Assembly (NCBI GenBank): GCA_012026925.1
Contig: VEPJ01000073.1
Location: 6,340 to 70,339 of the forward strand
Reading direction: 5' to 3'
Length of the DNA stretch: 64,000 bases
Source of the DNA: Gammaproteobacteria bacterium
Lineage (GTDB): Bacteria > Pseudomonadota > Gammaproteobacteria > Steroidobacterales > Steroidobacteraceae
How positions within the stretch are numbered: position 1 is the stretch's first letter; each line of letters begins with the position of its first letter. The position numbers were made by a program, and so were the translations under genes. The notes under the pieces are model-generated. The model was not told the DNA's origin, did not search any database, and saw nothing but the letters and a program-made list of their open reading frames with translations. Of the stretch, positions 1-64,000 are shown one piece after another.

Positions 1-1
1 C

Positions 2-289
2 CTGCGCCGCATCACGGGCTACCAGGACTTCGTGGACGAGGCGCCGCTCGACCTCGTGTACGTGGCCGACCATCGGCGCATGAAGCTCGTGCCGGTGGAC
101 CGGCGGGAGAGCTACGCATCGGTCGCGGCGGGCGCAATAACGCAGAACGTGTACCTCTATTGCGCCTCGACAGGGCTCGCCACGGTGATCCGTGCCTGGA
201 TCGATCGTTCCGCGATCGCCGACGCGCTCGGCCTGTCGCACGACGAGCAGGTGCTGCTGTCGCAGACCGTGGGCTACCCGACGCGCTAG
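2..289 (+). CDS. nitroreductase-fold protein, C-terminal fragment (5' end lies upstream of the window)
   Basis: The frame is open from base 2. The sequence ...LVYVADHRRMKL...AGAITQNVYLYCASTGLATVIRAWIDR...LLSQTVGYP looks like the C-terminal half of an FMN nitroreductase-family protein. TAG stop at 287-289. Confidence 0.5.
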   Translation: MRRITGYQDFVDEAPLDLVYVADHRRMKLVPVDRRESYASVAAGAITQNVYLYCASTGLATVIRAWIDRSAIADALGLSHDEQVLLSQTVGYPTR

Positions 290-326
290 GCTGGCCTCCA
301 GCACGCCGGTCAGCCACACTGCGGCG

Positions 327-968
327 ATGCAGGCCTCCGACCGGTATCCCGCCACCCTGCTCGTCTCGTTTGCCGCGATCTGGCTCGCGCTCGCAATCGC
401 GCCGTGGTACCGGCAGGACTGGCTGCTCGAGAACATGATCGTGTTCGTGTCGCTGCCGATCTTCGTCGGCACGTACCGGCGGCTGCGGTTCTCGAACCTC
501 GCCTACACCTGCCTCTTCGTGTTCCTGGTCCTGCACGAGGTCGGCGCGCACTACACCTACAGCGAGGTGCCGTGGCGCGAATGGCTGCAGGCGGCGGGTG
601 GGCCGGCTCCGTCCGGTCGCAATCACTACGACCGGTTCGTGCATTTCGCGTATGGCGTGCTGATCCTGCCGGCGAGCTGGGAGCTCATGGAGGCGCGCAT
701 GTCCCCGCGCGGGATCTGGCGGTACCTGATGCCGGTGTTCTTCGTGATGTCGCACTCGGTCATCTACGAGCTCGTCGAGTGGCTTGCGGCCGAGGTGTTC
801 GGCGGGGACCTGGGTGTCGCCTACCTGGGCACGCAGGGCGACCCGTGGGACGCGCAGAAGGACATGGCGCTCGCGGCGGGCGGGGCCGTGCTCGGCATGC
901 TCTGGATGGCGGCGCGCGCCCGGCGATTGGGAGAATCGGTGCCAGGAAAATCGGTGCCTGGCACCTGA
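327..968 (+). CDS. DUF2238/YjdF-like inner-membrane protein
   Basis: ATG at 327 (MQASDRYPATLLVSF...). Multi-TM protein with the HEVGAHYTYSEVP and DRFVHFAYGVL motifs typical of DUF2238. The last ~11 codons (ESVPGKSVPGT*) and the TGA at 966-968 are supplied by the palindromic element at 931-1040. Confidence 0.6.
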   Translation: MQASDRYPATLLVSFAAIWLALAIAPWYRQDWLLENMIVFVSLPIFVGTYRRLRFSNLAYTCLFVFLVLHEVGAHYTYSEVPWREWLQAAGGPAPSGRNHYDRFVHFAYGVLILPASWELMEARMSPRGIWRYLMPVFFVMSHSVIYELVEWLAAEVFGGDLGVAYLGTQGDPWDAQKDMALAAGGAVLGMLWMAARARRLGESVPGKSVPGT

Positions 969-1040
969 CCAGGTGCCTGGCACCGATTTTCCTGGCACCG
1001 ATTCTCCTGGCACCGATTTCACCGGTTTTCCCGATTTCCG
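931..1040. repeat. palindromic intergenic element, copy 1 (37-bp arms, 15-bp sub-repeat CCTGGCACCGATTnn)
   Basis: Arm 931-967 (GAGAATCGGTGCCAGGAAAATCGGTGCCTGGCACCTG) is the reverse complement of 970-1006 with one mismatch. Three tandem 15-bp units lie at 976-1020, and an ATTTCCG tail at 1034-1040 is shared with the elements at 37.2 kb and 51.3 kb. Confidence 0.85.
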
Positions 1041-1173
1041 CGACGCACGTCACATCGTGCGGGCACCTGGTCGCGCGTGACCACGACGGACAGTGACCTG
1101 CGTCGCCAACCTGTTCCAATACCAATTCTAAGATCGCTCCAGACATCCATGTGGGTGTCCGGACGCATCACTC

Positions 1174-3054
1174 GTGAGCCTGTACTCGAAGGTGGTTCTG
1201 CTGCTCTGTGCGTTGTTCGCAACGTACGGGGCCGTCGACTACGCCGTGCAGCGCGAGGTGATCCTGCCGAGCTTCGAGACGCTCGAGGCCGATCTCGCCC
1301 GCACCGCCATGGACCGGGTGCGCCGGGCGATCGAGAGCGAGCTCGACCAGCTGCAGACGTTCAGCGCCGACTGGGGCAACTGGCTCGAGACCTACCAGTA
1401 CATGGCCGGCGAGAACCCCGCGTTCATCGAGGAGAACATGACCCCGGTGACGCTCGAAGACGCCGGTCTCGACGTCGTCGCCTACCTGGACAACGACGCG
1501 CGCTTCGTGTGGCGGAAGGGGCTCGATCCCGCGACCCACGCCGATCTCGACTACGCCATGCTGCACGGCGACGGCCTCGGTCCCTCGCATCCATTCTTCG
1601 ACGCCGTCCGCAAGGGGGAACTGGCCAAGGGCATCGTCGTCACCGAGCATGGGCCGGCGATGATCGTGACGGCCCCGGTGCTCGATGGCGGCGGCAACGG
1701 CCCGCACCGCGGGTCGGTACTGCTCGCGCGTGTCATCACGCCCGAAGTGGCCGCCCGGATCGGCGAGCAGGCCCAGGTCAACCTGAAAGTCATCACGCCG
1801 CCGTTGGCGCTGGCTCCGGACGCAGGCCACGCGTCTTTGCTCGAGCCCAGGGTCGTGACGCACGAACTGACCAACCAGGTCTTCCTGAACCTCGAGGACA
1901 TCTTCGCCCGGCCGTCGGTCATGCTGCGGATCGAATCGCCCCGCGCCGTGAGCGCGCAGGGGCGCGACGCGATCGGCTACGCGCTGCTCTCCCTCTTCAT
2001 TGCGGGCGTCATCGTCCTCATCGTGCTGGCGATCGCCCTGCGTCGCATGGTCCTGCGCCCGGTCAGCAGGCTCACGCAGCATGCCGTCGAGATCGGTGAG
2101 GGCGACGACCTGTCGAAGCGCATGAACGTCAGGCGCCAGGATGAAATCGGCATCCTCGCCCGCGAGTTCGACCGGATGGTGGACAAGCTGGCCGACGCCC
2201 GCCGTCGCCTGGTGGACCAGTCCTACGAGGCCGGCGCCGCGCACGTATCGAGCGGCGTGCTCCACAACATCGGCAACGCGATGACGCCCCTCGCGGTGTC
2301 GGTCGCGACGCTGCAGCAGCGGTTGCGAGCCGCGCCTTCGGGCGAGATCGAGATGGTGATTGCCGAGATCGAGGCCGGAACGAGCGACCCGGCGCGACGC
2401 GCGGACCTCGAGCTCTTCCTGCGACTCGCCGGGCGGGAGCTCGCGCAGGTCGTCGGCCGCGCGGGAGACGACCTCGCGGCGATCGAGCGGCAGACGGAGG
2501 TGATCCAGGCTACGCTGGCCCAGCAGCTGCAGGCTTCTCGCCGCGGACCGGTCGTCGAGAACGTGGCGCTCGCGGCACTCATCGAGCAGGGCGTGGAGAT
2601 GGTGCCGCCGAAGCTGCGGCAGCGCCTGTCGATCGAGCTCGACGAATCGGTGCACCAGGCGGGAGTCCTGTCCCTGCCCCGCATCACGATGCAGCAGGTC
2701 GTGCAGAACGTCGTCCAGAACGCCGCAGAAGCGGTGCGCGGCCCGGGCGATGGTCGAGGCCGGCTGGCAATCTCCTCGGCCGTTGCGTTCGCCGCCGATG
2801 GCCGGGAAATGCTGACGCTGCGGTTCTCCGATGACGGCGCGGGCATCGCTCCGGACGATCTCCCGCGGGTCTTCGAGAAGGGCTTCTCGACCAAGTCGCG
2901 CGACACGAACCACGGCATCGGGCTGCACTGGTGCGCCAACGCCGTCAACGCGCTCGGCGGACACATGCGCGCCGAGAGCGGCGCGGCGGGTGGTGCGACC
3001 TTCCTCGTCGCCTTGCCCCTGCGGCAAACGGGCCACGCCGCCGAGGCCGCCTGA
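1174..3054 (+). CDS. sensor histidine kinase with CHASE4-like periplasmic domain and HAMP
   Basis: GTG start at 1174. N-terminal TM ([13 protein letters not shown]), a CHASE4-like sensor region, a second TM ([19 protein letters not shown]) and HAMP ([16 protein letters not shown]). H-box [13 protein letters not shown] and HATPase N/G boxes ([23 protein letters not shown]). Confidence 0.85.
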
Positions 3055-3065
3055 GGCCGGCGACG

Positions 3066-4976
3066 ATGCAGTCATCCGGCCGGAAACCACTCCGAGTACT
3101 CGTCGTAGACGACGAACAGCCCGTGCTGGATGCATACCGGCAGGTCCTCGGCGCCCAGGCCCCGAACCCGGACCGCGCGGCAATCGACCAATTGCGCACG
3201 CGCCTGTTCGTGGCCGGTGGCAATCCCGCCCTGATGTCGAAAATGCCGCCCGAGTCGCCGTTGTTCGACGCGGTGTTCTGCAATGGGGCCGAGGCGGCGG
3301 TCGAGGCCGTCCGCGCCGCCTGCGCGGCCGATCGCCCGTTCGCCGTGGCGTTCCTCGACATGCGCATGCCGCCCGGACCGGACGGGATCTGGACCGCGCA
3401 GCGGATCCGCGAGATCGACAAGCAGGTCGAACTCGTCTTCTGCACCGCCTACTCCGACGTGGATCCGGCCGACATCGGCCGCCGCGTCCCTCCCGCAGAC
3501 AAGCTCTTCTACCTGCAGAAGCCATTCCACCCGCACGAGATTCGCCAGATGGCGCTCGCGCTGGGCGAGAAGCGCTCGAACTCCGATCAGCGCATCACCG
3601 AGCTGTCGGAGTTCGACGGGCTCACCGGCCTGCCGAACCGCGCGCGCATCCTGCAGCTGCTCAAGGAATCCGTCGAGTCGGCAAGGCGGAACGGGCACAT
3701 GCTGGCCGTGCTGTACGTGGACCTCGACAACTTCCGGCGCATCAACGACGTGCTCGGCCACATCGTGGGCGACGAGCTGATACGCCGCGTCGCCGCGCGC
3801 TTCCGCGAGATCCTCCGCCGCGACGACGACGTTGCGCGCGCCACGGACGCGGGCGGCGCCGGATTCGAAGTGGCGCGATTGAGCGGCGACCAGTTCATCG
3901 TGCTGCTGCACTCCATTCGCGAGCCGAAGGACGCGGCCGTCGTCGCCGAGCGCCTGGCACGGCCGCTGCAGAGTGCGGAAGGTACGGACGTCGCGCCGGT
4001 GTCGCTGACCGCGAGCGTCGGCATCGCCGTGTATCCCCTGGACAGCGCCGACGACAATGGCCTGCTGAGGCAGTCCGGCATCGCCATGTACAGCGCCAAG
4101 CGGCGCGGGCGCGGCGGTTGTGCCTTCTTCGATGCGACCATGAACGAGGGTGCCCAGGCGCGCTTCAGCATCGAGAGCCAGCTCGCGGGCGCGATGGGAC
4201 GCGATGAGTTCTCGCTGCACTACCAGCCGCAATTCGACCTCTCGACTGGAAAGATCTCCGGAGTGGAGGCGCTGTTGCGCTGGAACAATTCCGAGCTGGG
4301 CCGCATCTCGCCCGACGAGTTCATTCCGCTCGCGGAGGAGACCGGCCTGATCCTGCCGATCGGCGAGTGGACGCTCCGGACCGCTTGTCGGCAGATGCGG
4401 GAGTGGATCGACATGGACCTGTCGCCGGGTCGCGTGGCCGTCAACGTGTCCCCGGTGCAGTTCACCCAGCGGAACTTCTGCACGGTGGTCGCGGACGTCC
4501 TGCGCGAGACCGGCCTCCCGGCCGAACGCCTCGAACTCGAGATCACCGAGTCGCTGATGATGCGCGACGAGGAATGGACGCGGGAGGTGCTGGCCGAGCT
4601 GCGGCGCATCGGCGTATCGGTCGCGATCGACGATTTCGGCATGGGTTACTCGAGCCTGGGGCGCCTGGGTGCGATCGCCGTCAATCGCCTCAAGATCGAC
4701 CGCTCGTTCGTGCACAGTGCCGACACCCTCGGCCGGCACGCCACGATCGTGAGCGCAATCGTCTCGATGGCGCGGGCGCTTGGGCTGCAGGTCGTCGCCG
4801 AAGGCGTCGAGAACTTCAACCAGCTGCTGCACCTGCAGGACCAGCAGTGCAACGAGGTGCAGGGATTCCTGCTGAGCAAGCCGCTGCCGGCGTCGGAGGC
4901 GACCGAGTTGCTCGAGCGGCTCCAGTCGAGCACCGCGACGAGCCGCACGATGCGCCTGCGCTCCCTCGCTGGGTAA
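3066..4976 (+). CDS. response regulator with receiver, degenerate GGDEF and EAL domains (c-di-GMP phosphodiesterase type)
   Basis: ATG at 3066, 11 nt after the kinase stop. Receiver (RVLVVDDEQ...FLDMRMP). GGDEF-domain fold in which the signature reads SGDQF. EAL motifs are intact ([35 protein letters not shown]). Confidence 0.9.
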
Positions 4977-4996
4977 AGGGGACGCTTCCCTTTTTA
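4976..4996. terminator. putative bidirectional hairpin terminator between convergent genes
   Basis: AAAGGGGACGCTTCCCTTTTT lies directly after the TAA at 4974-4976 and before the stop of the minus-strand gene at 4994. Short GC stem with A/T runs on both sides. Confidence 0.4.
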
Positions 4997-6691
4997 TCCG
5001 TACAGGGCCTCGATCTCCGCCCGATATTTCTCCTGGATCGGCTTGCGCTTCAGCTTCGACGTCGGCGTCAGCTCGTCGCCGCCCGGCTGCCAGTCCGTGC
5101 CCACCACGGCAAAACGCTTGATCTGCTCGACCCGCGACAACCCGGCATTGGCCGTCTCGACCGCCGCGCTCAGCGTGGCTCGCAGGTCCTCGTTGCGACT
5201 GATCTCGCCGAGCTGCGGACTCAGCCCGCGCTCCGACGCCCAGCGCGCAATCGCCTCGGGATCCAGCGCCAGCAATGCCACGTTGTAAGGGCGTCGATCG
5301 CCAACGCAGACGGCGTACGCGATGAGCGGGCTCGACCCGCGCAGCCGGTACTCGATGTTCGCCGGCGACATGTTCTTGCCGGCCGAGTTGATGATGATCT
5401 CCTTCTTGCGATCGACGATCGTGACGTAGCCGTCGCCATCGATCGTGGCCACATCGCCCGTGTGCAGCCACCCGTCGGCATCCAGCGCCTCCGCCGTGCG
5501 CTCCGGATCGCCGCGATAGCCCTTCATCACGAGCGGCGCGCGGACCAGCAATTCGCCGTCGTCGAGCAGCTTCAGTTCGACGCCCGGCAATGCCCGGCCG
5601 ACCGTGCCCAGCCGCACGTCGCGCGGCGGATTGAGCGTCGCGAAGCACGACAACTCCGACATCCCCCAGCCTTCGTTGAGCGTGACGCCGAGGTCGCTGA
5701 AATACCGCAGCACGTCGGGCGATGCCGGGGCGGCGCTGCTGATGCACCAGTCGGCCTGGTCGAGGCCGATCCTCGCGCGCACCGCGGCCTTCACGGGCTC
5801 CGGCAACTGGGCGGGCGAACCGAGCCCGGCCCCCTCGAGCGCGCCCTTGATCTTTTCCCAGACGCGCGGCACCGCACCGAACGACGTCGGGCGTACGGAC
5901 CCGAGGGCCGCCCCGATCTGCTTGTAATCCGGGAGCGAGGTGACCACGTTTCCATAGCAAAGCGATCCCGCGTAGTGCGTGAGTGCGCGGTCGCCGACGT
6001 GCGCGGACGGCAGGTACGAGATCGTGCGTCCACCGAGCCGCACCGGGATTGCGCTCGCGACGGAGCGCGCCTCGAACATCACGCTCGCGTGAGTGAGCTG
6101 CACGGCCTTCGGCGGCCCCGTGGTCCCGGAGGTGTAGATGAGCGTGACGACATCGCCCGGCTGGACCGCGCGCCAGGTATCCTCGAAATGAAAGCCCCGA
6201 GAGTGGCGCTGGACGAGGTCCTGCAGCGCGGTCGTGCCCTCCGCCTCGCCGTCCACCAGCACGATGTGCTCCAGCTCCGGCGTGCGCGCGGTGAGGATCC
6301 TGGGCAGGAACAAGCGTTCCGTGATCACGACGCGGTTGCCCGCGTTCCTGAACAGATAATTGATCTGCTCGGGGCTCAACGTGTTGTAGACCGAGAACGT
6401 CGTGGCACCGGCGTGCATCGCCCCGACGTCGGCCACGCCGAACTCCGGCCGGTTCAGCATCATCAACCCGACGGTGTCTCCCGACCGGACGCCGAGCGAG
6501 TGCAGGCCCGTGGCGACGCCACGCACGCGTTCGGCGAATTCGCCGAAGGTGAACTCGATACTGCCGTCGGCCAGGCGGTGGGCGACCTGTCCCGCGCGCT
6601 CGGCGACCGTCGCCTGGAACGCGCCGCACAGCGTGTCCGCCTCGAGTGCCCGGATGCGATTGCCCTCGATGTCGCGGATGTCGAACGTCAT
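4994..6691 (-). CDS. AMP-dependent acyl-CoA synthetase (long-chain-fatty-acid--CoA ligase type)
   Basis: 565-aa ORF with the AMP-binding signature LIYTSGTTGPPKAV, plus GWLHTGD and DRKKEII motifs. Confidence 0.85.
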   Translation of the reverse strand: MTFDIRDIEGNRIRALEADTLCGAFQATVAERAGQVAHRLADGSIEFTFGEFAERVRGVATGLHSLGVRSGDTVGLMMLNRPEFGVADVGAMHAGATTFSVYNTLSPEQINYLFRNAGNRVVITERLFLPRILTARTPELEHIVLVDGEAEGTTALQDLVQRHSRGFHFEDTWRAVQPGDVVTLIYTSGTTGPPKAVQLTHASVMFEARSVASAIPVRLGGRTISYLPSAHVGDRALTHYAGSLCYGNVVTSLPDYKQIGAALGSVRPTSFGAVPRVWEKIKGALEGAGLGSPAQLPEPVKAAVRARIGLDQADWCISSAAPASPDVLRYFSDLGVTLNEGWGMSELSCFATLNPPRDVRLGTVGRALPGVELKLLDDGELLVRAPLVMKGYRGDPERTAEALDADGWLHTGDVATIDGDGYVTIVDRKKEIIINSAGKNMSPANIEYRLRGSSPLIAYAVCVGDRRPYNVALLALDPEAIARWASERGLSPQLGEISRNEDLRATLSAAVETANAGLSRVEQIKRFAVVGTDWQPGGDELTPTSKLKRKPIQEKYRAEIEALYG

Positions 6692-7584
6692 TTATTCCCC
6701 CGCCAATCCGCCAGCGGCCGGCTCGCTTCCGACGCGATCGGCTCGCCGCTGTCCCGCTCCCGCACGGCCTGCCTGAAGCCGACCTCCTCCGCGCGCTGCT
6801 TGAACCAGAGGCCCTCGGGACTGTGCCGCGTGATCCCGTCGAACAGGGTCGCGAATCGCTGCGTGTTCGCGAGCCCCATGGCGTCGTAGGCCTGGTTCAC
6901 CATCATCTTCTGCATCATGAGCTGGTTCTTCGGCACGGAGGCGATGCGGGCGGCGAGCGCTGCGACTCGTGCATCGAGGTTCGCCCGTGGCACGGCTTCG
7001 AGCACCAGCCCGAGTCGCGCCGCCTCGCGGCCGTCCACCAGGTCGCCGGTGAACAACATGCGCTTGGCCCGCTCCGCCCCGAGGCGATAGACCCACATCG
7101 CCGTCGTCGGACAACCCCACACGCGCGCCGGCGGATAACCGATCACCGCCTCTTCCGCCATGACCACGAGGTCGCAGCAGAGGGCGATGTCGCTGCCGCC
7201 CGCGACCGCCGGGCCGTGCACGCGCGCGATCGTGGGCTTGAAGCTCCGCCACAGCGACATGAATTGCTGGGTGAACCCGTACATGCCGAAGAAATCGGCC
7301 ATCGGGTCCCAGGGGCGTGCGTCGCCGCCGCCGGCACCCAACTGCGAACCCGGCTGCTCGCCCGGCTTCTCGGCGAACTCGACGAGGTCGTAGCCGCTGC
7401 AGAATCCCTCGCCCGCGCCAGTGAGGACGATGACGTGCACGCCATCGTCGCTATTGGCCGCCTCCACGGCGGCGGCGATCTCCCCCGGCATCTCGAGGCT
7501 GATGGCGTTCATGCGCCCGGGACGATTGAGCGTGATCGTGGCTATCCGCCCGTCGACGGCGTAAGTGATGGCTCGGTACGACAT
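6688..7584 (-). CDS. enoyl-CoA hydratase/isomerase (crotonase) family protein
   Basis: Crotonase fold ([13 protein letters not shown]..., [29 protein letters not shown]). 4-nt overlap with the downstream acyl-CoA synthetase start. Confidence 0.85.
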
Positions 7585-7748
7585 GCCTTCCCCCGGGCAG
7601 GAGCCTGTTTTCGTCGACTTTACATCAGGTTGCGCGGAGATGCGCCACCGGAAGACCCGGCGCCCGGACCCGGCCGCATCGTGAGCCCGTTACAATGTGG
7701 CGTACATCGACCGGCCGGATCGACGGCCGACCCACAAGGAGTCTGTTC

Positions 7749-8615
7749 ATGATGCGGATCCTGCTGTTCGTCGCCACGAACGTCGCCGTGCTGGTGGTGA
7801 TATCGATCGTCTTGCGACTGCTCGGCATCGACCAGGCGCTGGCCAACCAGGGCGGCATGGGACCCCTGCTCGCCTTCTCGGCCGTGGTCGGCTTCACGGG
7901 CGCGATCATCTCGCTGCTGATGTCGAAGTTCGTGGCGAAGATGTCGACGCGGGCGCAGGTCGTCACGGGCTCCGAGGGCGAGGCCCAGCGCTGGCTGGTG
8001 GACACGGTCAAGCGCCTGGCGGACAAGGCCGGCATCGGCATGCCGGAAGTGGCGATCTACGACGGCCCGCCGAACGCTTTTGCCACGGGCGCGTTCCGCA
8101 ACTCCGCGCTGGTCGCGGTCTCGACGGGCCTGCTGCAGAGCATGAACCGCGAGGAAGTCGAGGCGGTCCTCGGCCACGAGATCGGTCACGTCGCGAACGG
8201 CGACATGGTCACCATGACTCTCATCCAGGGCGTCTTGAACACGTTCGTCGTGTTCCTGTCGCGCGTGGTCGGATCCATCGTGGACAAGACGGTGTTCCGC
8301 ACCGAGCGCGGCACGGGCCCCGGCTACTTCATTACCGTCATCGTGTGCCAGATCCTGCTCGGCATCCTCGCGTCGATGATCGTCGCGTGGTTCTCGCGGC
8401 GCCGCGAGTTCCGCGCGGACGCTGCGTCGGCCGGACTGCTGGGATCGCCGAACCCGATGGTGAACGCACTGAAGCGGCTCGGTGGCCTCGAGCCCACGTC
8501 GCTGCCGCCCGCGCTCAAGGCCTTCGGGATCAACGACAAGCCCGGGTTCATGGCGCTGTTCTCGTCGCACCCGCCGATCGAGCAGCGCATCGCAGCGCTG
8601 CAGCAGCGAACCTGA
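7749..8615 (+). CDS. htpX: membrane zinc protease HtpX
   Basis: ATG at 7749 ([17 protein letters not shown]...). [11 protein letters not shown] zinc motif, four TM segments and a C-terminal [13 protein letters not shown]. Confidence 0.9.
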
Positions 8616-8624
8616 GGACGAAAA

Positions 8625-8646
8625 GGGGCGGCCGCCCGGCCGCCCC
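8625..8646. terminator. GC-rich hairpin between convergent htpX and the cytochrome c gene
   Basis: GGGGCGGCCG-CC-CGGCCGCCCC palindrome, preceded by AAAA on the plus strand. Confidence 0.45.
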
Positions 8647-8654
8647 CGGCGATC

Positions 8655-9464
8655 CTACTTGCAGACCGGATCCGTGCTGGCCGGCGTGCAATACGGCTCG
8701 GCGTGCGGAATCGCCTGCAGGTACTCGAAGATCGCCCGCAGGTCGCGATCCGTCATGTCCTGGTATGCGGGCCAGGGCATGACCTGCAGCAGCGAACTGA
8801 TCTGGGCGTGTGCCTGGTCGGGATCCCAACCCGTCCGCATGGCCTTCACGAACTCAGCGTAGCGCTCCTCTTCCGTGGCGGTGCTCGCTGGATCCGGGGT
8901 CAGGTTGCGCGACACGAAGGGACCGAAAGGCCGCCCGCCTGCCAGGTAGTGCGCAGCGTTGACCGCCTTGGGCTGACCCTTGTAGGGATCGCCGTTCGGC
9001 GCCCAGTTCGGCCACGTGTGGCAGTCGCCGCAGCCGCCCTGGGCGTTCACGATGTAGCTGCCGAGCGCCACCAGTGCGCGGTTGCGGCCCTGCAGGTCGA
9101 GCGGTACGGGCGCGATCGCCAGTCCCTGCTGGATCTTCGACTCGTCGGAATCGTCGCCCTGGCCGTTGCCAGAGCCGCTCCCGTTGCCATTGCCGTTGCC
9201 ATTGCCAGGGTCGTTCGCGTTGCCGGAGCCCTTGCCGTTGCTCGAACCCTTCGTATTGTTCGAGGACTTGGCATTCTTCGAGCCCTTGGTGCTCGTCGAG
9301 ATCCTGCAGGGCCCCGGGTCGGCGAGGCCGCCCGTCGCGCTCGACTGGCCGCCGGCAGCCGACGTGTCGGGCGTGGCGACACACGGGTCCTTGGTCCCGG
9401 CCTGCGCATCGGCCCCGGCAGCGAGACCGGCCAGCATCAGGGCCGCAATCATCAGGTGTCTCAT
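8655..9464 (-). CDS. secreted monohaem c-type cytochrome with a Gly/Asn/Ser-rich linker
   Basis: ATG at 9464 preceded by GGGAGGA. Signal peptide MRHLMIAALMLAGLAAGADA, low-complexity stretch ...GNGNGNGNGSGSGNGQG..., a single CGDCH haem motif and a downstream Met-rich region (LLQVMPWPAYQDM). Confidence 0.7.
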   Translation of the reverse strand: MRHLMIAALMLAGLAAGADAQAGTKDPCVATPDTSAAGGQSSATGGLADPGPCRISTSTKGSKNAKSSNNTKGSSNGKGSGNANDPGNGNGNGNGSGSGNGQGDDSDESKIQQGLAIAPVPLDLQGRNRALVALGSYIVNAQGGCGDCHTWPNWAPNGDPYKGQPKAVNAAHYLAGGRPFGPFVSRNLTPDPASTATEEERYAEFVKAMRTGWDPDQAHAQISSLLQVMPWPAYQDMTDRDLRAIFEYLQAIPHAEPYCTPASTDPVCK

Positions 9465-9668
9465 CGCATCCTCCCGCGTCCGCCTGGACGCCTGCAGCAG
9501 CCCGAAGGTACACCCGATCGCAGCGCAAGATGCGCTGCACGTGACATAAGCGCCCGGGCGGCCGCCGGCACGAGTCCTAGGTTTAAGCCGAAAGGCCGGC
9601 AAGGTTAAACGCAGCACCCGTCGCGACGCGCATGCGGCATCATTTGTCGATTCCCCGGAGCGACAACC

Positions 9669-10658
9669 ATGAAGAAAGTCCTCGTCCTGCTGCTCGCGCT
9701 CGCGTGCGCCCTGCCGGCCTCCGCCGCCAAGAAGAACTACACGTACGTCCGGGTCGGCAACTCGACGGACGTGGCGACCGCCACCTCGCCCGGGATCGTG
9801 CTCATGGGCGGCAGCACCGACGTGGATGCCGCCTTCACGTGGATGTGCGACCGCGCAGGCAGCGGCGATTTCCTGGTGATCCGCGCGACGGGCACCGACG
9901 CGTACAACCCTTACATCCAGGGTCTCTGCCCGGCCCTCAGTTCCGTCGCGACGCTGATCATTCCCTCGACGGCGGCGGCGAACGACCCGTTCGTCGCGGA
10001 CACGATCGCGGCCGCCGAGGCCGTCTTCATCGCGGGCGGCGACCAGTCGAACTACGTCAATTACTGGACGGGCACTGCGGTCCAGGCGCAACTCAACGCG
10101 CTCATCGCGCGCGGCGTGCCGGTCGGAGGCTCGCGCGCCGGCATGATGGTGCTGGCGCAATTCGTGTACTCGGCCCTGTTGAGCCAGGGCGTGACCTCGA
10201 GCCAGGCGCTCGCGGATCCATTCACGAAGTACCTCACGCTCACCCGTGACTTCGCTGCCGTGCAGTCCCTGCAGGGCACCATCGGCGACTCGCACTTCGC
10301 GGCGCGCGATCGCATGGGCCGCGACCTGGCGTTCCTGTGCCGAATCGCCGCGAACGGCTGGTCAGGCATGCCGCGCTCGATTGCAGTGGACGAGGAGACC
10401 GCGCTGCTGGTCGACGGGCGCGGCGGCGCCAGCGTCGCCGGCAACGGCAAGGTCTATTTCATCAAGGCACCCGGTCCCGCGGAGGTCTGCCAACCATCCA
10501 CGCCGCTGACGTACAGGAACGTGGAGGTCTATCGCATCAGCGCGCCGAACGGCAGCTTCGACCTGGGCCGCTGGTCGGGCCGCAACGGCGCGGCGTACAA
10601 GGTGTCGGCGGAGGCCGGCGTGCTGGGCTCGACGCAGGCGGGCGGTTCGCCTTACTGA
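9669..10658 (+). CDS. secreted peptidase S51 (cyanophycinase-like) family protein
   Basis: Signal peptide MKKVLVLLLALACALPASA. S51-type blocks VLMGGSTD, FIAGGDQSNY and VGGSRAGMMV. Divergently transcribed from the cytochrome c gene. Confidence 0.65.
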   Translation: MKKVLVLLLALACALPASAAKKNYTYVRVGNSTDVATATSPGIVLMGGSTDVDAAFTWMCDRAGSGDFLVIRATGTDAYNPYIQGLCPALSSVATLIIPSTAAANDPFVADTIAAAEAVFIAGGDQSNYVNYWTGTAVQAQLNALIARGVPVGGSRAGMMVLAQFVYSALLSQGVTSSQALADPFTKYLTLTRDFAAVQSLQGTIGDSHFAARDRMGRDLAFLCRIAANGWSGMPRSIAVDEETALLVDGRGGASVAGNGKVYFIKAPGPAEVCQPSTPLTYRNVEVYRISAPNGSFDLGRWSGRNGAAYKVSAEAGVLGSTQAGGSPY

Positions 10659-10691
10659 CCAGATCCGCGAGCGTCGCCAGGGAGCGGGCGC

Positions 10692-11336
10692 ATGGGCAGG
10701 ACATCGCAACGCGAAATTACGGTCGTCACGCCGGACGCGCGACTGAGCGGCGAAGTGTGGCTGCCCGAGGGTGCCCCCGGCATCGTGCTCTTCGCGCACG
10801 GCAGCGGCAGCAGCCGCTTCAGCAGGCGCAACCGGTACGTGGCCGGCGAGCTCGTGAAGGCCGGCGTCGGCACGCTGCTATTCGACCTGCTGACGGCCGC
10901 CGAGGAGCGGCGCGGCAGCATCGATGCGAGCCTGCGTTTCGACATCGGCCTGCTGACGCGGCGTCTCGCGGGCGCCACGCGCTGGCTGCAGGGAGAGAGC
11001 TGGTCGAAGCCGTTGTCGATCGGTTACTTCGGCGCGAGCACCGGCGCCGCGGCCGCGCTGGCGGCCAGCACGGAGTGCGAAGTGGACGCGATCGTGTCGC
11101 GCGGCGGACGGCCTGACCTCGCCGGACCTGCGCTGCCCAGGGTCACCGCGCCGACGCTGCTGATCGTCGGGTCGAACGACGAGGTCGTGATCGAACTGAA
11201 CGAGCAGGCGTTGGCGCGAATGACCTGCGAGGTGCAGCTCGAGATCGTCCCCGGCGCGACCCACCTCTTCGAAGAGCCGGGCACGCTCGAGCAGGTCGCG
11301 CAGCTCGCCGCGCGTTGGTTCCAGCGCTGGCTCTGA
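10692..11336 (+). CDS. dienelactone-hydrolase-like alpha/beta hydrolase
   Basis: GIVLFAHGSGSSRFSRRN, a nucleophile-elbow-like GYFGASTGAAAAL, and LLIVGSNDE...PGATHLFEE. Confidence 0.6.
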   Translation: MGRTSQREITVVTPDARLSGEVWLPEGAPGIVLFAHGSGSSRFSRRNRYVAGELVKAGVGTLLFDLLTAAEERRGSIDASLRFDIGLLTRRLAGATRWLQGESWSKPLSIGYFGASTGAAAALAASTECEVDAIVSRGGRPDLAGPALPRVTAPTLLIVGSNDEVVIELNEQALARMTCEVQLEIVPGATHLFEEPGTLEQVAQLAARWFQRWL

Positions 11337-11337
11337 G

Positions 11338-11928
11338 TCAGCGCCTCCTCCAGACGAGCAGCTGGTTGTTCGCCGGCATGGCGTGATCGGCCTCGAGCTC
11401 GAGGCGCTGCGCGCGGGCCAGGCGGTCGACCGCTTCGAAGTCGCGGATGCCGCTGGCGGGATCGCGCTCGCGCAGCGAAAGATCGAACGCGGCGTTGCTT
11501 TCCGTGGTGAACCGGCCGCCGTAGCGGAACGGCCCGTACACCGCGAGGAGGCCGCCGGCCGGTAGAACGCGGCCAATGCCGTCGAAGAACTCTTCGACCT
11601 CGGGCCACGCCATGATGTGCAGCGTGTTTGCGCTATAGATCGCGTCAGCCCGCACGTCGGGCCAGTCCTTCTGCCCGACGTCGAGTTCGAGCGGTGGCAG
11701 CAGGTTGGCGCTGCCTTCCTCGGCGATGCGCGCGGCGAGCCCCGGCAGGTATTCGGCGCGATCGGTCGGCTGCCAGGCGAGTCCCGCCAGGTGCCGCGCG
11801 AAATGCACCGCGTGCTGGCCCGTGCCGGCACCGATCTCAAGCACGCGCCGCCGGTCCGCGAACGCGGAGCGCAGGATGTCGAGGATCGGCCCCTTGTTAC
11901 GCTCGCAGGCCTCGGAAAAAGGCAGCAT
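11338..11928 (-). CDS. DUF938-type class I SAM-dependent methyltransferase
   Basis: MLPFSEACERNKGPILDIL start and the VLEIGAGTGQH SAM-binding motif. Confidence 0.6.
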   Translation of the reverse strand: MLPFSEACERNKGPILDILRSAFADRRRVLEIGAGTGQHAVHFARHLAGLAWQPTDRAEYLPGLAARIAEEGSANLLPPLELDVGQKDWPDVRADAIYSANTLHIMAWPEVEEFFDGIGRVLPAGGLLAVYGPFRYGGRFTTESNAAFDLSLRERDPASGIRDFEAVDRLARAQRLELEADHAMPANNQLLVWRRR

Positions 11929-11966
11929 TCCGCCGTGCCCGGTATAGCCCCCGCTCCAGCCTCGGA

Positions 11967-12365
11967 TCAGTCCTTCTTGCCCTCGTGCAGCGGATTGTCG
12001 CCGCCCTTGGGCTTGGCCTCGTGCACGGGATTCTGCTTGCCGCTCGCGGCGGGTGCCTGGGTCGAGGCCGGCGCCGCTTCATCGGTCCCGGCTTCGCACT
12101 TGCCCGATGACGCTGCCGCGGCTGGCGCCTTCGAACCGCTGGCCTTCGCGGCCTCCAGGAGCGATGGGTCGCCGCAGGCCGCCGCAGCGGGTTCCGCCGT
12201 CGCAGCGGCGTCTTTCTTCGACGCGGCCGGGGTCGCGGGCTTCGCGGCCGCCGGCGCCGCTGGCTTGGCCGTCGCGGACGAGGCCGGCGTGGACTGCGCA
12301 ACGGCGGGTCCGGCAGTGACCGTGGCGACGAGCAGGATGGCGGCGATCTCGGTCACGTAGCGCAT
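11967..12365 (-). CDS. small secreted Ala/Pro-rich protein
   Basis: ATG at 12365. Signal peptide MRYVTEIAAILLVATVTAGPAVA, a low-complexity A/P/K body, two Cys, and a C-terminal duplicated NP[VL]HE[AG]K motif. Confidence 0.4.
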   Translation of the reverse strand: MRYVTEIAAILLVATVTAGPAVAQSTPASSATAKPAAPAAAKPATPAASKKDAAATAEPAAAACGDPSLLEAAKASGSKAPAAAASSGKCEAGTDEAAPASTQAPAASGKQNPVHEAKPKGGDNPLHEGKKD

Positions 12366-12388
12366 CGAGGGGTCTCCCGGGGATTGCG

Positions 12389-14140
12389 ATGGCGACGGAT
12401 AGTCTAAGTGACGGCGGGGACCACGAGTACCGCGGGAGCGCATACAATCCCCGCACTTTGCCACCCACACGCACGGCAGCCGTACTCGCCATGCTCGCCC
12501 TGGGCATGTCCTCCGCCCCGCCGGCGCACGCGGACGCGGGCGTGCTGGTCAACGCGCGCATCCACACACTCGACGATTCCCACCCGGCCGCCGAAGCGCT
12601 GGCCTGGGATGCCCAGGGCCGCATCATCGCCGTCGGCCGCCGGGCCGACGTCCTCGCTCGCTCGCGCGGCGCACCCGTATTCGACGCAGCCGGGGCAACC
12701 GTCGTACCGGGGCTGATCGATGCGCACGCCCACCTGATGGGGCTCGGCTATGCCCTGATGCACGCCGACCTCGTGGGGACCCGCAACAAGGCCGAGATCA
12801 TCGAGCGGCTCCGGATCTTCGCGGCCCAGTTGCCCCCCGACGCGTGGCTGCTCGGCCGAGGTTGGGACCAGAACGACTGGCCGGAGAAGGAGTTCCCGAC
12901 GGCCACCGACCTCGATGCCGCGTTCCCTGCCAGGCCCGTCTGGCTCGAGCGCATCGACGGTCACGCGGGCTGGGCGAACAGCGCGGCCATGCGGCTCGTC
13001 CAGCGCGACCTCGGCGGCGACTGGCAACCCGAAGGCGGCCGCATCGTCCGGCGCAACGGCCGACCGACCGGCGTGTTCGTGGACGGGGCCACTTCGCTCG
13101 TGGACAAGGTCGTGCCCCCGCCCGACGAGGCCTTCCGCACCGAGGCGCTGCAGCGCGCGCTCGCGGCGACCGCCGCCGTCGGACTCACCGGCGTACACGA
13201 CATGGGCACGTCGCTCGCCGACCTGGCGCTCTATCGGCGCTTCGCCGACGAGGGCCGGCTCACGATGCGTGTCGTCGCGTACGCCGACGGGGATGCCGCG
13301 GCGCTCGATCAGCTCTGCAGGACCGGGCCATACCGTCATCCCGGCGGGCGCCTGCGGATGGCGGGCGCCAAGTTCTACGCCGACGGTGCCCTCGGCTCGC
13401 GCGGCGCCGCACTGCTCGACTCGTATGCCGACGATCACGGCAATCGCGGCATCCTGGTCACGGACCCGGAGGCACTGTTGAATGGCATGCGGAAGGCGCA
13501 CCGTTGCGGACTGCAGGTCGCGACGCACGCCATCGGCGACCGCGGCAACCGCCTCGTGCTCGACGATTACGCGCTCGTGCTCGGCGATGCGGCGCGCGGC
13601 GACCACCGCTGGCGCGTCGAGCACGCGCAGGTGGTGGCGTTGCCGGACATCCCGCGCTTCGCGCAACTGCGCGTCGTGGCCTCGATGCAGCCGACGCATG
13701 CGACCTCCGACATGCCATGGGCCGAAACCCGGCTCGGTTCGACGCGCCTCGCGGGCGCCTACGCATGGCGCCGGTTCCTGCAGGCGCGCGTGCGGCTCGC
13801 GCTCGGCTCCGATTTCCCGGTGGAGTCTGCCGATCCCCGGCTCGGCTTCTACGCCGCGGTGACCCGCCAGGACCTCGCCGGCTACCCGCCCGGCGGCTGG
13901 CTGCCGGACCAGAAGCTCACGCCCATCGAGGCGCTGCGCGGCTTCACGACGGACGCCGCGTGGGCCGGCTTCATGGAGCGGGAAGTGGGCCGCCTCGCAC
14001 CGGGCATGCGCGCAGACTTCGTAGTGCTCGACGGCGACCCGCTGGCCGTGCCACCGGCCAGGCTGCCGAAGCTCAAGGTATTGTCCACCTGGCTGGATGG
14101 CAAACCGGTCCATGGAGAGTTGACCGCGACGACCCAGTGA
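12389..14140 (+). CDS. Amidohydro_3-family metal-dependent hydrolase (secreted)
   Basis: VPGLIDAHAHL metal-binding start and an HAIGD motif, with a TIM-barrel amidohydrolase layout. An in-frame TTG at 12458 would give a cleaner signal peptide (MPPTRTAAVLAMLALGMSSAPPAHA), so the start is uncertain. Confidence 0.8.
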   Translation: MATDSLSDGGDHEYRGSAYNPRTLPPTRTAAVLAMLALGMSSAPPAHADAGVLVNARIHTLDDSHPAAEALAWDAQGRIIAVGRRADVLARSRGAPVFDAAGATVVPGLIDAHAHLMGLGYALMHADLVGTRNKAEIIERLRIFAAQLPPDAWLLGRGWDQNDWPEKEFPTATDLDAAFPARPVWLERIDGHAGWANSAAMRLVQRDLGGDWQPEGGRIVRRNGRPTGVFVDGATSLVDKVVPPPDEAFRTEALQRALAATAAVGLTGVHDMGTSLADLALYRRFADEGRLTMRVVAYADGDAAALDQLCRTGPYRHPGGRLRMAGAKFYADGALGSRGAALLDSYADDHGNRGILVTDPEALLNGMRKAHRCGLQVATHAIGDRGNRLVLDDYALVLGDAARGDHRWRVEHAQVVALPDIPRFAQLRVVASMQPTHATSDMPWAETRLGSTRLAGAYAWRRFLQARVRLALGSDFPVESADPRLGFYAAVTRQDLAGYPPGGWLPDQKLTPIEALRGFTTDAAWAGFMEREVGRLAPGMRADFVVLDGDPLAVPPARLPKLKVLSTWLDGKPVHGELTATTQ

Positions 14141-14206
14141 CCTGAAGAAGCACATCGGCCGGCCTTTGCAGCAAGCTCATTCGCGGCCGGCCCACGGGGG
14201 AGCGAC

Positions 14207-15469
14207 GTGACGAAAAGGATCACGCAACGGATGGGCTGGTGCGCGCTGGCGCTCACCAGCCTGGCCCTGTTCGGCAATTTCTACGTGTACGACTCGATCG
14301 CCCCGGTGGCCGAGATGCTCGCGACGCAGCTCGGCTACAGCGACACGCAGATCGGCACGCTGAACGCGATCTACAGCCTGCCGAACGTGGTGATGGTGCT
14401 CGTCGGCGGCATGCTCGTGGACCGCTATGGCGTCGGGCGCATGGGAACCATCACCGCCGCCATCTGCCTCGTCGGCGCGATCCTGACCGCGGCGAGCCCG
14501 GACTTCTACGTCATGGCTGCCGGCAGGCTGTTCTTCGGCATCGGCGCCGAGACCTTCAACATCGCGACGCTGTCCGCAGCCACGCTGTGGTTCCCGTTGC
14601 ACAACACCGCACTGGCCATGGCGGTCGGCATCGCGTTCGGACGTGCCGGCTCGCTCGCCGCGGACCTGTCGCCCACCTGGGCGGCCAGCGTGTACGCACA
14701 GGGCTGGCAGGCGCCGCTCGTGCTCGCCGCCGTACTGGCCGCGACCAGCTTCGTGCTGATGGCCGCGTACTGGTGGTTCGAGCGACGCACGGGCGTCGCC
14801 GAGTTGCGCAGCAGTTCACACCCGGAGCATCGTCCCAGCTGGCGCGACGTACTCGCCTTCGGCCGGCCCTACTGGTACCTGCTGGTGCTCTGCGTGCTCT
14901 GGTACGCCGTGATTCTTGCGTTCCGCAGCACGTTCGCCATCAAGTATTTCCAGCAGGCGCACGCGATGCCGCTCGCCGAGGCGGGCCAGGTCGTGAGCCT
15001 CGTGTTCGGTTCCGCATTGATCACCACGCCGATCTTCGGCTGGATCTCCGACCGCACCGGCCGCTACTCGATCTTCCTCGCGTTCGGCGCGCTGCTGCTG
15101 CCGGTGGCGCTTGCCGCGATGGCATTCGCAGACGGCGGGCTGCGCGCCGGCACGGTGCTCACGGGTATCAGCTTCTCGGTCGTGCCGGCCGTGATGTGGC
15201 CGATGGTGAGCCGGCTGGTCGAGCCGAAACGGTTCGGCACGGCCAACGGCATGATGTGGGTCATCCAGAACGGCGGCATCGCCGCGGCGAACTTCGTCGC
15301 CGGCTGGTTGAACGACAAGTACGGCGCGAGCGCCGCGAATCCTGCGGGTTACGAACCGATGATGCTGTTCTTCATCACTGTGAGCTCGCTCGGATTCCTG
15401 TTCGCGCTGCTGCTGTGGCGCAGCGCGCGCGCGGGCGAGGGCCGCGCGCCCGCGCCCCTGCCAGGCTGA
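14207..15469 (+). CDS. MFS transporter
   Basis: GTG at 14207 preceded by GGGGGAG. About 12 hydrophobic segments and an MFS-like loop GMLVDRYGVGRM. Confidence 0.8.
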   Translation: MTKRITQRMGWCALALTSLALFGNFYVYDSIAPVAEMLATQLGYSDTQIGTLNAIYSLPNVVMVLVGGMLVDRYGVGRMGTITAAICLVGAILTAASPDFYVMAAGRLFFGIGAETFNIATLSAATLWFPLHNTALAMAVGIAFGRAGSLAADLSPTWAASVYAQGWQAPLVLAAVLAATSFVLMAAYWWFERRTGVAELRSSSHPEHRPSWRDVLAFGRPYWYLLVLCVLWYAVILAFRSTFAIKYFQQAHAMPLAEAGQVVSLVFGSALITTPIFGWISDRTGRYSIFLAFGALLLPVALAAMAFADGGLRAGTVLTGISFSVVPAVMWPMVSRLVEPKRFGTANGMMWVIQNGGIAAANFVAGWLNDKYGASAANPAGYEPMMLFFITVSSLGFLFALLLWRSARAGEGRAPAPLPG

Positions 15470-15472
15470 ACG

Positions 15473-16300
15473 ATGGATCGCTCCATGATCGACGTTGGGG
15501 AAGCGCGCATCGCCGACGCGGCCGAAGCCGCGGCATACGGCGACATGTGCGCCGCCGCACCCGAGGACTTCCGGCGCAGCACCGGCATCCGCTGCGTGGA
15601 GGCCGGCGGCGCCCGGGTGATGCTCGCGCCAGGCATGCCGATCCCGATGTTCAATCGCGCCATCGGCCTCGGCGTGTTCCGCGCGGCGAGCGAATCGGAT
15701 CTCGACGCAGTGATCGCAGCGAGCCGCGCGGCGCACTGCAAGGCCTTCTGGATCCACGTGAACCCGGCGGCGAGACCGCCGGAGCTGGAGCCGTGGCTCA
15801 CTACGCGCGGCTTCCGGCTCGCGAAGCGTCGTGCCTGGGCGAAGATGCTCTACGGGTCCGCCGCTGCGCCGGCCGTGCAGTCGAGCCTCTCGGTCCGCGA
15901 GGTCGACGCGATGCATGCCGAGGCACTCGCGTCCGTACTGGTCGCCGCGTTCGAGATGCCCGCGAGTTTCGTGGCCTGGTTCCGGGCGCTGGTGGGCCGG
16001 CCGCGCTGGCACGCGATCGCCGGTTTCGACGGCGACGCGATCGTCTGCGGCGGGTTCCTGTATCGCGGGGAGGACCTGGCGTGGCTCGGCGTCGGCGGCA
16101 CGCTGCCCGCATTTCGCGGGCGCGGCGGCCAGCGCGCCGTGATGGCCGAGCGCGTTCGCATCGCGCTCGAGCACGGGATCCGCGACATCGTGACCGAAAC
16201 GGGTGAGCCGGTCGCCGGCGAGCCGAACCCCTCGCTCGTCAACATGCGGCGCTGCGGGTTCCGACAGGTCTGCTCGCGGCTCAATTACGAACCGGGCTAA
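15473..16300 (+). CDS. GNAT-family N-acetyltransferase
   Basis: Starts 3 nt after the MFS stop. C-terminal acetyl-CoA motif region (LGVGGTLPAFRGRGGQRAVMA). Confidence 0.6.
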   Translation: MDRSMIDVGEARIADAAEAAAYGDMCAAAPEDFRRSTGIRCVEAGGARVMLAPGMPIPMFNRAIGLGVFRAASESDLDAVIAASRAAHCKAFWIHVNPAARPPELEPWLTTRGFRLAKRRAWAKMLYGSAAAPAVQSSLSVREVDAMHAEALASVLVAAFEMPASFVAWFRALVGRPRWHAIAGFDGDAIVCGGFLYRGEDLAWLGVGGTLPAFRGRGGQRAVMAERVRIALEHGIRDIVTETGEPVAGEPNPSLVNMRRCGFRQVCSRLNYEPG

Positions 16301-16336
16301 GCTAGCGACCCACCGTCCCGCCTGCAGGTCCTCCGC

Positions 16337-18088
16337 ATGATTCGCACGGCACGATTCGCCGCCAGCCTCCTGTTGCTCGGCATCGTCGGCCTCGCCGCCT
16401 GCCAGCACGCTCCGGCGCCCGCATCGGGCTCGACGACGCGACAGGCACAGGTCGGCGCATGGACCACGAATGTTCGCCCGGGCGTCGGCGCGGCCAATCC
16501 GCTGGCCGTCGAAGCCGGACTCGGCGTTCTTCGCGCCGGCGGCAACGCGATCGACGCGGCGGTGGCGGTCCAGGCCACGCTGGGCCTCGTCGAACCACAG
16601 AGTTCGGGCCTCGGCGGCGGCGCATTTCTCGTTTACTACGATGCAAAGACCGGCAAGGTCACGGCGTTCGACGGACGAGAGGCGGCGCCCGCCGGCGCGA
16701 CGCCCGACATGTTCCTCGGTGCGGACGGCAAGCCGCTGCCCTTCTCGGACGCGGTCACGAGCGGCCGCTCGACCGGATCGCCCGGTGCCATCGCGATGCT
16801 CGGTCTCGCGCACGAGCGCTTCGGACACCTGCCGTGGCGCGACCTGTTCGGCACGGCGACGCACGCGGCCGAGGACGGCTTCGCCGCGCCGAAGCGGCTC
16901 GCGCGATTCGCCGGCAGCAATTTTCCGCAAGCGACGCTGCCGGACGCCAGGGCGATGTTCTCGAGGCCCGACGGCACGCCAATCCAGGCGGGCGACACGC
17001 TGCACAATCCGGCCTATGCCGCGACGCTCGGGACGATCGCTGCAAAGGGTCCGCGCGCTCTGCTCGAAGGGCCGATCGCCGAGCAGATCGCCGCGCGCAC
17101 GCACGACGAACCGCGGCCGGGCACGCTCACGGCACGGGATCTCGCGGCCTACCGGCCACACGTGGTCGAGCCGGTCTGCCGCCCATATCGCGTGTACGTC
17201 GTCTGCGTGCCGCCGCCGCCCTCCAGCGGCGTGTCGCTGCTGCAGATGCTGGCCATCCTCGAGCACACCGACATTGCATCGCGCGGACCGGCCGACCCAC
17301 AGGCATGGTTCCTGTTTGCCGAGGCGAGCCGGATCATGTACGCGGATCGCGACCGCTACGTCGCCGATCCGGCGTTCGTGCGCGTCCCGGTGGACGGCCT
17401 GCTCGATCCCGCCTACGTCGCGAGCCGTGCTGCACTGATCGGGGGCAAGGCCGGGCCCGCACCTGGCGCCGGCACCCCTCCGGGGCTCGTGGCACGGCTC
17501 GGGAAGGACGCGACGATCGAGGCCGCAGGCACCAGCCACTTCGTGGTGGTGGACGCGAAGGGCAACGTCGTCTCCATGACCACCTCCGTCGAGTCGCTGT
17601 TCGGCTCCGGCCGCGCGGTCGACGGCTTCTTCCTGAACAACCAGCTGACGGACTTCTCGTTCGTGCCCGTCGAGGACGGCAAGCCCGTGGCCAACGCCGT
17701 CGCACCCGGCAAGCGGCCGCGATCGTCGATGTCGCCGGTGATCGTGCTGGACGGGAACGGCCGGCTGTATGCCGCGCTCGGCTCGCCCGGTGGTTCGGCG
17801 ATCATCACGTACAACGCCAAGACGCTGGTCGCGCTGCTCGCGTGGGGGCTCACGATGCAGCAGTCCATCGATCTCCCGAACCTGTATTCGCGCGGCAACG
17901 ACTTCTACGGCGAGGTCGCGAAATTCCCGCCGGACGTGCTTTCCGGGCTCGCGGCACGCGGCGTCGTGGTCAAGACCGGACGCGGGGAGGAATCGGGCCT
18001 GCACGGATTCGCGGTGCGCGACGGCCGCTTCGACGGAGGCGCCGATCCGCGGCGCGAGGGCGAGTGGCGCCAGCTCGACGTCAGATAG
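16337..18088 (+). CDS. ggt: gamma-glutamyltransferase
   Basis: Lipoprotein-like signal (LLLGIVGLAAC). GGNAIDAAVA, autoprocessing-site TSHFVVVD, and PGGSAIITY. Confidence 0.9.
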   Translation: MIRTARFAASLLLLGIVGLAACQHAPAPASGSTTRQAQVGAWTTNVRPGVGAANPLAVEAGLGVLRAGGNAIDAAVAVQATLGLVEPQSSGLGGGAFLVYYDAKTGKVTAFDGREAAPAGATPDMFLGADGKPLPFSDAVTSGRSTGSPGAIAMLGLAHERFGHLPWRDLFGTATHAAEDGFAAPKRLARFAGSNFPQATLPDARAMFSRPDGTPIQAGDTLHNPAYAATLGTIAAKGPRALLEGPIAEQIAARTHDEPRPGTLTARDLAAYRPHVVEPVCRPYRVYVVCVPPPPSSGVSLLQMLAILEHTDIASRGPADPQAWFLFAEASRIMYADRDRYVADPAFVRVPVDGLLDPAYVASRAALIGGKAGPAPGAGTPPGLVARLGKDATIEAAGTSHFVVVDAKGNVVSMTTSVESLFGSGRAVDGFFLNNQLTDFSFVPVEDGKPVANAVAPGKRPRSSMSPVIVLDGNGRLYAALGSPGGSAIITYNAKTLVALLAWGLTMQQSIDLPNLYSRGNDFYGEVAKFPPDVLSGLAARGVVVKTGRGEESGLHGFAVRDGRFDGGADPRREGEWRQLDVR

Positions 18089-19073
18089 TCGCGAGCGTGC
18101 CGATCCCGCGCTCGACGGCCCGCTGATACACGAGGCTCGCGGCCGCGAGGTCCTGCGCCGCCACGCCGAGCGACTTGTAGACGGTCACCTCGCCGGCGGA
18201 CCTGCGGCCAGGGACGGAGCCCGCGAGCACCTCGCCGATCTCGCCCGCGATGTGAGCCTCGGTGACACGGCCTTCACGGATCGCGTGCAGCAGTTCGCCC
18301 GCCTGCGCCATCGCGCTCGCGCGGTAGTCCACGACGAAGCGCGCCATCGCGACGCAGTCGTCGTCCACCTCGCGCGTCGTCGGAATCGAAGAGCCGACGA
18401 GGCAGAGGTGCGTTCCCGAACGCACGTCCGCGCCGGACAGGATCGGCTCTGGCGACGACGTGACCGTGCACACGACGTCCGCGTGCGCGAGCACTTCGGG
18501 CACGCCCGGTGCGACATCCACCGTCCAGCCGCACAGGCGACGCGATCGCCCGGCAAGCGCGTGCGCAGCGGCAGGATTGCGCCCCCAGACGAGCAGCCGC
18601 TCGAACGGGTGCGCCGCCGCGAACGCCTCGACGTGCGACTGCGCCTCCTCCCCCGTCCCGACGATGCCGAGCACTTGCGAGTCCACGCGCGCCAGCGCAC
18701 GCGTGGCCACGACGCTCGCAGCCGCCGTCCGGACCGCCGTGAGCACCGACGCGTCCATCAGCGCCACCGGGCGACCGTTGTGCGCCTCGCACAGCATGTA
18801 GAGTCCGAGGTGCGACGACAGCCCGACCGCGGGATTCCCGGGATAGAGGCTGAGCAGCTTGATGCCGAACCACTCGGGCTCGCCGAGGTACCCGGGCATC
18901 ATGCCGAGCGCGCCCTTGCCGGACGGGAGCCGCATGATCTGCCGCAGCGGCATCAATGTCTTGCCGGCGCTCACCGCACGCATCGCGGCGGCGACCGCCT
19001 CGACGCAATCCGGGTATGACAGCAATTGCCGGACGTCCTCGCCCGAAATCACGCGAAGCTGGACTGGTTGCAT
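18081..19073 (-). CDS. ornithine cyclodeaminase / mu-crystallin family protein
   Basis: 330-aa ORF with the Rossmann motif LGIVGTGEEAQSHVEAF and the family-typical layout. Last gene of the minus-strand cyanophycin block. Confidence 0.85.
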   Translation of the reverse strand: MQPVQLRVISGEDVRQLLSYPDCVEAVAAAMRAVSAGKTLMPLRQIMRLPSGKGALGMMPGYLGEPEWFGIKLLSLYPGNPAVGLSSHLGLYMLCEAHNGRPVALMDASVLTAVRTAAASVVATRALARVDSQVLGIVGTGEEAQSHVEAFAAAHPFERLLVWGRNPAAAHALAGRSRRLCGWTVDVAPGVPEVLAHADVVCTVTSSPEPILSGADVRSGTHLCLVGSSIPTTREVDDDCVAMARFVVDYRASAMAQAGELLHAIREGRVTEAHIAGEIGEVLAGSVPGRRSAGEVTVYKSLGVAAQDLAAASLVYQRAVERGIGTLATI

Positions 19074-19106
19074 GACCGATGAACCCTCCGGGACGGCGGC
19101 ACGCGA

Positions 19107-20300
19107 TCAGTGACGCGCCTTGCGCAGCGCGCGCATCCAGAGCGAGTTGGCGAGCGTCACGAACGCGATGGTCGCCCCGCACGCGATCAGGGCCTGCCGA
19201 GCGCCCAGCCACTGCGACAGCGCGCCTGCCGCGAGACCGGACGCCGCCGGGATCACCTGCGATATGACGGTGTAGGTGGCCAGCACGCGGCCGCGTACCG
19301 CTTCGTCCGAATTCACCTGGATGCCGGCGACGATCAACGAGAGCGCGAACCCGCCCGCGACGCCGACCCCGAACAGCAGGGCGACCGCCGCTGCGGCGCG
19401 ACCTGCGAATCCGATCGCCGCGAGCAACGAGCCCACCAGCGTCGTGGCCACGAGGATGCTGATGCCGGCCGGCAGTCCCGAGGCGAACTTGAGCGCCCCG
19501 ACGCCTCCCACCATCAGGGCAATGGCAAGAGTGCCGAGGAACAACCCGCGACCCAGGTCGCCGAGCGCGAACTGGGTATTGGCGAGCCTGGGCAGCAGCA
19601 CCTGCATCGGTCCCATCGCGAGATAGCCGACGATCGCCGCCAGCATGAACTGTCCGAGCAGCGGCCTGCGGACGATCGCAACGAGGCCCTCGCGGATCTC
19701 GTGCATCACGTGGCGCGGCGGACGATTCGAGCGGTGCGTCTCGATCCCGAGCAGGAGCCCGGAACCCGCGACGAAGAACGTGGCCGCGACGGCGAACACG
19801 CCCCACCAGCCGGTCACGCTGCGGATCACGCCGATCATCAGCGGCCCGAGGCCGAAGCCCAGCATCACGAGCAGGTTGAGCGCGAGCGCCCCCGCCCGCA
19901 GTTCGTCGCTCTTCACCACCTGCGTCACCGCCGCCATGCGCGCCGGCGACACGAACGACCAGCCGACGCCAGCGAACGTCGCGGCCATCAGGAACGGCGC
20001 AACGCGCGACGCCGGCGAAGGGAGCATCGTGTCCGCGACGAGGAGGAGGATGGCAGCGGCGACGAACACCGCTTGCGCGTAGTGGATCAGTCGCACGGGG
20101 GCGAGGCGGTCGCAGAGTACGCCCGCGTACCAGCCGAGCACGATCGGTGGCCCGAAGCAGAGGCCGAACCCGACGCCGGACAACAGGTCCGAGCCGAGCA
20201 CCTCCTGCGCGTACATGATCACCGAGTAATTGATCATGTGTCCCGCCGTGAAGGCGAGCAGGCACGAGAGGTAGAACGCGGGGTAACGCTTGAAGATCAA
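19107..20300 (-). CDS. MFS transporter
   Basis: Multi-TM protein. I place the start at the TTG at 20300-20298, which overlaps the upstream TGA (TTGA). The annotated longer ORF would overlap the upstream gene by 150 nt. Confidence 0.7.
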   Translation of the reverse strand: MIFKRYPAFYLSCLLAFTAGHMINYSVIMYAQEVLGSDLLSGVGFGLCFGPPIVLGWYAGVLCDRLAPVRLIHYAQAVFVAAAILLLVADTMLPSPASRVAPFLMAATFAGVGWSFVSPARMAAVTQVVKSDELRAGALALNLLVMLGFGLGPLMIGVIRSVTGWWGVFAVAATFFVAGSGLLLGIETHRSNRPPRHVMHEIREGLVAIVRRPLLGQFMLAAIVGYLAMGPMQVLLPRLANTQFALGDLGRGLFLGTLAIALMVGGVGALKFASGLPAGISILVATTLVGSLLAAIGFAGRAAAAVALLFGVGVAGGFALSLIVAGIQVNSDEAVRGRVLATYTVISQVIPAASGLAAGALSQWLGARQALIACGATIAFVTLANSLWMRALRKARH

Positions 20301-22069
20301 GGCTGCACGCGGATCAGCGTCGGCTGCATCGTCTCGACGTGCCAGCCCGGGAAATTGGAGATGGACGTGTACACGGTGCCGTCCGGGGCGAACTCGACGT
20401 CGCGCGTGAACGCGCCGCGGCGCGACAGGGGGTAAACGCGCCATTCGCCCGTGCGGATGTCGAGCGAATACAGCGAGTCAGACTGGTTGCCGTTCACCCA
20501 GACGACGCCCCGCGGCCGATCCACGTTCAGCGAGTACGGCGTGTCGCTGCCCTTCGGCAGCACCGGCAGGTCGAACCGCGTGAACTGGCCGGTGGCGGGC
20601 ACGTAGCGCGCGATCGCAGACTCGGGGAACGCGGCGATCCAGAGATTGCCTTCCGCGTCGGCCCGCAGCCGCCGCGGTCCCTTGAAGGGCGTCGCAATCA
20701 TCGTGACCTTGCCGCTGTCCGGAGCGAGCACACCGATCTCGTCCGTGTGCAGCCTGGCGAACCAGATCCTGCCGTCCGGCGCGACCTCGATGCCGTACGG
20801 CAGCGGCGTGCCCGTCGCCTGGCGGTCGATCGGCAGCCAGTGCGAGAGCGGCACGCCCCAGCTGATGAGCCGGAAGATCACTCCGATCAGCCTCACGTTG
20901 AGCCACTCGCGGAAGCCGCGCGTCGGCAGGTCGTATAGGGTGAACCTGCCCGTCGAGCGGTCGAGCATGCCGATCTGGTTCGACAGCGCCAGCGTGAACC
21001 AGACGCGATCCTTCGCGTCCACGCGGATCGTGTGCGGGTAGAACCCGCCGCCGATCTCGTGCAGCTTGAACGTCCTGGTCGCCGGGTCGAACTCGACGAT
21101 GCGGCGCTGCGCCGACGGCGTGATGAAGATGTGCCCGTCGCGCGCCGACTCCGCGAGCGAGTGAGCGTTCGACGTGCTGTCGTGGCGCGGGAATGTCTTG
21201 AGCCGACCGGCCAGCAGTCCGCCCGGCTTGTCCCCCGGCAGGTGCGGGATCCTGTAGACGGTGATCTCGTTCGTCCGCGGGTCGGTCTCGTAGAGCCGGT
21301 CCTGGATGTTGTCGGCGACATACACGAGGCCGTTGCGGCCCACCAGCATGTCGTGCGTCTGGGACATGATGTCCCCGATCGGCCACTCGGTGATCGTGGC
21401 GGAGGCCAGTTCCGGCCGCCACGGCGCGGTGTCGGGCACGAGCGCAGGATTCTCACGCAGCCTGCGATAGCCTGCGGACAGCTTCGCGGGCATCGCGCGC
21501 TGGTCGGCGGTCGAGAGGCGCGAACCGTAGCCGATCATGCGGTAGATGACCTCGCTCCACAGCTGTGGCGTGCGCTCCATGCGCGTGAACGCGTTGCCCT
21601 GCTGGTGGCAGAACGCACACTGCAGCATGAAGTGCTGCTTCGTGTCGGCGTCGCCCACGTCGAGCGCGCCGAGCCACGCGTTGGCGGGCTTCGCCTCCGC
21701 CAGAGCAGACGGATCCGTCTCGCGCGACATCACCACGGCGGGAGGAGCTTCGCCCGGCCGGGTCGTCACGACGGCATCGCGGAAGCCGGGCTTGCGGAAA
21801 CGGTAGGTGAGCCCGACCGGCCGGTCCGGCATCGTCACCGTGCCCGCCGCATCGGTGAAGCGCGTGAACTCCGGATCGACGACCTCCGCCTTGCCCGGCG
21901 TCGCGTATCCGCCGTCGGAGGTGTCGAGCCTGCGCGCGTCCGTAACCGATTGCGTGACCATGACCGTCGCGAGCGCGGCGCCGGCCTCGTCCCTGGCCGA
22001 GACCGTCGCAGCCTGCGTTGTGCACGACGCCATCAAGGCGGCGGCGATGGCGATCGACCGGGTGCGCAT
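20297..22069 (-). CDS. secreted beta-propeller protein (Vgb/streptogramin-lyase-like repeats) with one CxxCH haem motif
   Basis: ATG at 22069 preceded by AAGGAG. Signal peptide MRTRSIAIAAALMASC, an N-terminal beta-sandwich-like region, CAFCH followed by YRMIGYG, then repeated ...DG.IWF/V... blades. Confidence 0.65.
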   Translation of the reverse strand: MRTRSIAIAAALMASCTTQAATVSARDEAGAALATVMVTQSVTDARRLDTSDGGYATPGKAEVVDPEFTRFTDAAGTVTMPDRPVGLTYRFRKPGFRDAVVTTRPGEAPPAVVMSRETDPSALAEAKPANAWLGALDVGDADTKQHFMLQCAFCHQQGNAFTRMERTPQLWSEVIYRMIGYGSRLSTADQRAMPAKLSAGYRRLRENPALVPDTAPWRPELASATITEWPIGDIMSQTHDMLVGRNGLVYVADNIQDRLYETDPRTNEITVYRIPHLPGDKPGGLLAGRLKTFPRHDSTSNAHSLAESARDGHIFITPSAQRRIVEFDPATRTFKLHEIGGGFYPHTIRVDAKDRVWFTLALSNQIGMLDRSTGRFTLYDLPTRGFREWLNVRLIGVIFRLISWGVPLSHWLPIDRQATGTPLPYGIEVAPDGRIWFARLHTDEIGVLAPDSGKVTMIATPFKGPRRLRADAEGNLWIAAFPESAIARYVPATGQFTRFDLPVLPKGSDTPYSLNVDRPRGVVWVNGNQSDSLYSLDIRTGEWRVYPLSRRGAFTRDVEFAPDGTVYTSISNFPGWHVETMQPTLIRVQP

Positions 22070-22080
22070 CGAGTTCTCCT

Positions 22081-23934
22081 TCAGCTTGCTTGCGCCTGCT
22101 GCCGCAGCAGCGCGACCGTCGACATGCGGGCCGCCACCGAGTGCACCGGGAGCGCAAGCACGTCGCCTGGACGCGCCCAATCGAGCGCACGGCGCACGGC
22201 ATCCATCTCGCTCATGCTCACCGCCAGCGCGGACTCGGGAAAACCGGCACGCAGCAGGGCCTGACGGAAGATCCGCGGTACCTCGCCCGGCTGTCGCCCG
22301 CGCAGATAGGCCTCCGTTTCCTTGATGACGACGAAGTCCGGCCGGAACTCCGCGGCGACCCGGGCCACCGCCTCCATGTCGGAGTCCTGGCGATTTCCCG
22401 CGTGACCGAGCAGTATCCCCACGCGACCGCCCCCCGACCGCAGGTGACGCGCCACTTTCATGAGCCCGCGGACACCCTCCGGGTTGTGCGCGTAGTCGAG
22501 CAGGACGGTCACACCGCGCACCTCGAAGCGCATCATGCGGCCGGCGTTGTCCTCGAGCCGCGTGCCGAAGCCCGCGAACACGGACGCGATCGTCGAAGGC
22601 GGCACACCCAGCGCGGCGGCGGCGAGTGCCGCCGCAGCCAGGTTCGCAATGTTGTACGTCGCGCTGCCGTCCACCGTCAACGGCATCGAGGCGACGACGC
22701 CGAGATCGTGCGCGTCGCGGCCCCGAGCGAGCAGCAGCCGGCCGTTCCGCACCCCACAGGTCGAGCCCCCGCGCTCCCGATTCGACTTCAGTAGCAGCGC
22801 ATCGTCGTCGAGCGCGAACCAGCCGACCGGCGGCGCGCGACCGAAGCGCTGCGCGAGGTCCGCGACCCTGCAGCGCAGCTCGGCATCGTCCGCGTTCAGC
22901 ACCAGCAGACCGCCCGGCCGGACGACCCCGGCGACGGTCAGTTTTGCGTCCGCGAGCCCGCCAAGGTCGTGGATGCCGTACTCCCCGAAATGGTCGCTGC
23001 TCACGTTGGTGACGATCGCCACGTCCGCGCGGTTCACTGCGATGCCTCGCCTCAGGATGCCGCCGCGCGCGGTCTCGATCACGGCGGCCGCGCAGCGAGG
23101 CTCGCGCATCACCATCCGGGCCCCGACCGGCCCGGAGTAGTCACCCGCAACAAGTGACTCGCCGTCCACGAACACGCCGTCGGTGCAGCTGTACGCCGTG
23201 CGCCAACCCGCGGCGCGAGTGCACGCGGCAATCAGGCGCACCGTCGTCGTCTTGCCATTCGACCCGGTGACGAGCGCCGTCGGAACGCCGTGCAGCCGGT
23301 CCCAGGGTACGTCCGCGGCAAACGGCAATCCGCTCAACTCGTAGCCATGCGATCCGTGACCGGCCCCCAGCGTCAACACTGATTCGTCCAGCAAGTACTG
23401 CAGCCCGCGAGCGTCGGCGGCATCGATCAATGCACGGAGGTCGGGACGAGCCTCGAGGTCGGCGAGTTGCTCGAAGCGAGCCATCGCCGCATCTTCGTCC
23501 AGCACCGGCGGTAGCGCTGCGAACGGATTGGCCTCCGCCGATTCGGCCGCCGCGACGAGCGAGTCCTGCAGCGACGCCCAGTGCATCGGGTCGCGAGCGT
23601 GCAGCGCCGCGCAGAGCGCCCACTCGTTGACCTCGGTCGCGGTGTAGAGCTGGTCGCAAGGCGCCGCGAGCGCGAGCGAGGCGCCCGTCGCATGCAGGCG
23701 CGCCACCGTCTCCTGTGCCGCCGGACGAATGCGCGAGCTGTCGGCCAGCGACACGGAACTCGCCCAGCCGAGCCGCGACCGGGCGCGGTCCACCCGCTCG
23801 CGCCACCCCGACAGCAGAGCGTCGTCGGGCGTGACACCGGCAACCTCGAGCACGGCGCCCGTCGAGGCGAAAAACAGGTTGCAGCCGGTGAGACGCCTCG
23901 AGTCCTCGAACGGCAACGCGAGCTGGACGGTCAG
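22081..23934 (-). CDS. cyanophycin-synthetase-like protein lacking the ATP-grasp module (cphA')
   Basis: About 220-aa N-terminal region followed by a Mur-ligase-type domain (VTGSNGKTTT, NVSSDHFGEYG, DYAHNPEG). There is no ATG. Candidate starts are the CTG at 23934 (overlapping the cphA TGA) and the TTG at 23916. Confidence 0.7.
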   Translation of the reverse strand: MTVQLALPFEDSRRLTGCNLFFASTGAVLEVAGVTPDDALLSGWRERVDRARSRLGWASSVSLADSSRIRPAAQETVARLHATGASLALAAPCDQLYTATEVNEWALCAALHARDPMHWASLQDSLVAAAESAEANPFAALPPVLDEDAAMARFEQLADLEARPDLRALIDAADARGLQYLLDESVLTLGAGHGSHGYELSGLPFAADVPWDRLHGVPTALVTGSNGKTTTVRLIAACTRAAGWRTAYSCTDGVFVDGESLVAGDYSGPVGARMVMREPRCAAAVIETARGGILRRGIAVNRADVAIVTNVSSDHFGEYGIHDLGGLADAKLTVAGVVRPGGLLVLNADDAELRCRVADLAQRFGRAPPVGWFALDDDALLLKSNRERGGSTCGVRNGRLLLARGRDAHDLGVVASMPLTVDGSATYNIANLAAAALAAAALGVPPSTIASVFAGFGTRLEDNAGRMMRFEVRGVTVLLDYAHNPEGVRGLMKVARHLRSGGGRVGILLGHAGNRQDSDMEAVARVAAEFRPDFVVIKETEAYLRGRQPGEVPRIFRQALLRAGFPESALAVSMSEMDAVRRALDWARPGDVLALPVHSVAARMSTVALLRQQAQAS

Positions 23935-26798
23935 TCGTCGGTCTCCGGGGCGAAGCGCACGCCGCGCTCGTCGCGAATCAGGCCCTCGAGGTTGAGCGGC
24001 GGCGCGGCAGGCTTGTTTTCCGGCCAGGCAACTTCCGAAGGACGGCCGGGTTCGGGGCTGGCAATTGGAGCAGCTTTGGGCGACGCCCTGCCCGCGGCAC
24101 CCGCGCCTGACAACGGCGCCGCCTCCATGGTTGCGGCGGACGGCGCGGCGCCCGGCGCCTTGAACTTGGTGATCTGCTTCCAGGAACGCACCAGCGCGTC
24201 CGCAAAGATGAGCAGCAGGTCCCCGGCCTGTCCCATGCGCAGCGCCGCGTCGATCGCCTCCTGCTCGTCGGGGATGATGGAGATCGCGCCCTCGGACACA
24301 CCCGCGGCCCGCAGGGCGGCGGCCTGGATCTTCGGAACCTCGTCGGGAGCGCGATCGCGCAGGCTGTCGTCGCGCCGGCAGATGTAGTGGTCGAAGCGTC
24401 CCGCCACGGCGTTCGCGATCGCCACGAGGTCCTCGTCGCGGCGGTCGCCCGGGCCGGCCAGCACGACGATGCGGCGTCCGGTGCAGTCGAGCCGCGACGC
24501 CAGGTCTGCCATCGCGCCGACCGCATGCGCGTTGTGGCCGTAGTCGAAGAGGACCTTGAACGGGTGCTCGTCGTAGACGTTCATGCGCCCGGGCGCCTGG
24601 AAGAACGTCGAGTCGAACGTGCGCAGTCCCTGCCGGATCGCATCGAGCTTGATGCCGAGCGAGAACGCCATCGCCGCGGCGAACATCGCGTTCTGCACGT
24701 TGTGCATCGCGCGCCCCTCGAGGGTCGCCGGGATGAGGTGCGTCCAGACGAGCGGGATGTGGCCGCCGCGGTCGTAGAGCGTGATCATCTGCCCGTTGAC
24801 GCCCGCCTCGAGCGCGCACGCCCGCCCGCCGGCGCGAATGTGCTCGCGCACCAGCGAGTGGTGCGGGTTCATCGTCACGTAGCAGATGGTCTTCGCGTCG
24901 GTGTAGCCGGCCATGCGCAGCACGAGCGGGTCGTCGGCGTTCAGGACCGCGCAATCGGTGGCGACCTCGACGACCACGCGCTTCACCTCGGCGAGCTGCT
25001 CGAGCGTGTCGATGCCCTTGAGGCCGAGGTGATCGGACTGGACGTTCAGCACCGCGCCGACGTTGACCTCGCTCACGCCCATGCCGGCGCGCAGCAGCCC
25101 GCCGCGCGCCGTCTCCAGCACGGCAATGTCGATCTGCGGGTCGGCGAGCACCATGCGCGCGGAGACCGGGCCGGTCATGTCGCCCTGCACCGTGCGCTGG
25201 CCGTCGATGTAGACGCCGTCCGTCGTGGTGAGACCGGGCGTATAGCCCGCCATCTTCGTGATGTGCGAGAGCATGCGCGCCGTGGTCGTCTTGCCGTTCG
25301 TGCCGGTGACGGCCGCGATCGGCACGCGCGACGGCGCCCCGGGCGGGAACAGCATGTCGATGACGGGCCCCGCGACGTCGCGCGGAGTGCCCTCGCTCGG
25401 CGCCACGTGCATGCGGAACCCCGGCGCGGCGTTGACCTCGCAGATGCCGCCGCCGATCTTTCGATAGGTCTCCGTGATGTCCTTCGAGAGGAAGTCCACG
25501 CCGCCCACGTCGAGCCCGATCGCGCGCACCGCTCGCTCCGCCATCTCCCGGTTGTCCGGGTGGATGACGTCCGTGACGTCGGTCGCCGTTCCGCCGGTCG
25601 AGAGATTCGCAGTCGAGCGGAGATGGACTGCCTGCCCCGCCGCAGGCACCGAGTCGGCCGTGAGCCCCGCCCGGTCGAGCATCTTCTGCGCCTGTGCGTC
25701 GAGCTCGAGACGCGTCAGGACCTTCTCGTGGCCCACGCCGCGCCGCGGATCCTGGTTCACGATCTCGATCAGCTGCGTCACCGTATGCTCGCCGTCGCCG
25801 ACGACGTGCCCCGGCGTGCGGCGCGTGGCCGCGACGAGCTCGCCATTCACGACCAGCAGGCGGTGGTCGTCACCTTCGAGGAAGCTCTCGACCACGACGG
25901 AGCGCGAGTGCTCGCGTGCCACCGCGAATCCCTGCGCGACTTCCTCGTCGGTCGTCAGACGAATCGAAATGCCGCGCCCGTGATTCCCGTTGTACGGCTT
26001 CGTCACGACCGGGAAGCCGATGCGCCGCGCCGCGCGGACCGCCTGCCCTTCGCTCTGCACGAGCTCCTGCTTCGGCACAGGGAGACCCAGCGTCGCGAGG
26101 ATCTTGTTGGTCTCCTCCTTGTCGCTCGCGAGCTCGACGGCGATGTGCGACGTGCGGCCCGTGACCGTCGCCTGGATGCGCTGCTGGTACTTGCCGTGGC
26201 CGAGCTGCACGAGCGACTGGTCGTTGAGGCGCAGCCAGGGAATGCCGCGCGCCTCCGCCGCCCGCACGAGCGACGCGGTCGAGGGCCCGAGCGCCCGCCG
26301 CTGCGCGAAGCGGATGAACTCGTCGCGCGCCTCCGGCCAGTTCCAGCCGTCGGGAACGGTGTCGCCCGGCCGGATCGATTCCGGCAGCAGCGAGCAGATG
26401 AGGCGCAACCCGAGTTCGCCGGCCGCGATGCCCTCGTCGCGCTGGGCGTATTCGTAGACGACGGTGTAGACGCCCTCCGGCCCCGCGCTGCGCGTCTTGC
26501 CGAAGGTGACCTCCTCGCCGGCGATGTTCTGCAGCTCGATAGCGACGTGCTCACGCACGTGACCGAGCCACGTGCCCTCGTCCTCCCGCATGCGCCGGAA
26601 GAATCCGCCAGGCTCGTTGTAGGAGCAGCCGTGCTCCGCGAGGCCGGGCAGCGCCTCGGCGAGCGCATCGATGAATGCGTTGCCGAGGCGGGCGGTGGGC
26701 CACTGCTCGAGGTGACCGAGGTCGAGCTCGAGCCGGATGACCGGAAAGTGCGCGTACAGCGACGGGCCGACGTAAACGGAACGGTCCAGGATGCGCAT
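23931..26798 (-). CDS. cphA: cyanophycin synthetase
   Basis: ATG at 26798 (MRILDRSVYVGPSLYAHFPVIRLELDLG). ATP-grasp module (PVVTKPYNGNHGRGIS) plus Mur-ligase module (VTGTNGKTTTARM, NVQSDHLG, DYGHNAH). Ala/Pro-rich C-terminal tail. Confidence 0.9.
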   Translation of the reverse strand: MRILDRSVYVGPSLYAHFPVIRLELDLGHLEQWPTARLGNAFIDALAEALPGLAEHGCSYNEPGGFFRRMREDEGTWLGHVREHVAIELQNIAGEEVTFGKTRSAGPEGVYTVVYEYAQRDEGIAAGELGLRLICSLLPESIRPGDTVPDGWNWPEARDEFIRFAQRRALGPSTASLVRAAEARGIPWLRLNDQSLVQLGHGKYQQRIQATVTGRTSHIAVELASDKEETNKILATLGLPVPKQELVQSEGQAVRAARRIGFPVVTKPYNGNHGRGISIRLTTDEEVAQGFAVAREHSRSVVVESFLEGDDHRLLVVNGELVAATRRTPGHVVGDGEHTVTQLIEIVNQDPRRGVGHEKVLTRLELDAQAQKMLDRAGLTADSVPAAGQAVHLRSTANLSTGGTATDVTDVIHPDNREMAERAVRAIGLDVGGVDFLSKDITETYRKIGGGICEVNAAPGFRMHVAPSEGTPRDVAGPVIDMLFPPGAPSRVPIAAVTGTNGKTTTARMLSHITKMAGYTPGLTTTDGVYIDGQRTVQGDMTGPVSARMVLADPQIDIAVLETARGGLLRAGMGVSEVNVGAVLNVQSDHLGLKGIDTLEQLAEVKRVVVEVATDCAVLNADDPLVLRMAGYTDAKTICYVTMNPHHSLVREHIRAGGRACALEAGVNGQMITLYDRGGHIPLVWTHLIPATLEGRAMHNVQNAMFAAAMAFSLGIKLDAIRQGLRTFDSTFFQAPGRMNVYDEHPFKVLFDYGHNAHAVGAMADLASRLDCTGRRIVVLAGPGDRRDEDLVAIANAVAGRFDHYICRRDDSLRDRAPDEVPKIQAAALRAAGVSEGAISIIPDEQEAIDAALRMGQAGDLLLIFADALVRSWKQITKFKAPGAAPSAATMEAAPLSGAGAAGRASPKAAPIASPEPGRPSEVAWPENKPAAPPLNLEGLIRDERGVRFAPETDD

Positions 26799-26883
26799 CG
26801 CGGGCTTCCACTCCCCCGGGGTGGCCGAGCAGCCGATGATGTCATACCGCGGCGCGGGCGCGTAGCCGGCGCGACCGTGAGCT

Positions 26884-26997
26884 GGCGCCTCCACACGGGA
26901 TGACTGCCCCGGGACGCCGTGGATCCATCCATAGTGGCTCCGCGCGCGACGGCCTGTCGCGCGACGGCCCGGCGCAGTCATCCCGTGTGGAGGCGCC
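26884..26997. repeat. perfect 23-bp inverted repeat enclosing a 68-bp loop (cphB-cphA spacer)
   Basis: GGCGCCTCCACACGGGATGACTG at 26884-26906 is the exact reverse complement of 26975-26997. The loop carries the direct repeat CGCGCGACGGCC twice (26943-26954 and 26958-26969). Confidence 0.85.
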
Positions 26998-27060
26998 GAC
27001 GAGCCGAGTCGCGGCTCACGTCAACAATCGCAGAGCGAAGCGGGCTCACTGGCACATCGA

Positions 27061-27167
27061 CGCCCGTCCGGGTCTCCTGGCCGGGCCGTCCGCGGCATGG
27101 ACGCCGCGGCCGGAGCCTCCATGGGAGGATCCCCGGCGTCCCGGCCAGGAGACCCGGGCGGACGGCG
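27061..27167. repeat. second compound inverted repeat in the cphB-cphA spacer
   Basis: GGGTCTCCTGGCCGGG (27070-27085) pairs perfectly with CCCGGCCAGGAGACCC (27140-27155), with imperfect extensions. Nested hairpins are CCGCGGC/GCCGCGG (27090-27109) and CCTCC-ATG-GGAGG. Confidence 0.8.
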
Positions 27168-27199
27168 ATCGCCAGCGTTGTCCCGGGGAGCGGCTCGCG

Positions 27200-28039
27200 C
27201 TATTCCTTCGGCTGAACGAGCGCCCCGGGCAGCGCGAGACGGCTGTGAAGGTTGAACGTGGCGCCCGCGACGAGGACGTGCAGCTTGAGCCCGAGCATGC
27301 AGACCGGCTGCCCTTCGCTGACGGCGTCCATCGAGGAGTAGGTCACCTCGGACGCGTCCACCACCGTCACGCCACCGCTGCCCTCCACCTCGACCGTCTC
27401 GTCGGGCCCGATGAAGGCGGCCGTGTCCTCGTCGAGGCCGATGCCGACGGCGAACGGGTTGTAGGCGAGTGCGGTCAGTAGCCGCCCGAGCCGGTCGCGC
27501 TGACGGAAGTGCTGGTCGATGATGAAGCGGTTGGTGAGGCCGAGCCCCGGCGCCAGGCGCACGCTGCCCGAGATCACGGACGAGCCCTCGTCACCGAAAG
27601 CGATCATGTGCTCGCTCAGGATGCTGGCACCCGCACTGGTGCCGCCGACCGTCACGCCGTTCGCGTTGCGGGCGCGGATCAGCTTCGCGACGGGCGTGCC
27701 GCCGAGCAGCGTGGTGAGGCGCAACTGGTTGCCGCCGGTGAAGAAGATGCCGGTCGCCTCCTCGAGGCGGCGCAGTCGTCCCGGCTCCTGGCAGTCGCGG
27801 CGCGTATCGAAGTCCATCACGGCGACGCGCGCGGCGCCGATGTCCGTGAAGAGCTTTTCGTAGCGAGGCCCGGTCTCGTGCAGCCGGCTCGCCGTCGGGA
27901 TCACGACGATGTCCGCGTCGCGATCACCCGAGACGCGCACGAAGCGCTCCAGGATGTGGCGGTCGTTTTCCTTGTTCTCCGCGCCACCGATCGGGATGAT
28001 CCAGCCGCGCGTCCGGCCTTCGGGAACGATGCTGGGCAT
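27200..28039 (-). CDS. cphB: cyanophycinase (peptidase S51)
   Basis: IIPIGGAENK, FFTGGNQLRL, and VGGTSAGASIL carrying the canonical nucleophile Ser. Confidence 0.9.
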   Translation of the reverse strand: MPSIVPEGRTRGWIIPIGGAENKENDRHILERFVRVSGDRDADIVVIPTASRLHETGPRYEKLFTDIGAARVAVMDFDTRRDCQEPGRLRRLEEATGIFFTGGNQLRLTTLLGGTPVAKLIRARNANGVTVGGTSAGASILSEHMIAFGDEGSSVISGSVRLAPGLGLTNRFIIDQHFRQRDRLGRLLTALAYNPFAVGIGLDEDTAAFIGPDETVEVEGSGGVTVVDASEVTYSSMDAVSEGQPVCMLGLKLHVLVAGATFNLHSRLALPGALVQPKE

Positions 28040-28066
28040 GGGTCGCTGGGTCCTCGGTCGGTGGGG

Positions 28067-29239
28067 TCAGGCCTCGAAGGTGCCGCGCCGGACGGGAGCG
28101 CCGTCCTGCACGTGGACTATGCCGCGAATGATGACCGTGTGCGCGCCGTCCTTCGCGTCGAGCGCGACGAGGTCGGCATCGCCGCCGACCGCGATCTCGC
28201 CCTTGCCTGCGAGGCGCAGCAGGCGAGCGGGATTGACCGTGAAGGCCGGCAGCACTCGTTCGAGTGGCAGCCCGGCGGCGAGCAGCACGCGAATCGTGCC
28301 GAGCAGCGCGCCAGCCGCGCCGACGTCCATCCTGCAGACGCGGCCATCGGCGTCGAAACAGGGCAGGCAACCGCCAGCGTCGGAGCTCACGGTCACGCGT
28401 TCCGCGGGCGCGCCTGAATCGACGTAGCGGCGTAGCGCGTCCGCAGCGGAATAGGCGTCCTCGCCCTCCGCCACCGGGAACGCCGTGATGTCCACGGTGC
28501 AACCCGACTTCGCGAGAGCGACCGCTTCGTCGAACAACGCCCGACGCCGGTTGACGTGCGTCGGGTTGAACACGCGCGGCGGCAACTCGGTCTCCGCGAT
28601 GGCGCGACGCACGAGCTCGAGGCCGCGCTTTCCGTCGCCCATGTGCAGGTGCAGGACGCCGGCCTTACCGGTCATCAGGCCCGCGACGTGCGCGTCGGCC
28701 GCGAGGCGCAGGATCTCGTCGAGCGTCGGCTGGCTCGAGCGGTGGTCGCTCAACGCCACTTCGCCGACACCGAGCAGCGGCTCGATGAATACGAGGTCGC
28801 CGCGAACGCTGCCCGTGAGCGTCATCGGCGGCAGGTGGTAGCCGCCGGTGTAGGCCCACGCGTTGAGCCCTTCCTCGCGCAAGGCGTGCACCGTCGCCAC
28901 GAGGTCGCGCGTCGTGCGGGCGACGTCGTCGGTGCCGAGCAGCCCGATCACCGTCGTGATACCCGACGCCGTGAAGCGCGTGAGCGGCACCGGCGGGACC
29001 CGCGTGCGGAAGCCGGCCTCGCCGCCGCCGCCGGTGACGTGCACGTGGCCGTCGATCAGGCCGGGGATGAGCCGCCGGCCCTCGAGGTCGATCGTGCGGG
29101 ACGCGGCTCGCAGCGCGGCGGGCAGGTCCGGCAACTCGGATGGGGCGCCGACCCAGAGGATCCTGCCGCCACCGAGCAGCAGATTTCGCAGTCCCAGCGG
29201 ACGCGGCGCAAACGTATCGGCGTTGCGGATCAGCAGCAT
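28067..29239 (-). CDS. iadA: isoaspartyl dipeptidase
   Basis: MLLIRNADTF start at 29239. PGLIDGHVHVTGGGGE and LHLHMGDG motifs, and an amidohydrolase fold. Confidence 0.85.
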   Translation of the reverse strand: MLLIRNADTFAPRPLGLRNLLLGGGRILWVGAPSELPDLPAALRAASRTIDLEGRRLIPGLIDGHVHVTGGGGEAGFRTRVPPVPLTRFTASGITTVIGLLGTDDVARTTRDLVATVHALREEGLNAWAYTGGYHLPPMTLTGSVRGDLVFIEPLLGVGEVALSDHRSSQPTLDEILRLAADAHVAGLMTGKAGVLHLHMGDGKRGLELVRRAIAETELPPRVFNPTHVNRRRALFDEAVALAKSGCTVDITAFPVAEGEDAYSAADALRRYVDSGAPAERVTVSSDAGGCLPCFDADGRVCRMDVGAAGALLGTIRVLLAAGLPLERVLPAFTVNPARLLRLAGKGEIAVGGDADLVALDAKDGAHTVIIRGIVHVQDGAPVRRGTFEA

Positions 29240-29610
29240 GCGGCCGGCATGATGCCCGACAACGGCCCGGATCCCAAGATCAGCCTCGCGGACGCTCCGA
29301 CCCGGACCGCTTTGCGTGCCCACTCGGCAAGTGAGTCGGCGTCCTCGATCACGTCCGCAGGGACCTGGTAGTACGCGATGCTCGCTTCGGGTCGGTCCGC
29401 GAACGGCCGAAATGGCCCCATGCCGCGATCGACGAAGTCGCCGCGCGTGGTCTCGTCCACCTTCAGGTAGACGACGTTGCGCGAGACGATCGCGAAGAAG
29501 ACGTCGCCCGAGTAAAGGCCTACCGCGCCGAACATGCGTCTCGACCGCAGTCGACCCAGGCCAGCGAGCTGTTCGAGCACGTAGGCGAGGAAGCTGTCGG
29601 TGACGGCCAT
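29230..29610 (-). CDS. TfoX N-terminal-domain protein
   Basis: ATG at 29610 (MAVTDSFLAYVLEQLAGLG...RRMFGAVGLYSGDVFFAIV...LKVDE). Overlaps the iadA start by about 10 nt. Confidence 0.55.
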   Translation of the reverse strand: MAVTDSFLAYVLEQLAGLGRLRSRRMFGAVGLYSGDVFFAIVSRNVVYLKVDETTRGDFVDRGMGPFRPFADRPEASIAYYQVPADVIEDADSLAEWARKAVRVGASARLILGSGPLSGIMPAACC

Positions 29611-29620
29611 GATCGAGAGT

Positions 29621-30502
29621 CTACCGCTGCAGGGCTGCGGGGCTGCGACACATGGCAGAGCCCGGGTCCATCCGGCGACCGCCGACGGCGACGAACTGCC
29701 AGGCGTACGTCCCATTGCCAAGCGTCAACTCGAGCACACCGTGCCGCTCGATCCGGGCGCGGCTCTCGTAAGGTGGCCGCCAGAAGCCGTGCAGCCAGGC
29801 GCCGCCCGTGCCGACCACGAACTCCCGGATGCCGTCCTGCACGGCGCGACCGTCCGCATCGCGCGGATCGAACGATTCGTAGAAGTGCTCGTGCCCGTTC
29901 AGGACGACGTCGGCGTGGTGCGCGTCCAGCAGCTCCCAGAAGCGGCTCATGTGCCGGCCCGAACCGCGGTGAAAGCCCGAGGAGAACAGGGGCGCGTGCC
30001 ACATGGCGAGCAGGCAGGTCGCCCGCGGCTGACCGTCCAGCGTTGCCTTCAGCCAGCGGTACTGGCGGTCGAGGCCCGCCGGCGATTGTTCGCTGTCGAG
30101 ACCGATGACGAGCCAGTCGCCGAGTCGGCGCGCGAAGTAGCCGTCGGGACCGGCGTCGCCGCCGAAATAGGCGTGGAAGGCATCGGCGCGATGGTCAACG
30201 TAGTCGTGATTGCCCGGGACGGCCCAGGTCGTGGCGCGGTGAACGCCCCAGGTCGGCTGATAGCAGTTCGCGAGCGTCTCGCTCGTCGCATGCTGGTAGG
30301 CGGTGTCGCCCAGGACGAAGACCCGCGCACCCGGCGGAATCAGGCTCGCAGTCCGCGCTGCATCCGATTCATTCGCGGCATCGTACCGGCAATCCGCTAT
30401 GTCGCCGGCGGCGAAGACCTTGATCGGGTCCGCGTGCGACGGCAGTAACTGCAAGCCGAACAACAGGACCGCGAGACGCTTGACGTATACCATCCATGCC
30501 AT
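29621..30502 (-). CDS. secreted calcineurin-like metallophosphoesterase
   Basis: Signal peptide, then the metallophosphoesterase motifs GDIAD, VLGDTAY, PGNHDY and NGHEHFY. Confidence 0.8.
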   Translation of the reverse strand: MAWMVYVKRLAVLLFGLQLLPSHADPIKVFAAGDIADCRYDAANESDAARTASLIPPGARVFVLGDTAYQHATSETLANCYQPTWGVHRATTWAVPGNHDYVDHRADAFHAYFGGDAGPDGYFARRLGDWLVIGLDSEQSPAGLDRQYRWLKATLDGQPRATCLLAMWHAPLFSSGFHRGSGRHMSRFWELLDAHHADVVLNGHEHFYESFDPRDADGRAVQDGIREFVVGTGGAWLHGFWRPPYESRARIERHGVLELTLGNGTYAWQFVAVGGRRMDPGSAMCRSPAALQR

Positions 30503-30523
30503 TCGATCCGTTGAGCCTCACCG

Positions 30524-31300
30524 ATGTCAAACCCGGCCCGAATCGCGCTCGTTCGCGGCGTCAGTCCCGCCATGCAGCGCTGCGAACTCACGCACCTTGC
30601 GCGCGAGCCGATCGACGTGGCCATGGCCGAGATGCAGCACGCGCGTTACGCGCAGACCCTCGTGTCCCTGGGATGCCGGCTGCTCGAGCTCGCAGCGGAA
30701 CCCGACCTGCCCGACTCCGTGTTCGTCGAGGACACGGCGGGCGTGCTCGACGAGGTCGCAGTCCTGACCCGCCCTGGAGCGGAGTCGCGCCAGCCCGAGG
30801 TTGCATCCGTGGCTCGAGTGCTCGAACGCTGGCGGCCGTGCGTGCGCGTGGAGGCGCCAGGCACGCTCGATGGCGGCGACGTGCTGCGCATCGGTCGCGA
30901 CGTGTTCGTCGGACAATCGGACCGCTCGAATGCCGAGGGGATTCGCCAGCTGGCCGCGGCGATTGCGCCGTTCGGCTATCGGACCCTTCCCGTGCCCGCG
31001 CGCGGCTGCCTGCACCTCAAGAGCGCCGTGACGTACGTAGCCCCCGACACGCTGCTGATCAACGACGCCTGGGTCGATCGCAGCCACTGGCCGGGGATGC
31101 GGTTCGTGAGCGTCGCGCCCGGCGAGCCGCACGCTGCCAACGCGCTCTGGCTCGGCGACGCGGTGATCTTCCCCGCATCCGCGCCGGTCACTCGGGCACG
31201 GCTCGAGGAGGCCGGACTACGAGTCATCGCCCTCGATGTCTCGGAGATCCAGAAGGCCGAGGGAGGCGTGACCTGCTGCAGCGTGGTCTTCGCCGACTGA
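30524..31300 (+). CDS. dimethylarginine dimethylaminohydrolase (DDAH)-like amidinotransferase-fold protein
   Basis: DSVFVEDT, HLKSAV, and a C-terminal EGGVTCCS with the expected catalytic Cys position. Confidence 0.75.
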   Translation: MSNPARIALVRGVSPAMQRCELTHLAREPIDVAMAEMQHARYAQTLVSLGCRLLELAAEPDLPDSVFVEDTAGVLDEVAVLTRPGAESRQPEVASVARVLERWRPCVRVEAPGTLDGGDVLRIGRDVFVGQSDRSNAEGIRQLAAAIAPFGYRTLPVPARGCLHLKSAVTYVAPDTLLINDAWVDRSHWPGMRFVSVAPGEPHAANALWLGDAVIFPASAPVTRARLEEAGLRVIALDVSEIQKAEGGVTCCSVVFAD

Positions 31301-31463
31301 GCGGCGCAAAGCTCGCGCGACGCCTCGATTCCTGCCGGCGCGAGTCGCCGTGGCAAATCCGACTGTCACAGGTACCGTCCCAGGTGTAAGAAACTGCTTT
31401 GGGAGGACAGGATTGGCGGCGCGCCGGCTACGGGCGCCGCTGGGCGTCCGCAGGGAGCGGAAG

Positions 31464-34400
31464 ATGCCTGAGAACCTTCTTCTGGCGTCGAGCCTGGGCG
31501 ACCTGTTCGGGCTTGTCGTAATCATTGCTCTCATCTTCTACGCGCGACGGAGGCTGCGCAGCTCGCAACCCGAACAAGCCTTCGAGAGACACACGGAGGA
31601 GCGCGGCAGCATCGAGTCGCTCGCCCGCAGGCTCGACGCGCTCGAGAGCCGGGTCGAAAGACTCGAGACCCAAGCCAAGGAAACGGCCGCGTCCCCTGCA
31701 CCCGTAGAGGGTGTGCCGGTGGCGGTCGAAGGTCCCGCACCCGCGATGGCGTCGACGGCCGAAGCGGCCCCTGAGGCGGCGCCTCCCGAAGAGGCGACGG
31801 GCGGCGCCCGGGCCGCGCGACCGCTGAGCGAGATCATTGGCATCGAGCCTTTCCCGCCCCCATCCGAGGAACAGAGGCGCGTCGTCCCGGAACTTCCACC
31901 GTGCGAGTCGGAGTTCACACTCCGGCGGCGCGAACTCGAACGTCGCCTCATGGAGAACTGGACCGGAATCCTCGGCGCCGTCGTCGTCGTGGCCGGCGTG
32001 ACTTTCATCGGCATCTACACGGCGCTCAGGCTCCAACCGTTCTATCGATTCCTGCTCACGCTGGCCGCCGCCGGCGCGTTTCTCGGCGCCTCCCGCCTGC
32101 TTGGGCAAAAGAAAGCGTGGCTCCAGTTCTCCGCGTGGCTGCGCAGCACCGGTGCCGCGATCCTGCTGTTCGCGTGCGCGGCGGCAGGCGGCCTGCCCGG
32201 GCTCGGCCTGCAATGGATACACGATCCGGCGGCGGCGCTGGCGCTGCTGCTTGCGGGCATTGCGGCCAATCTCCTGATCGCCCGCGTCGCGGGAACCGAA
32301 GTCTTCGCAACGCTGCATGTGCTCCTGAGCCTGCTGCCCCTGGCGATCGTGCCCGCTACGACGACGGCGCTGGCCATTGCGAGCGCAGTTGCCGCGTTCG
32401 GTGTCGGACTCGCCACGCGAGGACGCTGGGACCGTCACCTCGCCGCCGTGCTCGGCGCATACGCGCTGTTCAGCCTGCTGTGGGCCGCGCAGATGGGTGA
32501 GCGCCTCGAGCCACAGGCGGCGCGTTACATTGCCGCGGGCTGCGCCGCGATCGTGTTCGTGGCGGCGGCGCTGGCGCACTACCGGAAGGACTACGCGCAG
32601 CCGACGCCCCCGGCAATCCAGCTCGGCGTGCATCTCGCGAACTGGGGGCTGCTGGCCTTTGCGATGTTCGCCTACCTGCCGGGCTACCTCGTGCGCGCCG
32701 GGGTGCTGCTCGCGCTTGCGGTCCTGGCATACCGCCTCGGGCGGCGGGCCCGCGGCCTGCGCGTGGCCTGGCTGCATCAGGCCGACACGCTGACGGCGCA
32801 GGGCCTCGTACTCCTGGCGCTGTGGACCGGCTACGATCTTGGCGCCGGCGATACGCTGATGCTGCTGATCGTGCTCGTCGAGACGCTCGCCTTCCGGAGG
32901 CTGGTCGAGCGAGGCGACGATGAACTGCTGGACAAGGTCGCCGACTGCCTGCCGATCGTCGCCGCCGCACTGCTGGCAATCGGAGGCGCAGCAGACGTTG
33001 TTGCCCGCCCCGATGATCGACTCGCGCTGGCGGCGATGCTTGCGGTGGGATCGGCATGCGCCGTGCTGGGCGAAAGGCTGCTGAGGTCGGCCACGGATGG
33101 AGTTCACTCGGCGCCCGCCGGCTTGCACTCCCGCGAACCGACATTCGCGGCGGCGCTGGCCTTCCTGGCCGGTCCGCTCCTCCTGGTCGCGCTCGGAGCA
33201 CTCCTCGAGCATTGGTGGATGGAGGCCACTTCGCTCATCGCGGTGAGCGCAATCCTGCTCGCCTGGCGTCGCATCGGCCAGGCGGGACTCCTCGCCGCGA
33301 CAATCGTCGCGCTGGTCGGGTCGCACGTGCTGTCGTGGGACTACCTCGTGGCGCACCAGGCATGGACGGCGGCTGCGCTCGCTCCCAGGATGGGGCCGCT
33401 CGCCGGACTCGCCGCGCTTTCGATCTGGCTCGCCGGTCCGGGAGTGCTGCGCCTGGTTGCAATGGTCCTGCTCGGTGCCGACCTCGGTCTTGCCGCCTAC
33501 CTCTTCACCGACCCGATCTCGCCGCTCATCCCGGGCGTGGCCTGGCTGATCCTGTCGCTCGCAGCGCTCGAGGTCGCAAATCGACTGAAGGAGCGCGAAT
33601 CGCTGACCTCGCTCTGCCTGGGATACGCCTATCTCGTTGCATTTGCGACCGCGTACGTGCTGGTGATCCTGCAGACGCCGGCCTACATCGGGACCTTGCG
33701 CGCCCGCGCGCTGATCGAGCTGTTTGCGATCGGCGTGCTCGCGTACTGGTGGTTCTACCGACCGCGCGATGCGCTGTCCGGCACGGCCGCCTGGGTCCAT
33801 GTCCACCCGTTGTTCCTGGAACTGATCCTTGCGGCGATCGCCGTGACGGTCGTGGTCGAGGTTCGGCCTCTCTGGTGGGCCGTTGCGTGGAGTGGCATCG
33901 CACTCGCGTTGCTCGCGCCGCCGGTCGAGCGCCTCTTCGACCAGCGGGCCCGGCTCTATTCGCTGCTGTTTTACTGGATATCCGTCGGCGACATGGCGGT
34001 GGTGATGAGCGTGCTGGAAGTGCCGTCGCGTCTCTGGTTCGAGCAACCGGAGTTCACCTCGCTCCTCGCGATCGCGATGCAGGTGGCCTACGTGGCGGTC
34101 TCCCATCGGCGACTGGCCCTGGCAGGCCTCGAGTCGCCGCCGCCGGTCCGATTCCTGGCGCGCCTTGGCGGGGCCGTCGCGGCCAGGCGCAACCTGTACG
34201 TCTACTACCCGCTGTTCGCCGGCATCGCCGTCTTCCTGTTCTGGCGATTCGACCGGTCCCTGCTCACGCTGCTCTGGGCAGCCGAAGCCTTCGTAGTCTT
34301 CGGACTGGCCGCCTGGCTGCGCGAAAACCAGTTCCGCTACGTGGCACTCGGCGGCCTCGCGGCGTGCCTTGGCAGACTCGTGCTGATCGACATGGCCGAG

Positions 34401-34502
34401 GCAAACCTCGCCCTGCGCGGGCTCGTATTCATCGGCGTCGGCCTGCTGATGCTCGGCATGAACGCGATCTACAACCGCTATCGCGCGAGGTTCGAGGCGT
34501 GA
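31464..34502 (+). CDS. DUF2339-type large polytopic membrane protein
   Basis: ATG at 31464. N-terminal TM plus a coiled-coil-like stretch (LARRLDALESRVERLETQ), an Ala/Pro linker, then more than 20 hydrophobic segments. Confidence 0.7.
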   Translation: MPENLLLASSLGDLFGLVVIIALIFYARRRLRSSQPEQAFERHTEERGSIESLARRLDALESRVERLETQAKETAASPAPVEGVPVAVEGPAPAMASTAEAAPEAAPPEEATGGARAARPLSEIIGIEPFPPPSEEQRRVVPELPPCESEFTLRRRELERRLMENWTGILGAVVVVAGVTFIGIYTALRLQPFYRFLLTLAAAGAFLGASRLLGQKKAWLQFSAWLRSTGAAILLFACAAAGGLPGLGLQWIHDPAAALALLLAGIAANLLIARVAGTEVFATLHVLLSLLPLAIVPATTTALAIASAVAAFGVGLATRGRWDRHLAAVLGAYALFSLLWAAQMGERLEPQAARYIAAGCAAIVFVAAALAHYRKDYAQPTPPAIQLGVHLANWGLLAFAMFAYLPGYLVRAGVLLALAVLAYRLGRRARGLRVAWLHQADTLTAQGLVLLALWTGYDLGAGDTLMLLIVLVETLAFRRLVERGDDELLDKVADCLPIVAAALLAIGGAADVVARPDDRLALAAMLAVGSACAVLGERLLRSATDGVHSAPAGLHSREPTFAAALAFLAGPLLLVALGALLEHWWMEATSLIAVSAILLAWRRIGQAGLLAATIVALVGSHVLSWDYLVAHQAWTAAALAPRMGPLAGLAALSIWLAGPGVLRLVAMVLLGADLGLAAYLFTDPISPLIPGVAWLILSLAALEVANRLKERESLTSLCLGYAYLVAFATAYVLVILQTPAYIGTLRARALIELFAIGVLAYWWFYRPRDALSGTAAWVHVHPLFLELILAAIAVTVVVEVRPLWWAVAWSGIALALLAPPVERLFDQRARLYSLLFYWISVGDMAVVMSVLEVPSRLWFEQPEFTSLLAIAMQVAYVAVSHRRLALAGLESPPPVRFLARLGGAVAARRNLYVYYPLFAGIAVFLFWRFDRSLLTLLWAAEAFVVFGLAAWLRENQFRYVALGGLAACLGRLVLIDMAEANLALRGLVFIGVGLLMLGMNAIYNRYRARFEA

Positions 34503-35410
34503 AGGCCGGGGCCCGGATAGCGGCGCTCGTCGCCCTGGTCGCCTGCGGAATCGGCCTCATCCTGATGCTGCAGCGCGCGCGCCTGCAGACGCCTCTCGGG
34601 TCCACGCTCACGAGCGCCTTCCAGGTCGTGGGCGCGCCATTGAAGCTCGCGGATCGCGTCGCGAGCCGCGTCCTGCCGGTCGGCGACCTGGACGAGAAGG
34701 AACTCGGCGACATCTACCGGGCGAGCTTCGATCCCCAGGCCAGCCCGCCGAGCCGCGAGCAGCGTTACCTCGACTCGCTCCTGAAGGAATTGCAGCCCTT
34801 CGCCGGCAAGCCATTCCCGTATCGCGCCTACGTGGTCGATTACCCGACGCCGAACGCGATGGCTCTTCCGGGCGGCGTCCTGCTCGTGACGCGCCAACTG
34901 CTCACGACCTTGCACTCGGAGTCGGAACTGGTATCGGTGCTGGCGCACGAGATGGGGCACGTGGAGCGCGGCCACTGCTTCGACACGGTGCGCTTCGAAC
35001 TCGCCGCCCGGAAGATCGGCGCCGAGCCGCTCGGTGCGATTGCGGACCTGGCTTCGCAGGTACTGCTGGCCCACTCGTACAGCAAGACGATGGAGCACGA
35101 AGCCGACGAATACGCGTTCGAACTGCTCACGAACAGCCGGTACGATCCGCGCGGCGAAGCGGCGGCCTTCCAGTCGCTGGAGCAATACGTCGCGGCTCGC
35201 GGGGACCGGACGCCGCAGCAGGCGAATCCGCTCCGTGACTACTTCACGTCGCATCCACCGCTCGAAATCCGCGCGAACGAGTTCGGTCAGCGCGCGCATG
35301 CCTGGTGGTCGAGGCATGCGGAGCAGAGGCGCTATGTCGGTGCGCGTAACCTGGCTGCCCTGGTGGCGCTGCCCCGCCACGAACTCGCGGACGAGTGGAC
35401 CGGTCCGTAG
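34499..35410 (+). CDS. M48-family zinc metallopeptidase
   Basis: GTG at 34499 overlaps the upstream TGA (GTGA). TM anchor, HEMGHVERGH zinc motif and a downstream EHEADEYA. Confidence 0.8.
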   Translation: MKAGARIAALVALVACGIGLILMLQRARLQTPLGSTLTSAFQVVGAPLKLADRVASRVLPVGDLDEKELGDIYRASFDPQASPPSREQRYLDSLLKELQPFAGKPFPYRAYVVDYPTPNAMALPGGVLLVTRQLLTTLHSESELVSVLAHEMGHVERGHCFDTVRFELAARKIGAEPLGAIADLASQVLLAHSYSKTMEHEADEYAFELLTNSRYDPRGEAAAFQSLEQYVAARGDRTPQQANPLRDYFTSHPPLEIRANEFGQRAHAWWSRHAEQRRYVGARNLAALVALPRHELADEWTGP

Positions 35411-35427
35411 ATGCCGGGCCCCGGCCG

Positions 35428-35805
35428 TCAGCCCGGCGTGTAGCAGAAGCAGTTGAGCTTGTTGCCGTCGAGATCGCGGAAATACGCGGCATAGAAGCCT
35501 TCCATGCCGCGCGGCCCCGGGGCGCCTTCGTCCGTGCCGCCGAGTGCGAGCGCCTTGCGGTACAGCGCGTCCACCTTCGCGTTGCTGTCCACGACGAGTG
35601 CGACCATCACGCCGTTGCCGACCGTCGCGGCGTTGCCATCCCAGGGCTTGCAGACCCCGAGCGACGGCTTGTCCGGCGCGACCGCCCAGGCGATGAACCG
35701 ATCCGACTCCATGAATCGACCAGCGCCGATCTCTGCGAGAAGCGCGTCGTAGAAGCGCGCAGCGCGCGGCAAGTCGTTCGTGCCGAGGGTGACGTAGCCG
35801 ATCAT
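35428..35805 (-). CDS. VOC/glyoxalase-family protein
   Basis: 125-aa ORF starting MIGYVTLGTNDLPRAARFYDALL and ending ...YFRDLDGNKL, a typical VOC fold. Confidence 0.8.
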   Translation of the reverse strand: MIGYVTLGTNDLPRAARFYDALLAEIGAGRFMESDRFIAWAVAPDKPSLGVCKPWDGNAATVGNGVMVALVVDSNAKVDALYRKALALGGTDEGAPGPRGMEGFYAAYFRDLDGNKLNCFCYTPG

Positions 35806-35882
35806 AGGATTCTCCGGAAGTGGGACGAGGACATTCCTTCGGGACGCGAGGGAATGTCCCCATGCATGGTTTTACGAGTGGC

Positions 35883-36308
35883 CTACTGGCTAACGTGCTT
35901 CAACAGGTCCGTGGCGCTCACCGGGCCGTAGGCGAAGGTATCGGTGTGCCTGCTGATGTACTGACGCATGACGAGTCCGGCCGCCATTCCCGACTTCTGG
36001 CCGTGCTTCTTCGCGACCTCGTCCACCTTCCTGTCCTGATCGGGCGTGGTCGCGGGCGAAATCGCGATGTAGTCCCACGCGTCTCCGTCCTGGTGTGCGT
36101 ACCACTGGGTCGCGCCGACGCCCGCCTCCTTGGCGACCGCGTCCTGGGCGGCGGCCCACTTCAGGAAGTCGACGTGCTTGCCCGGGGCGACGTAATAAAT
36201 CGAGACAATCACCGTGCCGGCGTCCGCCGCCACCGTGGGCGAAGTGGGTGCGACGGCCAGTACAACGGTGCCCACGGCGGCCAAAAGCAACCTTTTCAGT
36301 GCATTCAT
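35883..36308 (-). CDS. small secreted hypothetical protein
   Basis: ATG at 36308. Signal peptide MNALKRLLLAAVGTVVLAVAPTSPTVAA. No motif recognised. Confidence 0.45.
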   Translation of the reverse strand: MNALKRLLLAAVGTVVLAVAPTSPTVAADAGTVIVSIYYVAPGKHVDFLKWAAAQDAVAKEAGVGATQWYAHQDGDAWDYIAISPATTPDQDRKVDEVAKKHGQKSGMAAGLVMRQYISRHTDTFAYGPVSATDLLKHVSQ

Positions 36309-36431
36309 CGTGATTCCCCCTGCTTGTTGTTGGCGGCCGGAGGGCCGCTTCTTGGAACGGGGCCAGTCTACGCCGATCACCCACTGCCACAAGAGCGGCC
36401 GGCGGGCGACAATAGCCACGCCAAAACAAGG

Positions 36432-37202
36432 ATGACGCCCGTGGCCGACCAGATGCCAGTGAAGCCTCCCGGACCGTCCCTGCTCGAGCGCGTCGAGGGT
36501 GCCGAGAAGCTGTTTCTGTCCGGACGCCGGCACCGCGAGGCGGACCTCGCCAGTGCCGTGCGTTTCTTCCTTGAGTTCCTCGAGGCATTCGAAAGCTTCG
36601 AAGCTACCGAGCCGTGCGTCACCGTCTTCGGGTCGTCGCGGTTCGACGAGAGGCATCCTTATTACCAGCGCGCCCGCGAGATCGGCAGCGCGCTCGCGAG
36701 GGCCGGCTATGCGGTGATGACCGGCGGCGGGTCGGGAATCATGGAAGCCGCGAACCGGGGCGCAAAGGAAGCCGGTGGCCTGAGCCTCGGCTGCAACATC
36801 CAACTGCCCCGCGAGCAGAAGCCGAACAAGTACCTCGACCGTTTCATCCAGTTCGAGCACTTCTTCGCTCGCAAGGTGATGCTCGTCAAGTACTCGCGGG
36901 CGTTCGTCGTCATGCCTGGAGGATTCGGCACCCTCGACGAGACGATGGAGATCGCGACGCTGATGCAGACGAACAAGCTGAACCACTTCCCGCTCGTCGC
37001 CGTGGGCCGGGATTTCTGGGACCCGTTCGAAACGTTCGTGCGCGAGGCGATGGTGAAGCTAGGAACCGTCAGCGAGGAGGAGTTCCGCGTGATCCACCGC
37101 GCGGAGACGGCGGAGGAAGTCGTCGCGCTGGTCCGCAACGGCAATGACGGGAAGGGGGGCAGTCCCCAAAAAGGGGACAGTCCCCATTTCCGTTCGGAAT
37201 AG
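36432..37202 (+). CDS. LOG-family (TIGR00730) nucleotide phosphoribohydrolase
   Basis: ATG at 36432. GGGSGIMEA and PGGFGTLDE signatures. The last ~17 codons and the TAG stop lie inside the palindromic element at 37149-37235. Confidence 0.85.
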   Translation: MTPVADQMPVKPPGPSLLERVEGAEKLFLSGRRHREADLASAVRFFLEFLEAFESFEATEPCVTVFGSSRFDERHPYYQRAREIGSALARAGYAVMTGGGSGIMEAANRGAKEAGGLSLGCNIQLPREQKPNKYLDRFIQFEHFFARKVMLVKYSRAFVVMPGGFGTLDETMEIATLMQTNKLNHFPLVAVGRDFWDPFETFVREAMVKLGTVSEEEFRVIHRAETAEEVVALVRNGNDGKGGSPQKGDSPHFRSE

Positions 37203-37235
37203 GGGACTGTCCCTTTCTTGGGGACTGCCTCCCTT
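37149..37235. repeat. palindromic intergenic element, copy 2 (GGGGACnGTCCCC sub-units)
   Basis: GGGGGCAGTCCCCAAAAAGGGGACAGTCCCCATTTCCG (left arm) pairs imperfectly with CGGAATAGGGGACTGTCCCTTTCTTGGGGACTGCCTCCC (right arm). It sits between convergent stops at 37202 and 37242. Confidence 0.85.
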
Positions 37236-37241
37236 TTCCCC

Positions 37242-39152
37242 TCAGCGGTCGAGCAGCGCGACGACGTTGTCGAAGCTGCGGGCGCGGGCGGCGTCGCTGG
37301 CGGCCACGCCATCCCGATTGCGCAGCTTGCGGCTGGCGCCCGCGTCGAGCAGCGCCTGCACGGTCTCCAGGTTGCCTGATTGGCTTGCAAGGATCAGCGC
37401 CGTGTCACCCAGGCGGTTCTGCCCATTCGCGTCGGCCCCTGCGGAGAGCAACCGGCGAACCGTACTGGCATGACCGCCCATCGCCGCAAGCGTGAGTGGC
37501 GTATCGCCGGAACGCGTCTTCGACGCAACGCTGGCGCCCCCGCGAACGAGCCGGTCCACCACAGCCGTGTGACCACGCGCGGCAGCGCAACCGAGCGGGG
37601 TCAAACCGTTCGAGTCCGCCGCGTCGATGGTCGCCCCCGCCTTGAGGAGCAGCGGAACGGTCGCCGCTGCGTCCGCGCAGGCGGCGTACCAGAGCGGCGT
37701 GCGTCCCGACGCGTCCGCCGCCGAGACCGTGGCCCGGGCGTCGATGAGCCGCGCTGCGATCTCGGCCTGGTCGCGCGCCGATGCGATTGAGAGCGCCGCT
37801 GCGCCAATCGAACTGTGCGCGTTCGGATCGGCGCCGGCCGCCAGCAGTAGCGACGCTGAACGAGCGTCACCGTTGTCGACAGCGATGAACAGGGGCGGTT
37901 CCGACGAGTTCGCGTGCGCGTTCGGATCCGCGCCGTGCTTGAGAAGAACCTCGAGCGCCGACGCGTGTCCGAGCTGCACGGCATACTGCAGAGCGGTCGC
38001 GCCCCGGGCATCGGTCTTCGCGACGCTGGCCCCTGCGCCTAGAAGCGCCGCAATCGACTGGCTCGAATCCGACGCGACGGCCACCATGAGGGCCGTCTGC
38101 CCGTCCGGCGCGGCCGCGTTCGGATCGCCGCCCTGGGCGAGCAGGTCGCGCAGGCGCGCCGGATCCTTCCGGGTTGCGGCGACTACCACGTCCGGCCAGC
38201 CCGCGTATGCGTCGGTCGCAGAACGAGGCAGCCGGTCCAGGGGTCCCGCAGCGCCCGTCGAAACCGGCGCCCGCACCGGCGCCGATCCCGCGGCGCGCAG
38301 ATCCTTCGACTGCTGTGCCCGACCGCTGCGGGCAGCGTACGCGAGCGCGGTGTTGCCACCACGATCCGTCGCCGTCACGCTCGCCTTCGCCTGCAGGAGT
38401 CGCGTGCAGGCATCGGGCGACTCGGCGGCGCACGCGAGCATCAATGGCGTCACGCCGTATCGATCCACCGCATCGACCTTCGCTCCGCGGGCAATCAGCA
38501 ACGCGACTGCCTCGTCCTCGCCGCCGTCGGCGGCGTGATGCAGGGCCGTGCGGCCGAAGTCGTCGGCGGAATTCACGCGCTCGGGCGTGGCAAGTGCCTC
38601 GAGCAGCGCCAGGTCACCGCGTCGCGCTGCCCTCCAGAATTCGGCCCGGCGCAACGATTCATCGGCCAGGCCGTCCTGCGGCCGGACTTCGAGAGGCAGG
38701 ACGCCCCGCTGGAGCAGGTCGCGCGCCGCCGGATCGCCGAGGGCCGCCGCTCTCTCGAGCCAGTGCCTGGCGCTGGCCGGATCACGTGGATCGCGCGTGG
38801 CGAACATGGCGGCCAGCGCGTAGGCCGCCCTCGCCTGCCCCTGGCCCGCGGCAGCCTCGAAAAGCTTCTGCGGCTGCCCCGGTTCGGACGCGGGCAAGAG
38901 ATCCGCGAGCAGCATCGAGCCCAGCAGGTACTTCGCCTCCGCGTCGTCACGCGCCGCCTGCTCGGACAGCAATCGCGCGGCGAGCTGGTAGTCCTTGACC
39001 CGGATCGCGGCCTTGGCGGGCTCGAGCGCGTCGGCCGAACGGGTCGGTTGCGCCGCCGGGGCGCTCGCACCGACCGCCCCCGCACACGAGCAGAGCAACA
39101 TCGTCACGAAGGTCGCAGCCGGCCGGACCGCGCGCCGCTCATGCCGTCCCAT
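37242..39152 (-). CDS. exported Sel1/TPR-like plus ankyrin-repeat protein
   Basis: Cys-containing signal region (FVTMLLCSCAGA). Sel1-like units (AEAKYLLGSM..., ARAAYALAAMF...), then about 11 ankyrin-type repeats (G.TALH.AA..G....V..LL..GA..). The start could be 39152 or 39101. Confidence 0.8.
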   Translation of the reverse strand: MGRHERRAVRPAATFVTMLLCSCAGAVGASAPAAQPTRSADALEPAKAAIRVKDYQLAARLLSEQAARDDAEAKYLLGSMLLADLLPASEPGQPQKLFEAAAGQGQARAAYALAAMFATRDPRDPASARHWLERAAALGDPAARDLLQRGVLPLEVRPQDGLADESLRRAEFWRAARRGDLALLEALATPERVNSADDFGRTALHHAADGGEDEAVALLIARGAKVDAVDRYGVTPLMLACAAESPDACTRLLQAKASVTATDRGGNTALAYAARSGRAQQSKDLRAAGSAPVRAPVSTGAAGPLDRLPRSATDAYAGWPDVVVAATRKDPARLRDLLAQGGDPNAAAPDGQTALMVAVASDSSQSIAALLGAGASVAKTDARGATALQYAVQLGHASALEVLLKHGADPNAHANSSEPPLFIAVDNGDARSASLLLAAGADPNAHSSIGAAALSIASARDQAEIAARLIDARATVSAADASGRTPLWYAACADAAATVPLLLKAGATIDAADSNGLTPLGCAAARGHTAVVDRLVRGGASVASKTRSGDTPLTLAAMGGHASTVRRLLSAGADANGQNRLGDTALILASQSGNLETVQALLDAGASRKLRNRDGVAASDAARARSFDNVVALLDR

Positions 39153-40446
39153 ACTTGGTCTCCACGTCGACGCCGATGCTGCGGAGGAAGTCCGCAGGGA
39201 GGATGCCGCCCGCACTGACGATGACCGCGTCGTTCGGGAGTTCGCGCTCCAACTCACCGCGGGCGACGAGCACGCTGTCCCGTTCGATGCGCTTCACTTC
39301 CGACCCGAACAGCACCTCGATGCGGCCGGACTGCATCGCGGCCATCGTGCGCTCGCGGTTGCGCGGCTTCGCCCGCGCGAAAGCCTCGCCACGATAGGAA
39401 AGCGTCACGGTCCGCGCGCCGGATTCAGCGATGCTGAGCGCCGCTTCGAGTGCGCTGTCGCCACCGCCCACGACGAGTACGTCCTGCCCGGCGTACTGCT
39501 CGGGATCAATGAGGCGGTAGACGACCTTGGGGAGTTCCTCGCCCGCCACACCGAGCTTGCGGGGCGTGCCGCGCCGGCCGATGGCGAGCAGCACGCTCGA
39601 CGTCCGGTACTCGGCCTTCGTCGTGCGTACCACGAAGCCGCTGCCCTGTCGCTGGATCGCCTCGACCCGTTCCCGGTAGCGGATCTGCAGTCCGGCCTTG
39701 CTCTCGATGTCCTGCCAGAAACCGAGCAGCGCCTCCTTCGAGGTCTGGCCGAAACGCATCTTGCCTGCGAGCGGCAGCGTGACGGGCGAAGTCATGACCA
39801 GCTTGGCGCGCGGGTACTGGAAGACGCTGCCACCGAGGGATTCCTGCTCGATCGTGGCGAACTTCATGCCGTGCGCCATCGCGGTCAGCGAGGCCGCGAG
39901 TCCCGCCGGACCCGCGCCGACGATCACGAGATCGAGTGCGTCGCCGCCGCGCGACCGACGCCCGTGAATCGCATCCACCGCCTGCTTGCCCTGCGCGAGC
40001 GCGTTGCGGATGAGGCCCATGCCGCCGAGCTCGCCGGCGATGTAGATCCCCGGCACCGACGTCTCGAAGTCGGGGCTCAGCAGCGGGATGTCCACCCCGC
40101 GCTTCGCCGAGCCGAACACGAGCGAGATCGCGTCGGCCGGGCACGCGGTGCGGCACGCTCCGTGGCCGATGCAGTCGGACGGGCTCACGAGCTGCGCCTT
40201 GTTGCCTATGAGCCCGAGCACGTGGTGCTCCGGCTGCTCCGGGCAGGCCTTCACGCACGACCCGCAGCCGATGCACTTCAGCGCGTCGATCACGGGATGG
40301 AGCGACACCGGCTCGGCGAGGCCCGCCGCAACGGCCCGGTCCCGCACGGCGACGTGCGTGCGCTCGGCCCGCTGGCGTCGGCCGAGGTACCAACCCCAGA
40401 TGACGGCCAGCGGTGCGCCGTACACCAGCAGGAACGCGTAGCTCAT
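39139..40446 (-). CDS. membrane-anchored 2x[4Fe-4S] ferredoxin-domain / FAD-NAD(P)-binding oxidoreductase
   Basis: N-terminal TM (AFLLVYGAPLAVIWGWYL). CIGCGSCVKACP and CIGHGACRTACP cluster motifs. Two dinucleotide-binding motifs (VIVGAGPAGLAAS and VLVVGGGDSALEAA), giving a thioredoxin-reductase-like layout. Confidence 0.8.
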   Translation of the reverse strand: MSYAFLLVYGAPLAVIWGWYLGRRQRAERTHVAVRDRAVAAGLAEPVSLHPVIDALKCIGCGSCVKACPEQPEHHVLGLIGNKAQLVSPSDCIGHGACRTACPADAISLVFGSAKRGVDIPLLSPDFETSVPGIYIAGELGGMGLIRNALAQGKQAVDAIHGRRSRGGDALDLVIVGAGPAGLAASLTAMAHGMKFATIEQESLGGSVFQYPRAKLVMTSPVTLPLAGKMRFGQTSKEALLGFWQDIESKAGLQIRYRERVEAIQRQGSGFVVRTTKAEYRTSSVLLAIGRRGTPRKLGVAGEELPKVVYRLIDPEQYAGQDVLVVGGGDSALEAALSIAESGARTVTLSYRGEAFARAKPRNRERTMAAMQSGRIEVLFGSEVKRIERDSVLVARGELERELPNDAVIVSAGGILPADFLRSIGVDVETKYGTA

Positions 40447-40633
40447 GGGGCGAGGACTCTAGCCGAGAGCCCCGCGACCGAGCAGCAGGAAACGACGCCA
40501 AATGAGAATTGCTGCTCACCAACGCGGTCACCGTTCACAGATTTGACAATTCGCGGCCTCGCCGCGGTGCATCGACGTCGCCCGCAACGTAGCCTCGGTA
40601 CCGCAAGAGCAATAACGGATCGGGAGAATCACC
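40447..40633. promoter_or_regulatory. divergent control region between the oxidoreductase operon and the multihaem operon
   Basis: The most AT-rich stretch in the neighbourhood. Consensus TTGACA hexamer at 40543-40548 (plus strand) and AAATGAGAATTGC at about 40499-40512, which resembles half of a Fur box. No convincing -10 element was seen. Confidence 0.3.
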
Positions 40634-41467
40634 ATGTCGACGGGTGCCATTGCGTCGAGCACGCGGAGCGGGTTCATACTCGGGCTGTCGGCCGGGGTCG
40701 TCCTCGCGTCGGCATTCTTCCTGCTCCGCGGCGAGTTGGCTGAACCCGCCCAGGCCGGCGCGAGCATCAGCGCCCAGACCGCGCCGACGACATCCGCCGG
40801 TTCGCACCCCATGGCGCCAGGCGGTGACAAGGCGGGCTCCATGGAAGCCGCGACCCTCGCCCTGAAGGCCCGTCTCGCTGCGAATGGCGGGCCCGACGAC
40901 CAGTGGGAACTGCTCGCGCAGTCCTACGACTTCCTCGGTCGCAGCGACGAAGCGAAGCTCGCCCGCCAGCACAAGGTCGCGGCGGGCAGTGATCTCCGCG
41001 ACACGATCGCGGTCAGCGCGATGATGCTGTCTGCAAGCCGCGGCACCGGCAGCGCAGCCTCGGCAGGTTCCGCGCCTGCGCCGTCGAACGACGCGGCTGC
41101 CCGGATCGCCAGCGCCGAACAGCATCGTCGCAACCGCGAGTTCAAGGAAGCGTGCGCCGACTATGCCGCCGTCGTGCGCCTGGGCGCCATGACCGCCGAC
41201 ACCTGGGCCGACTATGCCGACGCGCAGGCGTCCCTCGCCGGCCGTCTCGCCGGCGAGCCGGAGCAGGCCATTGCCAAGGCGCTCGCGCTCGACCCGCGGC
41301 ATACGAAGGCCCTGTGGCTGAAGGCGAGCCTCGCACACGAGCAGCACCGCTACACGGAAGCCCTCGCGACGTGGCGGCAACTGCTGGCGCTGGTGCCCGC
41401 GGGCTCCTCGGACGCCCGGATCGTCGAGGCGAACATCGCCGAAGCGACGCGGCTCGCGAAGAGCTGA
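40634..41467 (+). CDS. membrane-anchored TPR protein resembling the C-terminal (apocytochrome-binding) part of CcmI/CycH/NrfG
   Basis: One N-terminal TM (GFILGLSAGVVLASAFFLL). The segment LKARLAANGGPDDQWELLAQSYDFLGRSDEA and later TPR units (...DPRHTKALWLKASLAHEQHRYTEALATWRQLL). Confidence 0.55.
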   Translation: MSTGAIASSTRSGFILGLSAGVVLASAFFLLRGELAEPAQAGASISAQTAPTTSAGSHPMAPGGDKAGSMEAATLALKARLAANGGPDDQWELLAQSYDFLGRSDEAKLARQHKVAAGSDLRDTIAVSAMMLSASRGTGSAASAGSAPAPSNDAAARIASAEQHRRNREFKEACADYAAVVRLGAMTADTWADYADAQASLAGRLAGEPEQAIAKALALDPRHTKALWLKASLAHEQHRYTEALATWRQLLALVPAGSSDARIVEANIAEATRLAKS

Positions 41468-41476
41468 GGCGCATCC

Positions 41477-42457
41477 ATGTCGGCACGACTGCAGCGGCAG
41501 GAACTTCCTGCACTGGATGCGGCTGGCGCGGCCGCCGGTCCGGGCATCACGCCACGGCGTCCACGCCTCGAAGTCACTCGCACGTCGCCGCGCAACGTGG
41601 CGCAGAGGGCCCCCGTGGAGCCTCGGCGGCTGCGGCTCGACCCGACGTGGCTGTTCGTACTCGCGACGGTGGCCCTGCTCGCCTGGGGCTACCGATTTCC
41701 AACCGAGCGGTACATCACGCCGCAGACCGGCATCGGCTACGCGCTCGGGATCATCGGCGGCTCCTCGATGCTGCTGCTGCTCGTCTATCCGTTGCGCAAG
41801 CGCGTGCGCGCACTTTCGTTCATCGGCACGACCAGGCGCTGGTTCCAGGCGCACATGGTGCTCGGCATCGTCGGCCCGGTCCTCGTGCTATTCCACTCGA
41901 ATTTCAGCCTCGGCGCGACGAACAGCAACGTCGCGCTCGCCTGCATGCTCGTCGTGTCGGGCAGCGGCCTCTTCGGCCGTTACTTCTACGCGCGCATCCA
42001 CCACGGGCTGCACGGTCGTCGCGCGAGCCTGGCGGAACTGCAGGACTATGCCGAGAAGCTCCGCTGGGTGACGACCAACGTCGAGTTCCTGCCGGACCTC
42101 GTCGCGCGGATCGAAGCCGAGGAGCGCGGCATCGTCCGTCGCAGCGAGCGCCTGCCCCTGCTTGCCCGGCCGCCGGTCTGCGCCCTCGGCACCATGCTCG
42201 CGCGGCGCCGCCTGCGCCGATACGTGGTCCAGTCGCTGCAGGGCGCCGCCGGCGGGAGCGACGACCGGGGCCGCCGGTCGAGCCTGGTCGAAACGGCCGC
42301 CCGCTACATCGACGACCGGCTGTCCGCCACCCGCCGGGTGATCGAGTTCGCGGCGTTCGAGCGCCTGTTCTCGCTCTGGCACGCGCTGCACCTGCCGTTG
42401 TTCCTGATGCTGCTGATCGCCGGCGTCGTGCACGTCGTCGCGGTCCACGTGTACTGA
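41477..42457 (+). CDS. polytopic membrane protein with two H-x13-H pairs (ferric-reductase-domain-like dihaem b candidate)
   Basis: Starts 9 nt after the TPR gene. About 5 TM segments. QAH-MVLGIVGPVLVLF-H and ALH-LPLFLMLLIAGVV-H each have exactly 13 residues between the His, both within hydrophobic helices. Confidence 0.55.
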   Translation: MSARLQRQELPALDAAGAAAGPGITPRRPRLEVTRTSPRNVAQRAPVEPRRLRLDPTWLFVLATVALLAWGYRFPTERYITPQTGIGYALGIIGGSSMLLLLVYPLRKRVRALSFIGTTRRWFQAHMVLGIVGPVLVLFHSNFSLGATNSNVALACMLVVSGSGLFGRYFYARIHHGLHGRRASLAELQDYAEKLRWVTTNVEFLPDLVARIEAEERGIVRRSERLPLLARPPVCALGTMLARRRLRRYVVQSLQGAAGGSDDRGRRSSLVETAARYIDDRLSATRRVIEFAAFERLFSLWHALHLPLFLMLLIAGVVHVVAVHVY

Positions 42458-42474
42458 GCGGTGTCGGGACCCGA

Positions 42475-44037
42475 ATGCGACATGTGCGCCCTGTCCTCGG
42501 CCTGGTGGTCCTGATGCTGGCGAGCGCATCACCCCGATCCGCGCCGGCCGCCGGCCTCGAGACCCTCATCATGCCGGGCAAGGTCACGAGCGCGCACGCC
42601 AAGGTCGAGCAGGACTGCTCGCAGTGTCACGATCGCGCGGATCGCAGCCGGCAGGCGGCGCTCTGCATGAACTGCCACAAGGACGTCGCCGCGGATGTGC
42701 GCGCGCATGCCGGCTTCCACGGGCGCCTGCCGTCCATCGACACGGCGCAGTGCAAGGCATGTCATTCCGAGCACCTCGGGCGCGATGCGGACATCGTCAA
42801 GCTGAGCACGCCCGGGTTCGATCACTCGAAGACCGACTTCGCCCTCTCGGGCGCGCACTCGTCGGCCGACTGCGCCGCCTGCCACAAGCCCGGCCGCAAG
42901 TACCGCGAGGCACCGTCGGGCTGTTCCGACTGCCACCGTTCCGACGACCCGCACGGCGGGAAGCTCGGTGCGAACTGCGGCACGTGCCACGAACCGTCGG
43001 CATGGAATCGCGTTCGCTTCGATCACGACAAGACGCGCTTCGTCCTGCGCGACGCGCACCGGGACGTCTCCTGCACCGCATGCCACCCCGGCAACCAATA
43101 CGCCGGCACGCCATCGGCCTGCGCCTCGTGCCATGCGCCGGATGACGTGCACCGCGGCACGCGCGGCCAGGACTGTGCGAGCTGTCATACGACCGTCGCG
43201 TGGAAGACCTCGAAATTCGACCACGCGAAGGAAGCGCACTTCCCGCTGGCCGGCGCGCACGCGCAGCTCGACTGCAAGGGCTGCCATACGACCGCGAGCC
43301 TGAAGGATCCCCTGCCGAAGGACTGCATCGGCTGCCACCGCCCGGACGACGCTCACGCGACACGCTTCGGCACCGCCTGCGAGAAGTGCCACGGGACCTC
43401 GGCCTGGAAGCCGTCGACGTTCAGCCACACACGCGACGGCCGGTTCGAGCTCGTCGGCGGTCACGCGAAACTCGGCTGCACGGCGTGCCACACCGCGGTC
43501 GTGGCGCAGCAGAAGCTCGGCACGGACTGCGCCTCGTGCCATCGCACGACCGACGCTCATGCCGGCAAACTCGGCACGGATTGCGCCCGCTGCCACGGCG
43601 TCGAGTCCTGGCGTGCGGGCGTCACGTTCGATCACGACCTCGCGTCCTACCCGCTGGTCGGGCTCCACGTCGCGGTCCCCTGCCACGCATGCCACGCGAC
43701 GCCGGCGTTCAAGGGCGCTGCGCGCGACTGCAACGGCTGCCACCAGCGCGACGACCGGCACCAGGGCGCGCTCGGCAAGGACTGCGAAGCCTGTCATTCG
43801 CCGAACGGCTGGGCGCTCTGGCAGTTCGACCACGGCAAGGTGACGAAATTCGAGCTCACAGGCGCGCACGCGAGTGTCGCGTGCTCGGGCTGCCACAAGG
43901 AGCCTCCCGAGAAGGCGAAGCTCGACGGCGACTGCGCGTCGTGCCACTCGCGGGATGACGTGCATCTCGGCCAGTTCGGCCGCCAGTGCCAGCGCTGCCA
44001 CGGGACGTCCACGTTCAAGGGCGCGCGCCTGCAATAG
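42475..44037 (+). CDS. periplasmic multihaem c-type cytochrome with 21 CxxCH motifs (seven c7/c3-like trihaem modules)
   Basis: ATG at 42475, signal peptide MRHVRPVLGLVVLMLASA. I counted 21 CxxCH motifs in 520 aa. They are arranged as a repeated ~66-70-aa unit of the form FDH...F.L.GAH....C..CH ... C..CH..DD.H.G..G..C..CH. Confidence 0.9.
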   Translation: MRHVRPVLGLVVLMLASASPRSAPAAGLETLIMPGKVTSAHAKVEQDCSQCHDRADRSRQAALCMNCHKDVAADVRAHAGFHGRLPSIDTAQCKACHSEHLGRDADIVKLSTPGFDHSKTDFALSGAHSSADCAACHKPGRKYREAPSGCSDCHRSDDPHGGKLGANCGTCHEPSAWNRVRFDHDKTRFVLRDAHRDVSCTACHPGNQYAGTPSACASCHAPDDVHRGTRGQDCASCHTTVAWKTSKFDHAKEAHFPLAGAHAQLDCKGCHTTASLKDPLPKDCIGCHRPDDAHATRFGTACEKCHGTSAWKPSTFSHTRDGRFELVGGHAKLGCTACHTAVVAQQKLGTDCASCHRTTDAHAGKLGTDCARCHGVESWRAGVTFDHDLASYPLVGLHVAVPCHACHATPAFKGAARDCNGCHQRDDRHQGALGKDCEACHSPNGWALWQFDHGKVTKFELTGAHASVACSGCHKEPPEKAKLDGDCASCHSRDDVHLGQFGRQCQRCHGTSTFKGARLQ

Positions 44038-44048
44038 GAGGCCCGGAC

Positions 44049-47000
44049 ATGAGCAAGCTCCAACGGCTCGTCGTTCTATGCCTGCTGGCGATTGCGGGGC
44101 ACGGCGCTCTTGCACAAGGTGCAGGATCCAGCTTCGATCACGTCACGACCGGCTACGAGCTCACCGGGGCGCACCGTCTGCAGGCCTGCGAGTCGTGCCA
44201 CGTCGACGCCGTGTTCCAGGGCACGCCGCGTGCGTGCGCGGCCTGCCATTCGCAGGGTTCGCGCATCGGGGCCACGCCGAAGAACTCCGGCCACATCCGC
44301 AGCACCGAGCAGTGCGACGCGTGCCACACCACCTCGGCGTGGTCCCCGGCGACGCGCTTCGACCACGAGCAGACCCAGGGCACGTGCTCGTCCTGCCACA
44401 ACAACGCGCAGGTCTCCGGCAAGCCGGCCGGCCACATCGCGACGACCATGGAGTGCAGCGCGTGCCACGGCACCGCGGCCTGGAGCCCGTCGAAGTTCGA
44501 CCACGGCAGCGTTTCGGGCGATTGCGCCTCGTGCCACACGCCGGGCGGCACCGCCACGGCCAAGGGTCCTTCGCACCTGCAGACCAGCAACGCGTGCGAT
44601 GCCTGCCACACCGTCGGCGCCTGGGCGCCCACGGCGCGCGTCGACCACACGCAGGTGAGCGGCGCCTGCGCCTCGTGCCACGACGGCACGCATGCGAAGG
44701 GCAGGAGCACGACGCACATTCCGAGCGCGGACGGTTGCGAGTCGTGCCACTCGACCTCGGCCTGGCGCCCGGCGCGCTTCGACCACGCGGGCGTCACGGA
44801 GCGTTGCGTCACCTGTCACGACGGGACCAAGGCGACCGGCGTCGGCGCGAAGCACATCAAGGCCACGACGTCCTGCGACGCGTGCCACGCGACCGTCGCG
44901 TGGAAACCGGTGACCCGCGTGGACCACGCCAATGTGCTCGGCAGCTGCTCGTCCTGCCACAACGGCACGCTCGCCACCGGCCAGAGCGCAAACCACATCG
45001 TGACCCGCGCCGAGTGCGACAGCTGTCACTCGAGCACGGCCTGGAAGCCGGCGAAGTTCGATCACTCGGGGTACGTGAACAATTGCGCGAGCTGCCACGA
45101 CGGCACGCGCGCCAAGGGGAAGAACCCGACCCACCTGCGGACGACCGAATCGTGCGAGTCCTGCCACGTCATCGCCGGCTGGAAGCCTGTCTCCGCGGTC
45201 GATCACACGCAGGTGCTCGGGACCTGCTCTTCCTGCCACGACGGCACTGCTGCGACTGGCAAGTCCGCGAACCACATCCCCACCGACGGCGCGTGCAGCA
45301 ACTGCCACACCACGAATGCCTGGAAGCCCGCCAAGTTCAGCCACGACGGCGTGACGGCGACCTGCATCACCTGCCATGACGGCACTCGCGCGACCGGGAA
45401 GAGCACGACCCACATCCAGTCGAGCAACGGCTGCCAGGCCTGTCATTCGACGTTCAGCTGGCGCCCGGTCACGCGCGTCGACCATGCGCAGGTCACCGGC
45501 AGCTGCTATTCCTGCCACAACGGGACCACGGCGAGCGGCAAGCACTCCGCGCACCTGACGACCAGCAACGACTGCGCCGCGTGTCACGCGACCCAGGCGT
45601 GGAAGCCTGCCACGCGCGTCGATCACGCCAGCGTGCTCGGCACCTGCGGCAGCTGCCACGACGGGAAGATCGCCACCGGCAAGACGGCGAACCACATCGT
45701 GACCCGCGCCGAGTGCGGGGACTGCCACGCGACGTCGGCCTGGAAGCCGGCGCGGTTCGACCACTCCTCGATCACCGAGGCCTGCTCCGTGTGCCACGAC
45801 GGCGTCAAGGCCACGGGCAAGACCACGAGCCACATACCGACGACGGCCGAGTGCGGAACGTGCCACGCGACTGCGGCGTGGAAGCCAGCGCGGTTCTCGC
45901 ATGACGGCATCACCGCCGCCTGCATCACTTGCCACGACGGCGTCAAGCAGACGGGCAAGAGCACCACCCACATCCAGTCGACCGACGGCTGCCAGGCCTG
46001 TCACTCGACGACCGGCTGGCGCCCGGTCGTGAAGGTGGATCACGCGCAGGTGTCGGGCAGCTGCTACTCCTGCCACAACGGCACCTCTGCAACGGGCAAG
46101 AACGCGTCGCACATCCAGTCCACGAACAACTGCGCGGCTTGCCACGCGACGACGGCGTGGAAGCCCGCGACCTCGGTGGATCACGGCGAAGTGACCGGCA
46201 GCTGTTTCTCCTGTCACAACGGGACCTCAGCCAAAGGCAAGCCCGTCAATCACATCGTGAGCAGCGACGACTGCGCCGCCTGCCACACGCCGTCGGCCTG
46301 GAAGCCGGCGAAGTGGGACCACACGGGCATCGTGGACAAGTGCTCCAGCTGCCACGACGGCGTGAAGGCGACGGGCAAGACGGCGACACATCTTGCGACG
46401 ACCGCGACCTGCGAAGCGTGCCACTCGGTCTCGGGCTGGAGGCCCGCGACCCGCGTCGACCACGCGCAGGTGATCGGTACTTGCAGCTCCTGCCACGACG
46501 GCGCGAAGGCGCCCGGCAAGGGCCCGAACCACATCCCGACGACGTCGGAGTGCGGCAGCTGCCACACGACGCTTGCATGGAAGCCGGCGAACTTCACCCA
46601 CGCCGGCATCACGTCGGGGTGTGCCACCTGCCACGACGGCATCAAGGCGACCGGCAAGTCGGCCACGCACCTCTTCACGAGCGCTGCGTGCGAGGCCTGC
46701 CACTCGACGAGCGCGTGGAAACCCGCGACCCGCGTGGATCACGCGCAGGTGCTCGGCACCTGCTCGAGCTGCCACAACGGCGCGAAGGCCACCGGGAAGC
46801 CCGTCAATCACATCGTCACCAACGCCGAGTGCGGCAGCTGCCACGGCACGACCGCATGGAAACCCGCGACCGGCTTCGACCACTCGGGCGTCACGGGCAA
46901 CTGCTACAGCTGCCACGACGGCGTCAAGGCCACGGGCAAGGGTGCGACACACATCACGACCGACACCAGCTGCGAGAGCTGCCACGCGACGAGCGCCTGG

Positions 47001-48311
47001 AAGCCGGCCCTGCGCGTCGATCACGGCCACGTCTCCGGCACCTGTTCGACCTGCCACAACGGCACGACGGCCACGGGCAAGGGGACGAACCACATTCCGA
47101 CCACCCAGGAGTGCGGCAGCTGCCACTCGACGCTGGCATGGGTGCCTGCGAATTTCACGCACACGGGCATCACCTCGAACTGCTCGAGCTGCCACGACGG
47201 CGTGAAGGCCACGGGCAAGAATGCTGCCCACATCTTCACGACGGCCGTCTGCGAAGCGTGCCATGCAACCTCGGCGTGGAAGCCGGCGACCCGCGTGGAT
47301 CACGCGCAGGTGCTCGGCACGTGCTCGAGCTGCCACAACGGCTCGAAGGCGACCGGCAAGCCCACGAACCACATCACTACGTCGGCCGAGTGCGGCAACT
47401 GTCACTCGACCACCGCGTGGAAGCCGGCCACGGGCTTCACGCACGACGGCATCACCGGCAACTGCTACAGCTGCCACAACGGCGTGAACGCCGGCGGCAA
47501 GAGCGCCACGCACCTGCAGACGAGCAACCTCTGCGAGTCGTGCCACTCGCCCGCCGGCTGGAAGCCCGCCGTGCGCGTGGACCACAGCCAGGTGATCGGC
47601 AGCTGCTACTCGTGCCACAACGGCACGAACGCCACCGGCAAGAACGCCACGCACATCACGAGCGACACGAGCTGCGACGCCTGCCACACGACGACGGCCT
47701 GGAAGCCGGCGGCGCGCGTCGACCACAACCACGTCACGGGCACGTGCTCGAGCTGCCACAACGGCGTGCAGGCGCCGGGCAAGCCCACCAACCACATTCC
47801 AACGACGCAGGAATGCGGCGTCTGCCATTCGACCCTCGCCTGGCTGCCGGCCGCCTTCGACCACACCGGCGTGACGAGCGGGTGCAGGAACTGCCACAAC
47901 GGCACGACCGCGAGCGGTCCGTCCACCGGCCACATGACGTTCCCGGTCAACAACTTCGACTGCAACAAGTGCCACACGACGACGGCCTGGTCGCCCAACA
48001 CGTTCAGGCACCTCGCCGGCGGCGGCTACCCCGGCGACCATCGCGTCGCGCTGACGTGCACGAGCTGCCACACGACCAACACCGATGCCGCCACCTGGCG
48101 CGCTCCCGCCTACAAGCCGGACTGCGCGGGCTGCCACGCGAGCCGTTTCAAGCCCGACCCGCACAAGAAGTACGGCGACGTGAAGTACACGGTGAGCGAG
48201 CTGCGCAACTGCTCCGGCGCATGCCACATCTACACCGACTCGACGCTGACGACGATCGCCACGCGTCGCTCGGGCCCGCAGCACCGCATCACCGACACGG
48301 AATTCCACTGA
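44049..48311 (+). CDS. giant secreted multihaem c-type cytochrome with 58 CxxCH motifs
   Basis: ATG at 44049, 11 nt after the 21-haem gene. Signal peptide MSKLQRLVVLCLLAIAGHGALA. I counted 58 CxxCH motifs in 1420 aa, mostly in ~47-aa dihaem units of the form AWKPA.RVDH..V.G.C.SCH.G..A.GK...HI.T...C..CH. Confidence 0.9.
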   Translation: MSKLQRLVVLCLLAIAGHGALAQGAGSSFDHVTTGYELTGAHRLQACESCHVDAVFQGTPRACAACHSQGSRIGATPKNSGHIRSTEQCDACHTTSAWSPATRFDHEQTQGTCSSCHNNAQVSGKPAGHIATTMECSACHGTAAWSPSKFDHGSVSGDCASCHTPGGTATAKGPSHLQTSNACDACHTVGAWAPTARVDHTQVSGACASCHDGTHAKGRSTTHIPSADGCESCHSTSAWRPARFDHAGVTERCVTCHDGTKATGVGAKHIKATTSCDACHATVAWKPVTRVDHANVLGSCSSCHNGTLATGQSANHIVTRAECDSCHSSTAWKPAKFDHSGYVNNCASCHDGTRAKGKNPTHLRTTESCESCHVIAGWKPVSAVDHTQVLGTCSSCHDGTAATGKSANHIPTDGACSNCHTTNAWKPAKFSHDGVTATCITCHDGTRATGKSTTHIQSSNGCQACHSTFSWRPVTRVDHAQVTGSCYSCHNGTTASGKHSAHLTTSNDCAACHATQAWKPATRVDHASVLGTCGSCHDGKIATGKTANHIVTRAECGDCHATSAWKPARFDHSSITEACSVCHDGVKATGKTTSHIPTTAECGTCHATAAWKPARFSHDGITAACITCHDGVKQTGKSTTHIQSTDGCQACHSTTGWRPVVKVDHAQVSGSCYSCHNGTSATGKNASHIQSTNNCAACHATTAWKPATSVDHGEVTGSCFSCHNGTSAKGKPVNHIVSSDDCAACHTPSAWKPAKWDHTGIVDKCSSCHDGVKATGKTATHLATTATCEACHSVSGWRPATRVDHAQVIGTCSSCHDGAKAPGKGPNHIPTTSECGSCHTTLAWKPANFTHAGITSGCATCHDGIKATGKSATHLFTSAACEACHSTSAWKPATRVDHAQVLGTCSSCHNGAKATGKPVNHIVTNAECGSCHGTTAWKPATGFDHSGVTGNCYSCHDGVKATGKGATHITTDTSCESCHATSAWKPALRVDHGHVSGTCSTCHNGTTATGKGTNHIPTTQECGSCHSTLAWVPANFTHTGITSNCSSCHDGVKATGKNAAHIFTTAVCEACHATSAWKPATRVDHAQVLGTCSSCHNGSKATGKPTNHITTSAECGNCHSTTAWKPATGFTHDGITGNCYSCHNGVNAGGKSATHLQTSNLCESCHSPAGWKPAVRVDHSQVIGSCYSCHNGTNATGKNATHITSDTSCDACHTTTAWKPAARVDHNHVTGTCSSCHNGVQAPGKPTNHIPTTQECGVCHSTLAWLPAAFDHTGVTSGCRNCHNGTTASGPSTGHMTFPVNNFDCNKCHTTTAWSPNTFRHLAGGGYPGDHRVALTCTSCHTTNTDAATWRAPAYKPDCAGCHASRFKPDPHKKYGDVKYTVSELRNCSGACHIYTDSTLTTIATRRSGPQHRITDTEFH
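44150..47900 (+). repeat. in-frame tandem coding repeats (~141-nt dihaem units with a higher-order 561-nt block)
   Basis: The periodic ...TGCCAC... pattern and the recurring GCCTGGAAGCC/GTCGACCAC strings are visible throughout. An identical 33-mer lies at 46727-46759 and 47288-47320. Confidence 0.85.
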
Positions 48312-50695
48312 TGCGGCCCGGCACCCAAAGGCTCGCATCGCTCGCACTGCTTGCGCTGCTCGCGGATCCGGCGGCCGCGCAGGTCGCCGGGCGGCTGGTC
48401 GACGAGGTCAGCGTCGGCGAGCAGGATGGCTACGCGACGGTCACCTTCGTGTTCGGCTGCAACGTGCAGTACGTGAGCCACGTACCGGCCAGCAGCGGTG
48501 ACACGGTGCGAGTACGGCTCGTGCCGGGACCGGACTGCGGGTCGCCCGCAGCGGGCTGGATCGTGCCACCGCCGCTCGACCCCCGCGGCGTGATCCGCGC
48601 GGTGGACGTCGACCGCACCATGGGCCGCAACGTGGACCTCGCGATTCGCTGGTCGAAGTCGGAGCAGTTCGTGCTGGTTCCATCGACGAACCGGCGGGGC
48701 CTGCGAATCCTGCTCGTGCGGCCCGAGGCGGACCGCTCCAGCGTGAGCGTGAAGGAGGTGACCGGCAGCGTCTCGGTCTATGCCGTCAATCTCGACGCTT
48801 CGCAGCAGCCGTACGACGCGGCCTCCATCGCAGCGGCGCAGCAGGTGACCGGAGTAAGTGCCTACGTCTCGGAGACCACCGTCGACGGGCAGAAGTGGTA
48901 CCGGTTGCGCGCCGGTCCGTTCGTCGCCGAGTCCGATGCGCGCAAGGTCCTGGTCGCTGCGCGCACCCGCTACCCGAAGGCATGGCTCGCGGTGTCCGAC
49001 GACCCGAAGATGAGCAAGACCGGGCTGCCGGATGCGGTCGGCAGCGTGCAGACGGTCGCGACTCCCGGCAATGCGACGCTGACCCAGCAGGACATCGACC
49101 AGACGTTGAAGCGCGCGCAGGAGATGATGCGGCGCAAGGACTACGTCGTCGCGATCCAGCTGCTCACGCGCCTGACGGAGCAGCCCGAATTCCCGCAGCG
49201 CGCCGAGGCCCAGGAACTGCTGGGACTGGCCCGCGAGCGCAACGGCCAGCTCGCCCACGCGAAGGCCGAGTACGAGGAGTATCTCCGGCGCTATCCGGAT
49301 GGCGACGCGGCCGACCGCGTGTCGAAGCGATTGCGTGCGATCACGTTCGCGGCGAGCCCAGCCAGCGCCCAGGCGCGGACGGCTGCTGCGGACGAGTCGA
49401 AGTGGAAGGTCTACGGTGGCATATCCCAGACCTATCGCCGGGACTCGAGCACGTTCGACAACGGTACGGTGTCGAGGAATTCGACCACGCAGGACGCGAT
49501 CCTGAACGACGTGGCGCTGGCCGCGCGTCGCAGCGGCGAGCGCTACGACGTCGCGGTGCGGGTGAGCGGTGCGTACGGCATCGACATGATGTCGGACGGC
49601 CCCGGCAACCAGGGCACGCTGACGCTGCTGTTCGCGGAGCTCCGCGACCGCGTGCTCGACTGGACGGTGCGCGGCGGTCGCCAGTCGGGCAGCCTCGGCG
49701 GATTGATCGGTACATTCGACGGCCTGTATGGCGGCTACCAGGTCGCGCCGAAGTTGCGCCTCAACGCGTACCTCGGCTACCCCGTCAATTCCGCGCGCTC
49801 GGCGCCCTCCTCGGACCAGACGTTCTACGCTTTGTCCGCCGACATCGGCACGTTCGCCGAGGCCTGGGATCTCTCGCTGTACGCGATCGACCAGACCTAC
49901 ACCGGGTACACGGACCGCCAGGCGATCGGCACGGAGCTGCGCTACTTCCGGCCGGGCCTGACGTTCGTCGGTCTCGCCGACTACGACATCCACTTCGGCG
50001 ACCTGAACGACGTACTGCTGCTCGGCACGGCAGCGCTCCCCGCCCGCTGGACGATGAGCGTGAATTACGACCATCGCAAGAGCCCGGGACTGAGCCTGCG
50101 CAATGCACTGATCGGGCAGCCCGTGCGCACGTTCGACCAGCTGTTCGACCTCTTCTCTGCGTCGCAGATCCAGCAGCTGGCACAGGACCGGACGGCGGCG
50201 TCAGACACCTACACCTTGTCGCTGTCGAGGCCGTTCGGCGAGCGCTGGCAGTGGTCACTGGACCTCTCGGGCATGAGCATCAGCGGGACGCCGGCGTCGG
50301 GCGGCGTCGAGGCGACGGCGCCTTCCGGCACGGACTACATCGTCTCGTCACAGGCGCTCGGCTACGGGCTCTTCGGGCGCGGCGACGTGTCCTCGCTCGG
50401 CTTGCAGTACCAGACCGGAGAGGCGACCGATACGATCTCGCTCGGCCTCTACACGCAGCTGCCGGTCGGGCAGATGTGGCGCCTGAGCCCGCGGATCCGG
50501 TTCGACCAGCGCCAGTTCCACACCGACGGATCGACTCAGCTGCTCTACGCGCCCGGGCTGCGCGCCGAGATGCGCTGGCAGAGGTTCTGGCTCGAACTCG
50601 AGGGCGGCGCCGAGATCGGTCAGCGTTCGCTCGGCGACTCGAGCGCCGACACCACCCGCTATTACTTCAGTCTTGGATACCGCTATGACCTCTGA
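48311..50695 (+). CDS. outer-membrane protein with signal peptide, SPOR-like domain, TPR-like segment and C-terminal beta-barrel
   Basis: ATG at 48311 overlaps the cytochrome TGA (TGATG). Signal peptide LALLALLADPAAA. SPOR-like YAVNL...DGQKWYRLRAGPFVAESDARKVL. TPR-like KDYVVAIQLL...AEYEEYLRRYPDG. Then ~430 aa of alternating amphipathic strands ending YYFSLGYRYDL. Confidence 0.7.
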   Translation: MRPGTQRLASLALLALLADPAAAQVAGRLVDEVSVGEQDGYATVTFVFGCNVQYVSHVPASSGDTVRVRLVPGPDCGSPAAGWIVPPPLDPRGVIRAVDVDRTMGRNVDLAIRWSKSEQFVLVPSTNRRGLRILLVRPEADRSSVSVKEVTGSVSVYAVNLDASQQPYDAASIAAAQQVTGVSAYVSETTVDGQKWYRLRAGPFVAESDARKVLVAARTRYPKAWLAVSDDPKMSKTGLPDAVGSVQTVATPGNATLTQQDIDQTLKRAQEMMRRKDYVVAIQLLTRLTEQPEFPQRAEAQELLGLARERNGQLAHAKAEYEEYLRRYPDGDAADRVSKRLRAITFAASPASAQARTAAADESKWKVYGGISQTYRRDSSTFDNGTVSRNSTTQDAILNDVALAARRSGERYDVAVRVSGAYGIDMMSDGPGNQGTLTLLFAELRDRVLDWTVRGGRQSGSLGGLIGTFDGLYGGYQVAPKLRLNAYLGYPVNSARSAPSSDQTFYALSADIGTFAEAWDLSLYAIDQTYTGYTDRQAIGTELRYFRPGLTFVGLADYDIHFGDLNDVLLLGTAALPARWTMSVNYDHRKSPGLSLRNALIGQPVRTFDQLFDLFSASQIQQLAQDRTAASDTYTLSLSRPFGERWQWSLDLSGMSISGTPASGGVEATAPSGTDYIVSSQALGYGLFGRGDVSSLGLQYQTGEATDTISLGLYTQLPVGQMWRLSPRIRFDQRQFHTDGSTQLLYAPGLRAEMRWQRFWLELEGGAEIGQRSLGDSSADTTRYYFSLGYRYDL

Positions 50696-51269
50696 CACGA
50701 GTCGTTTGCAACGACGCTTGCGTCCAGTCGTCGCGCTCGCCATCGCGCTCGCCGCCGCGTCGTGTGCTTCGGGACCAGGCCAGGACGTCGCCAGTCGCAC
50801 GGGGGCGGCGGCCGATGCCCGCGCCACCGTCGCTTACGGCACACTCGTCTTCGCCCGCGAGCGGCCGGAACTGGCAGCCCACGCCCGCGATTACCTGACA
50901 CTCGTGCCGGTCGCCGTCGGGCCCGCCGGATCGCAGTCGCTGTACTTCTACGGCTACGTCTGGTCGACCATCGACAAGCGCGGGCTGCGCGCCTCGGACG
51001 ACGCAGCCGGCCAGTTCGAGTTGATCGCCGATGATCGGAGGATTCCGCTCGCTCCGGTCCAGGCCACGCCCGATGAACTGGGATTGGCCGTGCCGCCCGT
51101 GCGCGCGCCTTCGGGCTCCGCCCGGCTACTGATCGCCGCGACCAGCCGCGAGACGCTCGAGTTCCTTGCTGCAGCGGGCAAGGTCCGCGCCGTCCGTGTG
51201 GACGGCGATAAGGCAGAGCGTTACGAGCTCTGGTCGGGCAACCCCGACTCGCTCCTCGCGATGCGATAG
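50685..51269 (+). CDS. lipoprotein of unknown function (last gene of the multihaem operon)
   Basis: ATG at 50685 overlaps the barrel gene by 11 nt. Lipobox-like ALAAASC. No motif recognised. Confidence 0.5.
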   Translation: MTSDTSRLQRRLRPVVALAIALAAASCASGPGQDVASRTGAAADARATVAYGTLVFARERPELAAHARDYLTLVPVAVGPAGSQSLYFYGYVWSTIDKRGLRASDDAAGQFELIADDRRIPLAPVQATPDELGLAVPPVRAPSGSARLLIAATSRETLEFLAAAGKVRAVRVDGDKAERYELWSGNPDSLLAMR

Positions 51270-51331
51270 GAAAGAAGGTGCCATTCACCGAATTTCCGAC
51301 TCGGAAATTCGGTGAATGGCACCTATTTTCC
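51269..51331. repeat. palindromic intergenic element, copy 3 (perfect 24-bp arms)
   Basis: AGGTGCCATTCACCGAATTTCCGA (51276-51299), C, then TCGGAAATTCGGTGAATGGCACCT (51301-51324). It lies exactly between convergent stops at 51269 and 51331 and shares GGTGCC and ATTTCCG strings with copies 1 and 2. Confidence 0.9.
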
Positions 51332-53280
51332 TACGCGGCTTCTTTCGGCGCCTCCGGCGCCGCCTTCACCGCCGCCGGGTGCTCGTAGTCGTTCTTCTGC
51401 CAGTCGCGATACTGCGGCGGGATCGGGTTGATGGCGCCCGCGGCCAGCCAGTCGAGCTTGCCGTCCATCAGCAGCCCCGTGACCTTGTTGTACAGGCCGT
51501 TGTAGTTGCTCTTCACCGCGCGGAAATTGCCCTCGATGTGCCGGCGCGCCTCGCGGCAGAAGAGATCCGCAAGTTCCTGCGGCGACTGGTCGGCCGGGTT
51601 GGCCGCCATGAGGTGATCGGCGTACGAGAGCGTCGCGCCCATCACGAACAGGTCCACCCCGATGTCGACGAAGTTGCCGAGGATGATCTGCTCCTTCTCG
51701 AGCTTCGGCCCGAACTTCGCCATCGTGGCGAACAGCCGCCGCGCGAGCAGCTTCGACGTCTTCGCCGCATACGCCAGGTGCTTGCGGTTCCTGTCGTTCA
51801 GGTTGGCCGCCTCGAGGTGCCCGCCCGTGTCAGGGACGAACAGCTTCGGCAGCCACGTCGAGTAGAAGCCGGCCGCCTTCATCATCGCCTCGCGCTTCGA
51901 AACCTTCTGCCCCGGCTTCGGCTGCAGGATCGGCATGACGAGCTTGAAGTGCGTGTCGAGCGCCTCGCGCGCCATGATCAGGTGCATGACCTGCGACGAG
52001 CCCTCGAAGATGCGGTTGATGCGCGCGTCGCGCAGCCCCATCTCGACCGCCGTGGGACGCTCGCCGCGGGCATACAGCGACTTGGCGCGCTCATAGCCGC
52101 GACCGCCGCGCACCTGCACGTAGTCGTCGTACATCTTCCAAAGCGTCTCGGAACACCAGTACTTGGCTGCGGCCGCCTCGAGCCGGATGTCGGCATTCTT
52201 GTGGTCTGCGAACGAGCAGGCCACCTGCACCATGGCCTTCATCGCGAAGAGCTGGGCCATGTAGTTCGCCGCCATCTTCGCCACGGCCTGGTGCTTGCCG
52301 ACCGGCTGGCCCCACTGCTGCCGCGTCGAGGTCCACCACTTCGCGTCCTCGACGAGCGCCATGCCGCCGCCGATCGCGGCCGCGGGAATGCCCAGCCGGC
52401 CGACGTTCAGCGTCGCGAGCGCGATCTTGAGACCCTCGCCCGTCTTGCCGATCAGGTTCTCGACCGGGACCTTCACGTCCTTGAACGCGACGACGCCGTT
52501 CGCGAGCCCGCGCAGGCCCATGAAGCGCGAGCGCCGCACTCGCTCGACGCCCGGCCACGCCGTCTCGACGACGAAGCAGGAAATCTGCGGGAGCTTCCTG
52601 CCGTCGGGCAGGACCTTGTCGGGCGTGCGCGCGAGGACGGCGATGAGCGTCGTCTTCGGGTCGGTGATGTTGGTGCACCAGAGCTTGTCGCCGTTCAGGA
52701 TGTAATGCTTGCCGTCCGGCGACAGCGTCGCCGTCGTCGACATGCGCGCCGGGTCCGAACCGACGCCGGGCTCGGTGAGCGCGAACGCCGAGATCTCGCC
52801 CTTGGCGAGCCGCGGCAGGTACTTGCGCTTCTGCTCCTCGGTGCCGAATTCCTTCAGCGGCTGCGGTACGCCGATGCTCTGGTGCGCCGAGAGATACGCC
52901 ACCGTCACCGCGCAGTAGCCGCCGACGAAGCCGAGCACGCGGGCGTAGTTGGTGACCGAGAACCCGAGTCCGCCGTACTCCTTCGGGATCTTCATGCCGA
53001 AGAGGCCGACCGCCGCCATGGCCTCGAGCGCCTCGCGCGGATATTCGCCCTCCTCGTCGATCTGCCACGGGTCGATGTACTTCTCGAGCACGGGGCGGAT
53101 CTTCTCGATGTACTCGTCACCGATCTTCCTGTCCTCCGGCGACTGCGCGGGGAACGGGTGGATCAGGTCCCACCGGAAGTTGCCCTTGAACACCTCGGCC
53201 GTGAAGCTCACGTTCTCCCACTCGGCCTGTCGCGCGTCCTCGGCCAGTTGCATCGCGACGTCTTTCGCCTTGGCGTCCAT
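51331..53280 (-). CDS. large acyl-CoA dehydrogenase (FadE-like)
   Basis: 649-aa ORF with ACAD motifs (AFALTEPGVGSDPA and QVRGGRGYE) and a long C-terminal extension. Confidence 0.9.
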   Translation of the reverse strand: MDAKAKDVAMQLAEDARQAEWENVSFTAEVFKGNFRWDLIHPFPAQSPEDRKIGDEYIEKIRPVLEKYIDPWQIDEEGEYPREALEAMAAVGLFGMKIPKEYGGLGFSVTNYARVLGFVGGYCAVTVAYLSAHQSIGVPQPLKEFGTEEQKRKYLPRLAKGEISAFALTEPGVGSDPARMSTTATLSPDGKHYILNGDKLWCTNITDPKTTLIAVLARTPDKVLPDGRKLPQISCFVVETAWPGVERVRRSRFMGLRGLANGVVAFKDVKVPVENLIGKTGEGLKIALATLNVGRLGIPAAAIGGGMALVEDAKWWTSTRQQWGQPVGKHQAVAKMAANYMAQLFAMKAMVQVACSFADHKNADIRLEAAAAKYWCSETLWKMYDDYVQVRGGRGYERAKSLYARGERPTAVEMGLRDARINRIFEGSSQVMHLIMAREALDTHFKLVMPILQPKPGQKVSKREAMMKAAGFYSTWLPKLFVPDTGGHLEAANLNDRNRKHLAYAAKTSKLLARRLFATMAKFGPKLEKEQIILGNFVDIGVDLFVMGATLSYADHLMAANPADQSPQELADLFCREARRHIEGNFRAVKSNYNGLYNKVTGLLMDGKLDWLAAGAINPIPPQYRDWQKNDYEHPAAVKAAPEAPKEAA

Positions 53281-53333
53281 AAGCGGTCCTCGGGGGTTCC
53301 GGATCGGGAAAGGTCTGGAATGGGTCTAAGGAA

Positions 53334-53350
53334 GCGGCCCGTTCGGCCGC
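53334..53350 (-). terminator. weak hairpin downstream of the tad operon
   Basis: GCGGCC-CGTTC-GGCCGC, about 55 nt after the tadD-like stop. The trailing T-tract is poor. Confidence 0.25.
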
Positions 53351-53405
53351 GCCCGAATATCTCGCAACTCGACGCGGGCGGGTATCTCGGTTTTGTGCAG
53401 TGCAG

Positions 53406-54590
53406 CTAATTCGGGCGGGCCGGATCCACGGGCCCGCTCGACGCCGGCGAGGGCTTCTCGGCCAGGATCGCGGACGAGACCCAGCCCGTGTGCTCGGCAC
53501 CGCCTGCGACGCGGAACCGGATGAGCGACGAGGACTGCTGCATCCGGAGCACCTGGACCAGGTCCCCCTTGGCCACTGTCCCCACGACGGCACCGTCCGA
53601 GTACACGACCGAGTCGGCGACGACGACCCTCACGGCGTCGTTGCCGGGTGCCGCGAGCAACCGCTCGTTCGCGAGCCCCAGGTTCTTCTGGGCCTCCTCG
53701 AAATAACGTGGCGACTCGGTGATCGCCGACTGGAAATATCGCTTGGCGGAGTCGAAGTCGCCGCGTTCCATCGCCGCTTCGCCGAGGAGGTTGTACGCGT
53801 GCGCCAGGTCGGTGTCCCGGGTCAGCGTCTCCAGCGCCTCGGCGTAGCGGCCCTGCACGGCCTGCACCTTCCCCAGGTTCCGCCAGACGTTTCCCTTCGC
53901 ACCGAGGCGAATGGCCGCCTTGAGATCGGCCTCGGCACCGGGCAGGTCGCCCGCCAGGTAGCGCGAAAAGCCACGGTTGTTCATCACCATGGCCGCGCCG
54001 GGCTCGATCGCGAGGGCCTTGTCGTAGTCGCTGATGGCCGCCGTGAAATCGCCGCGGCGATCCGCGAGTATCCCGAGGCCGTTCCAGGATTTCCAGCGCT
54101 TCGGATCCAGCGCGATGGCCCTTTCGAACAGCGGGGGTGCCTCGGCGTCCCGGCCGGACTGGATATACAGCAGGCCCAGCCGCTCGCAGACCCCGGGGTT
54201 GTCCGGCTGCCGCTCGAGCGCAAGTTCGTAGGCCTTCTCCGCGAGCTGCACGTTGCCTTTCTGCTCGTGGATCGCGCCGATCTTCACGAACGGCTCGGAC
54301 CGCGTGGAGTCGAACGACAGCGACTCGACGTAGAGATACACGGCGAGATCGAGCTTGCCCGCCTGGTAGGCGGCGTCACCGCGCTTGATGCCGTCGTCCG
54401 CGGACGTTACCGGGTACTGCGTGGAATGGACGATCGACGGCTCGCCGGAGTAGAGCTGGCTCGCGGCCTGCTTGTCGATGGCGCGCGCCATCTCGGCGCC
54501 CTGCTTCGCGGCTTTGTCGGAATGCGTCGAGGCGCAACCCGCCATTGCCGCAATCAGCAGCCACGCCACGAGACCCGTCCGCGACCTCAC
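53406..54590 (-). CDS. tadD: TadD-like TPR lipoprotein with C-terminal SH3-like domain
   Basis: Lipobox LIAAMAGC and multiple TPR units. The C-terminal ~70 aa (VVYSDGAVVGTVAKGDLVQVL...GWVSSAIL) looks like a bacterial SH3 domain. Last gene of the tad operon. Confidence 0.65.
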   Translation of the reverse strand: MRSRTGLVAWLLIAAMAGCASTHSDKAAKQGAEMARAIDKQAASQLYSGEPSIVHSTQYPVTSADDGIKRGDAAYQAGKLDLAVYLYVESLSFDSTRSEPFVKIGAIHEQKGNVQLAEKAYELALERQPDNPGVCERLGLLYIQSGRDAEAPPLFERAIALDPKRWKSWNGLGILADRRGDFTAAISDYDKALAIEPGAAMVMNNRGFSRYLAGDLPGAEADLKAAIRLGAKGNVWRNLGKVQAVQGRYAEALETLTRDTDLAHAYNLLGEAAMERGDFDSAKRYFQSAITESPRYFEEAQKNLGLANERLLAAPGNDAVRVVVADSVVYSDGAVVGTVAKGDLVQVLRMQQSSSLIRFRVAGGAEHTGWVSSAILAEKPSPASSGPVDPARPN

Positions 54591-55561
54591 GGCCCTGCCT
54601 TCTCACCCAGGATCCTGAACACCTCCGCAAAGCGTATCACCGCTGGCCCGACCGCGACGACGAAGAACGCCGGGAACATGCATATGACCAGCGGGAAGAC
54701 CAGCTTGGTGCCGATCTTCGCAGCCTGCTCTTCGGCCCGCTGCATCCGCTTGTCGCGGAACTCCTCGGCGTATACGCGCAGCGTGTCGGCGATGCTCGTG
54801 CCGAAACGGAGGGTCTGCAGCAGCAGGCTCACCAGGCCGTGGATGTCCTCGAGCCCGGTCCGGGCCGCCAACCCCTTGAGGGCCATTTCGCGGTCGACGC
54901 CGGCCCGCATTTCGGCCGTCACGAGCCCCAGCTCGGTGGCCAGCTCGGGGTGACTGAAGCGGAGCTCCTCGGAGACACGCTGAATCGAGGCGGTCAGGCC
55001 GAGGCCTGCCTCGACGCAGACCACCAGCATGTCGAGCGCATCCGGGAAGCCGTCCCGCAGCCGCTTCTGGCGCCGTTCCACCAGGTGGCCCAGCACGACG
55101 TTCGGCAACTCCAGCCCGACGAAAGCCGCGGCCATCGCGAGGAACAGGAGAGTCGCCATGCCGACGCGCGGCATCCACACCGACGAGGCGACGACGGCAC
55201 ATCCGAAAAGCACCGCCAGCGCGGTCTTGATCGTGTAGAAAAGCGGCAGCGCATTCTGCGAACGGAAGCCTGCGACCGACAGGCGCTTCTCCATGTGGCT
55301 GCGCTCGTGCTCCCGCAGCGGCAGCAGGTACTTGTTGACGGGCTCGAGCGCGTGCAGCAGCTGCGCGACCGTCTTGTGCTCGGGCTCGACCTCGGTAGCC
55401 AGGTGGCCGAGCCGCCTGCGCACCGGGTCCGTTACGGCGATGACGAGCAGCGAAACTCCCAGCGTCAGCAGGAAGACGGCCGCGGCCGCAGCCACGACGA
55501 TCAGAACCCGATGCGTTTCCGTCCCGCTCAGCAAGTCAGAGATCCGGGTAATGGTATCCAT
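54587..55561 (-). CDS. tadC: Flp pilus assembly membrane protein TadC (T2SS-F family)
   Basis: ATG at 55561. T2SSF-type polytopic protein. 4-nt overlap with tadD. Confidence 0.8.
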   Translation of the reverse strand: MDTITRISDLLSGTETHRVLIVVAAAAAVFLLTLGVSLLVIAVTDPVRRRLGHLATEVEPEHKTVAQLLHALEPVNKYLLPLREHERSHMEKRLSVAGFRSQNALPLFYTIKTALAVLFGCAVVASSVWMPRVGMATLLFLAMAAAFVGLELPNVVLGHLVERRQKRLRDGFPDALDMLVVCVEAGLGLTASIQRVSEELRFSHPELATELGLVTAEMRAGVDREMALKGLAARTGLEDIHGLVSLLLQTLRFGTSIADTLRVYAEEFRDKRMQRAEEQAAKIGTKLVFPLVICMFPAFFVVAVGPAVIRFAEVFRILGEKAGP

Positions 55562-55565
55562 GGCG

Positions 55566-56540
55566 TCACAGCTCGATTCGGATGATCTTGCGCATCCAGA
55601 GAACGCCCACAACCATCATGATGCAGGCGGTCACGATCAGCCTCCGGCCCAACGGGTCGTGCAGCAGCGGCGGCAGGTATTCCGGCGTGATGACCCAGAT
55701 CACGCCGAACAGCGTGATGGGCACCAGGGCGAGGATCCAGGCCGACAGTCGCCCTTCGGCCGACAGCGTGCGCACCCTGCGCCCGAACCTGAACCGGGCG
55801 CGGATGACCTGCGAGATGCGGTCGAAGATCTCGGCCAGATTGCCGCCCGACTCCTTCTGGATCAGGACGGCGGTCACGACCGCCATCAGGTTGGAGCTCG
55901 GTACCCTTGCCAGCATGCCGAGCAGCGCCTGCCTGAGGTCGTTGCCGTAATTGACGTCCGCGAAGGTGAGCTCGAACTCGCGTGCGATCGGCGGCTCCAT
56001 GTCGTCGGCCACGAGCTTCAGGCAGGAGTTGAAGGGATGTCCCGCACGCAGCGCGCGCTTCATGATGTCCACGGCGTCCGGCAGCTGCTCCTCGAACCTG
56101 GCGAGGCGGAGCTGCCGGTCCCGATGGATGATGACGAACGGGGCGGCCAACGCCATGACCGCGGCCAGGGACGCAACCATCCAGTTCGGGTAGAAAGCCA
56201 GCACCAGCACGAAGGCCACCACGCCGCACGAGACCGCGAGCATTACCATGCGGTGAGCGAGGACCGTGCGACCCGATTGCTCGATGAACCGCGCCAGCTG
56301 CTCCATGAACGGCAGGCTCTCGAGGCGACGCTCCAGCGGCGAGAGGTCCTGCAGGTACTTCTGCCGCAGCAGCAGGGACACCTCGCTATGCGCCTCGAAT
56401 GCGCCTATCTGGTGCAACTTGCGCCGCAGCAGCCTCTGCATGCGCGCGTCCGTCCCGAATGCCGGCACGAAGAGCGCCTGGGACAGCAGGAACACGGCTC
56501 CGGCGAGCAGCCCCAGGAATACCAGGAGTCCGCTTGTCAT
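55566..56540 (-). CDS. tadB: Flp pilus assembly membrane protein TadB (T2SS-F family)
   Basis: 324-aa T2SSF-type membrane protein immediately downstream of the ATPase gene. Confidence 0.8.
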
Positions 56541-56549
56541 GCGCTTCTC

Positions 56550-57905
56550 CTATCGCTTTGCGGAATGTACGGCGAAGACCTCGGGCGGCAGCTCGATGCC
56601 GCGTCGAGCGAGCCGACGCTGGAAGCTCGGCATCACGCCGGTCGCCCTGAGCTTGCCGAGCACGTTGCCTTCCTTGTCCACGCCCGTGCGCTCGAACGTG
56701 AAGATCTCCGACATGGTGATCACGTCCCCCTCCATGCCGTTGATTTCCTGGAGGCTGACCAGCCGGCGGCGGCCGTCCTCGTCGCGGGCGATCTGCAGCA
56801 CGACGTTGATCGCCGAGGCCATCTGCGCCCGCAGAGCGCGAATCGGAAACGTGATGCCCGTCATCGAGACCATGGTTTCGATGCGGCTCAGTGCGTCTCG
56901 CGGAGAATTGGCGTGGATGGTCGTGAGCGAGCCGTCGTGGCCGGTGTTCATCGCCTGCAGCATGTCGAGCGCCTCCGCCCCGCGCACCTCGCCGACGATG
57001 ATGCGGTCGGGTCTCATGCGCAGTGCGTTGCGCACCAGGTCGCGCTGAGTCACTCCGCCCTTGCCCTCTATGTTCGGCGGCCGCGTCTCGAGTCGCACCA
57101 CGTGCGGCTGCTGCAGCTGGAGCTCCGCCGAGTCCTCGATCGTGACGATGCGTTCGTTCTCGGGCACGAAGGCCGAGAGGATGTTGAGCAGGGTCGTCTT
57201 GCCGGTGCCGGTACCGCCCGATATGACGACGTTCAGGCGACCGTGCACGATGCCGTTCAGCACCCTGGCCAGCGACTCGTCGATCGTGCCGAGCCGGATC
57301 AGGTCGTTCACCGACAGGAGCTCGACGCCGAACCGGCGGATCGAGAGCATCGGCCCGTCGAGCGCCAGCGGCGGGATGATGACGTTGACGCGGGAGCCAT
57401 CCTTGAGGCGGGCATCCACCATCGGCGAGGACTCGTCCACGCGACGCCCGACGGCCGAGACGATGCGGTCGATGATGTTCATCAGGTGCGCGTCATCGTT
57501 GAACTGCACCTCGGTCAGCTCCAACTTTCCAAACCGCTCGACGTAGACCTGCTTCGGGCCGTTGACCAGGATGTCGGACACCGTCGGATCAGCGAGCAGC
57601 GGCTCTAGCGGCCCGTGCCCGAGGACCTCGTCCTCGATGCGCCGCGTGACGAACTGCCGCTGCGCGAGACTGAGCGGCGCCGACTCCTCGACGAGCAGCC
57701 GGCCCGTGACCTCGCGGACCTGGTTGCGCGCCGCCTCCTCGCCCAGCGAACCGAGGAGAGACAGGTCCAGGACCTTCAGGAGCCGTTCGTAGATCTTCTG
57801 CTTCCACTCGCGCTCGGTCGGGCTCAATTGCCGCACGCGCTCCGGCTCCGGAGCGGCGCCCTTGAGCGTCGTGGCAGCCTGCTTGTCCTTCAAGAGAGTG
57901 GACAT
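56550..57905 (-). CDS. cpaF: Tad secretion ATPase CpaF/TadA
   Basis: Walker [13 protein letters not shown], Asp box VTIEDSAEL, Walker [10 protein letters not shown] and His box HDGSLTTIH. Confidence 0.9.
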
Positions 57906-57908
57906 GGA

Positions 57909-59108
57909 TCAGTCTCCCGAGAAGATGGGCAACGCGCGTCGCAGGAGGCCCCGATGCTCGACATGGACGCCCCCGACGATCTCGTGCTGCAGTTCGATGA
58001 TTCCCCTGGCAACGGGCGAGGTGTGGTCGTACTCGAGCAGCGGTATGCCGCTGTCGACGCTCGCGACCACGGACTTGTAGTGGCTCGGCAGCGCCGTGAG
58101 TTGCTCGTGGCCGAGCGCGCGCCGGATGTCGTCCAGCGCCACGGTGGAGCGCTTCTGGTAACGATTGACTACGACGAGGATCCGGTCGCTCGGCACGCCG
58201 ATCTCGTTGCACAGTGCGTTCATCATCCTCGCAGCCTGCTTTAGCTGCAGGACCGATTGCTGCACGACGAGCACCACCCGCCTGGCCATGCCGAGCGCCA
58301 CCACTGCCACGGGATCGAGCGAGTGCGACGCGTCCACCACGATGTAACGGAAGTTCGACGACAGGATGGCCATCAGCTTCGCGAACCGGTCCGGATCGAC
58401 GTCCCCGGGCGACAGGAGCGACTTCGCGGGCGTACCCATGACGCGCAGGCCGCTGTGATGCTTTGCGACGTAGCCCGGCAGGGCCTGTTCGTCCAGGTAC
58501 TCGACCTCGGCCAGCGCGGCGGGCAGGCCGAGGCCGGCCGACACGTCGAGGAAGCCGGTGAGCGGCGCGCCGGCGACGTCGAGGTCGAGCAGCAGCGTCG
58601 GCGCCCTGCTCTCGGTCGCGAACGCGAGCGCGAGATTACAGGCCACCAGCGAAGTGCCGACGCCGCCGGCCGCGCCATTGACCACGATCACGTCCGCCCG
58701 CCTCGGACCGGGGGTCCCGCGTGCGGGCTCGTTGCGCAACCGCTCGACCGCGGCGACCAGGTCGTCGGCCTGCACGGGCTCCGGCAGGAAGTCGCGTGCC
58801 CCGCTCCGCACGGCGAGCCGCATCGCTTCGGGATCGCCGGCCGGCCCCACCACGATCAGCGGCGGCCGGCTGTCCGCGCTCGAATCGACCAGTGCCGCGA
58901 GCACCGACAGGCTCTCGCCGTCGAAGCGCAGCACCAGCACGTCGGGGAGTGGCTCGAGGTCGGACAGGCTGTCCGCCTGGCCGTCGCTGATCAGGTGGAT
59001 GGAACAGACGACCCCGCCGGCGGTGCGTTCCAGCGCTTCGGCGAGCGTCTTCAGTGAGCGCTCGGAACGGCCCGCGAGGACGACCTTGAACTTGTTGTTG
59101 TTCGTCAT
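57909..59108 (-). CDS. cpaE: CpaE/TadZ-type pilus localisation protein (receiver-like N domain plus ParA/MinD-like domain)
   Basis: Receiver-like N-terminal region with no obvious phospho-Asp context. The P-loop region reads NGAAGGVGTS, with no Walker lysine. Confidence 0.75.
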   Translation of the reverse strand: MTNNNKFKVVLAGRSERSLKTLAEALERTAGGVVCSIHLISDGQADSLSDLEPLPDVLVLRFDGESLSVLAALVDSSADSRPPLIVVGPAGDPEAMRLAVRSGARDFLPEPVQADDLVAAVERLRNEPARGTPGPRRADVIVVNGAAGGVGTSLVACNLALAFATESRAPTLLLDLDVAGAPLTGFLDVSAGLGLPAALAEVEYLDEQALPGYVAKHHSGLRVMGTPAKSLLSPGDVDPDRFAKLMAILSSNFRYIVVDASHSLDPVAVVALGMARRVVLVVQQSVLQLKQAARMMNALCNEIGVPSDRILVVVNRYQKRSTVALDDIRRALGHEQLTALPSHYKSVVASVDSGIPLLEYDHTSPVARGIIELQHEIVGGVHVEHRGLLRRALPIFSGD

Positions 59109-59121
59109 GTGTCAGGACCGC

Positions 59122-59577
59122 TCAGTCACATGCGGGCGGCTCGCCGATTCTCGGGATGCCGAGGCTTTCGCGTGGCAGCGTCACCGAGTACTCCGGCGCG
59201 GTGAACGCAGGGCTCAAGAGCGGGAGGAAGATGTGCATCGGGTAGCCCGCGATGCGCACGCGCACGTACGCCGTGCTCGAATAGTCTCCGCCCGAGTCAG
59301 CGCCACTCTGGTCGAGGTACTCGACGTGAACGTAACTGGTGTCCAGGCCGGGCACGCCGTGCGGGGCCGCAAAGACGGCCTTCTGCGCAACGAGCGGGTC
59401 GTTGACCCGGCAGACGGCCGCAACGCGCGCCGCGCGTCGAGCGCCCTCCTGGAGCATGTTCAGCGTGAAGACGATGCGACCGAACTCGATGACGGCGAAG
59501 ACCACGATCACGAGCAGGAGGCCGACGATCGCGAACTCCACCGTGGTCGCACCGCGCTGCCGTCGTCTTGCGCTCAT
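59122..59577 (-). CDS. tadE: TadE-like pseudopilin
   Basis: N-terminal RGATTVEFAIVGLLLVIVVFAVIEFG (TadE/G-like motif). Confidence 0.7.
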   Translation of the reverse strand: MSARRRQRGATTVEFAIVGLLLVIVVFAVIEFGRIVFTLNMLQEGARRAARVAAVCRVNDPLVAQKAVFAAPHGVPGLDTSYVHVEYLDQSGADSGGDYSSTAYVRVRIAGYPMHIFLPLLSPAFTAPEYSVTLPRESLGIPRIGEPPACD

Positions 59578-59584
59578 GGTGTCC

Positions 59585-60070
59585 TCAGGAGATGGCCTTC
59601 ATCGTGACCGAGATCTGGAACGGCAGGAGCAGGCTCGAGGAGCCGCCGCCCAACAACGGCAGCACGTCCCCGATCATCGGGTTGTACGGGTAGTTGACGA
59701 TCACCTCGATGTTCCCGCCGCCGGCGTCCACGACGTCCACGTGGCCAGGCGCCAGCCCGGGCAGCATCCGGTCGCCGGTTCCAGCAATGTTTCCGTAGAC
59801 GGCGAGGTTCCTCGCGTTCTGGGCGACCTGCGGGGTGATGTCCACCACGCCGGTCGTGCCGGCGATGGCGTTCTCCGACACGTAACGCGCGCTGTCGCGG
59901 ATCGTATGGGCCAGCGTGTCGTAGTGGACGAAGGCACGCCCGAACTCGGCCGCCGCCAGCATCACGAAAATCAGGATCGGTACCGAAATTACGAACTCGA
60001 CGGCGGCCACGCCTCGCGACCTGCGTTTGCCGTCGACCTCACCGCGGAGCCGTTTGATTGAGCAACTCAT
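59585..60070 (-). CDS. TadE/TadF-like pseudopilin
   Basis: N-terminal RGVAAVEFVISVPILIFVMLAAAEFG. Confidence 0.65.
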   Translation of the reverse strand: MSCSIKRLRGEVDGKRRSRGVAAVEFVISVPILIFVMLAAAEFGRAFVHYDTLAHTIRDSARYVSENAIAGTTGVVDITPQVAQNARNLAVYGNIAGTGDRMLPGLAPGHVDVVDAGGGNIEVIVNYPYNPMIGDVLPLLGGGSSSLLLPFQISVTMKAIS

Positions 60071-61302
60071 GAGTCTGTGCTGTCCGGATCGTTGTGCAAC
60101 ACGATCTTGTACGGCCCTGGCCCGCCCTGGTTCCCGGGGTTGCCGCTACCCGGGCAGTCCTTGACGAACTGCGCGAAGATCCAGGCGTCGGTGCCGCTCT
60201 GCTTGACCGGCTGCAGCAGGAAGAAGCAGCCGTAACCCGCGATCGGCAGAGTCCCGGATGCGCCGCCCACGGGATGCGTGCAGTCCACGATCGGGACGGT
60301 CACGACGCGTCGCTGCGGGACTCCCGGGCCCGAGTAATCGGCGGGAAGAGCGTCGTAATCGCTCAGGTAGTTCCTGTACGAGTATGCAAGCTGGTCCAGG
60401 CCGTTGAACGGCTGCCCGTTGCAGGTGATGTGAACACCGTCCTGCGAGTCGAGCGGTGTCGCGGGAGCCGGAGTGGTGAAGATGTCCGGCGGATAGTCGG
60501 CGGCACCGCGACCGAGCGACCCCTGGTAGATGCCGAACCGGGTGTTCGTACCCTGTGCGACGGGACCAGTGACATTGCCCGGCTGAGGATCCACGTCCAC
60601 CATCGCGCCGGGCGCCGGGCACGCCGAGCCGCCCGCCATGTTGAGGCGAACGACATTTGCGCCGGAGCCCTGCAATCTGATGAGCTGGAAGTTGCCCGGC
60701 CCGAAGGTGGAGCCCGCTGCACCCGACGCCAGCTTCAGCAGCGTCACCGTGTTGCCCGGCTGACCGTACGGAGGGTAGCCCCAGTTTGGTGGTCCCGCGC
60801 CCATGTCGGCGCATACCGCAACCGGGAACAGGTCACAGGGTGTCACGATCGGCGCGCTCGGCCCCGCGACAGCGCTGGCGCGAGTCATCAGCTCGTCCAG
60901 GCCGAGCACGACCAGGAAGGTCGTGGCCGCCGGCAGGCCTGCGGCCCTCACCCGCACGTAGTCGGGAGGCGTGCCGCCCGGCACGAAGGGATTCAGCGTG
61001 TGTGAGTACTCGACCGTGACCGTCACGCGGCCGCGATGGGTGCTGAGGTCCGGAAACTTCGCCGAGTTCAGCTCGAACACGCTGTTGGCCTCAGCGGTTG
61101 CCGCAGCCTCGTTGCCATTCGTCTGGTCGAGCACCTTGGCCGCCGCGAGGGCCGCGGCGTCGACGGTGCTCTGCAACCGCGCCTTGTTGAGGACGAGATG
61201 GCCCATGTCGATCGCCAGCCCCACCATGGCCAGCAGGGACAGGATGGCCAGGGCCACGAATACGGCGACGATCCCACGCTGTTGCCGTCTCGTCCTCATC
61301 AT
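60067..61302 (-). CDS. tadG: TadG-like pilus assembly protein
   Basis: N-terminal QRGIVAVFVALAILSLLAMVGLAIDMGHL (Tad_N-type) followed by a large extracytoplasmic domain. Confidence 0.7.
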   Translation of the reverse strand: MMRTRRQQRGIVAVFVALAILSLLAMVGLAIDMGHLVLNKARLQSTVDAAALAAAKVLDQTNGNEAAATAEANSVFELNSAKFPDLSTHRGRVTVTVEYSHTLNPFVPGGTPPDYVRVRAAGLPAATTFLVVLGLDELMTRASAVAGPSAPIVTPCDLFPVAVCADMGAGPPNWGYPPYGQPGNTVTLLKLASGAAGSTFGPGNFQLIRLQGSGANVVRLNMAGGSACPAPGAMVDVDPQPGNVTGPVAQGTNTRFGIYQGSLGRGAADYPPDIFTTPAPATPLDSQDGVHITCNGQPFNGLDQLAYSYRNYLSDYDALPADYSGPGVPQRRVVTVPIVDCTHPVGGASGTLPIAGYGCFFLLQPVKQSGTDAWIFAQFVKDCPGSGNPGNQGGPGPYKIVLHNDPDSTDS

Positions 61303-61304
61303 GG

Positions 61305-61595
61305 TTACCAGCCTCCGCTCGTGCTGAACACCTGGACGTTGATGGGCTTGCGGACGTCCTCCGGCTTCGGGACGTCCTTGCGCATCTCGACCACCACGTT
61401 GTTCGCGTAGTCGGGGTCGACGCCCGTGACGGCCGCGTCACTCGGGCTGGTCAGCGTCGCCGGGTTGTACGCCGAGGCACTTATCAGTGACGCAACGGAC
61501 TTGCCGTAGTCGGCCTCCGTCGGCGTGGTTCCGCACGCCGCCAGGACGCCGATCGCAGCCGTCGCACCGATCATCCTGATGATTCTGGTTGTCAT
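61305..61595 (-). CDS. small tad-locus lipoprotein
   Basis: Lipobox GVLAAC in a 96-aa protein. Its position between the secretin and tadG matches the small lipoproteins seen in Burkholderiales-type tad loci. Confidence 0.5.
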   Translation of the reverse strand: MTTRIIRMIGATAAIGVLAACGTTPTEADYGKSVASLISASAYNPATLTSPSDAAVTGVDPDYANNVVVEMRKDVPKPEDVRKPINVQVFSTSGGW

Positions 61596-61608
61596 GGCGA
61601 CCTCCTTA

Positions 61609-63138
61609 TCAGTTCACCTGGTGGCCGCCCGAAGTCGCCTTCGCCTTGCCTTCGGTCCGCCCCATTAGGTAGAAGTCCACATCGTTCGGCTCGACGAACG
61701 CATCCGTCGGCAGCTTCACGCTGCCCGCCGCGACCGGCTTGGCGAGATGCGGCGTGACCATGATGACCAGCTCGGTCTGGCCCTTCTGGTAGTCGTTGCT
61801 GCGGAACAGCGCCCCGAGCACCGGTATGTCCCCGAGTCCCGGGAACTTGGTGACCGACTCGCGGAGCTTGTCGTCCAGCAGGCCGGCGAGGCCCATCGAC
61901 TGCCCGTCGCCGAGCTCGACCGTGGCGCTCGCGCTGCGCCGCCTCAGCGACGGCACGAACATGCTGGTCGAGACGTCACTGCTCGAGAGCACGATGCTGC
62001 TGTCGCCGGCGAGCTCGCTCACGCTCACGTTGACCTTGAGATTGATGCGACCGTCCGAGAGCACGACCGGCAGGAACTTGAGCCCGACGCCGTAAGGCTT
62101 GAACTCGACCGTGATGCCCCCGAACGTGCCGCCCTGGGGGACCGGCACCGGGAACTCGCCGCCCGAGAGGAACTCGGCCTCCTGGCCGGTCAACGTCGCG
62201 AGCGTCGGCTCCGCGAGGATCTTCGCGAGGCCGTTCTCCTTGGCGACGTCGAGCGCCATGGTGAGCTTGAAGTCATCGTCGATGAAGGCGCCGAAGAATC
62301 CCTGGTTGATGATCTTGAGCGGATTCGGCAGGAAGCTCCCGTCGGAATTCATGATTCCGCCGCCGTTCGAGATGCCGAAGTTGCCGTCGCTACCCATCCA
62401 GAGGGCCGTCAGGTTGGCGTTCATCCGCTTGAGCTCGGTGCGCTGGATTTCCGCGACCTTGACCGACAGCATCACCTGCTGCGCGCCGGCGATCTCGATC
62501 AGGTTGATCACGCTGCCGACCGCCTGGTCCTCCTTCTCCGACTCGGTGCCGCGCTTTCCTCCCGCAGGTGCCGCCAGCGTCATCGCCTGCTTCTGCTGCT
62601 CGAACTGCTGCGTCTTCTTCGCGGTCTGGATCTGCGCGAGATAGCCCTCGGCGATCCGCACCGCTGCATTCATCGCCATCACGTTCGAGGCGCGGCCCTT
62701 CAGCACGATGTTGCGTTGCGCCGAGTAGATCTCGATCGGTTCGTCGGGCAGGAGCTGGTGCAGCTTCGCCTTGAGGCCTTCGAGGTCGTGCGCGACTTCG
62801 AGGTTGACTGACCCGAGCAGCCTGCCGTCGCGGCCCCAGAAGAGCATGTTCGTCGTGCCGATGTCCTTCGCGAGGACGTACAGCTGTGTCGGGCTGATCA
62901 CGACGATGTCGGCGACGTCCGGGTTGCCGACTGCGACCCGTCCGGTGGGCTGCGCGACGCTGATGATGCGCGACTTGTAAAGCGGCATCGTCACGTCGAC
63001 CGCACCACCCATCGGTACCTGCTGAATACCCGTGGTGCCCTGGGCGAACGCGGGGCTGACGTCACAGAGCGACATCAGGAACACCGCGAGTGTCGATATC
63101 ACGATCCTGGTGGTTGACAACATGGTAGGTGTTCTCAC
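61609..63138 (-). CDS. cpaC: Flp pilus secretin CpaC/RcpA
   Basis: Signal peptide, N-terminal BON-like region, and secretin core with GDIPVLGALFRS. Confidence 0.9.
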   Translation of the reverse strand: MRTPTMLSTTRIVISTLAVFLMSLCDVSPAFAQGTTGIQQVPMGGAVDVTMPLYKSRIISVAQPTGRVAVGNPDVADIVVISPTQLYVLAKDIGTTNMLFWGRDGRLLGSVNLEVAHDLEGLKAKLHQLLPDEPIEIYSAQRNIVLKGRASNVMAMNAAVRIAEGYLAQIQTAKKTQQFEQQKQAMTLAAPAGGKRGTESEKEDQAVGSVINLIEIAGAQQVMLSVKVAEIQRTELKRMNANLTALWMGSDGNFGISNGGGIMNSDGSFLPNPLKIINQGFFGAFIDDDFKLTMALDVAKENGLAKILAEPTLATLTGQEAEFLSGGEFPVPVPQGGTFGGITVEFKPYGVGLKFLPVVLSDGRINLKVNVSVSELAGDSSIVLSSSDVSTSMFVPSLRRRSASATVELGDGQSMGLAGLLDDKLRESVTKFPGLGDIPVLGALFRSNDYQKGQTELVIMVTPHLAKPVAAGSVKLPTDAFVEPNDVDFYLMGRTEGKAKATSGGHQVN

Positions 63139-63183
63139 TTGCGTGGCGCACGGATCCTCCCGTCGACCGCGCGCAATGATTGA

Positions 63184-64000
63184 TCAGCCCTCGCCCTTCG
63201 GCGCCACCTCCTTGCCGACGGACGTGCCACGGATGACCGTGACGCTGGTATCCGGCGGCGGCGGCCCGATCCTCACGCGGGGCTTCGCCTTGACGGGGGA
63301 CGTCTTGACCGGCTCCGCGGCGACCTGGATCGGACTGGCCGCGGGCGGCAGCGGCAGGCTTCCCCGCATGGCGACGCGGTCGTCGGCCGGGTTGCGCAAC
63401 GCCAGCTGGATTGCGCCGCGCTCGGCGGCGAGCGCCAGCTTCTCCGCGTCGTCCGGCGTGACCTCGAGCGTCACGGCGCGCACGACGACCGGCTCGTTCT
63501 TCTCGGTCGACGCGGTCTGGTCCACGGCGAGCACCTTGACGTTCTGGACGATCGTCTCGGAACGCGTCTGCGTGCCGTCGCGGTAGGCGGACACGACGTC
63601 AACCCGGTTGCCCGGCAGCAGGAATCCCGCGACCCCTACCACGTCGTTCACGCGGATGCTGACGGCGCGCATGTTCTCGGTGATGACCGTGGCGAGCGTG
63701 CTGCCCTCACCCTCCGCGGTGAACTGCGGTGCGAGCAGGATCTCGCCCTGCATGATCGAGTCACGGGCGACCTTGCCCTCGACCTCCGCAGCGCTCGGGA
63801 AATTGCCCTTCGGCGCCGTGCCCTCGAGCATCTGGATCATGCCCACGTGGCGCGCCTCGACCTTGGTCCCGAACGGGATGTCCATGGCCGCAATGGCCAC
63901 CGGGACAGTTCCCGGCGTGGCTTCCTTCTTCGCTTCCAGGCTCTTCATGTATTCAAGCGCGAACCACGCGGCCGCGGCCGCGAGGATCAGCGACATGACG
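63184..64000 (-). CDS. cpaB: Flp pilus assembly protein CpaB/RcpC (5' end probably beyond the window)
   Basis: N-terminal TM (LILAAAAAWFALEY), SAF-like region (VPVAIAAMDIPFGTKV) and RcpC-like C-terminal region. The frame is still open at base 64000. Confidence 0.8.
   Translation of the reverse strand, partial: VMSLILAAAAAWFALEYMKSLEAKKEATPGTVPVAIAAMDIPFGTKVEARHVGMIQMLEGTAPKGNFPSAAEVEGKVARDSIMQGEILLAPQFTAEGEGSTLATVITENMRAVSIRVNDVVGVAGFLLPGNRVDVVSAYRDGTQTRSETIVQNVKVLAVDQTASTEKNEPVVVRAVTLEVTPDDAEKLALAAERGAIQLALRNPADDRVAMRGSLPLPPAASPIQVAAEPVKTSPVKAKPRVRIGPPPPDTSVTVIRGTSVGKEVAPKGEG

Follow-up and report, generated by a model that had tools for sequence, protein, structure and literature searches.

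Described porin–cytochrome systems and the window locus

The closest described relatives of the locus are the PCC3 porin–cytochrome clusters of He et al. (2017, PMC5566968), found, for example, in Sideroxydans lithotrophicus ES-1 (Slit_0867-0870 and Slit_1446-1449), Leptothrix cholodnii SP-6 and Amphritea atlantica. The published form has four genes. One encodes a membrane protein of ~300 aa, which has five TM helices, an SGxxG motif and two copies of WX3HX13H; the others encode a periplasmic cytochrome of 21 haems with ~66-68-aa repeats, a repeat-built, T/S/A/G-rich, many-haem partner with ~25 aa per haem, and a beta-barrel, for which 22 strands are predicted in L. cholodnii; electrons are taken to enter the quinone pool. 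He et al. already read the membrane protein as a ferric-reductase/NOX-like dihaem b protein and described partner cytochromes carrying as many as 63 and 85 haems (PMC5566968). We found no experimental test of any PCC3 in the literature searched. The ptdABCDEFG operon, whose role is called completely unknown in the paper describing it, combines a porin and multihaem cytochromes with an FAD/NAD(P)-binding oxidoreductase, a protein carrying two [4Fe-4S] clusters and a TM protein of ferric-reductase-like type (bioRxiv 10.1101/2023.11.21.568154); by resemblance it may be the 'PCC4' of He et al., whose membrane protein has no significant overall sequence similarity to that of PCC3 (PMC5566968). In MtrCAB, MtoAB and PioAB, a barrel sheathes a periplasmic multihaem cytochrome that contacts an outer cytochrome, and Geobacter Pcc (OmbB-OmaB-OmcB) follows a comparable logic with a porin, a periplasmic octahaem protein and an outer lipoprotein cytochrome. 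NOX, FRE and STEAP proteins use a cytoplasmic flavin/NAD(P)H module to feed two stacked bis-His b haems and move electrons outward, and bacterial MsrQ-Fre divides the system into two components, with the flavin reductase as a protein of its own.

We analysed a window of 64,000 nucleotides (GCA_012026925.1, VEPJ01000073.1:6340-70339; the term denotes this whole stretch of DNA) from a Steroidobacteraceae-like bacterium, in which eight clustered genes, A to H, encode 79 predicted haem sites in all (Table 1). They form two divergent operons, at 37242-40446 on the minus strand and 40634-51269 on the plus strand, each closed by a terminator-like hairpin; the unit including the hairpins extends over 37173-51323, and the hairpin at its left edge is the probable end of the B-A operon. 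An earlier note, made from the DNA alone, had described these genes, and all eight were present with the properties it gave, although the interval it delimited began at 39139 and so left out the ankyrin/Sel1 gene of its own description. The tight packing that it reported for C to H was confirmed, with gaps of 9 nt (C-D), 17 nt (D-E) and 11 nt (E-F) and overlaps of 1 nt (F/G) and 11 nt (G/H); the start of A likewise runs 14 nt into the end of B. The B/C spacer measured 187 bp as described, but is AT-rich only relative to the genome (61% against ~69% GC). Alignment of the B-C spacers of eight related loci revealed three conserved motifs, CCAAATGAGAATTGC at 40498, CACAGATTTGACA at 40536 and CGTAGCCTC at 40588, and no sigma-70 consensus promoter was found in the spacer.

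Table 1. Features of the locus and their positions in the window
Feature	Position	Strand	Remarks
Terminator-like hairpin	37173..37185	-	GGGGACTGTCCCC then T-run, 57 nt past the A stop
A, exported Sel1 and ankyrin-repeat protein, 636 aa	37242..39152	-	Pfam Ank_2 4.6e-74; Sel1 match weak
B, membrane-anchored ferredoxin-domain and FAD/NAD(P)-binding flavoprotein, 435 aa	39139..40446	-	Pfam Pyr_redox_3 2.2e-43, Fer4 families
Divergent control region, 187 bp	40447..40633	.	three motifs kept among relatives
C, membrane-anchored TPR protein, 277 aa	40634..41467	+	resembles the TPR portion of CcmI/NrfG that binds apocytochromes
D, PCC3-type inner-membrane protein, 326 aa, 5 TM helices	41477..42457	+	putative dihaem b relay
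E, periplasmic cytochrome c, 21 haems, 520 aa	42475..44037	+	c7-like trihaem repeats; Pfam Cytochrome_C7 2.4e-31
F, cytochrome c, 58 haems, 1420 aa	44049..48311	+	Pfam C7 2.1e-67, MtrC/MtrF II/IV 5.1e-43
G, outer-membrane protein, 794 aa	48311..50695	+	AF2 model pLDDT 76
H, probable lipoprotein, 194 aa	50685..51269	+	signal sequence ends AAAS-C
Palindrome, perfect 20-bp stem, separating H from the acyl-CoA dehydrogenase gene	51277..51323	.	predicted bidirectional terminator
Acyl-CoA dehydrogenase gene, convergent with H	51331-53280	-	

At the sequence level, the core D-E-F-G has every feature by which He et al. describe PCC3, with the gene order of Slit_1446-1449, the likeness being drawn to the published description. 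The earlier note had held that the part list departs from PCC3, which was not the case for the core; nor are the NOX-like dihaem idea and the 58-haem subunit new, given the proposal and the 63- and 85-haem partners of He et al., and the SPOR domain is a clade-level trait. The departure does hold for the pair B and A: whereas the published form has four genes, the window and most sampled relatives keep an Fe-S/FAD-NAD(P) flavoprotein (B) and an ankyrin/Sel1 protein (A), the one real difference, giving an extended form that is absent from the papers searched, none of which ties B or A to PCC3. In the window clade, the set is extended by a CcmI-like TPR protein and a probable lipoprotein, and the barrel bears a beta-sandwich and a SPOR domain. 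Ptd shares the logic of the locus and differs in lacking giant cytochromes, its haem proteins being penta-, tetra- and decahaem, in placing flavoprotein and Fe-S protein on separate chains, the latter with a cyclic-nucleotide-binding domain, and in having no ankyrin protein among its listed components. F is weakly similar to DmsE/MtrA-type decahaem models and MtrC domain II/IV, but the window locus differs from MtrCAB-type systems in its haem numbers (21 + 58 versus 10 + 10), an F without a lipobox, a 22-strand, TPR-bearing barrel, and putative entry through a dihaem b protein and flavoprotein rather than CymA-type quinol dehydrogenases. Geobacter Pcc has other haem numbers and no dedicated inner-membrane or cytoplasmic module, and none of our searches revealed a sequence relationship to it. 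With NOX/FRE/STEAP and MsrQ-Fre the locus would share the principle of a flavin/NAD(P)H module feeding two b haems, an analogy that He et al. drew for the ferric reductases; however, D has five TM helices instead of six, no Pfam Ferric_reduct match and no significant fold match, B is FNR/TrxR-like with a fused ferredoxin instead of FAD_binding_8/NAD_binding_6, and the acceptor would be a haem c wire rather than O2, Fe(III) or MsrP.

Features of the core and accessory proteins

The two H-x13-H pairs previously pointed out in D lie within the motifs W122-x3-H126-x13-H140 and W301-x3-H305-x13-H319, which, with S163-G-x-x-G167, were invariant in 41 and in 69 diverse homologues. An AF2 model (pLDDT 79) predicted TM helices at 56-73, 85-100, 119-140, 148-175 and ~297-325 and cytoplasmic helices at 185-257, with a helical domain of ~120 aa. 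Taken with the Arg-rich character of the N-terminus and loops, these helices position each pair so that one His lies near either membrane face, at equal depth, and the four invariant His suggest that D binds two b haems. A near-invariant patch (Y171/H175/G177/L178/G180) lies where TM4 meets the cytoplasm and could, in line with the proposal of He et al., bind quinone instead of serving as a docking site. The D family comprises 2521 clusters at 50% identity. No relatives were found in Pfam, PDB-sequence or Foldseek searches, and neither sequence nor fold linked D detectably to NOX/FRD, cytochrome b561 or cytochrome b.

E carries a signal peptide and 21 CxxCH motifs, the number previously counted, in triplets spaced 17-18-33 (24.8 aa per haem), and exactly 21 were present in 61 of 62 parsed loci and in all distant loci. 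The 58 CxxCH motifs claimed for F proved to be 57 CxxCH and one CxxxCH (CSGACH, residue 1388), leaving the total of 79 intact. They are spaced 23-24 aa apart (24.5 aa per haem), and such regular spacing in both proteins rules out chance. F is T/S/A/G-rich and weakly similar to PDB 6r2q chain A (3.8e-5). Its N- and C-terminal caps, kept in distant homologues, enclose ~47-aa dihaem repeats in variable number; the haem number per ORF ranges from 12 to 58 among loci. The constancy of E and the variability of F fit a periplasmic distance that is fixed and an outer end that is free. Neither a lipobox nor an export route was identified for F, which we presume to be an outer or extracellular wire.

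The AF2 model of G comprises a signal peptide, a beta-sandwich (30-136), a SPOR domain (157-228; Pfam 23.4 bits against a cut-off of 21), TPR helices (259-361; weak Pfam TPR matches) and a predicted 22-strand barrel (365-793) with a helical insert (592-626), which refines the SPOR-TPR barrel of the earlier description. Foldseek returned generic porins and ushers with low TM-scores, and no chain described as an Mtr component was among the 50 best matches. Distant loci keep TPR and barrel, while SPOR is limited to the window clade and one distant locus, L084, which by sequence makes TPR plus barrel the general form and SPOR a clade-level decoration. A 100% identical protein occurs in Logan run SRR8536199.

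The CcmI/NrfG likeness claimed for C fell below the Pfam cut-off (TPR_CcmH_CycH 5e-06, 26.9 bits against 42; NrfG 4.2e-06) but was supported by BLASTP to the TPR part of CcmI in L084 (E 4e-13), where CcmI is the last gene of a complete ccm operon and occupies the position of C. At >50% coverage, C was found in 43/82 Steroidobacterales-like loci (the close set) and, among distant loci, in L084 alone (35% identity across 70% of C); it is probably a CcmI-like chaperone for very long apocytochromes. H, probably a clade-specific lipoprotein, has no Pfam or NCBIfam match; it was present in 53/82 close-set loci and not detected in distant ones.

Linkage of B and A to the PCC3 core

The closest solved structures to B are YpdA/Bdr and thioredoxin-reductase-like ferredoxin-NADP reductases. 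All seven of its Cys fall within the ferredoxin domain (CxxCxxCxxxCP and CxxHxxCxxxCP), and motif inspection revealed no CxxC in the flavin domain, giving an FNR/TrxR-like fold without the disulfide. Two ferredoxin motifs are thus present as described, but they do not strictly establish 2x[4Fe-4S], since His replaces the second Cys of the second motif, a variant shared by 78 of 80 relatives. GAGPAG, GGGDSA and SYR...R...K are conserved, the last two fitting pyridine-nucleotide binding, presumably of NADPH by analogy with TrxR. In all lineages the N-terminus of B keeps a hydrophobic helix with a basic patch behind it, and a Tat or Sec signal was found in none; together with the fold lacking CxxC, this suggests that B faces the cytoplasm, and we propose it as the electron-input subunit. 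B is the most conserved of the set, above D or E (50-60% identity in distant loci, against 36-45% for D). A has an N-terminal signal peptide in the window protein and all distant homologues and is probably a periplasmic scaffold or assembly factor. On comparative evidence, the parts assigned in the earlier note (flavoprotein, dihaem-type membrane protein, cytochromes, barrel and CcmI-like chaperone) were upheld.

Conservation of this gene set, which that note had suggested surveying, was evident in both directions. Counting adjacency in related loci where the flank sufficed, B adjoined the PCC3 core in 74/77 loci and A, next to B, in 65/69, and both did so in 7/8 distant loci of 37-63% GC (cited loci L083-L088, L090 and L091), with one of them encoding a protein listed at NCBI under Thalassolituus oleivorans. 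In a reverse test of 80 metagenome loci anchored on B homologues, 18 extended far enough in both directions (~2 kb or more upstream, ~5 kb or more downstream), and each of these had D and E next to B. B and A occur with the core in four gene arrangements, and the barrel and cytochrome genes remain together over the same GC range and through these rearrangements; flanks beyond A-H vary while A-H stay together, supporting, at the level of gene order, one conserved unit. Within 10 kb of the four-gene core, neither B nor A was found in L089 (distant) and L029 (close); D perhaps works without them, or they lie elsewhere in the genome. The carriers are Steroidobacteraceae-like, Woeseiaceae and Thalassolituus-type lineages, the sampling covering Gammaproteobacteria-like loci, with canonical iron oxidisers (ES-1, Leptothrix) outside it.

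Direction of electron flow

The reading we favour, at about even chance, is an extended PCC3-type trans-envelope haem conduit with cytoplasmic NAD(P)H as its source and an outward flow of electrons. B, tethered by its N-terminal helix to the cytoplasmic face, would accept hydride from NAD(P)H on FAD and send electrons one at a time via the pair of Fe-S clusters in its fused ferredoxin-type domain to D, where two putative bis-His b haems (H126/H305 on the cytoplasmic side, H140/H319 on the periplasmic side) would carry them through the inner membrane. E would span the periplasm as a 21-haem rod of fixed length, and the barrel of G would form the path through the outer membrane, with SPOR and TPR holding it to peptidoglycan and to partner proteins. 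F, a 58-haem wire of variable length, would deliver the electrons to an outside acceptor, which may be Fe(III)/Mn(IV) oxides, humic material, a partner cell or O2. Transfer from NAD(P)H (about -320 mV) to haems is favoured outward, also by the inside-negative potential, and inward transfer to NAD(P)+ is uphill on both counts; the NAD(P)H-type input and these thermodynamics make outward flow more likely. On the other side, ferredoxin-type clusters can sit below NAD(P)H in potential, and FNR-type enzymes are reversible. The earlier note considered the direction unreadable from sequence, which stands as regards proof, yet the NAD(P)H-type input tips the balance toward outward flow.

In the published PCC3 model, F and E would instead draw electrons from extracellular Fe(II), minerals or a cathode by oxidation, D would be a cytochrome-b-like quinone reductase passing electrons to the quinone pool, and B and A would be accessory. 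This model of He et al. (2017, PMC5566968), assumed by later papers, is backed by the occurrence of PCC3 in several iron oxidisers and on the 13-residue His spacing on two helices, generally known from cytochrome b; the conserved Tyr/His patch of D, which could bind quinone, and the two core loci without adjacent B and A are also in its favour. We nevertheless judge inward uptake unlikely here, as it gives no role to the two-way link with a cytoplasmic NAD(P)-type flavoprotein, and electrons from Fe(II) would have to reach NAD(P)+ through an uncoupled haem relay against both redox and membrane potential. Both ES-1 PCC3 clusters are down-regulated rather than induced on Fe(II), not as expected for an Fe(II) oxidase; in an ES-1 magnetite study, PCC3 proteins had low-to-middling abundance percentiles and one was never detected; and the lineages carrying the set here include no known iron oxidisers. 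A conduit of identical anatomy to the one we favour might also run outward on quinol, mainly via D, with B as a secondary or conditional input or maintenance reductase and A as a periplasmic assembly factor, serving reductive Fe/Mn acquisition or redox balancing, not respiration. Core-only loci, the ferric-reductase analogy of He et al. (PMC5566968) and the suggestion that the analogous Ptd cluster reduces iron (bioRxiv 10.1101/2023.11.21.568154) agree with it; we think it improbable, because B, top-conserved and almost never apart from the core, appears central rather than optional, and inspection of the conserved control region found no Fur-box-like site with correct spacing.

That the genes do not form one machine at all, G being a TPR-type polysaccharide or protein exporter and the B-A operon a mere neighbour of unrelated cytochromes, seems very improbable. 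TPR plus barrel is also the layout of the exporters BcsC, PgaA and PelB, and PelBC appeared among the Foldseek matches at rank 36. However, the similarity was of a generic-barrel kind with no preference for exporters, and both the barrel–cytochrome association and the integrity of A-H amid differing flanks speak against it, so that an ordinary exporter, which the earlier note named among its refuting cases, is disfavoured. In the loci sampled here, the linkage of B and A to the core favours NAD(P)H-fed outward electron export over Fe(II) oxidation, the default assumption of the field.

Layout of the locus and PCC3 identity of its core

Genes A-H, with reading frames set by translations, start contexts and third-position GC in a window of ~69% GC, form two divergent operons that share a 187-bp spacer between B and C (table below). 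The plus-strand genes are separated by gaps of 9, 17 and 11 nt and then overlap by 1 and 11 nt. Translations, Pfam matches and motif counts bore out, with small corrections, the eight-gene haem cluster described in the earlier note.

Coordinates of the gene cluster, its candidate control elements and surrounding features (counted from the window start)
Feature	Position	Strand	Remarks
Cyanophycin synthetase, Peptidase_S51 (cyanophycinase-type) protein and amidohydrolase genes	23931-29323	-	consecutive
Putative gene	31350-34502	+	1050-aa ORF; without Pfam match at E <= 1e-5
Putative gene	34478-35863	-	461-aa ORF; without Pfam match at E <= 1e-5
Hairpin 3' of A	37185-37173	-	
A (ankyrin/Sel1 protein)	37242-39152	-	636 aa; 14-nt overlap with B
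B (Fe-S flavoprotein)	39139-40446	-	435 aa
Spacer motif CCAAATGAGAATTGC.GCTCA.CAA	40498		includes inverted repeat ATGAG...CTCAT
Spacer motif CACAGATTTGACA	40536		
Spacer motif CGTAGCCTC	40588		
C (TPR protein)	40634-41467	+	
D (membrane protein)	41477-42457	+	326 aa
E (21-haem cytochrome)	42475-44037	+	
F (58-haem cytochrome)	44049-48311	+	
G (barrel)	48311-50695	+	
H (probable lipoprotein)	50685-51269	+	
Bidirectional terminator closing the plus-strand operon	51277-51323		perfect 20-bp stem
Tad/Flp-type pilus set	53406-63138	-	TPR protein, 2 T2SSF, T2SSE ATPase, ParA/TadZ-like ATPase, secretin with pilus N-terminal domain

The three short motifs in the B/C spacer (within 40498-40596) are conserved in eight related loci and are candidate operator or promoter elements on this comparison. 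A search of the spacer for a sigma-70 consensus promoter found none. A Fur box was also considered and dropped; the half-sites are TGATAAT-like but spaced 5 nt rather than 1, and iron regulation is not claimed. The immediate outer neighbours of the A-H unit are a LOG-type (Lysine_decarbox) gene and an acyl-CoA dehydrogenase gene, with cyanophycin-metabolism and Tad-pilus genes farther away. Peptidase_S51/amidohydrolase neighbours also occur upstream of the cluster in the comparison locus L001, indicating local synteny with that genome. The Tad pilus and secretin genes were entertained as an export route for F and set aside as unrelated, because a convergent acyl-CoA dehydrogenase gene intervenes and L002, the one other locus examined downstream of H, has a TonB-dependent receptor gene there.

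He et al. 2017 (PMC5566968) described the porin-cytochrome cluster PCC3 as a porin, an extracellular multihaem cytochrome, a periplasmic multihaem cytochrome and an inner-membrane protein. The inner-membrane protein has ~300 aa and five helices, the third and fifth bearing WX3HX13H and the fourth SGxxG, and was likened by these authors to the ferric-reductase/NOX domain and to cytochrome b (PMC5566968). The published periplasmic cytochromes have 21, 24 or 27 haems (median 21), and the second, extracellular one is repeat-built, rich in T/S/A/G and carries 10-85 haems (median 34, with examples of 63 and 85; PMC5566968). In the window, D, E, F and G lie together at 41477-50695, spaced or overlapping by 1-17 nt, and their order (inner-membrane protein, periplasmic cytochrome, second cytochrome, porin) is that of Slit_1446-1449 of Sideroxydans ES-1. 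D is 326 aa long with five TM helices, SGxxG and both WX3HX13H motifs; E has the ~21 haems, the low number of residues per haem and the internal repeats of the periplasmic cytochrome; and F, whose extracellular location is assumed, has the many haems, repeats and T/S/A/G-rich composition of the second. The repeats and haem number of E agree with the 66-aa repeats and 21 haems reported for the Riftia-symbiont protein, and the 22 predicted strands of the G barrel agree with the Leptothrix porin, reported to have 22 transmembrane regions. Judged by these published descriptive criteria and by gene order, the D-G core is a PCC3 system. The trans-envelope conduit proposed in the earlier note is a reasonable reading, but the core is a known, predicted PCC3 and not a new architecture: the dihaem-b-like protein, the 58-haem subunit and the conduit logic had already been published, as prediction only.

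Other known systems fit less well. In contrast to the MtrCAB type (decahaem MtrA, 26-strand MtrB barrel, MtrC/OmcA lipoprotein), E has 21 haems and a marginal DmsE match (16 bits), F reaches TIGR03508 only through the sum of 10 repeat matches and has no lipobox, and G has no MtrB-family Pfam match and no Mtr-described chain among its 50 best Foldseek matches. The nearest published parallel is the ptdABCDEFG operon, which codes for a porin, haem proteins with 5, 4 and 10 haems, an oxidoreductase binding FAD and NAD(P), a protein with 2x[4Fe-4S] and a membrane protein akin to ferric reductases, and has a function described as 'completely unknown' (bioRxiv 10.1101/2023.11.21.568154). This operon resembles PCC4 of He et al. 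In composition, the present locus differs from Ptd/PCC4 by its 21 and 58 haems and by its fused Fe-S flavoprotein.

Membrane protein, cytochromes and outer proteins

The AF2 model of D (pLDDT 79) comprises five TM helices (56-73, 85-100, 119-140, 148-175 and ~297-325) and a helical domain of ~120 residues, predicted to be cytoplasmic. W-x3-H-x13-H falls on helices 3 (W122-H126-H140) and 5 (W301-H305-H319), and SGxxG, as S163GLFG, on helix 4. Alignments of 41 and 69 homologues show no variation in the S, both G, the second W or any of the four His, and little in the first W (>=90% conserved). Residues R168/Y171/H175/G177/L178/G180 (within 168-180), at the cytoplasmic end of helix 4 beside the inner His pair, are also near-invariant; this patch could be a quinone site, or a docking and electron-entry site for B.

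The family of D forms 2521 clusters at 50% identity (E <= 1e-3), with matches in at least 560 species genomes and one marginal match in the plasmid collection; the organisms named among the distant homologues in a profile search are 'Gammaproteobacteria bacterium' and Thalassolituus. NCBI labels some homologues (P0405, P0442, P0451, P0273) 'transcriptional regulator' or 'pyridine nucleotide-disulfide oxidoreductase'; on five-helix membrane proteins such labels look erroneous, and they could hide the family in surveys. D gave no Pfam or NCBIfam match, the family profile found no PDB sequence below E 0.15, and Foldseek with the AF2 model gave a best E-value of 0.41, with cytochromes b6 and b561 only at E ~2. 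On the PDB-profile and Foldseek results, structural homology to NOX or cytochrome b was dropped. The ferric reductase/NOX domain (PF01794) has six helices with His pairs on 3 and 5, and as D has five helices and shares only the His-pair pattern, it may act like such a domain without being a demonstrable member. Among long homologues, no fusion of D with Fe-S or flavin domains was found, and two had weak SPOR matches.

The two cytochromes behave differently across loci. E carries 21 CxxCH motifs in a 17-18-33 rhythm (a 68-aa trihaem unit; 24.8 aa per haem), and exactly 21 haem motifs recur in 61 of the 62 parsed loci and in every distant locus. F has 57 CxxCH and one CxxxCH, hence 58 motifs, at a spacing of 23-24 residues (24.5 aa per haem) and with a composition of T 13.7, S 9.6, A 12.1 and G 9.2%. 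Between loci, F-region motifs vary from 12 to 58 per reading frame, the variable repeats being flanked by conserved ends, an N-terminal segment and a C-terminal cap (NYPGDHR...PDCAGCH...C-x3-CH).

The AF2 model of G (pLDDT 76) combines a beta-sandwich, a SPOR domain, TPR helices and a 22-strand barrel. SPOR (PF05036) scores 23.4 bits against a cut-off of 21, residues 157-228 of the model fold as E-H-E-E-H-E, and PF05036 is precomputed on most close homologues. TPR and barrel are universal among the outer-membrane proteins of the loci, and beta-sandwich and SPOR are confined to the window's clade and the distant locus L084. The possibility, named in the earlier note, that the barrel is a polysaccharide or porin exporter unrelated to the cytochromes was checked with Foldseek, which returned generic porins and ushers only; both an exporter and an MtrB-like barrel were accordingly rejected. 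Run SRR8536199 yielded an assembled protein 100% identical to G. H has no Pfam or NCBIfam match and was detected in the close, Steroidobacterales-like set only. Between the second cytochrome and barrel genes of two distant loci stands a small exported protein (171 aa at L090 14148-14663; 155 aa at L091 14461-14928), which may be a counterpart of H; H itself follows the barrel instead.

The Fe-S flavoprotein and ankyrin module

B begins with a hydrophobic helix and a basic patch, followed by a ferredoxin domain (CxxCxxCxxxCP and CxxHxxCxxxCP) and a two-Rossmann flavoprotein domain with GAGPAG and GGGDSA motifs. The nearest solved structures of the latter are YpdA/Bdr (7a76 and 7a7b, 1e-29 to 1e-27) and then thioredoxin-reductase-like ferredoxin-NADP reductases (FNRs), and it has the FAD/NAD(P) fold without CxxC disulfide that marks this group. 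Because all seven Cys of B lie in the ferredoxin domain and none outside, B is not a disulfide reductase; and because it scores 166 bits against the NCBIfam YpdA cut-off of 340, it is a relative of YpdA rather than an equivalog. At residues 92-103, His replaces the second Cys of the second ferredoxin motif (CIGHGAC...CP) in 78 of 80 homologues, which suggests a His-ligated or 3Fe cluster ending the Fe-S chain. A few lineages (L083, L087) lack the second Cys of the first motif as well.

A has a signal peptide and combines ankyrin repeats with a weak Sel1 repeat. With TPR_CcmH_CycH, the membrane-anchored TPR protein C scores 26.9 bits, below the Pfam cut-off of 42; it matches the TPR region of the L084 CcmI (BLASTP, 35% identity, E 4e-13), and outside the close set it was found there only, as part of that CcmI gene. 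In L084, a complete ccmABCDEFGH-ccmI operon (2779-9996) lies between the flavoprotein and PCC3 membrane-protein genes, a place taken in the window by the short CcmI-like gene C alone, and L087 has ccmF and a redoxin gene 3' of the cluster.

The gene-neighbourhood survey proposed in the earlier note covered 82 D-anchored close loci, from the 80 closest species genomes and two look-ups, one of them a repeat of an already scanned contig. Order and orientation of A-H are kept as a whole throughout this set while the outer flanks differ; where the flank suffices, 74/77 loci have B, 65/69 have A and 63/66 have G. Among the matches listed, the closest homologues belong to metagenome-assembled genomes of Steroidobacteraceae-like bacteria, many of which stem from a single large sampling project. 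We also compared eight distant loci, in genomes of 37-63% GC, whose membrane protein is 36-45% identical to D. B and A adjoin the core in seven of them: divergently upstream in L084, L085, L086, L087/88 and L091, downstream on the same strand in L083, and downstream and convergent in L090. The sole exception is L089, with no B-A beside the core; L029 of the close set is likewise core-only. In L087/88, one protein is listed by NCBI under Thalassolituus oleivorans, a cultured species. Across the distant loci, B is 50-60% identical, compared with 36-45% for D and 38-48% for E; CIGHGAC, GAGPxG/GGGDSA, the N-terminal anchor and the basic patch of B are kept, and the signal peptide of A is always present.

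For the reverse test, a metagenome scan anchored on B gave at least 590 matches, of which 80 loci were kept. Eighteen of these had at least ~2 kb of sequence upstream and ~5 kb downstream; D and E stood beside B in every one, and a fourth arrangement appeared, B-A-D-E on one strand. Linkage that outlasts four rearrangements and holds in both directions argues strongly that B and A belong to the system. He et al. (PMC5566968) make no mention of FAD, ferredoxin, ankyrin or TPR, and a literature search for PCC3 combined with an ankyrin protein found none. On this comparative evidence, the real addition at the locus is the conserved Fe-S flavoprotein/ankyrin module, absent from the literature searched.

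Direction of electron flow and its significance

In NOX/FRE enzymes and in the bacterial MsrQ-Fre pair, a flavin reductase feeds a dihaem relay, and by analogy the ferredoxin-FNR fusion of B would dock on such a relay in D. By the positive-inside rule, applied to the AF2 helices, D would have its N-terminus, its 120-residue domain and the loop joining helices 2 and 3 on the cytoplasmic side. In the predicted model, H126 and H305 then share a depth close to the cytoplasm, and H140 and H319 one close to the periplasm, which gives the geometry expected of two stacked bis-His haems. The anchor of B would leave the Fe-S and flavin domains of that protein next to D, likewise on the cytoplasmic side. 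Electrons would then run from NAD(P)H to E, downhill and with the membrane potential; scaled from decahaem MtrA, whose length was estimated at ~100 Å (He et al. 2017, PMC5566968), E, of fixed length, could span the periplasm and would pass them through or at G to F, whose length may vary freely.

We regard such NAD(P)H-fed outward flow as the likeliest of the readings, though evenly poised between right and wrong. Since 2017, PCC3 has been assumed to be an iron-oxidation, electron-uptake complex, and the published model has electrons flowing inward into the quinone pool; the core-only loci L089 and L029 speak against NAD(P)H as the source, as does the conserved Tyr/His patch of D if it is a quinone site. 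However, the PCC3 clusters of Sideroxydans ES-1 were reported as not induced by Fe(II), and the recurrent pairing of B with the core points to a nicotinamide end, where inward flow that finished in NAD(P)+ reduction is disfavoured as uphill in both redox and electrical terms. We consider inward flow into the quinone pool unlikely. An outward conduit fed by quinol, in which B is a secondary input, would accommodate the core-only loci and would reduce to a side role the flavoprotein that most loci retain; it appears less likely still. Beyond the NAD(P)H-fed outward flow, we propose only tentatively, and with more doubt than for the direction itself, that PCC3 in most carriers is a six-component machine. 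Its obligate membrane-tethered ferredoxin-FNR partner would make it a split NOX-like NAD(P)H dehydrogenase, sending electrons outward via two b haems, a periplasmic rod fixed at 21 haems and an outer wire varying from 12 to 58, with a dedicated periplasmic ankyrin/Sel1 scaffold.

Some of the largest known multihaem cytochromes belong to PCC3, which is widespread: its membrane protein by itself forms ~2,500 clusters at 50% identity. PCC3 has stood without an assigned function for nine years and is still called functionally unverified in papers of 2022-2026, and expression studies in iron oxidisers lend no support to the Fe(II)-oxidase role assumed for it. By comparative inference, the conserved NAD(P)H-type flavoprotein dedicated to its cytoplasmic end would provide a testable hypothesis with a stated direction of flow, and Thalassolituus oleivorans is a cultured species with an NCBI-recorded protein of this family. 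If the proposal is wrong, the locus is one more PCC3 cluster. If it is true, many aerobic or facultative soil and marine Gammaproteobacteria would dump reducing power onto minerals, humics or partners by an unrecognised route, which would be relevant to Fe/Mn cycling and to bioelectrochemistry.

Follow-up and report, generated by a model that had tools for sequence, protein, structure and literature searches.

A 58-haem cytochrome c as the likely distal element of a PCC3 porin-cytochrome cluster

The window, the whole 64,000-nt stretch of DNA analysed here, contains an ORF of 1420 aa with 58 haem-binding motifs. We consider it likely that its product is the distal cytochrome of a PCC3 cluster and serves as a transenvelope, probably extracellular electron wire, for which outward flow is favoured. 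PCC3 is a porin-cytochrome gene cluster and putative electron conduit described from genomes (He et al., 2017). Judged by sequence, the 58-haem protein is the large outer ('extracellular') cytochrome of such a cluster. Because PCC3 clusters were already described in 2017, the gene is striking, yet not a new kind. The locus comprises:

37242..39152, minus strand: secreted ankyrin/Sel1-repeat protein, 636 aa (Pfam Ank_2 4.6e-74)
39139..40446, minus strand: membrane-anchored flavoprotein, 435 aa (Pfam Pyr_redox_3 2e-43, Fer4 families)
40634..41467, plus strand: CcmH/CycH/NrfG-like secreted TPR protein, 277 aa, operon gene 1 (sub-cut-off profile matches)
41477..42457, plus strand: PCC3 inner-membrane protein (IMP), 326 aa, 5 helices (W-x3-H-x13-H twice, SGxxG)
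42475..44037, plus strand: 21-haem periplasmic cytochrome, 520 aa, seven c7-like trihaem units (Pfam Cytochrome_C7 2.4e-31)
44049..48311, plus strand: 58-haem cytochrome c ORF, 1420 aa (Pfam Cytochrome_C7 x16, 2e-67)
48311..50695, plus strand: PCC3 'porin', 794 aa (Pfam SPOR 7.8e-05 and TPR)
50685..51269, plus strand: small lipoprotein, 194 aa, last operon gene (lipobox ...LAAASC)
51277..51323, no strand: 47-nt palindrome, terminator-like, bidirectional (arms up to 20-22 bp, short loop)

The 58-haem ORF runs on the plus strand from an ATG at 44049, with a GGAGG Shine-Dalgarno sequence 7 nt upstream, to a stop codon at 48309-48311. The initial annotation counted 58 CxxCH motifs; the total of 58 stands, although strictly there are 57 CxxCH motifs and the 58th is a conserved CxxxCH variant (CSGACH, aa 1388). 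Shuffling the protein's own residues 2000 times gave a mean of 0.84 CxxCH motifs and a maximum of 6. Threonine, alanine, serine and glycine make up 45% of the residues, L+I+V+F+M+Y+W just 14.6%, and there are three methionines in all, the initiator included. The ORF is a real, conserved gene under purifying selection: four independent genomes encode 1420-aa orthologues without gaps, with the same 58 motifs and 77-82% identity, dN/dS against these is 0.14-0.21, and 120 of 123 His, 116 of 117 Cys and all 29 Trp are invariant among the five proteins. Mis-assembly is a common hazard for repetitive genes, and several related long-read MAGs carry the homologous large-cytochrome gene as two or three separate ORFs. 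Nevertheless, there is next to no chance that the array arose by mis-assembly, through collapse or expansion of a repeat, or that the gene is a pseudogene. TRF reports periods of 138-141 and 279 nt with 65-77% matches, and no exact DNA repeat of at least 40 nt occurs within the gene. At the level of sequence evidence, an artefact or frameshift is excluded by the diverged DNA repeats together with the four gapless orthologues and purifying selection.

Within the protein, four segments can be distinguished:

44049..44114, plus strand: Sec signal peptide, aa 1-22, MSKLQRLVVLCLLAIAGHGALA / QG (type I cleavage site, without lipobox)
44133..44327, plus strand: c7-like trihaem head, aa 29-93, haems 1-3 (BLASTP against the 21-haem protein)
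44328..47975, plus strand: repeat body, aa 94-1309, haems 4-55, 26 dihaem units of 46-47 aa (register listing)
47898..48308, plus strand: C-terminal cap, aa 1284-1420, haems 55-58, CNKCH, CTSCH, CAGCH and CSGACH (conserved in homologues)

The signal peptide, called from the n/h/c-region pattern in the translation, is of the ordinary type I without a lipobox, and no outer-membrane export route was identified for the protein. As the initial annotation had proposed, the c7-type head is akin to the upstream 21-haem protein, matching six of its seven units at 33-38% identity (BLASTP, E 1e-13 to 1e-6); to the first unit the match is weak (29%, E 0.03). A FDHxxTGFxLxGxH start is found in 70 of 120 homologues. 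The register listing bears out the dihaem repeat, whose 26 units have the form [AW.P...DH-x6-CxxCH][.G..A.GK...H-x6-CxxCH]. CxxCH motifs follow each other at 23 and 24 aa in alternation, or 24.5 aa per haem overall. The repeat body also shows four- and eight-haem super-repeats and a degenerate final half-unit, and 22 columns, including W, P, every Cys and every His, are invariant across 13 aligned four-haem units. The last four motifs were rightly assigned to a distinct, non-repetitive C-terminal module: 43 of the 120 homologues end in the same cap (about 137 aa) at 37-57% identity, and 44 sequences share W, the conserved His and C-x-G-x-C-H without exception. Structure prediction of the cytochrome was poor, with a pLDDT of 61.

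The extra conserved histidines were claimed to suffice for bis-His ligation, and the alignments agree. For 52 of the 57 CxxCH motifs, a His precedes the first Cys by exactly 7 residues (H-x6-CxxCH), and 62 non-motif His, on top of the 58 motif His, are invariant in the five orthologues. With one or more additional invariant His available for each haem, essentially all 58 haems can be low-spin bis-His electron-transfer centres. Since distal His appear to match every haem, we infer a wire rather than an enzyme; among solved structures, MtrA-type decahaem wires come closest in sequence, at a weak match. It is highly improbable that the protein is a multihaem enzyme, such as a terminal reductase or oxidase acting on a soluble substrate, in which the repeats feed a catalytic haem of the C-terminal module. 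That module is non-repetitive, conserved and carries the unusual CxxxCH site, and weak profile matches to c554, HmcA and octahaem-type proteins exist. However, no CxxCK motif and no absent distal ligand were found, similarity to NrfA, HAO, MccA and Otr does not rise above noise, and an antenna of 54 wire haems would be lavish for a soluble substrate. That all haems of the protein appear six-coordinate speaks against a catalytic site, and the docking or terminal-reductase role first suggested for the C-terminus finds no specific support.

The gene belongs to a six-gene operon (TPR protein, membrane protein, 21-haem cytochrome, 58-haem cytochrome, SPOR-TPR barrel protein and lipoprotein) with intergenic gaps or overlaps of 1-17 nt, and the palindrome sits between this operon and a convergent acyl-CoA dehydrogenase gene. 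Sequence comparison indicates that the operon corresponds gene by gene to the PCC3 cluster described by He et al. (2017). The features shared with PCC3 are the invariant IMP motifs, a 21-haem periplasmic cytochrome, 24.5 aa per haem and T/S/A/G richness. In the IMP, W122-x3-H126-x13-H140, S163-G164-x2-G167 and W301-x3-H305-x13-H319 are invariant in an alignment that includes Ferribacterium (37% identity); W-x3-H-x13-H and SGxxG are the same motifs by which He et al. (2017) define the PCC3 IMP. The 520-aa periplasmic cytochrome has 21 CxxCH motifs, spaced 16-17/18/32-33 in six regular units (haems 4-21) and 16/29/40 in an irregular first unit. He et al. (2017) list Sulfuricella denitrificans skB26 among PCC3 carriers; its cluster is homologous in all components and syntenic: WP_148290741.1 is 39.5% identical to the 58-haem protein (E=0), and the IMP and porin of skB26 are 40% (E 3e-47) and 29% (E 9e-56) identical to those described here. 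The Ferribacterium limneticum cluster is also homologous and syntenic. Both contain the TPR gene, but downstream of the barrel gene.

The porin consists of a signal peptide, a beta domain, SPOR (aa ~157-228), TPR helices (~259-361) and a barrel (aa 365-793). Its C-terminus is predicted to form a 22-strand outer-membrane barrel: the AlphaFold2 model has 22 barrel strands and a mean pLDDT of 71.6 (mostly 66-90 in the barrel blocks, with a low-confidence insertion near aa 590-630), and the L. cholodnii PCC3 porin is likewise reported with a 22-strand barrel. Foldseek likens the model to generic outer-membrane barrels (prob 1.00), including polysaccharide exporters and ushers, and not to MtrB specifically. 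The operon TPR protein, found in 74 of 83 related loci, resembles the apocytochrome-chaperone TPR domain of CcmH/CycH/NrfG as far as profiles below cut-off suggest (Pfam TPR_CcmH_CycH 5e-06, NCBIfam NrfG 4e-06). The lipoprotein gene overlaps the porin stop and has a homologue after the porin in 49 of 83 loci; Pfam and NCBIfam searches with the lipoprotein returned no match. An ankyrin/Sel1-repeat homologue occupies the equivalent position in 68 of 83 loci.

Relatives of the 58-haem protein carry 33-93 haems (median 60), and 58 is thus typical. The initial annotation missed the PCC3 assignment, and the uniqueness it implied was overstated, because published members of the PCC3 large-cytochrome family have 63 and 85 haems (PMC5566968) and homologues retrieved here reach 93 CxxCH. 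Among the related loci retrieved, the second, large cytochrome has 19-61 CxxCH, with indels of whole dihaem multiples (+93 aa for 4 haems, -139 aa for 6 haems). The upstream cytochrome has 21 haems in 64 of 82 loci; of the others, L042 has 22, and the rest are cut, split or without a 21-haem gene. A fixed first and a variable second cytochrome is the pattern expected of a free-ended distal element, whose length would be free to vary.

In the proposed conduit, the IMP, a putative dihaem b-type transmembrane carrier by its motifs, would bind two b haems and take electrons across the inner membrane; Pfam and PDB searches with the IMP were without match, and it has no detectable similarity to known b-type cytochrome families. 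Solved haem wires extend by 0.8-1 nm per haem. The 21-haem rod, at ~17-21 nm, may then bridge the periplasm, the barrel would provide passage for the haem chain across the outer membrane, and the 58-haem protein would extend it outward as a single-polypeptide wire of ~45-58 nm if fully extended, a linear shape and length that we infer; it might act as an electron store as well. Earlier localisation predictors and analogy place the 58-haem protein probably outside the cell. Lipoprotein anchors with Gly/Ser linkers, or else PKD domains, occur in some relatives and point to a surface location in the family, and Mtr-type clusters have the outer cytochrome gene placed similarly. Proteomes of S. lithotrophicus ES-1 never showed its 'extracellular' PCC3 cytochrome, Slit_1448 (PMC12016527). 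It is unlikely that the 58-haem protein is instead periplasmic and chiefly an electron store (capacitor) or buffer, with the barrel engaged by the 21-haem protein alone. The Sec/type I signal peptide and the lack of an assigned secretion system would suit such a store, as would a changing haem number, and a capacitor role has been proposed previously for many-haem cytochromes. However, the extended chain would be too long for the periplasm, the surface features of relatives speak against it, and the gene lies between those of the periplasmic cytochrome and the barrel, its stop sharing 1 nt with the porin start, although synteny is no proof.

The direction of flow along this putative extracellular wire is its least certain step. 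The sequences hint at outward, NAD(P)H-fed flow, favoured because the FeS-FNR-like flavoprotein has the highest identity of the components compared, a ranking drawn among components other than the variable large cytochrome. Transcribed divergently from the operon, its gene encodes an N-terminal TM helix, a PsaC-like 2x[4Fe-4S] domain and a TrxR-type ferredoxin-NADP reductase/YpdA-like FAD/NAD(P) domain (NCBIfam YpdA 7e-49, below cut-off; PDB relatives YpdA/Bdr and TrxR-like FNRs). This neighbour is kept in 73 of 83 loci, at 61-82% identity, the highest among the non-haem components compared, and in the Betaproteobacteria examined (57% to Sulfuricella, 55% to Ferribacterium). A 2026 metagenome study independently reports ferredoxin-NADP reductase genes adjoining such clusters and suggests electron export by heterotrophs (PMC13264449).

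The same conduit might also run inward, in keeping with the model that He et al. (2017) put forward for iron oxidisers: the 58-haem wire would take up electrons from Fe(II), from minerals that contain it or from other reduced solids, and pass them through the 21-haem rod and the IMP to the quinone pool. We regard this as possible but doubtful here. The Fe(II) oxidisers in which PCC3 was discovered, Sideroxydans and Leptothrix among them, speak for inward flow in some hosts at least; moreover, the IMP gene of one PCC3 copy is upregulated in iron-oxidising Sideroxydans CL21, and reversibility is known for Mtr/Mto-type conduits. However, the nearest genomes are MAGs of Steroidobacteraceae, a family that we take to be heterotrophic; the conserved FeS-FNR-like partner fits an NAD(P)H donor, and NAD(P)+ reduction from Fe(II) is uphill. 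Furthermore, Fe(II) minerals did not induce the PCC3 proteins of ES-1, whose large cytochrome went undetected (PMC12016527). Under the favoured outward flow, electrons would pass from cytoplasmic NAD(P)H via FAD/FeS, the b haems and the 21 haems to the 58 haems, and the terminal acceptor would be insoluble or extracellular, for example Fe(III)/Mn(IV) oxides or humics.

The gene for the large cytochrome lies on the + strand, from an ATG at 44049 to a stop codon at 48309-48311, and encodes 1420 aa. A GGAGG Shine-Dalgarno sequence is found 7 nt 5' of the ATG, immediately past the stop of the preceding gene. The initial annotation had counted 58 haem motifs in the translation, and this number is confirmed as 57 CxxCH motifs plus one CxxxCH motif (CSGACH, aa 1388). 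Shuffling the residues of the protein (n = 2000) yields a mean of 0.84 and a maximum of 6 CxxCH motifs. The intervals between motifs alternate between 23 and 24 residues, there are 24.5 residues per haem, and T, A, S and G account for 45% of the protein compared to 14.6% for L, I, V, F, M, Y and W. Four parts can be distinguished.

Parts of the 58-haem cytochrome (44049-48311, + strand)
aa 1-22: Sec-type signal peptide without lipobox
aa 29-93: trihaem head
haems 4-55: repeat body of 26 dihaem units of 46-47 aa (register listing)
last ~137 aa: non-repetitive C-terminal cap with haems 55-58

The head had been proposed to be a c7-like unit related to the upstream 21-haem protein. In agreement with that proposal, six of the seven trihaem units of this neighbor align with the head at 33-38% identity (E 1e-13 to 1e-6), while the match to the first unit is weak (29% identity, E 0.03). 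The dihaem repeat suggested for the body is likewise borne out by the 26 units in register, which have the form AW.P...DH-x6-CxxCH followed by.G..A.GK...H-x6-CxxCH. In an alignment of four-haem units (n = 13), all Cys, all His, W and P are invariant, and a His is located exactly at position -7 relative to 52 of the 57 CxxCH motifs of the protein. The non-repetitive C-terminal domain described earlier corresponds to the cap, which is found at the extreme C-terminus in 43 of 120 homologues. Its C-x-G-x-C-H site is invariant in a 44-sequence alignment, and the CxxxCH motif therefore very probably serves as a real haem site. At the level of sequence, the initial reading of the large cytochrome is correct.

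The base composition of the gene is unusual, with a strongly positive AT skew (+0.20 to +0.28) and a negative GC skew that are confined to the cytochrome gene (44000-48000); we attribute them to the Thr/Ala/His/Cys-rich codon content and not to replication. Long stop-free ORFs run antisense within the gene (44153-44815, 45623-46000, 46250-46738 and 47606-48025, all on the - strand, GC3 0.93-0.96) and look like by-products of repetitive, biased codon usage. Three such antisense ORFs are called as genes in the record of the related locus of Sulfuricella denitrificans skB26 (L083, 8049-9263), and these calls are probably spurious.

A repeat array of this size might be an assembly artefact or a pseudogene. 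However, the repeats are only 65-77% similar at the DNA level and no exact repeat of >=40 nt was found within the gene. Orthologues of exactly 1420 aa occur in four independent MAGs (loci L004, L006, L010 and L015), align with the window protein without gaps at 77-82% identity and carry the same 57 + 1 motifs. The invariant residues in this set of five include all 29 Trp, 116 of 117 Cys and 120 of 123 His, compared to 63% of all columns. When the gene is compared with the four orthologues, dN/dS amounts to 0.14-0.21 (dS 0.7-0.8). Together, the diverged repeats, the gapless orthologues, the Cys/His/Trp invariance and the low dN/dS rule out an artefact or a pseudogene. Relatives with 61 + 1 or 51 + 1 motifs are longer by 93 aa or shorter by 139 aa, which are whole multiples of the dihaem unit. 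From the invariant His it follows that 62 non-motif His are conserved for 58 haems, and the protein contains only 3 Met in total. The sequence prerequisites for the bis-His ligation of each haem that was suggested earlier are present, namely 58 motifs and 62 further invariant His, 52 of which lie at -7 from a motif. In the long-read MAGs at loci L005, L007, L016, L018, L025 and L033, two or three overlapping ORFs take the place of an intact large cytochrome gene; these could be sequencing frameshifts or real pseudogenes.

The 58-haem gene is the fourth of six tightly packed genes on the + strand with gaps or overlaps of 1-17 nt, next to which two genes diverge.

Operon and adjacent features
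37242-39152, -: secreted ankyrin-repeat protein, divergent, next to the operon
39139-40446, -: membrane-anchored FeS-FNR-like flavoprotein, a PsaC-like 2x[4Fe-4S] domain fused to a TrxR-type FNR/YpdA-like domain
40634-41467, +: secreted TPR protein resembling the CcmH/CycH/NrfG apocytochrome-chaperone domain
41477-42457, +: inner-membrane protein (IMP), a membrane protein of 326 aa
42475-44037, +: 21-haem cytochrome of seven c7-like trihaem units
44049-48311, +: 58-haem cytochrome
48311-50695, +: porin, 794 aa, SPOR and TPR domains and a C-terminal barrel
50685-51269, +: lipoprotein, 194 aa
51277-51323: 47-nt palindrome with arms of up to 20-22 bp, between the operon end and a convergent acyl-CoA dehydrogenase gene

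The palindrome looks like a bidirectional terminator. A scan of the operon region for sigma-70 promoters gave no match and is uninformative at the GC content of the organism (~69%). The flavoprotein gene is present at 73 and the ankyrin-repeat gene at 68 of 83 related loci. The flavoprotein is also encoded in Sulfuricella and Ferribacterium and shows the highest identity of the components compared (55-82%). Further away, the window holds a cyanophycin gene set (23931-29620, -) with a cyanophycin synthetase-like protein (1029 aa), an S51 cyanophycinase-like peptidase and an amidohydrolase, possibly an isoaspartyl dipeptidase. A predicted membrane protein of 1012 aa (31464-34502, +) has no Pfam match at E<=0.001. 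Tad/Flp-pilus-type genes for a TPR lipoprotein, two T2SS-F proteins, a T2SS-E ATPase and a ParA/TadZ-like protein are located ~2 kb past the operon on the opposite strand (53406-59111, -, and further on).

An AlphaFold2 model of the porin (mean pLDDT 71.6) has 22 predicted strands between aa 365 and 793, with barrel blocks mostly at pLDDT 66-90 and a low-confidence insertion near aa 590-630. A protein from a Logan assembly (P0241, 794 aa) is 100% identical to the porin in the best local alignment. The ~360-aa periplasmic part before the barrel (48311-49393, +) consists of a beta domain, a peptidoglycan-binding SPOR domain and TPRs. With the model as query, Foldseek returns generic outer-membrane barrels with a probability of 1.00 (ushers, Occ porins, AlgE, PelB, PgaA); hence, we considered but do not claim a specific kinship with MtrB. 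The predicted architecture recalls the TPR-barrel polysaccharide exporters PelB, PgaA and AlgK/E, which are seen among the fold matches. For the IMP, searches of Pfam (E up to 10) and PDB profiles gave nothing meaningful (DUF4405 at E 1.6), and a Ni_hydr_CYTB match at E 0.0024 was obtained with the Sulfuricella orthologue only. It is therefore the motifs of the IMP that point to a putative dihaem b protein.

This gene arrangement resembles PCC3, a porin-cytochrome cluster of four genes that was defined from genomes and encodes a porin, an "extracellular" multihaem cytochrome, a periplasmic multihaem cytochrome and a conserved IMP (He et al., 2017; Front Microbiol 8:1584, PMC5566968). The PCC3 IMP has ~300 aa and five TM helices, with an SGxxG motif in helix 4 and a W-x3-H-x13-H motif in each of helices 3 and 5, and the cytochromes are repetitive, rich in T/S/A/G and contain one haem per 22-39 aa (PMC5566968). 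Median haem numbers are 34 for the extracellular and 21 for the periplasmic cytochrome, with published maxima of 63 (Amphritea) and 85 (Agromonas S58), and the porin of L. cholodnii is reported to have 22 strands (PMC5566968). Examples are SCD_n00973/WP_148290741.1 and its neighbors in Sulfuricella denitrificans skB26, a carrier named by He et al. (PMC5566968), and Slit_1446-1449 in Sideroxydans lithotrophicus ES-1.

We tested PCC3 membership through the Sulfuricella locus. The homologue cluster P0031 of the large cytochrome includes WP_148290741.1/SCD_n00973. The best match of each window protein compared at this locus is its own counterpart: the large cytochrome is 39.5% identical to WP_148290741.1 (E=0), the 21-haem cytochrome 39% (E 8e-126), the IMP 40% (E 3e-47), the barrel protein 29% (E 9e-56) and the FeS-flavoprotein 57% (E 4e-164). 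The 326-aa IMP carries W122-x3-H126-x13-H140, S163-G-x-x-G167 and W301-x3-H305-x13-H319, with helices counted by eye, and these motifs are invariant in 11 sequences including Ferribacterium (37% identity) and are also found in Sulfuricella. The periplasmic cytochrome contains 21 CxxCH motifs in seven trihaem units, and the large cytochrome combines 58 motifs, 24.5 aa per haem and 45% T+A+S+G with a dihaem repeat of 46-47 aa, close to the ~47-aa repeat period of PCC3. The adjacent barrel has 22 C-terminal strands in the AlphaFold2 model, and the four core genes lie 1-17 nt apart (41477-50695), in the same order as in Sulfuricella (L083), Ferribacterium limneticum (L001) and ~60 other related loci. 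Judged by its defining sequence features, every one of which is present, the cluster is a PCC3.

Some differences exist nevertheless. The 58 haems exceed the published median of 34 but remain below the published maxima. The CcmH-like TPR gene is the first of the operon in the window, whereas it follows the barrel gene in Sulfuricella and Ferribacterium. The haem number of the periplasmic cytochrome also differs, with 21 here and 24 in these two Betaproteobacteria. The FeS-FNR-like, ankyrin and lipoprotein neighbors are conserved here but lie outside the published definition. The host clade appears to be the Steroidobacteraceae (Gammaproteobacteria), for which we found no report of PCC3 in the literature. 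The class was described in 2017 and has been surveyed since, and larger members are already published; apparently, it is the host family that is new.

Other multihaem systems share individual features with the cluster. MtrCAB/MtoAB, in which a decahaem cytochrome of the DmsE/MtrA family sits inside the 26-strand MtrB barrel (PDB 6R2Q), likewise combines a periplasmic haem rod, an outer-membrane barrel and an outer cytochrome, with bis-His haems as predicted here. Among solved structures, MtrA is closest in sequence (E 4e-5 with the protein, 2e-4 with the repeat profile). The large cytochrome even scores 233 against the NCBIfam DmsE-family model TIGR03508 (cut-off 192), but 10 partial stretches had to be added up to reach this score, the best covering model positions 65-249. 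We rejected membership since the family has ten CxxCH motifs in ~300-350 aa matched end to end and an MtrB/DmsF-type barrel as partner, compared to 58 haems in 1420 aa here. Moreover, the cytochromes of the window have 58 and 21 haems instead of 10, an unrelated five-helix IMP is found in place of a CymA/NapC-type quinol dehydrogenase, the barrel of ~22 strands is extended by a long SPOR-TPR part in the periplasm and does not specifically resemble MtrB, and the outer cytochrome lacks the lipoprotein anchor and the Greek-key domains of MtrC.

The Geobacter "nanowire" c7 polymers (GSU1996, PDB 3OV0; TIGR04257) and the trihaem c7 proteins of the PpcA family are likewise built of c7-like modules with very little protein per haem and with bis-His haems, as predicted here, and both the N-terminal head of the large cytochrome and the entire 21-haem neighbor are c7-like trihaem repeats (Pfam Cytochrome_C7). 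The repeat profile of the large cytochrome matches 3OV0 at E 0.009. However, the 58-haem protein reaches 38.7 bits against TIGR04257 and its 21-haem neighbor 22.1, both below the cut-off of 40, and the body repeat is dihaem, with trihaem organization restricted to the head, so that a GSU1996-like assignment was rejected. GSU1996 is a 12-haem periplasmic protein and is not known to have a dedicated porin or IMP operon. The Geobacter filaments OmcS, OmcE and OmcZ share the proposed role, i.e., extracellular conduction over tens of nm along a continuous haem chain. They are homopolymers of 4-8-haem subunits with inter-subunit contacts, whereas the window protein is one covalent 58-haem polypeptide. 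Sequence and profile searches and Foldseek with a low-confidence model detected no sequence or fold similarity to them. This AlphaFold2 model covers the C-terminal 535 aa (21 haems and the cap; 44-sequence alignment; mean pLDDT 60.8, pTM 0.28), and its only Foldseek match in the PDB was PpcD, which is not significant (E 4.4). PDB searches with the whole protein and a 13-unit repeat profile found weak matches to MtrA-type proteins, c554, ActA, HmcA and GSU1996 (E 1e-5 to 1e-2) and no close solved relative. We also rejected a catalytic multihaem enzyme because the large cytochrome shows no signature of an unligated haem.

Homologue counts and the size of the IMP family indicate that the 58-haem protein is typical of a large, widespread family. 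The best 120 of >2500 homologues contain between 33 and 93 CxxCH motifs (median 60), and counts of >=58 are reached by 73 of them, which answers the initial call for a comparison of haem counts across genomes. The IMP family comprises 2708 clusters at 50% identity with E<=1e-3 and 589 with E<=1e-30. The 80 loci found through the IMP all belong to Steroidobacteraceae or to unclassified Gammaproteobacteria/Pseudomonadota MAGs. The periplasmic cytochrome has 21 haems at 62 of these (64 of the 82 loci scanned overall); at the others, the gene is cut, split or missing, save one with 22 haems. The second cytochrome, by comparison, varies from 19 to 61 CxxCH, and the 57 of the window are exceeded only by two loci with 61. 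Its length changes by whole dihaem units, and its CxxCH counts are mostly odd, i.e., even once the CxxxCH site is added (L003-L082). The best-scoring homologue (L002, JGI 3300027814 contig) has 83 haems in 2183 aa and ends in a poly-Pro/Gly-Met tail; its context differs: the neighbors carry 29 and at least 86 haems, a cytochrome with a PKD domain is present, and an IMP was not found at the locus.

The operon provides strongly conserved components for each layer of the envelope, and the large cytochrome is secreted. We infer an electron path from the IMP via the 21-haem cytochrome and the barrel to the 58-haem protein. Two b haems of the putative dihaem IMP would carry electrons over the inner membrane, and the 21-haem rod would take them across the periplasm; the barrel would then give passage through the outer membrane, and the 58-haem chain would lead onward. 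A 21-haem protein of fixed size next to a freely variable second cytochrome fits a periplasmic bridge of fixed distance and a distal element with a free end. Some relatives of the large cytochrome are lipoproteins or contain PKD domains, consistent with a family that is located at the cell surface; the published extracellular assignment is based on localisation predictors. PCC3 cytochromes have been modeled as long and mostly linear, with wire and capacitor roles discussed (Hoover et al., 2023). As of 2025, PCC3 was described as functionally unverified, and the large PCC3 cytochrome was not detected in proteomes of S. lithotrophicus ES-1 (PMC12016527).

Solved haem wires (MtrA, OmcS, GSU1996) extend ~0.8-1 nm per haem. 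At this spacing, the 58-haem chain might reach an estimated ~45-58 nm.

We favor an outward direction of electron flow, though with less certainty than the other steps. The conservation and high identity of the FeS-FNR-like flavoprotein suggest NAD(P)H as the electron source and outward flow. Ferric-reductase-domain/NOX-type and MsrQ-type dihaem b proteins, which are fed by cytoplasmic NAD(P)H-flavoproteins, have the same two H-x13-H pairs on two TM helices, a likeness of the PCC3 IMP pointed out by He et al. (PMC5566968), and the conserved flavoprotein would complete such an outward path. In the window, however, the flavoprotein is a separate polypeptide with a TrxR fold, and searches of Pfam and PDB profiles detected no similarity of the IMP to PF01794 or any solved structure. 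In karst MAGs, a 2026 study independently observed that 4-5 kb "decaheme" porin-cytochrome clusters have ferredoxin-NADP reductase genes as neighbors, and its authors favored electron export (PMC13264449). Inward flow, by which Fe(II) or minerals would be oxidized through PCC3, is a serious rival because PCC3 was first found in iron oxidizers.

Returning to outward flow, we tentatively sketch a model for Steroidobacteraceae and their relatives that we regard as possible, if rather unlikely as a whole: PCC3 as a quinone-independent, NOX-like conduit. The membrane-tethered ferredoxin-FNR fusion would take electrons from cytoplasmic NAD(P)H and feed them to the dihaem IMP, from which they would pass along the 21-haem "ruler" spanning the periplasm and finally onto an extracellular, single-polypeptide nanowire of ~50 nm, whose length would evolve by gain and loss of dihaem units.

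The locus is valuable mainly because it shows PCC3 in a clean, well-conserved form and has close orthologues with which it can be compared; its 58-haem protein is impressive, yet no surprise to the specialist. If true, the NOX-like conduit would be a monomeric alternative to polymerized cytochrome filaments and may be common in ordinary soil heterotrophs. If the electron path inferred above is right, abundant soil Gammaproteobacteria that are not regarded as metal respirers carry a complete path of ~80 haems that starts at the cytoplasmic side of the inner membrane and ends tens of nm past the cell. The 58-haem protein would then be a wire made of a single chain, encoded by one gene and tunable in length, and more organisms and environments would have to be considered when the influence of extracellular electron transfer on the cycling of iron, manganese and carbon is assessed.

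Follow-up and report, generated by a model that had tools for sequence, protein, structure and literature searches.

[quoted passage not shown] What does a barrel do next to so large a cytochrome, and what is the extension for? We approached these questions through the barrel gene itself, the domains that it encodes, its neighbours, and its relatives in other genomes. The features concerned are listed in Table 1.

Table 1. Features of the barrel gene and its surroundings, with positions given in the window.
Feature	Position	Strand	Basis or remarks
Ankyrin-repeat protein with Sel1 repeat	37242..39257	-	Pfam Ank_2, E 1e-73; downstream of the flavoprotein gene
Flavoprotein, divergent	39139..40446	-	N-terminal membrane helix, two [4Fe-4S] motifs, FAD/NAD(P)-binding domain
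First gene of the operon, membrane-anchored TPR protein, CcmH/NrfG-like	40634..41467	+	Pfam TPR_CcmH_CycH, E 5e-6
Inner-membrane protein (IMP), 326 aa	41477..42457	+	Two WX3HX13H and SGLFG, the PCC3 IMP hallmark
21-haem cytochrome, 520 aa, with signal peptide	42475..44037	+	Counterpart of the PCC3 'periplasmic MHC'
Giant repetitive multihaem cytochrome, 1420 aa	44049..48311	+	Counterpart of the PCC3 'extracellular MHC'
Outer-membrane component ('porin') gene of the probable PCC3-type cluster	48311..50695	+	794 aa; ORF, codon bias, homologues
Signal peptide, residues 1-23 (MRPGTQRLASLALLALLADPAAA / QVAG)	48311..48379	+	Translation; helix 4-16 in model
N-domain, beta-sandwich, residues 27-140	48389..48730	+	Model strands 30-136; invariant columns
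SPOR domain, residues 155-228	48773..48994	+	Pfam PF05036; beta-alpha-beta-beta-alpha-beta fold
TPR-like arm, six helices, residues 259-361	49085..49393	+	Sub-threshold TPR models; Foldseek
C-terminal beta-barrel, residues 365-794	49403..50692	+	AlphaFold2 model; terminal strand YYFSLGYRYDL
Helical insertion, 37 residues (592-628), between strands 13 and 14	50084..50194	+	Model
Small downstream gene, 194 aa	50685..51269	+	Lipoprotein-like motif …LAAASC…

The barrel gene translates without internal stops, and with GC3 at 0.89 and GC2 at 0.50 (the window has 68.8% GC) its codon bias is that of a real gene. The TGA of the cytochrome gene (48309-48311) and the ATG of the barrel gene (48311-48313) have A48311 in common, in agreement with the TGATG overlap of the original prediction, and most of the more closely related loci have the same CTGATG junction. 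The upstream gene does encode a 58-haem protein, with 57 CXXCH motifs and one CXXXCH (24.5 aa per haem). Protein searches returned more than 1330 homologues of ~790 aa, and the family numbers 2268 representatives at 50% identity. Neither an Rfam scan of the window nor a tblastn search of plasmids gave a match. Among sequencing runs, the search matched DNA metagenomes, best of all one from a bioreactor, and a single RNA run of doubtful value that contained 10% of the words.

The protein begins, as had been proposed, with a signal peptide; its putative cleavage site resembles that of signal peptidase I, and there is no lipobox. Next comes a beta-sandwich domain that was absent from the original prediction. 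This N-domain has five invariant residues (C50, C76, Y54, H57, and P59) and is specific to the barrel-protein family. It is fused to the barrel protein at some loci and split from it at others, where it forms a separate gene of ~160 aa immediately 5' of the barrel gene; an N-domain HMM matches such stand-alone proteins at two loci (L083 9495-9980, iE 1e-8; L085 1903-2376, iE 7e-8). We considered the AMIN domain (PF11741) as an identity for the N-domain and rejected it: none of 51 members matches Pfam AMIN, and hhalign against an AMIN-bearing relative aligned the TPR region only. Foldseek gave no convincing match to the N-domain with a model of the N-terminal part, and when the PDB was searched by sequence and by profile, CpoB and DamX were the only matches, with no counterpart of either the N-domain or the barrel.

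The SPOR segment of the original prediction is upheld by both score and fold. PF05036 matches residues 157-226 with 23.4 bits (E 7.7e-5; the gathering score is 21), and it matches all 51 aligned homologues, with a best E of 2.5e-10. In the 794-aa protein itself, the score barely exceeds the Pfam threshold. The model of this region has strands at 157-164, 184-191, 194-204, and 225-228 and helices at 170-180 and 207-217. This RNP-like fold was matched by Foldseek to the SPOR domains of RlpA (6i09/6i05, TM 0.72-0.74), CwlC (1x60), and DamX (2lfv), and the SPOR of DamX is also the sequence match of the segment. The motif W196-Y-R198-L-R-A-G-P is invariant across the 51 sequences, down to 54% identity. 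Two of what we take to be the four key SPOR residues of FtsN differ in the barrel protein: Q251 and S254, in the numbering that we assume for FtsN, correspond to N160 and A163.

The helical segment that follows had been called TPR-like, and this description holds for its fold but not for the sequence cut-offs. Its six stacked helices are modeled with pLDDT 82-94 (model of the N-terminal part) and resemble those of CpoB and BamD, with a Foldseek probability of 1.0 to 2xev, 3qky, and 5efr (YbgF/CpoB and BamD TPR domains) and a profile match to CpoB in the PDB (6g5s, E 1e-4). Residues ~259-361 match five TPR models in Pfam, all under their gathering scores; TPR_16 is the best (22.3 bits vs 32.7), and TPR_9, TPR_14, and YfiO are among the further sub-threshold matches. 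The NCBIfam models for BamD (TIGR03302, 28.3 vs 81.4) and YbgF (TIGR02795, 25 vs 90.1) also score below their cut-offs, so we call the segment a TPR-like arm and not a CpoB or BamD orthologue. Public records that name homologues "BamD" or "sporulation related protein" are annotation errors. The arm stops four residues short of the first barrel strand. Two linkers, at 139-154 and 229-258, are of low confidence in the model, and SPOR would therefore be able to reach the wall.

An AlphaFold2 model with a mean pLDDT of 77.5 (mostly 80-95 in the barrel) bears out a C-terminal barrel of ~430 aa that ends in the aromatic-rich strand YYFSLGYRYDL. Its strands span residues 365 to 793. DSSP divides them into 23 segments, which we read as 22 strands by taking one break for a bulge. 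The helical insertion comprises helices 592-599, 608-614, and 617-626 with pLDDT 52-67, and strand parity would place it on the extracellular side. In the model, it might serve as a lid or constriction loop and could occlude the pore. Foldseek searches of the PDB with the full-length model returned generic outer-membrane barrels (OprD/Occ, the FimD usher, and FadL) with E values down to 2e-10 and low TM-scores, and therefore no specific barrel family can be assigned.

We then asked what kind of gene cluster the barrel belongs to. The genes for the IMP, the 21-haem cytochrome, the giant cytochrome, and the barrel are adjacent on the + strand, in the order of Slit_1446-1449 of Sideroxydans ES-1. 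This is the order of PCC3, a porin–cytochrome cluster described bioinformatically in 2017 by He et al. (PMC5566968) and covered by a survey of the Gallionellaceae (PMC10734462); the original prediction, which compared the barrel with MtrB and OmbB alone, falls short in this respect. According to the 2017 paper, the PCC3 IMP has ~300 aa and five transmembrane segments, with SGXXG on TM4 and WX3HX13H on TM3 and TM5, the periplasmic MHC has a median of 21 haems, and the second MHC is very large, repetitive, rich in T, S, A, and G, and low in its ratio of amino acids to haem; the same text places PCC3 in tubeworm symbionts (PMC5566968). All of the cluster, IMP, and MHC hallmarks that we tested are present at 41477-50695. 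The IMP contains WFQAH...H at 122, SGLFG at 163, and WHALH...H at 301, shows four clear hydrophobic segments and a weaker first one (judged by eye) in a hydropathy scan, and presumably binds two b-haems. The 21-haem cytochrome has 21 CXXCH motifs at 24.8 aa per haem. The giant cytochrome is composed of T (13.7%), A (12.1%), S (9.6%), and G (9.2%) to a large part, and the DmsE-family decahaem model matches it in 10 stretches with 233 bits; its units are DmsE/MtrA-like and MtrC domain II/IV-like. With an ordinary signal peptide, no lipobox, and no obvious route of export, it is only predicted to be extracellular. Its counterparts with a complete ORF, in 65 related loci, have 2-70 CXXCH motifs (median 41), and in our view the very low values stem from broken ORFs.

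The gene order is retained in related loci long enough to reveal synteny, as well as in the Solemya pervernicosa gill symbiont, whose genome is complete. One protein within the PCC3-like cluster of this symbiont, P0465, was found with the relative P0213 and matches the family HMMs for the barrel (iE 2e-124) and the TPR region (iE 3e-26). A homologue of the 21-haem cytochrome occurs in 72 of 82 loci, a count that includes some weak matches (24-34%) on short contigs, and the IMP is kept in 59. The clade also retains genes around this core. The first gene of the operon (60 of 82 loci) encodes a protein that matches the NrfG model under its cut-off (E 4e-6). The small downstream gene (73 of 82) shares 11 bases with the end of the barrel gene; by its sequence the product is a probable lipoprotein, in which domain searches found no known domain. 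The divergent flavoprotein gene (56 of 82) also adjoins AMIN-type and symbiont clusters, and the ankyrin-repeat gene (52 of 82) probably has its true start near 39149.

It is by its gene order and sequence hallmarks that this operon is assigned to PCC3, for which Slit_0867, Slit_1449, and those of Leptothrix cholodnii SP-6 are the type porins. Our genome-collection and protein searches returned gammaproteobacterial MAGs, Thiogranum longum, and the Solemya symbiont, with no type PCC3 organism (Sideroxydans, Leptothrix) among them. The kind of system is thus already known, and it is the SPOR/TPR architecture of the barrel protein that is under-described; no paper in the literature searched links SPOR with PCC3. 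In S. lithotrophicus ES-1, both PCC3 clusters are down-regulated on Fe(II) (PMC8788666). Our literature search found no experimental demonstration of electron transfer by any PCC3.

We observed a domain architecture, its conservation, an operon context, and a match to the PCC3 hallmarks, and on this basis we consider it probable that the barrel protein is the outer-membrane subunit of a conduit of PCC3 type in a Steroidobacteraceae/Nevskiaceae-like gammaproteobacterium, with the barrel as sheath, the TPR arm as dock, and SPOR as wall anchor. Electrons would pass between the di-haem-b-like IMP, the 21-haem periplasmic wire, and the 58-haem wire, the last extending beyond the cell. The 22-strand barrel would be an insulated passage across the outer membrane that holds a haem wire. 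Beneath the barrel rim, the TPR arm may dock a cytochrome or the N-domain, or hold either of them during assembly, and SPOR on its flexible linkers would bind the glycan strands of peptidoglycan and so fix the conduit relative to the wall. Within this model, the binding events, the choice of cytochrome inside the barrel, the direction in which electrons move, and the localisation are all inferred.

The barrel might instead act as an export pore, similar to Slam, usher, or two-partner-secretion systems. The TPR arm would capture the matured giant cytochrome and the barrel would thread it to the surface, after which the barrel may or may not remain associated. A cytochrome with an ordinary signal peptide and no lipobox, tightly coupled in translation to the barrel, in a cluster that contains no type II secretion genes, is consistent with this possibility, as is the succession of TPR and barrel, which is the plan of known outer-membrane translocons. 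One relative has a weak TPR_Slam match, and FimD ushers appear among the Foldseek matches. However, the resemblance to Slam and ushers is weak or generic (TM-scores 0.23-0.30), the holo form of a cytochrome with 58 covalent haems is folded and bulky, and in MtrCAB, one solved conduit, the barrel is a permanent sheath. We therefore regard export as rather unlikely, although it overlaps with a function as conduit and does not exclude it.

The variation of the family informs the role of the SPOR domain. Among the best 150 of the 2268 representatives, TPR plus barrel is a near-constant core (149 of 150), to which between 0 and 4 SPOR copies are added. Other family members have an AMIN domain (E 1e-12) or LysM in the N-terminal position of SPOR, so that SPOR, AMIN, and LysM interchange as peptidoglycan modules. 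All three are motifs reported to bind denuded peptidoglycan, and in PilQ the AMIN domains both anchor a trans-envelope machine and bring it to the sites of future division (PMC5285504). These AMIN, LysM, and multi-SPOR relatives support the cell-wall tether of the original prediction, while its proposal of a different kind of conduit gives way to a kind already known, PCC3. Most likely, the SPOR domain holds the conduit at the cell wall or determines its place there. A less probable explanation than export is that the N-domain, SPOR, and TPR regions serve assembly only, in a BamD-like manner, or are vestigial, and that the finished complex does not bind peptidoglycan. In this case, one could understand the marginal SPOR score, the 30 N-domain–TPR–barrel and 10 TPR–barrel proteins that have no SPOR among these 150 representatives, and the BamD-like TPR, for which NCBI calls some homologues BamD. 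The invariance of the SPOR motif argues against it, and the occurrence of up to four tandem SPOR domains, or of AMIN or LysM in their place, suggests that peptidoglycan binding as such is under selection.

Finally, it is very improbable that the protein exports a polysaccharide or other polymer in the manner of BcsC, PgaA, or AlgK-AlgE and only happens to be encoded beside cytochrome genes: its overall plan is alike, with a periplasmic TPR region followed by a C-terminal outer-membrane barrel, but no BcsC, PgaA, or AlgE model or structure matched by sequence (homology to BcsC/PgaA having been the original prediction's own concern), AlgE comes no higher than rank 44 in the Foldseek list of generic barrels, the barrels of such exporters have 16-18 strands compared to ~22 here, the cluster contains cytochromes and redox proteins and no glycosyltransferase or synthase, and synteny with the cytochromes persists from 97% to 37% identity, including the AMIN and LysM subfamilies.

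Returning to the wall-anchored PCC3 conduit, the four-part porin suggests how a rigid wire that exceeds the length of the periplasm could be threaded and fixed to the wall. PCC3 clusters are widespread, and among the multihaem cytochromes that they encode are some of the largest on record; their components are uncharacterised. SPOR may also place the conduit at denuded glycan (the septum and future poles), as AMIN does for the PilQ secretin. Tentatively, we can imagine a conduit addressed by SPOR, AMIN, or LysM, whose wire is built and locked at the poles and whose N-domain and TPR arm form a periplasmic socket joining both cytochromes below the 22-strand barrel. If true, this would be the first electron conduit with an in-built cell-wall anchor and address label.

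Comparison with known systems places the protein most closely with PCC3, with which it shares the four core genes and their order, the IMP motifs, the 21-haem and giant cytochromes, the adjacent barrel, and an occurrence in chemosynthetic symbionts. In the available parts of the PCC3 papers, the outer-membrane protein is a plain porin whose entire sequence is credited with 22 to 42 'transmembrane regions'. Here, in contrast, the barrel is only the last 430 aa, and the first 360 aa form the N-domain, SPOR, and TPR regions; full-length strand counts (up to 42) are probably inflated because they include these 360 non-barrel residues. This clade also adds to PCC3 the NrfG-like TPR gene, the lipoprotein gene, and the divergent pair of FeS-flavoprotein and ankyrin genes.

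Like MtrB, MtoB, and PioB, the protein is an outer-membrane barrel beside multihaem cytochromes, and such barrels are thought to sheathe the haem wire. Unlike it, MtrB has 26 strands (~22 are predicted here) and no periplasmic SPOR or TPR extension. MtrB_PioB (PF11854) was not among the Pfam hits with E up to 1, and no MtrB structure was among the PDB sequence matches with E up to 10 or the 50 Foldseek matches listed. With PilQ, the family shares an outer-membrane channel that carries N-terminal modules for denuded peptidoglycan, in some members a true AMIN domain; PilQ, however, is a multimeric secretin, whereas the barrel protein is apparently a monomeric barrel, and the channel parts have no sequence relationship. 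As in FtsN, DamX, DedD, and RlpA, the last of which is also attached to the outer membrane, SPOR is recognisable by Pfam score and fold, but here it is fused to an integral barrel in a cytochrome operon and does not imply a function in division. The short periplasmic TPR array resembles those of CpoB (YbgF) and BamD (best matches 6g5s/2xev and 3qky/5efr), and the succession of TPR and barrel recalls BcsC, PgaA, and Slam. It differs from all of these in its sub-cut-off scores and in its unrelated, larger barrel, and its partners would be cytochromes rather than TolA, nascent outer-membrane proteins, or polysaccharide.

The frame at 48311-50695 (+) is open for 794 residues with no internal stops. 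Its GC3 of 0.89 and GC2 of 0.50 are the local true-gene codon signature (window GC 68.8%), which long ORFs on the opposite strand lack. The gene is thus real, and the original observation was confirmed. The TGA of the 58-haem gene occupies 48309-48311 and the barrel-gene ATG 48311-48313, so that start and stop do overlap; this ATG marks the start because the signal peptide begins directly from that codon. The CTGATG overlap is kept in the closer clade of related loci. Read from its true start at 44049, the upstream gene carries the 58 haem motifs originally counted.

We modeled the full protein with AlphaFold2 from a 51-sequence alignment (mean pLDDT 77.5). Translation, Pfam, and the model place a signal peptide, a SPOR domain, a TPR-like segment, and a barrel in the order proposed earlier. 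The SPOR domain matches Pfam at residues 157-226 (23.4 bits versus a gathering score of 21), is matched in 51/51 aligned homologues down to 54% identity (best E 2.5e-10), and contains a W196-Y-R198-L-R-A-G-P motif that is invariant in the homologue alignment. A PDB structure search with a second model, built for residues 27-362, corroborates this domain by fold: its matches include SPOR domains from DamX, CwlC, and RlpA, the last at TM-scores to target of 0.72-0.74. The same search matched the TPR domains of YbgF/CpoB and BamD. The predicted TPR-like segment is borne out by its six helices and structural matches, but not by HMMs: every match to TPR_16, TPR_9, TPR_14, and YfiO (Pfam) or BamD and YbgF (NCBIfam) falls under its cut-off. 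By sequence, its only solved relative is CpoB (E 7e-4, or 1e-4 with a profile).

Coordinates of features in the window, the 794-aa barrel protein (AlphaFold2 model), and further loci
Feature	Position	Strand	Remark
CHASE4 histidine kinase, then response-regulator/GGDEF/EAL protein	1132-4976	+	
Cyanophycin synthetase	23931-27020	-	
1076-aa ORF	31272-34502	+	good codon bias, no Pfam match
Large ankyrin-repeat protein, one Sel1 repeat	37242-39257	-	same strand as flavoprotein gene
Membrane-anchored 2x[4Fe-4S] + FAD/NAD(P) flavoprotein	39139-40446	-	divergent from operon
CcmH/NrfG-like TPR protein	40634-41467	+	operon, co-oriented with barrel gene
Membrane protein, 326 aa	41477-42457	+	operon
21-haem cytochrome	42475-44037	+	operon
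58-haem cytochrome	44049-48311	+	57 CXXCH + one CXXXCH
Barrel gene	48311-50695	+	between 58-haem and lipoprotein genes
Probable lipoprotein, 194 aa	50685-51269	+	no known domain; overlaps barrel-gene end by 11 bases
TPR protein, T2SSF-domain protein, T2SSE ATPase, secretin with pilus N-terminal domain	53406-63183	-	
Beta-sandwich (N-domain)	residues 30-136		
Beta-alpha-beta-beta-alpha-beta unit	residues 157-228		
Six helices (TPR-like)	residues 259-361		
Barrel strands	residues 365-793		
Helical insertion in barrel	residues about 592-628		
Low-confidence linkers	residues 139-154 and 229-258		
Stand-alone N-domain homologue	L083 9495-9980		hmmsearch iE 1e-8
Stand-alone N-domain homologue	L084 728-1228		
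Stand-alone N-domain homologue	L085 1903-2376		hmmsearch iE 7e-8

The C-terminal part is modeled as a barrel, as anticipated. DSSP assigns 23 strand segments, among which 741-746 and 749-756 together equal the 16-residue neighbouring strands in length. We read the modeled barrel as 22-stranded because each of these two is too short for a separate membrane-spanning strand and because the chain must both enter and exit on the periplasmic side. By strand parity, the helical insertion is predicted to be an extracellular loop. On general grounds, the backbone of a 22-strand barrel is estimated to measure ~40-46 Å, into which a slim haem wire would only just fit.

We compared 82 related loci (L001-L082) from genomes and metagenomes, with 37-97% identity in the barrel. 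On every contig of sufficient length the entire gene arrangement is found again, and the gene directly upstream of the barrel encodes a multihaem cytochrome in every locus where the contig extends that far. CXXCH counts in this cytochrome, taken from the 65 loci where its ORF is complete, range from 2 to 70 (median 41); broken ORFs are the probable cause of the very low ones. Its length is hypervariable; in several long-read MAG loci (L003, L004, L011, and L044) the ORF looks broken with the intergenic distance retained, which probably stems from frameshifts or misassembly within the repeats. Nearly all of these giant cytochromes have at least one CX3CH or CX4CH motif, and most loci exactly one. 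NrfG-type proteins help attach haem at atypical sites, and the CcmH/NrfG-like protein could therefore be a dedicated maturation factor.

The probable lipoprotein gene is kept downstream of the barrel in 73/82 loci; its product may be an additional subunit or act like a pilotin. The flavoprotein gene is kept, divergent, in 56/82 loci, plus AMIN-type and symbiont clusters. Together with the di-haem-b-like inner-membrane protein of the porin-cytochrome c gene cluster type PCC3, the flavoprotein resembles a split NOX/FRE-type module. Through such a module, the haem wire would receive electrons from cytoplasmic NAD(P)H, bypassing the quinone pool, and electron flow would then be outward. The ankyrin-repeat protein, apparently secreted and unusual in a redox setting, is encoded beside the cluster in 52/82 loci. 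The minus-strand run with the secretin is read as a Tad/Flp-type pilus locus; none lies beside PCC3 in the full gene lists of two relatives (L001 and L002). The closest genome match of the barrel (97% identity) is a 'Nevskiaceae bacterium' MAG (L013), and relatives are mostly soil, sediment, and wastewater MAGs of Steroidobacteraceae. One bioreactor metagenome run contains 95% of sampled words from the junction region.

A profile search over 1.84 billion representatives recovered 2268 family members with an E-value cut-off of 1e-3, of which 1114 also pass 1e-30. The best 150 of the 2268 were scored with HMMs of the four segments; TPR and barrel occur in 149 of these 150, and the N-terminus is modular. 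The arrangement is N-domain-SPOR-TPR-barrel in 68, N-domain-TPR-barrel in 30, SPOR-TPR-barrel in 22, and TPR-barrel in 10 of the best 150, with two to four tandem SPOR copies in 17. Instead of SPOR, other family members have LysM or a genuine AMIN domain (Pfam E 1e-12). Carter et al. (PMC5285504) describe AMIN, SPOR, and LysM as motifs binding denuded peptidoglycan, and show that the AMIN domains of PilQ bind peptidoglycan and direct the pilus apparatus to sites of future division. Because exactly these three modules recur interchangeably, the N-terminus probably touches the cell wall; their repeated use is the strongest argument here. This swapping favors the wall-tethered barrel of the original prediction, but the conduit type is PCC3 rather than new. 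The N-domain is homologous to stand-alone secreted proteins of ~160 aa encoded just upstream of AMIN-type and LysM-type barrel genes (L083-L085), a fusion/fission pattern implying that it works together with the barrel or TPR.

The earlier interpretation is thus supported in part. In the best-supported model, the barrel would be the passage for a haem wire across the outer membrane. The TPR, ending four residues before strand 1, would sit beneath the barrel rim and offer a surface on which a cytochrome and/or the N-domain docks or is assembled, and SPOR, via flexible linkers, would hold or position the complex at peptidoglycan. An assumed MtrA-like spacing of ~0.8 nm per haem gives estimated wire lengths of ~17 nm for 21 haems and ~46 nm for 58; at these lengths, the 21-haem cytochrome could cross a large part of the periplasm, and the 58-haem cytochrome would have to extend beyond it. 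Either could occupy the barrel. A live alternative, overlapping this model, is that the TPR-barrel is a Slam- or usher-like export pore, as favored by a giant cytochrome without a lipobox and a cluster without secretion genes. A polysaccharide exporter is rejected, since a check for BcsC/PgaA-type homology found none, AlgE homology is likewise absent, and the cytochrome synteny is invariant.

Public names of homologues include "SPOR domain-containing", "tetratricopeptide repeat protein", "AMIN domain-containing", "BamD", and "sporulation related protein". For a cytochrome-conduit barrel, 'outer membrane protein assembly factor BamD' and 'sporulation related protein', both driven by the TPR and SPOR matches, are misleading; they are carried by P0436/P0506 (Thiogranum longum WP_165869113.1, TCK18043.1) and P0520. 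In the accessible text of He et al. (PMC5566968) and of later Gallionellaceae and Sideroxydans papers, the outer-membrane protein is handled as a plain porin. For the PCC3 porin of Leptothrix cholodnii, He et al. likewise predict 22 transmembrane regions, the strand number read here. Their counts rise to 40 for the Riftia symbiont and reach a maximum of 42 "transmembrane regions" in one porin; if whole ~800-aa sequences were the basis, these higher counts probably extend to the 360 residues outside the barrel. In the searchable literature, "PCC3" never shares a paper with "SPOR", nor does "SPOR domain" with "porin-cytochrome", and the architecture is apparently not discussed in print. What the present analysis adds is that the outer-membrane subunit has several domains and is probably linked to the cell wall, an architecture conserved in a very large family.

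PCC3 was defined by comparative genomics (He et al. 2017, PMC5566968), with an inner-membrane protein of five helices bearing SGXXG on TM4 and WX3HX13H on TM3 and TM5. The window membrane protein has these motifs at residues 122, 163, and 301, the smaller cytochrome has 21 haems, and the larger is repetitive and T/A/S/G-rich, with 24.5 aa per haem. By gene order and hallmarks we assign the cluster to PCC3; the barrel would then be a presumed counterpart of the type porins of Sideroxydans lithotrophicus ES-1 and Leptothrix. The function of the PCC3 class as a whole is putative; in ES-1, both PCC3 clusters are reported to be down-regulated on Fe(II) (PMC8788666). In the Solemya pervernicosa gill symbiont, whose genome is complete, a SPOR-TPR-barrel homologue is encoded in a cluster of this kind, in agreement with reports of PCC3 from chemosynthetic symbionts (PMC5566968). 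Rather than being a new kind of conduit, the window system belongs to a known, uncharacterised kind, PCC3, and its gene order is the same as that of Slit_1446-1449 in ES-1.
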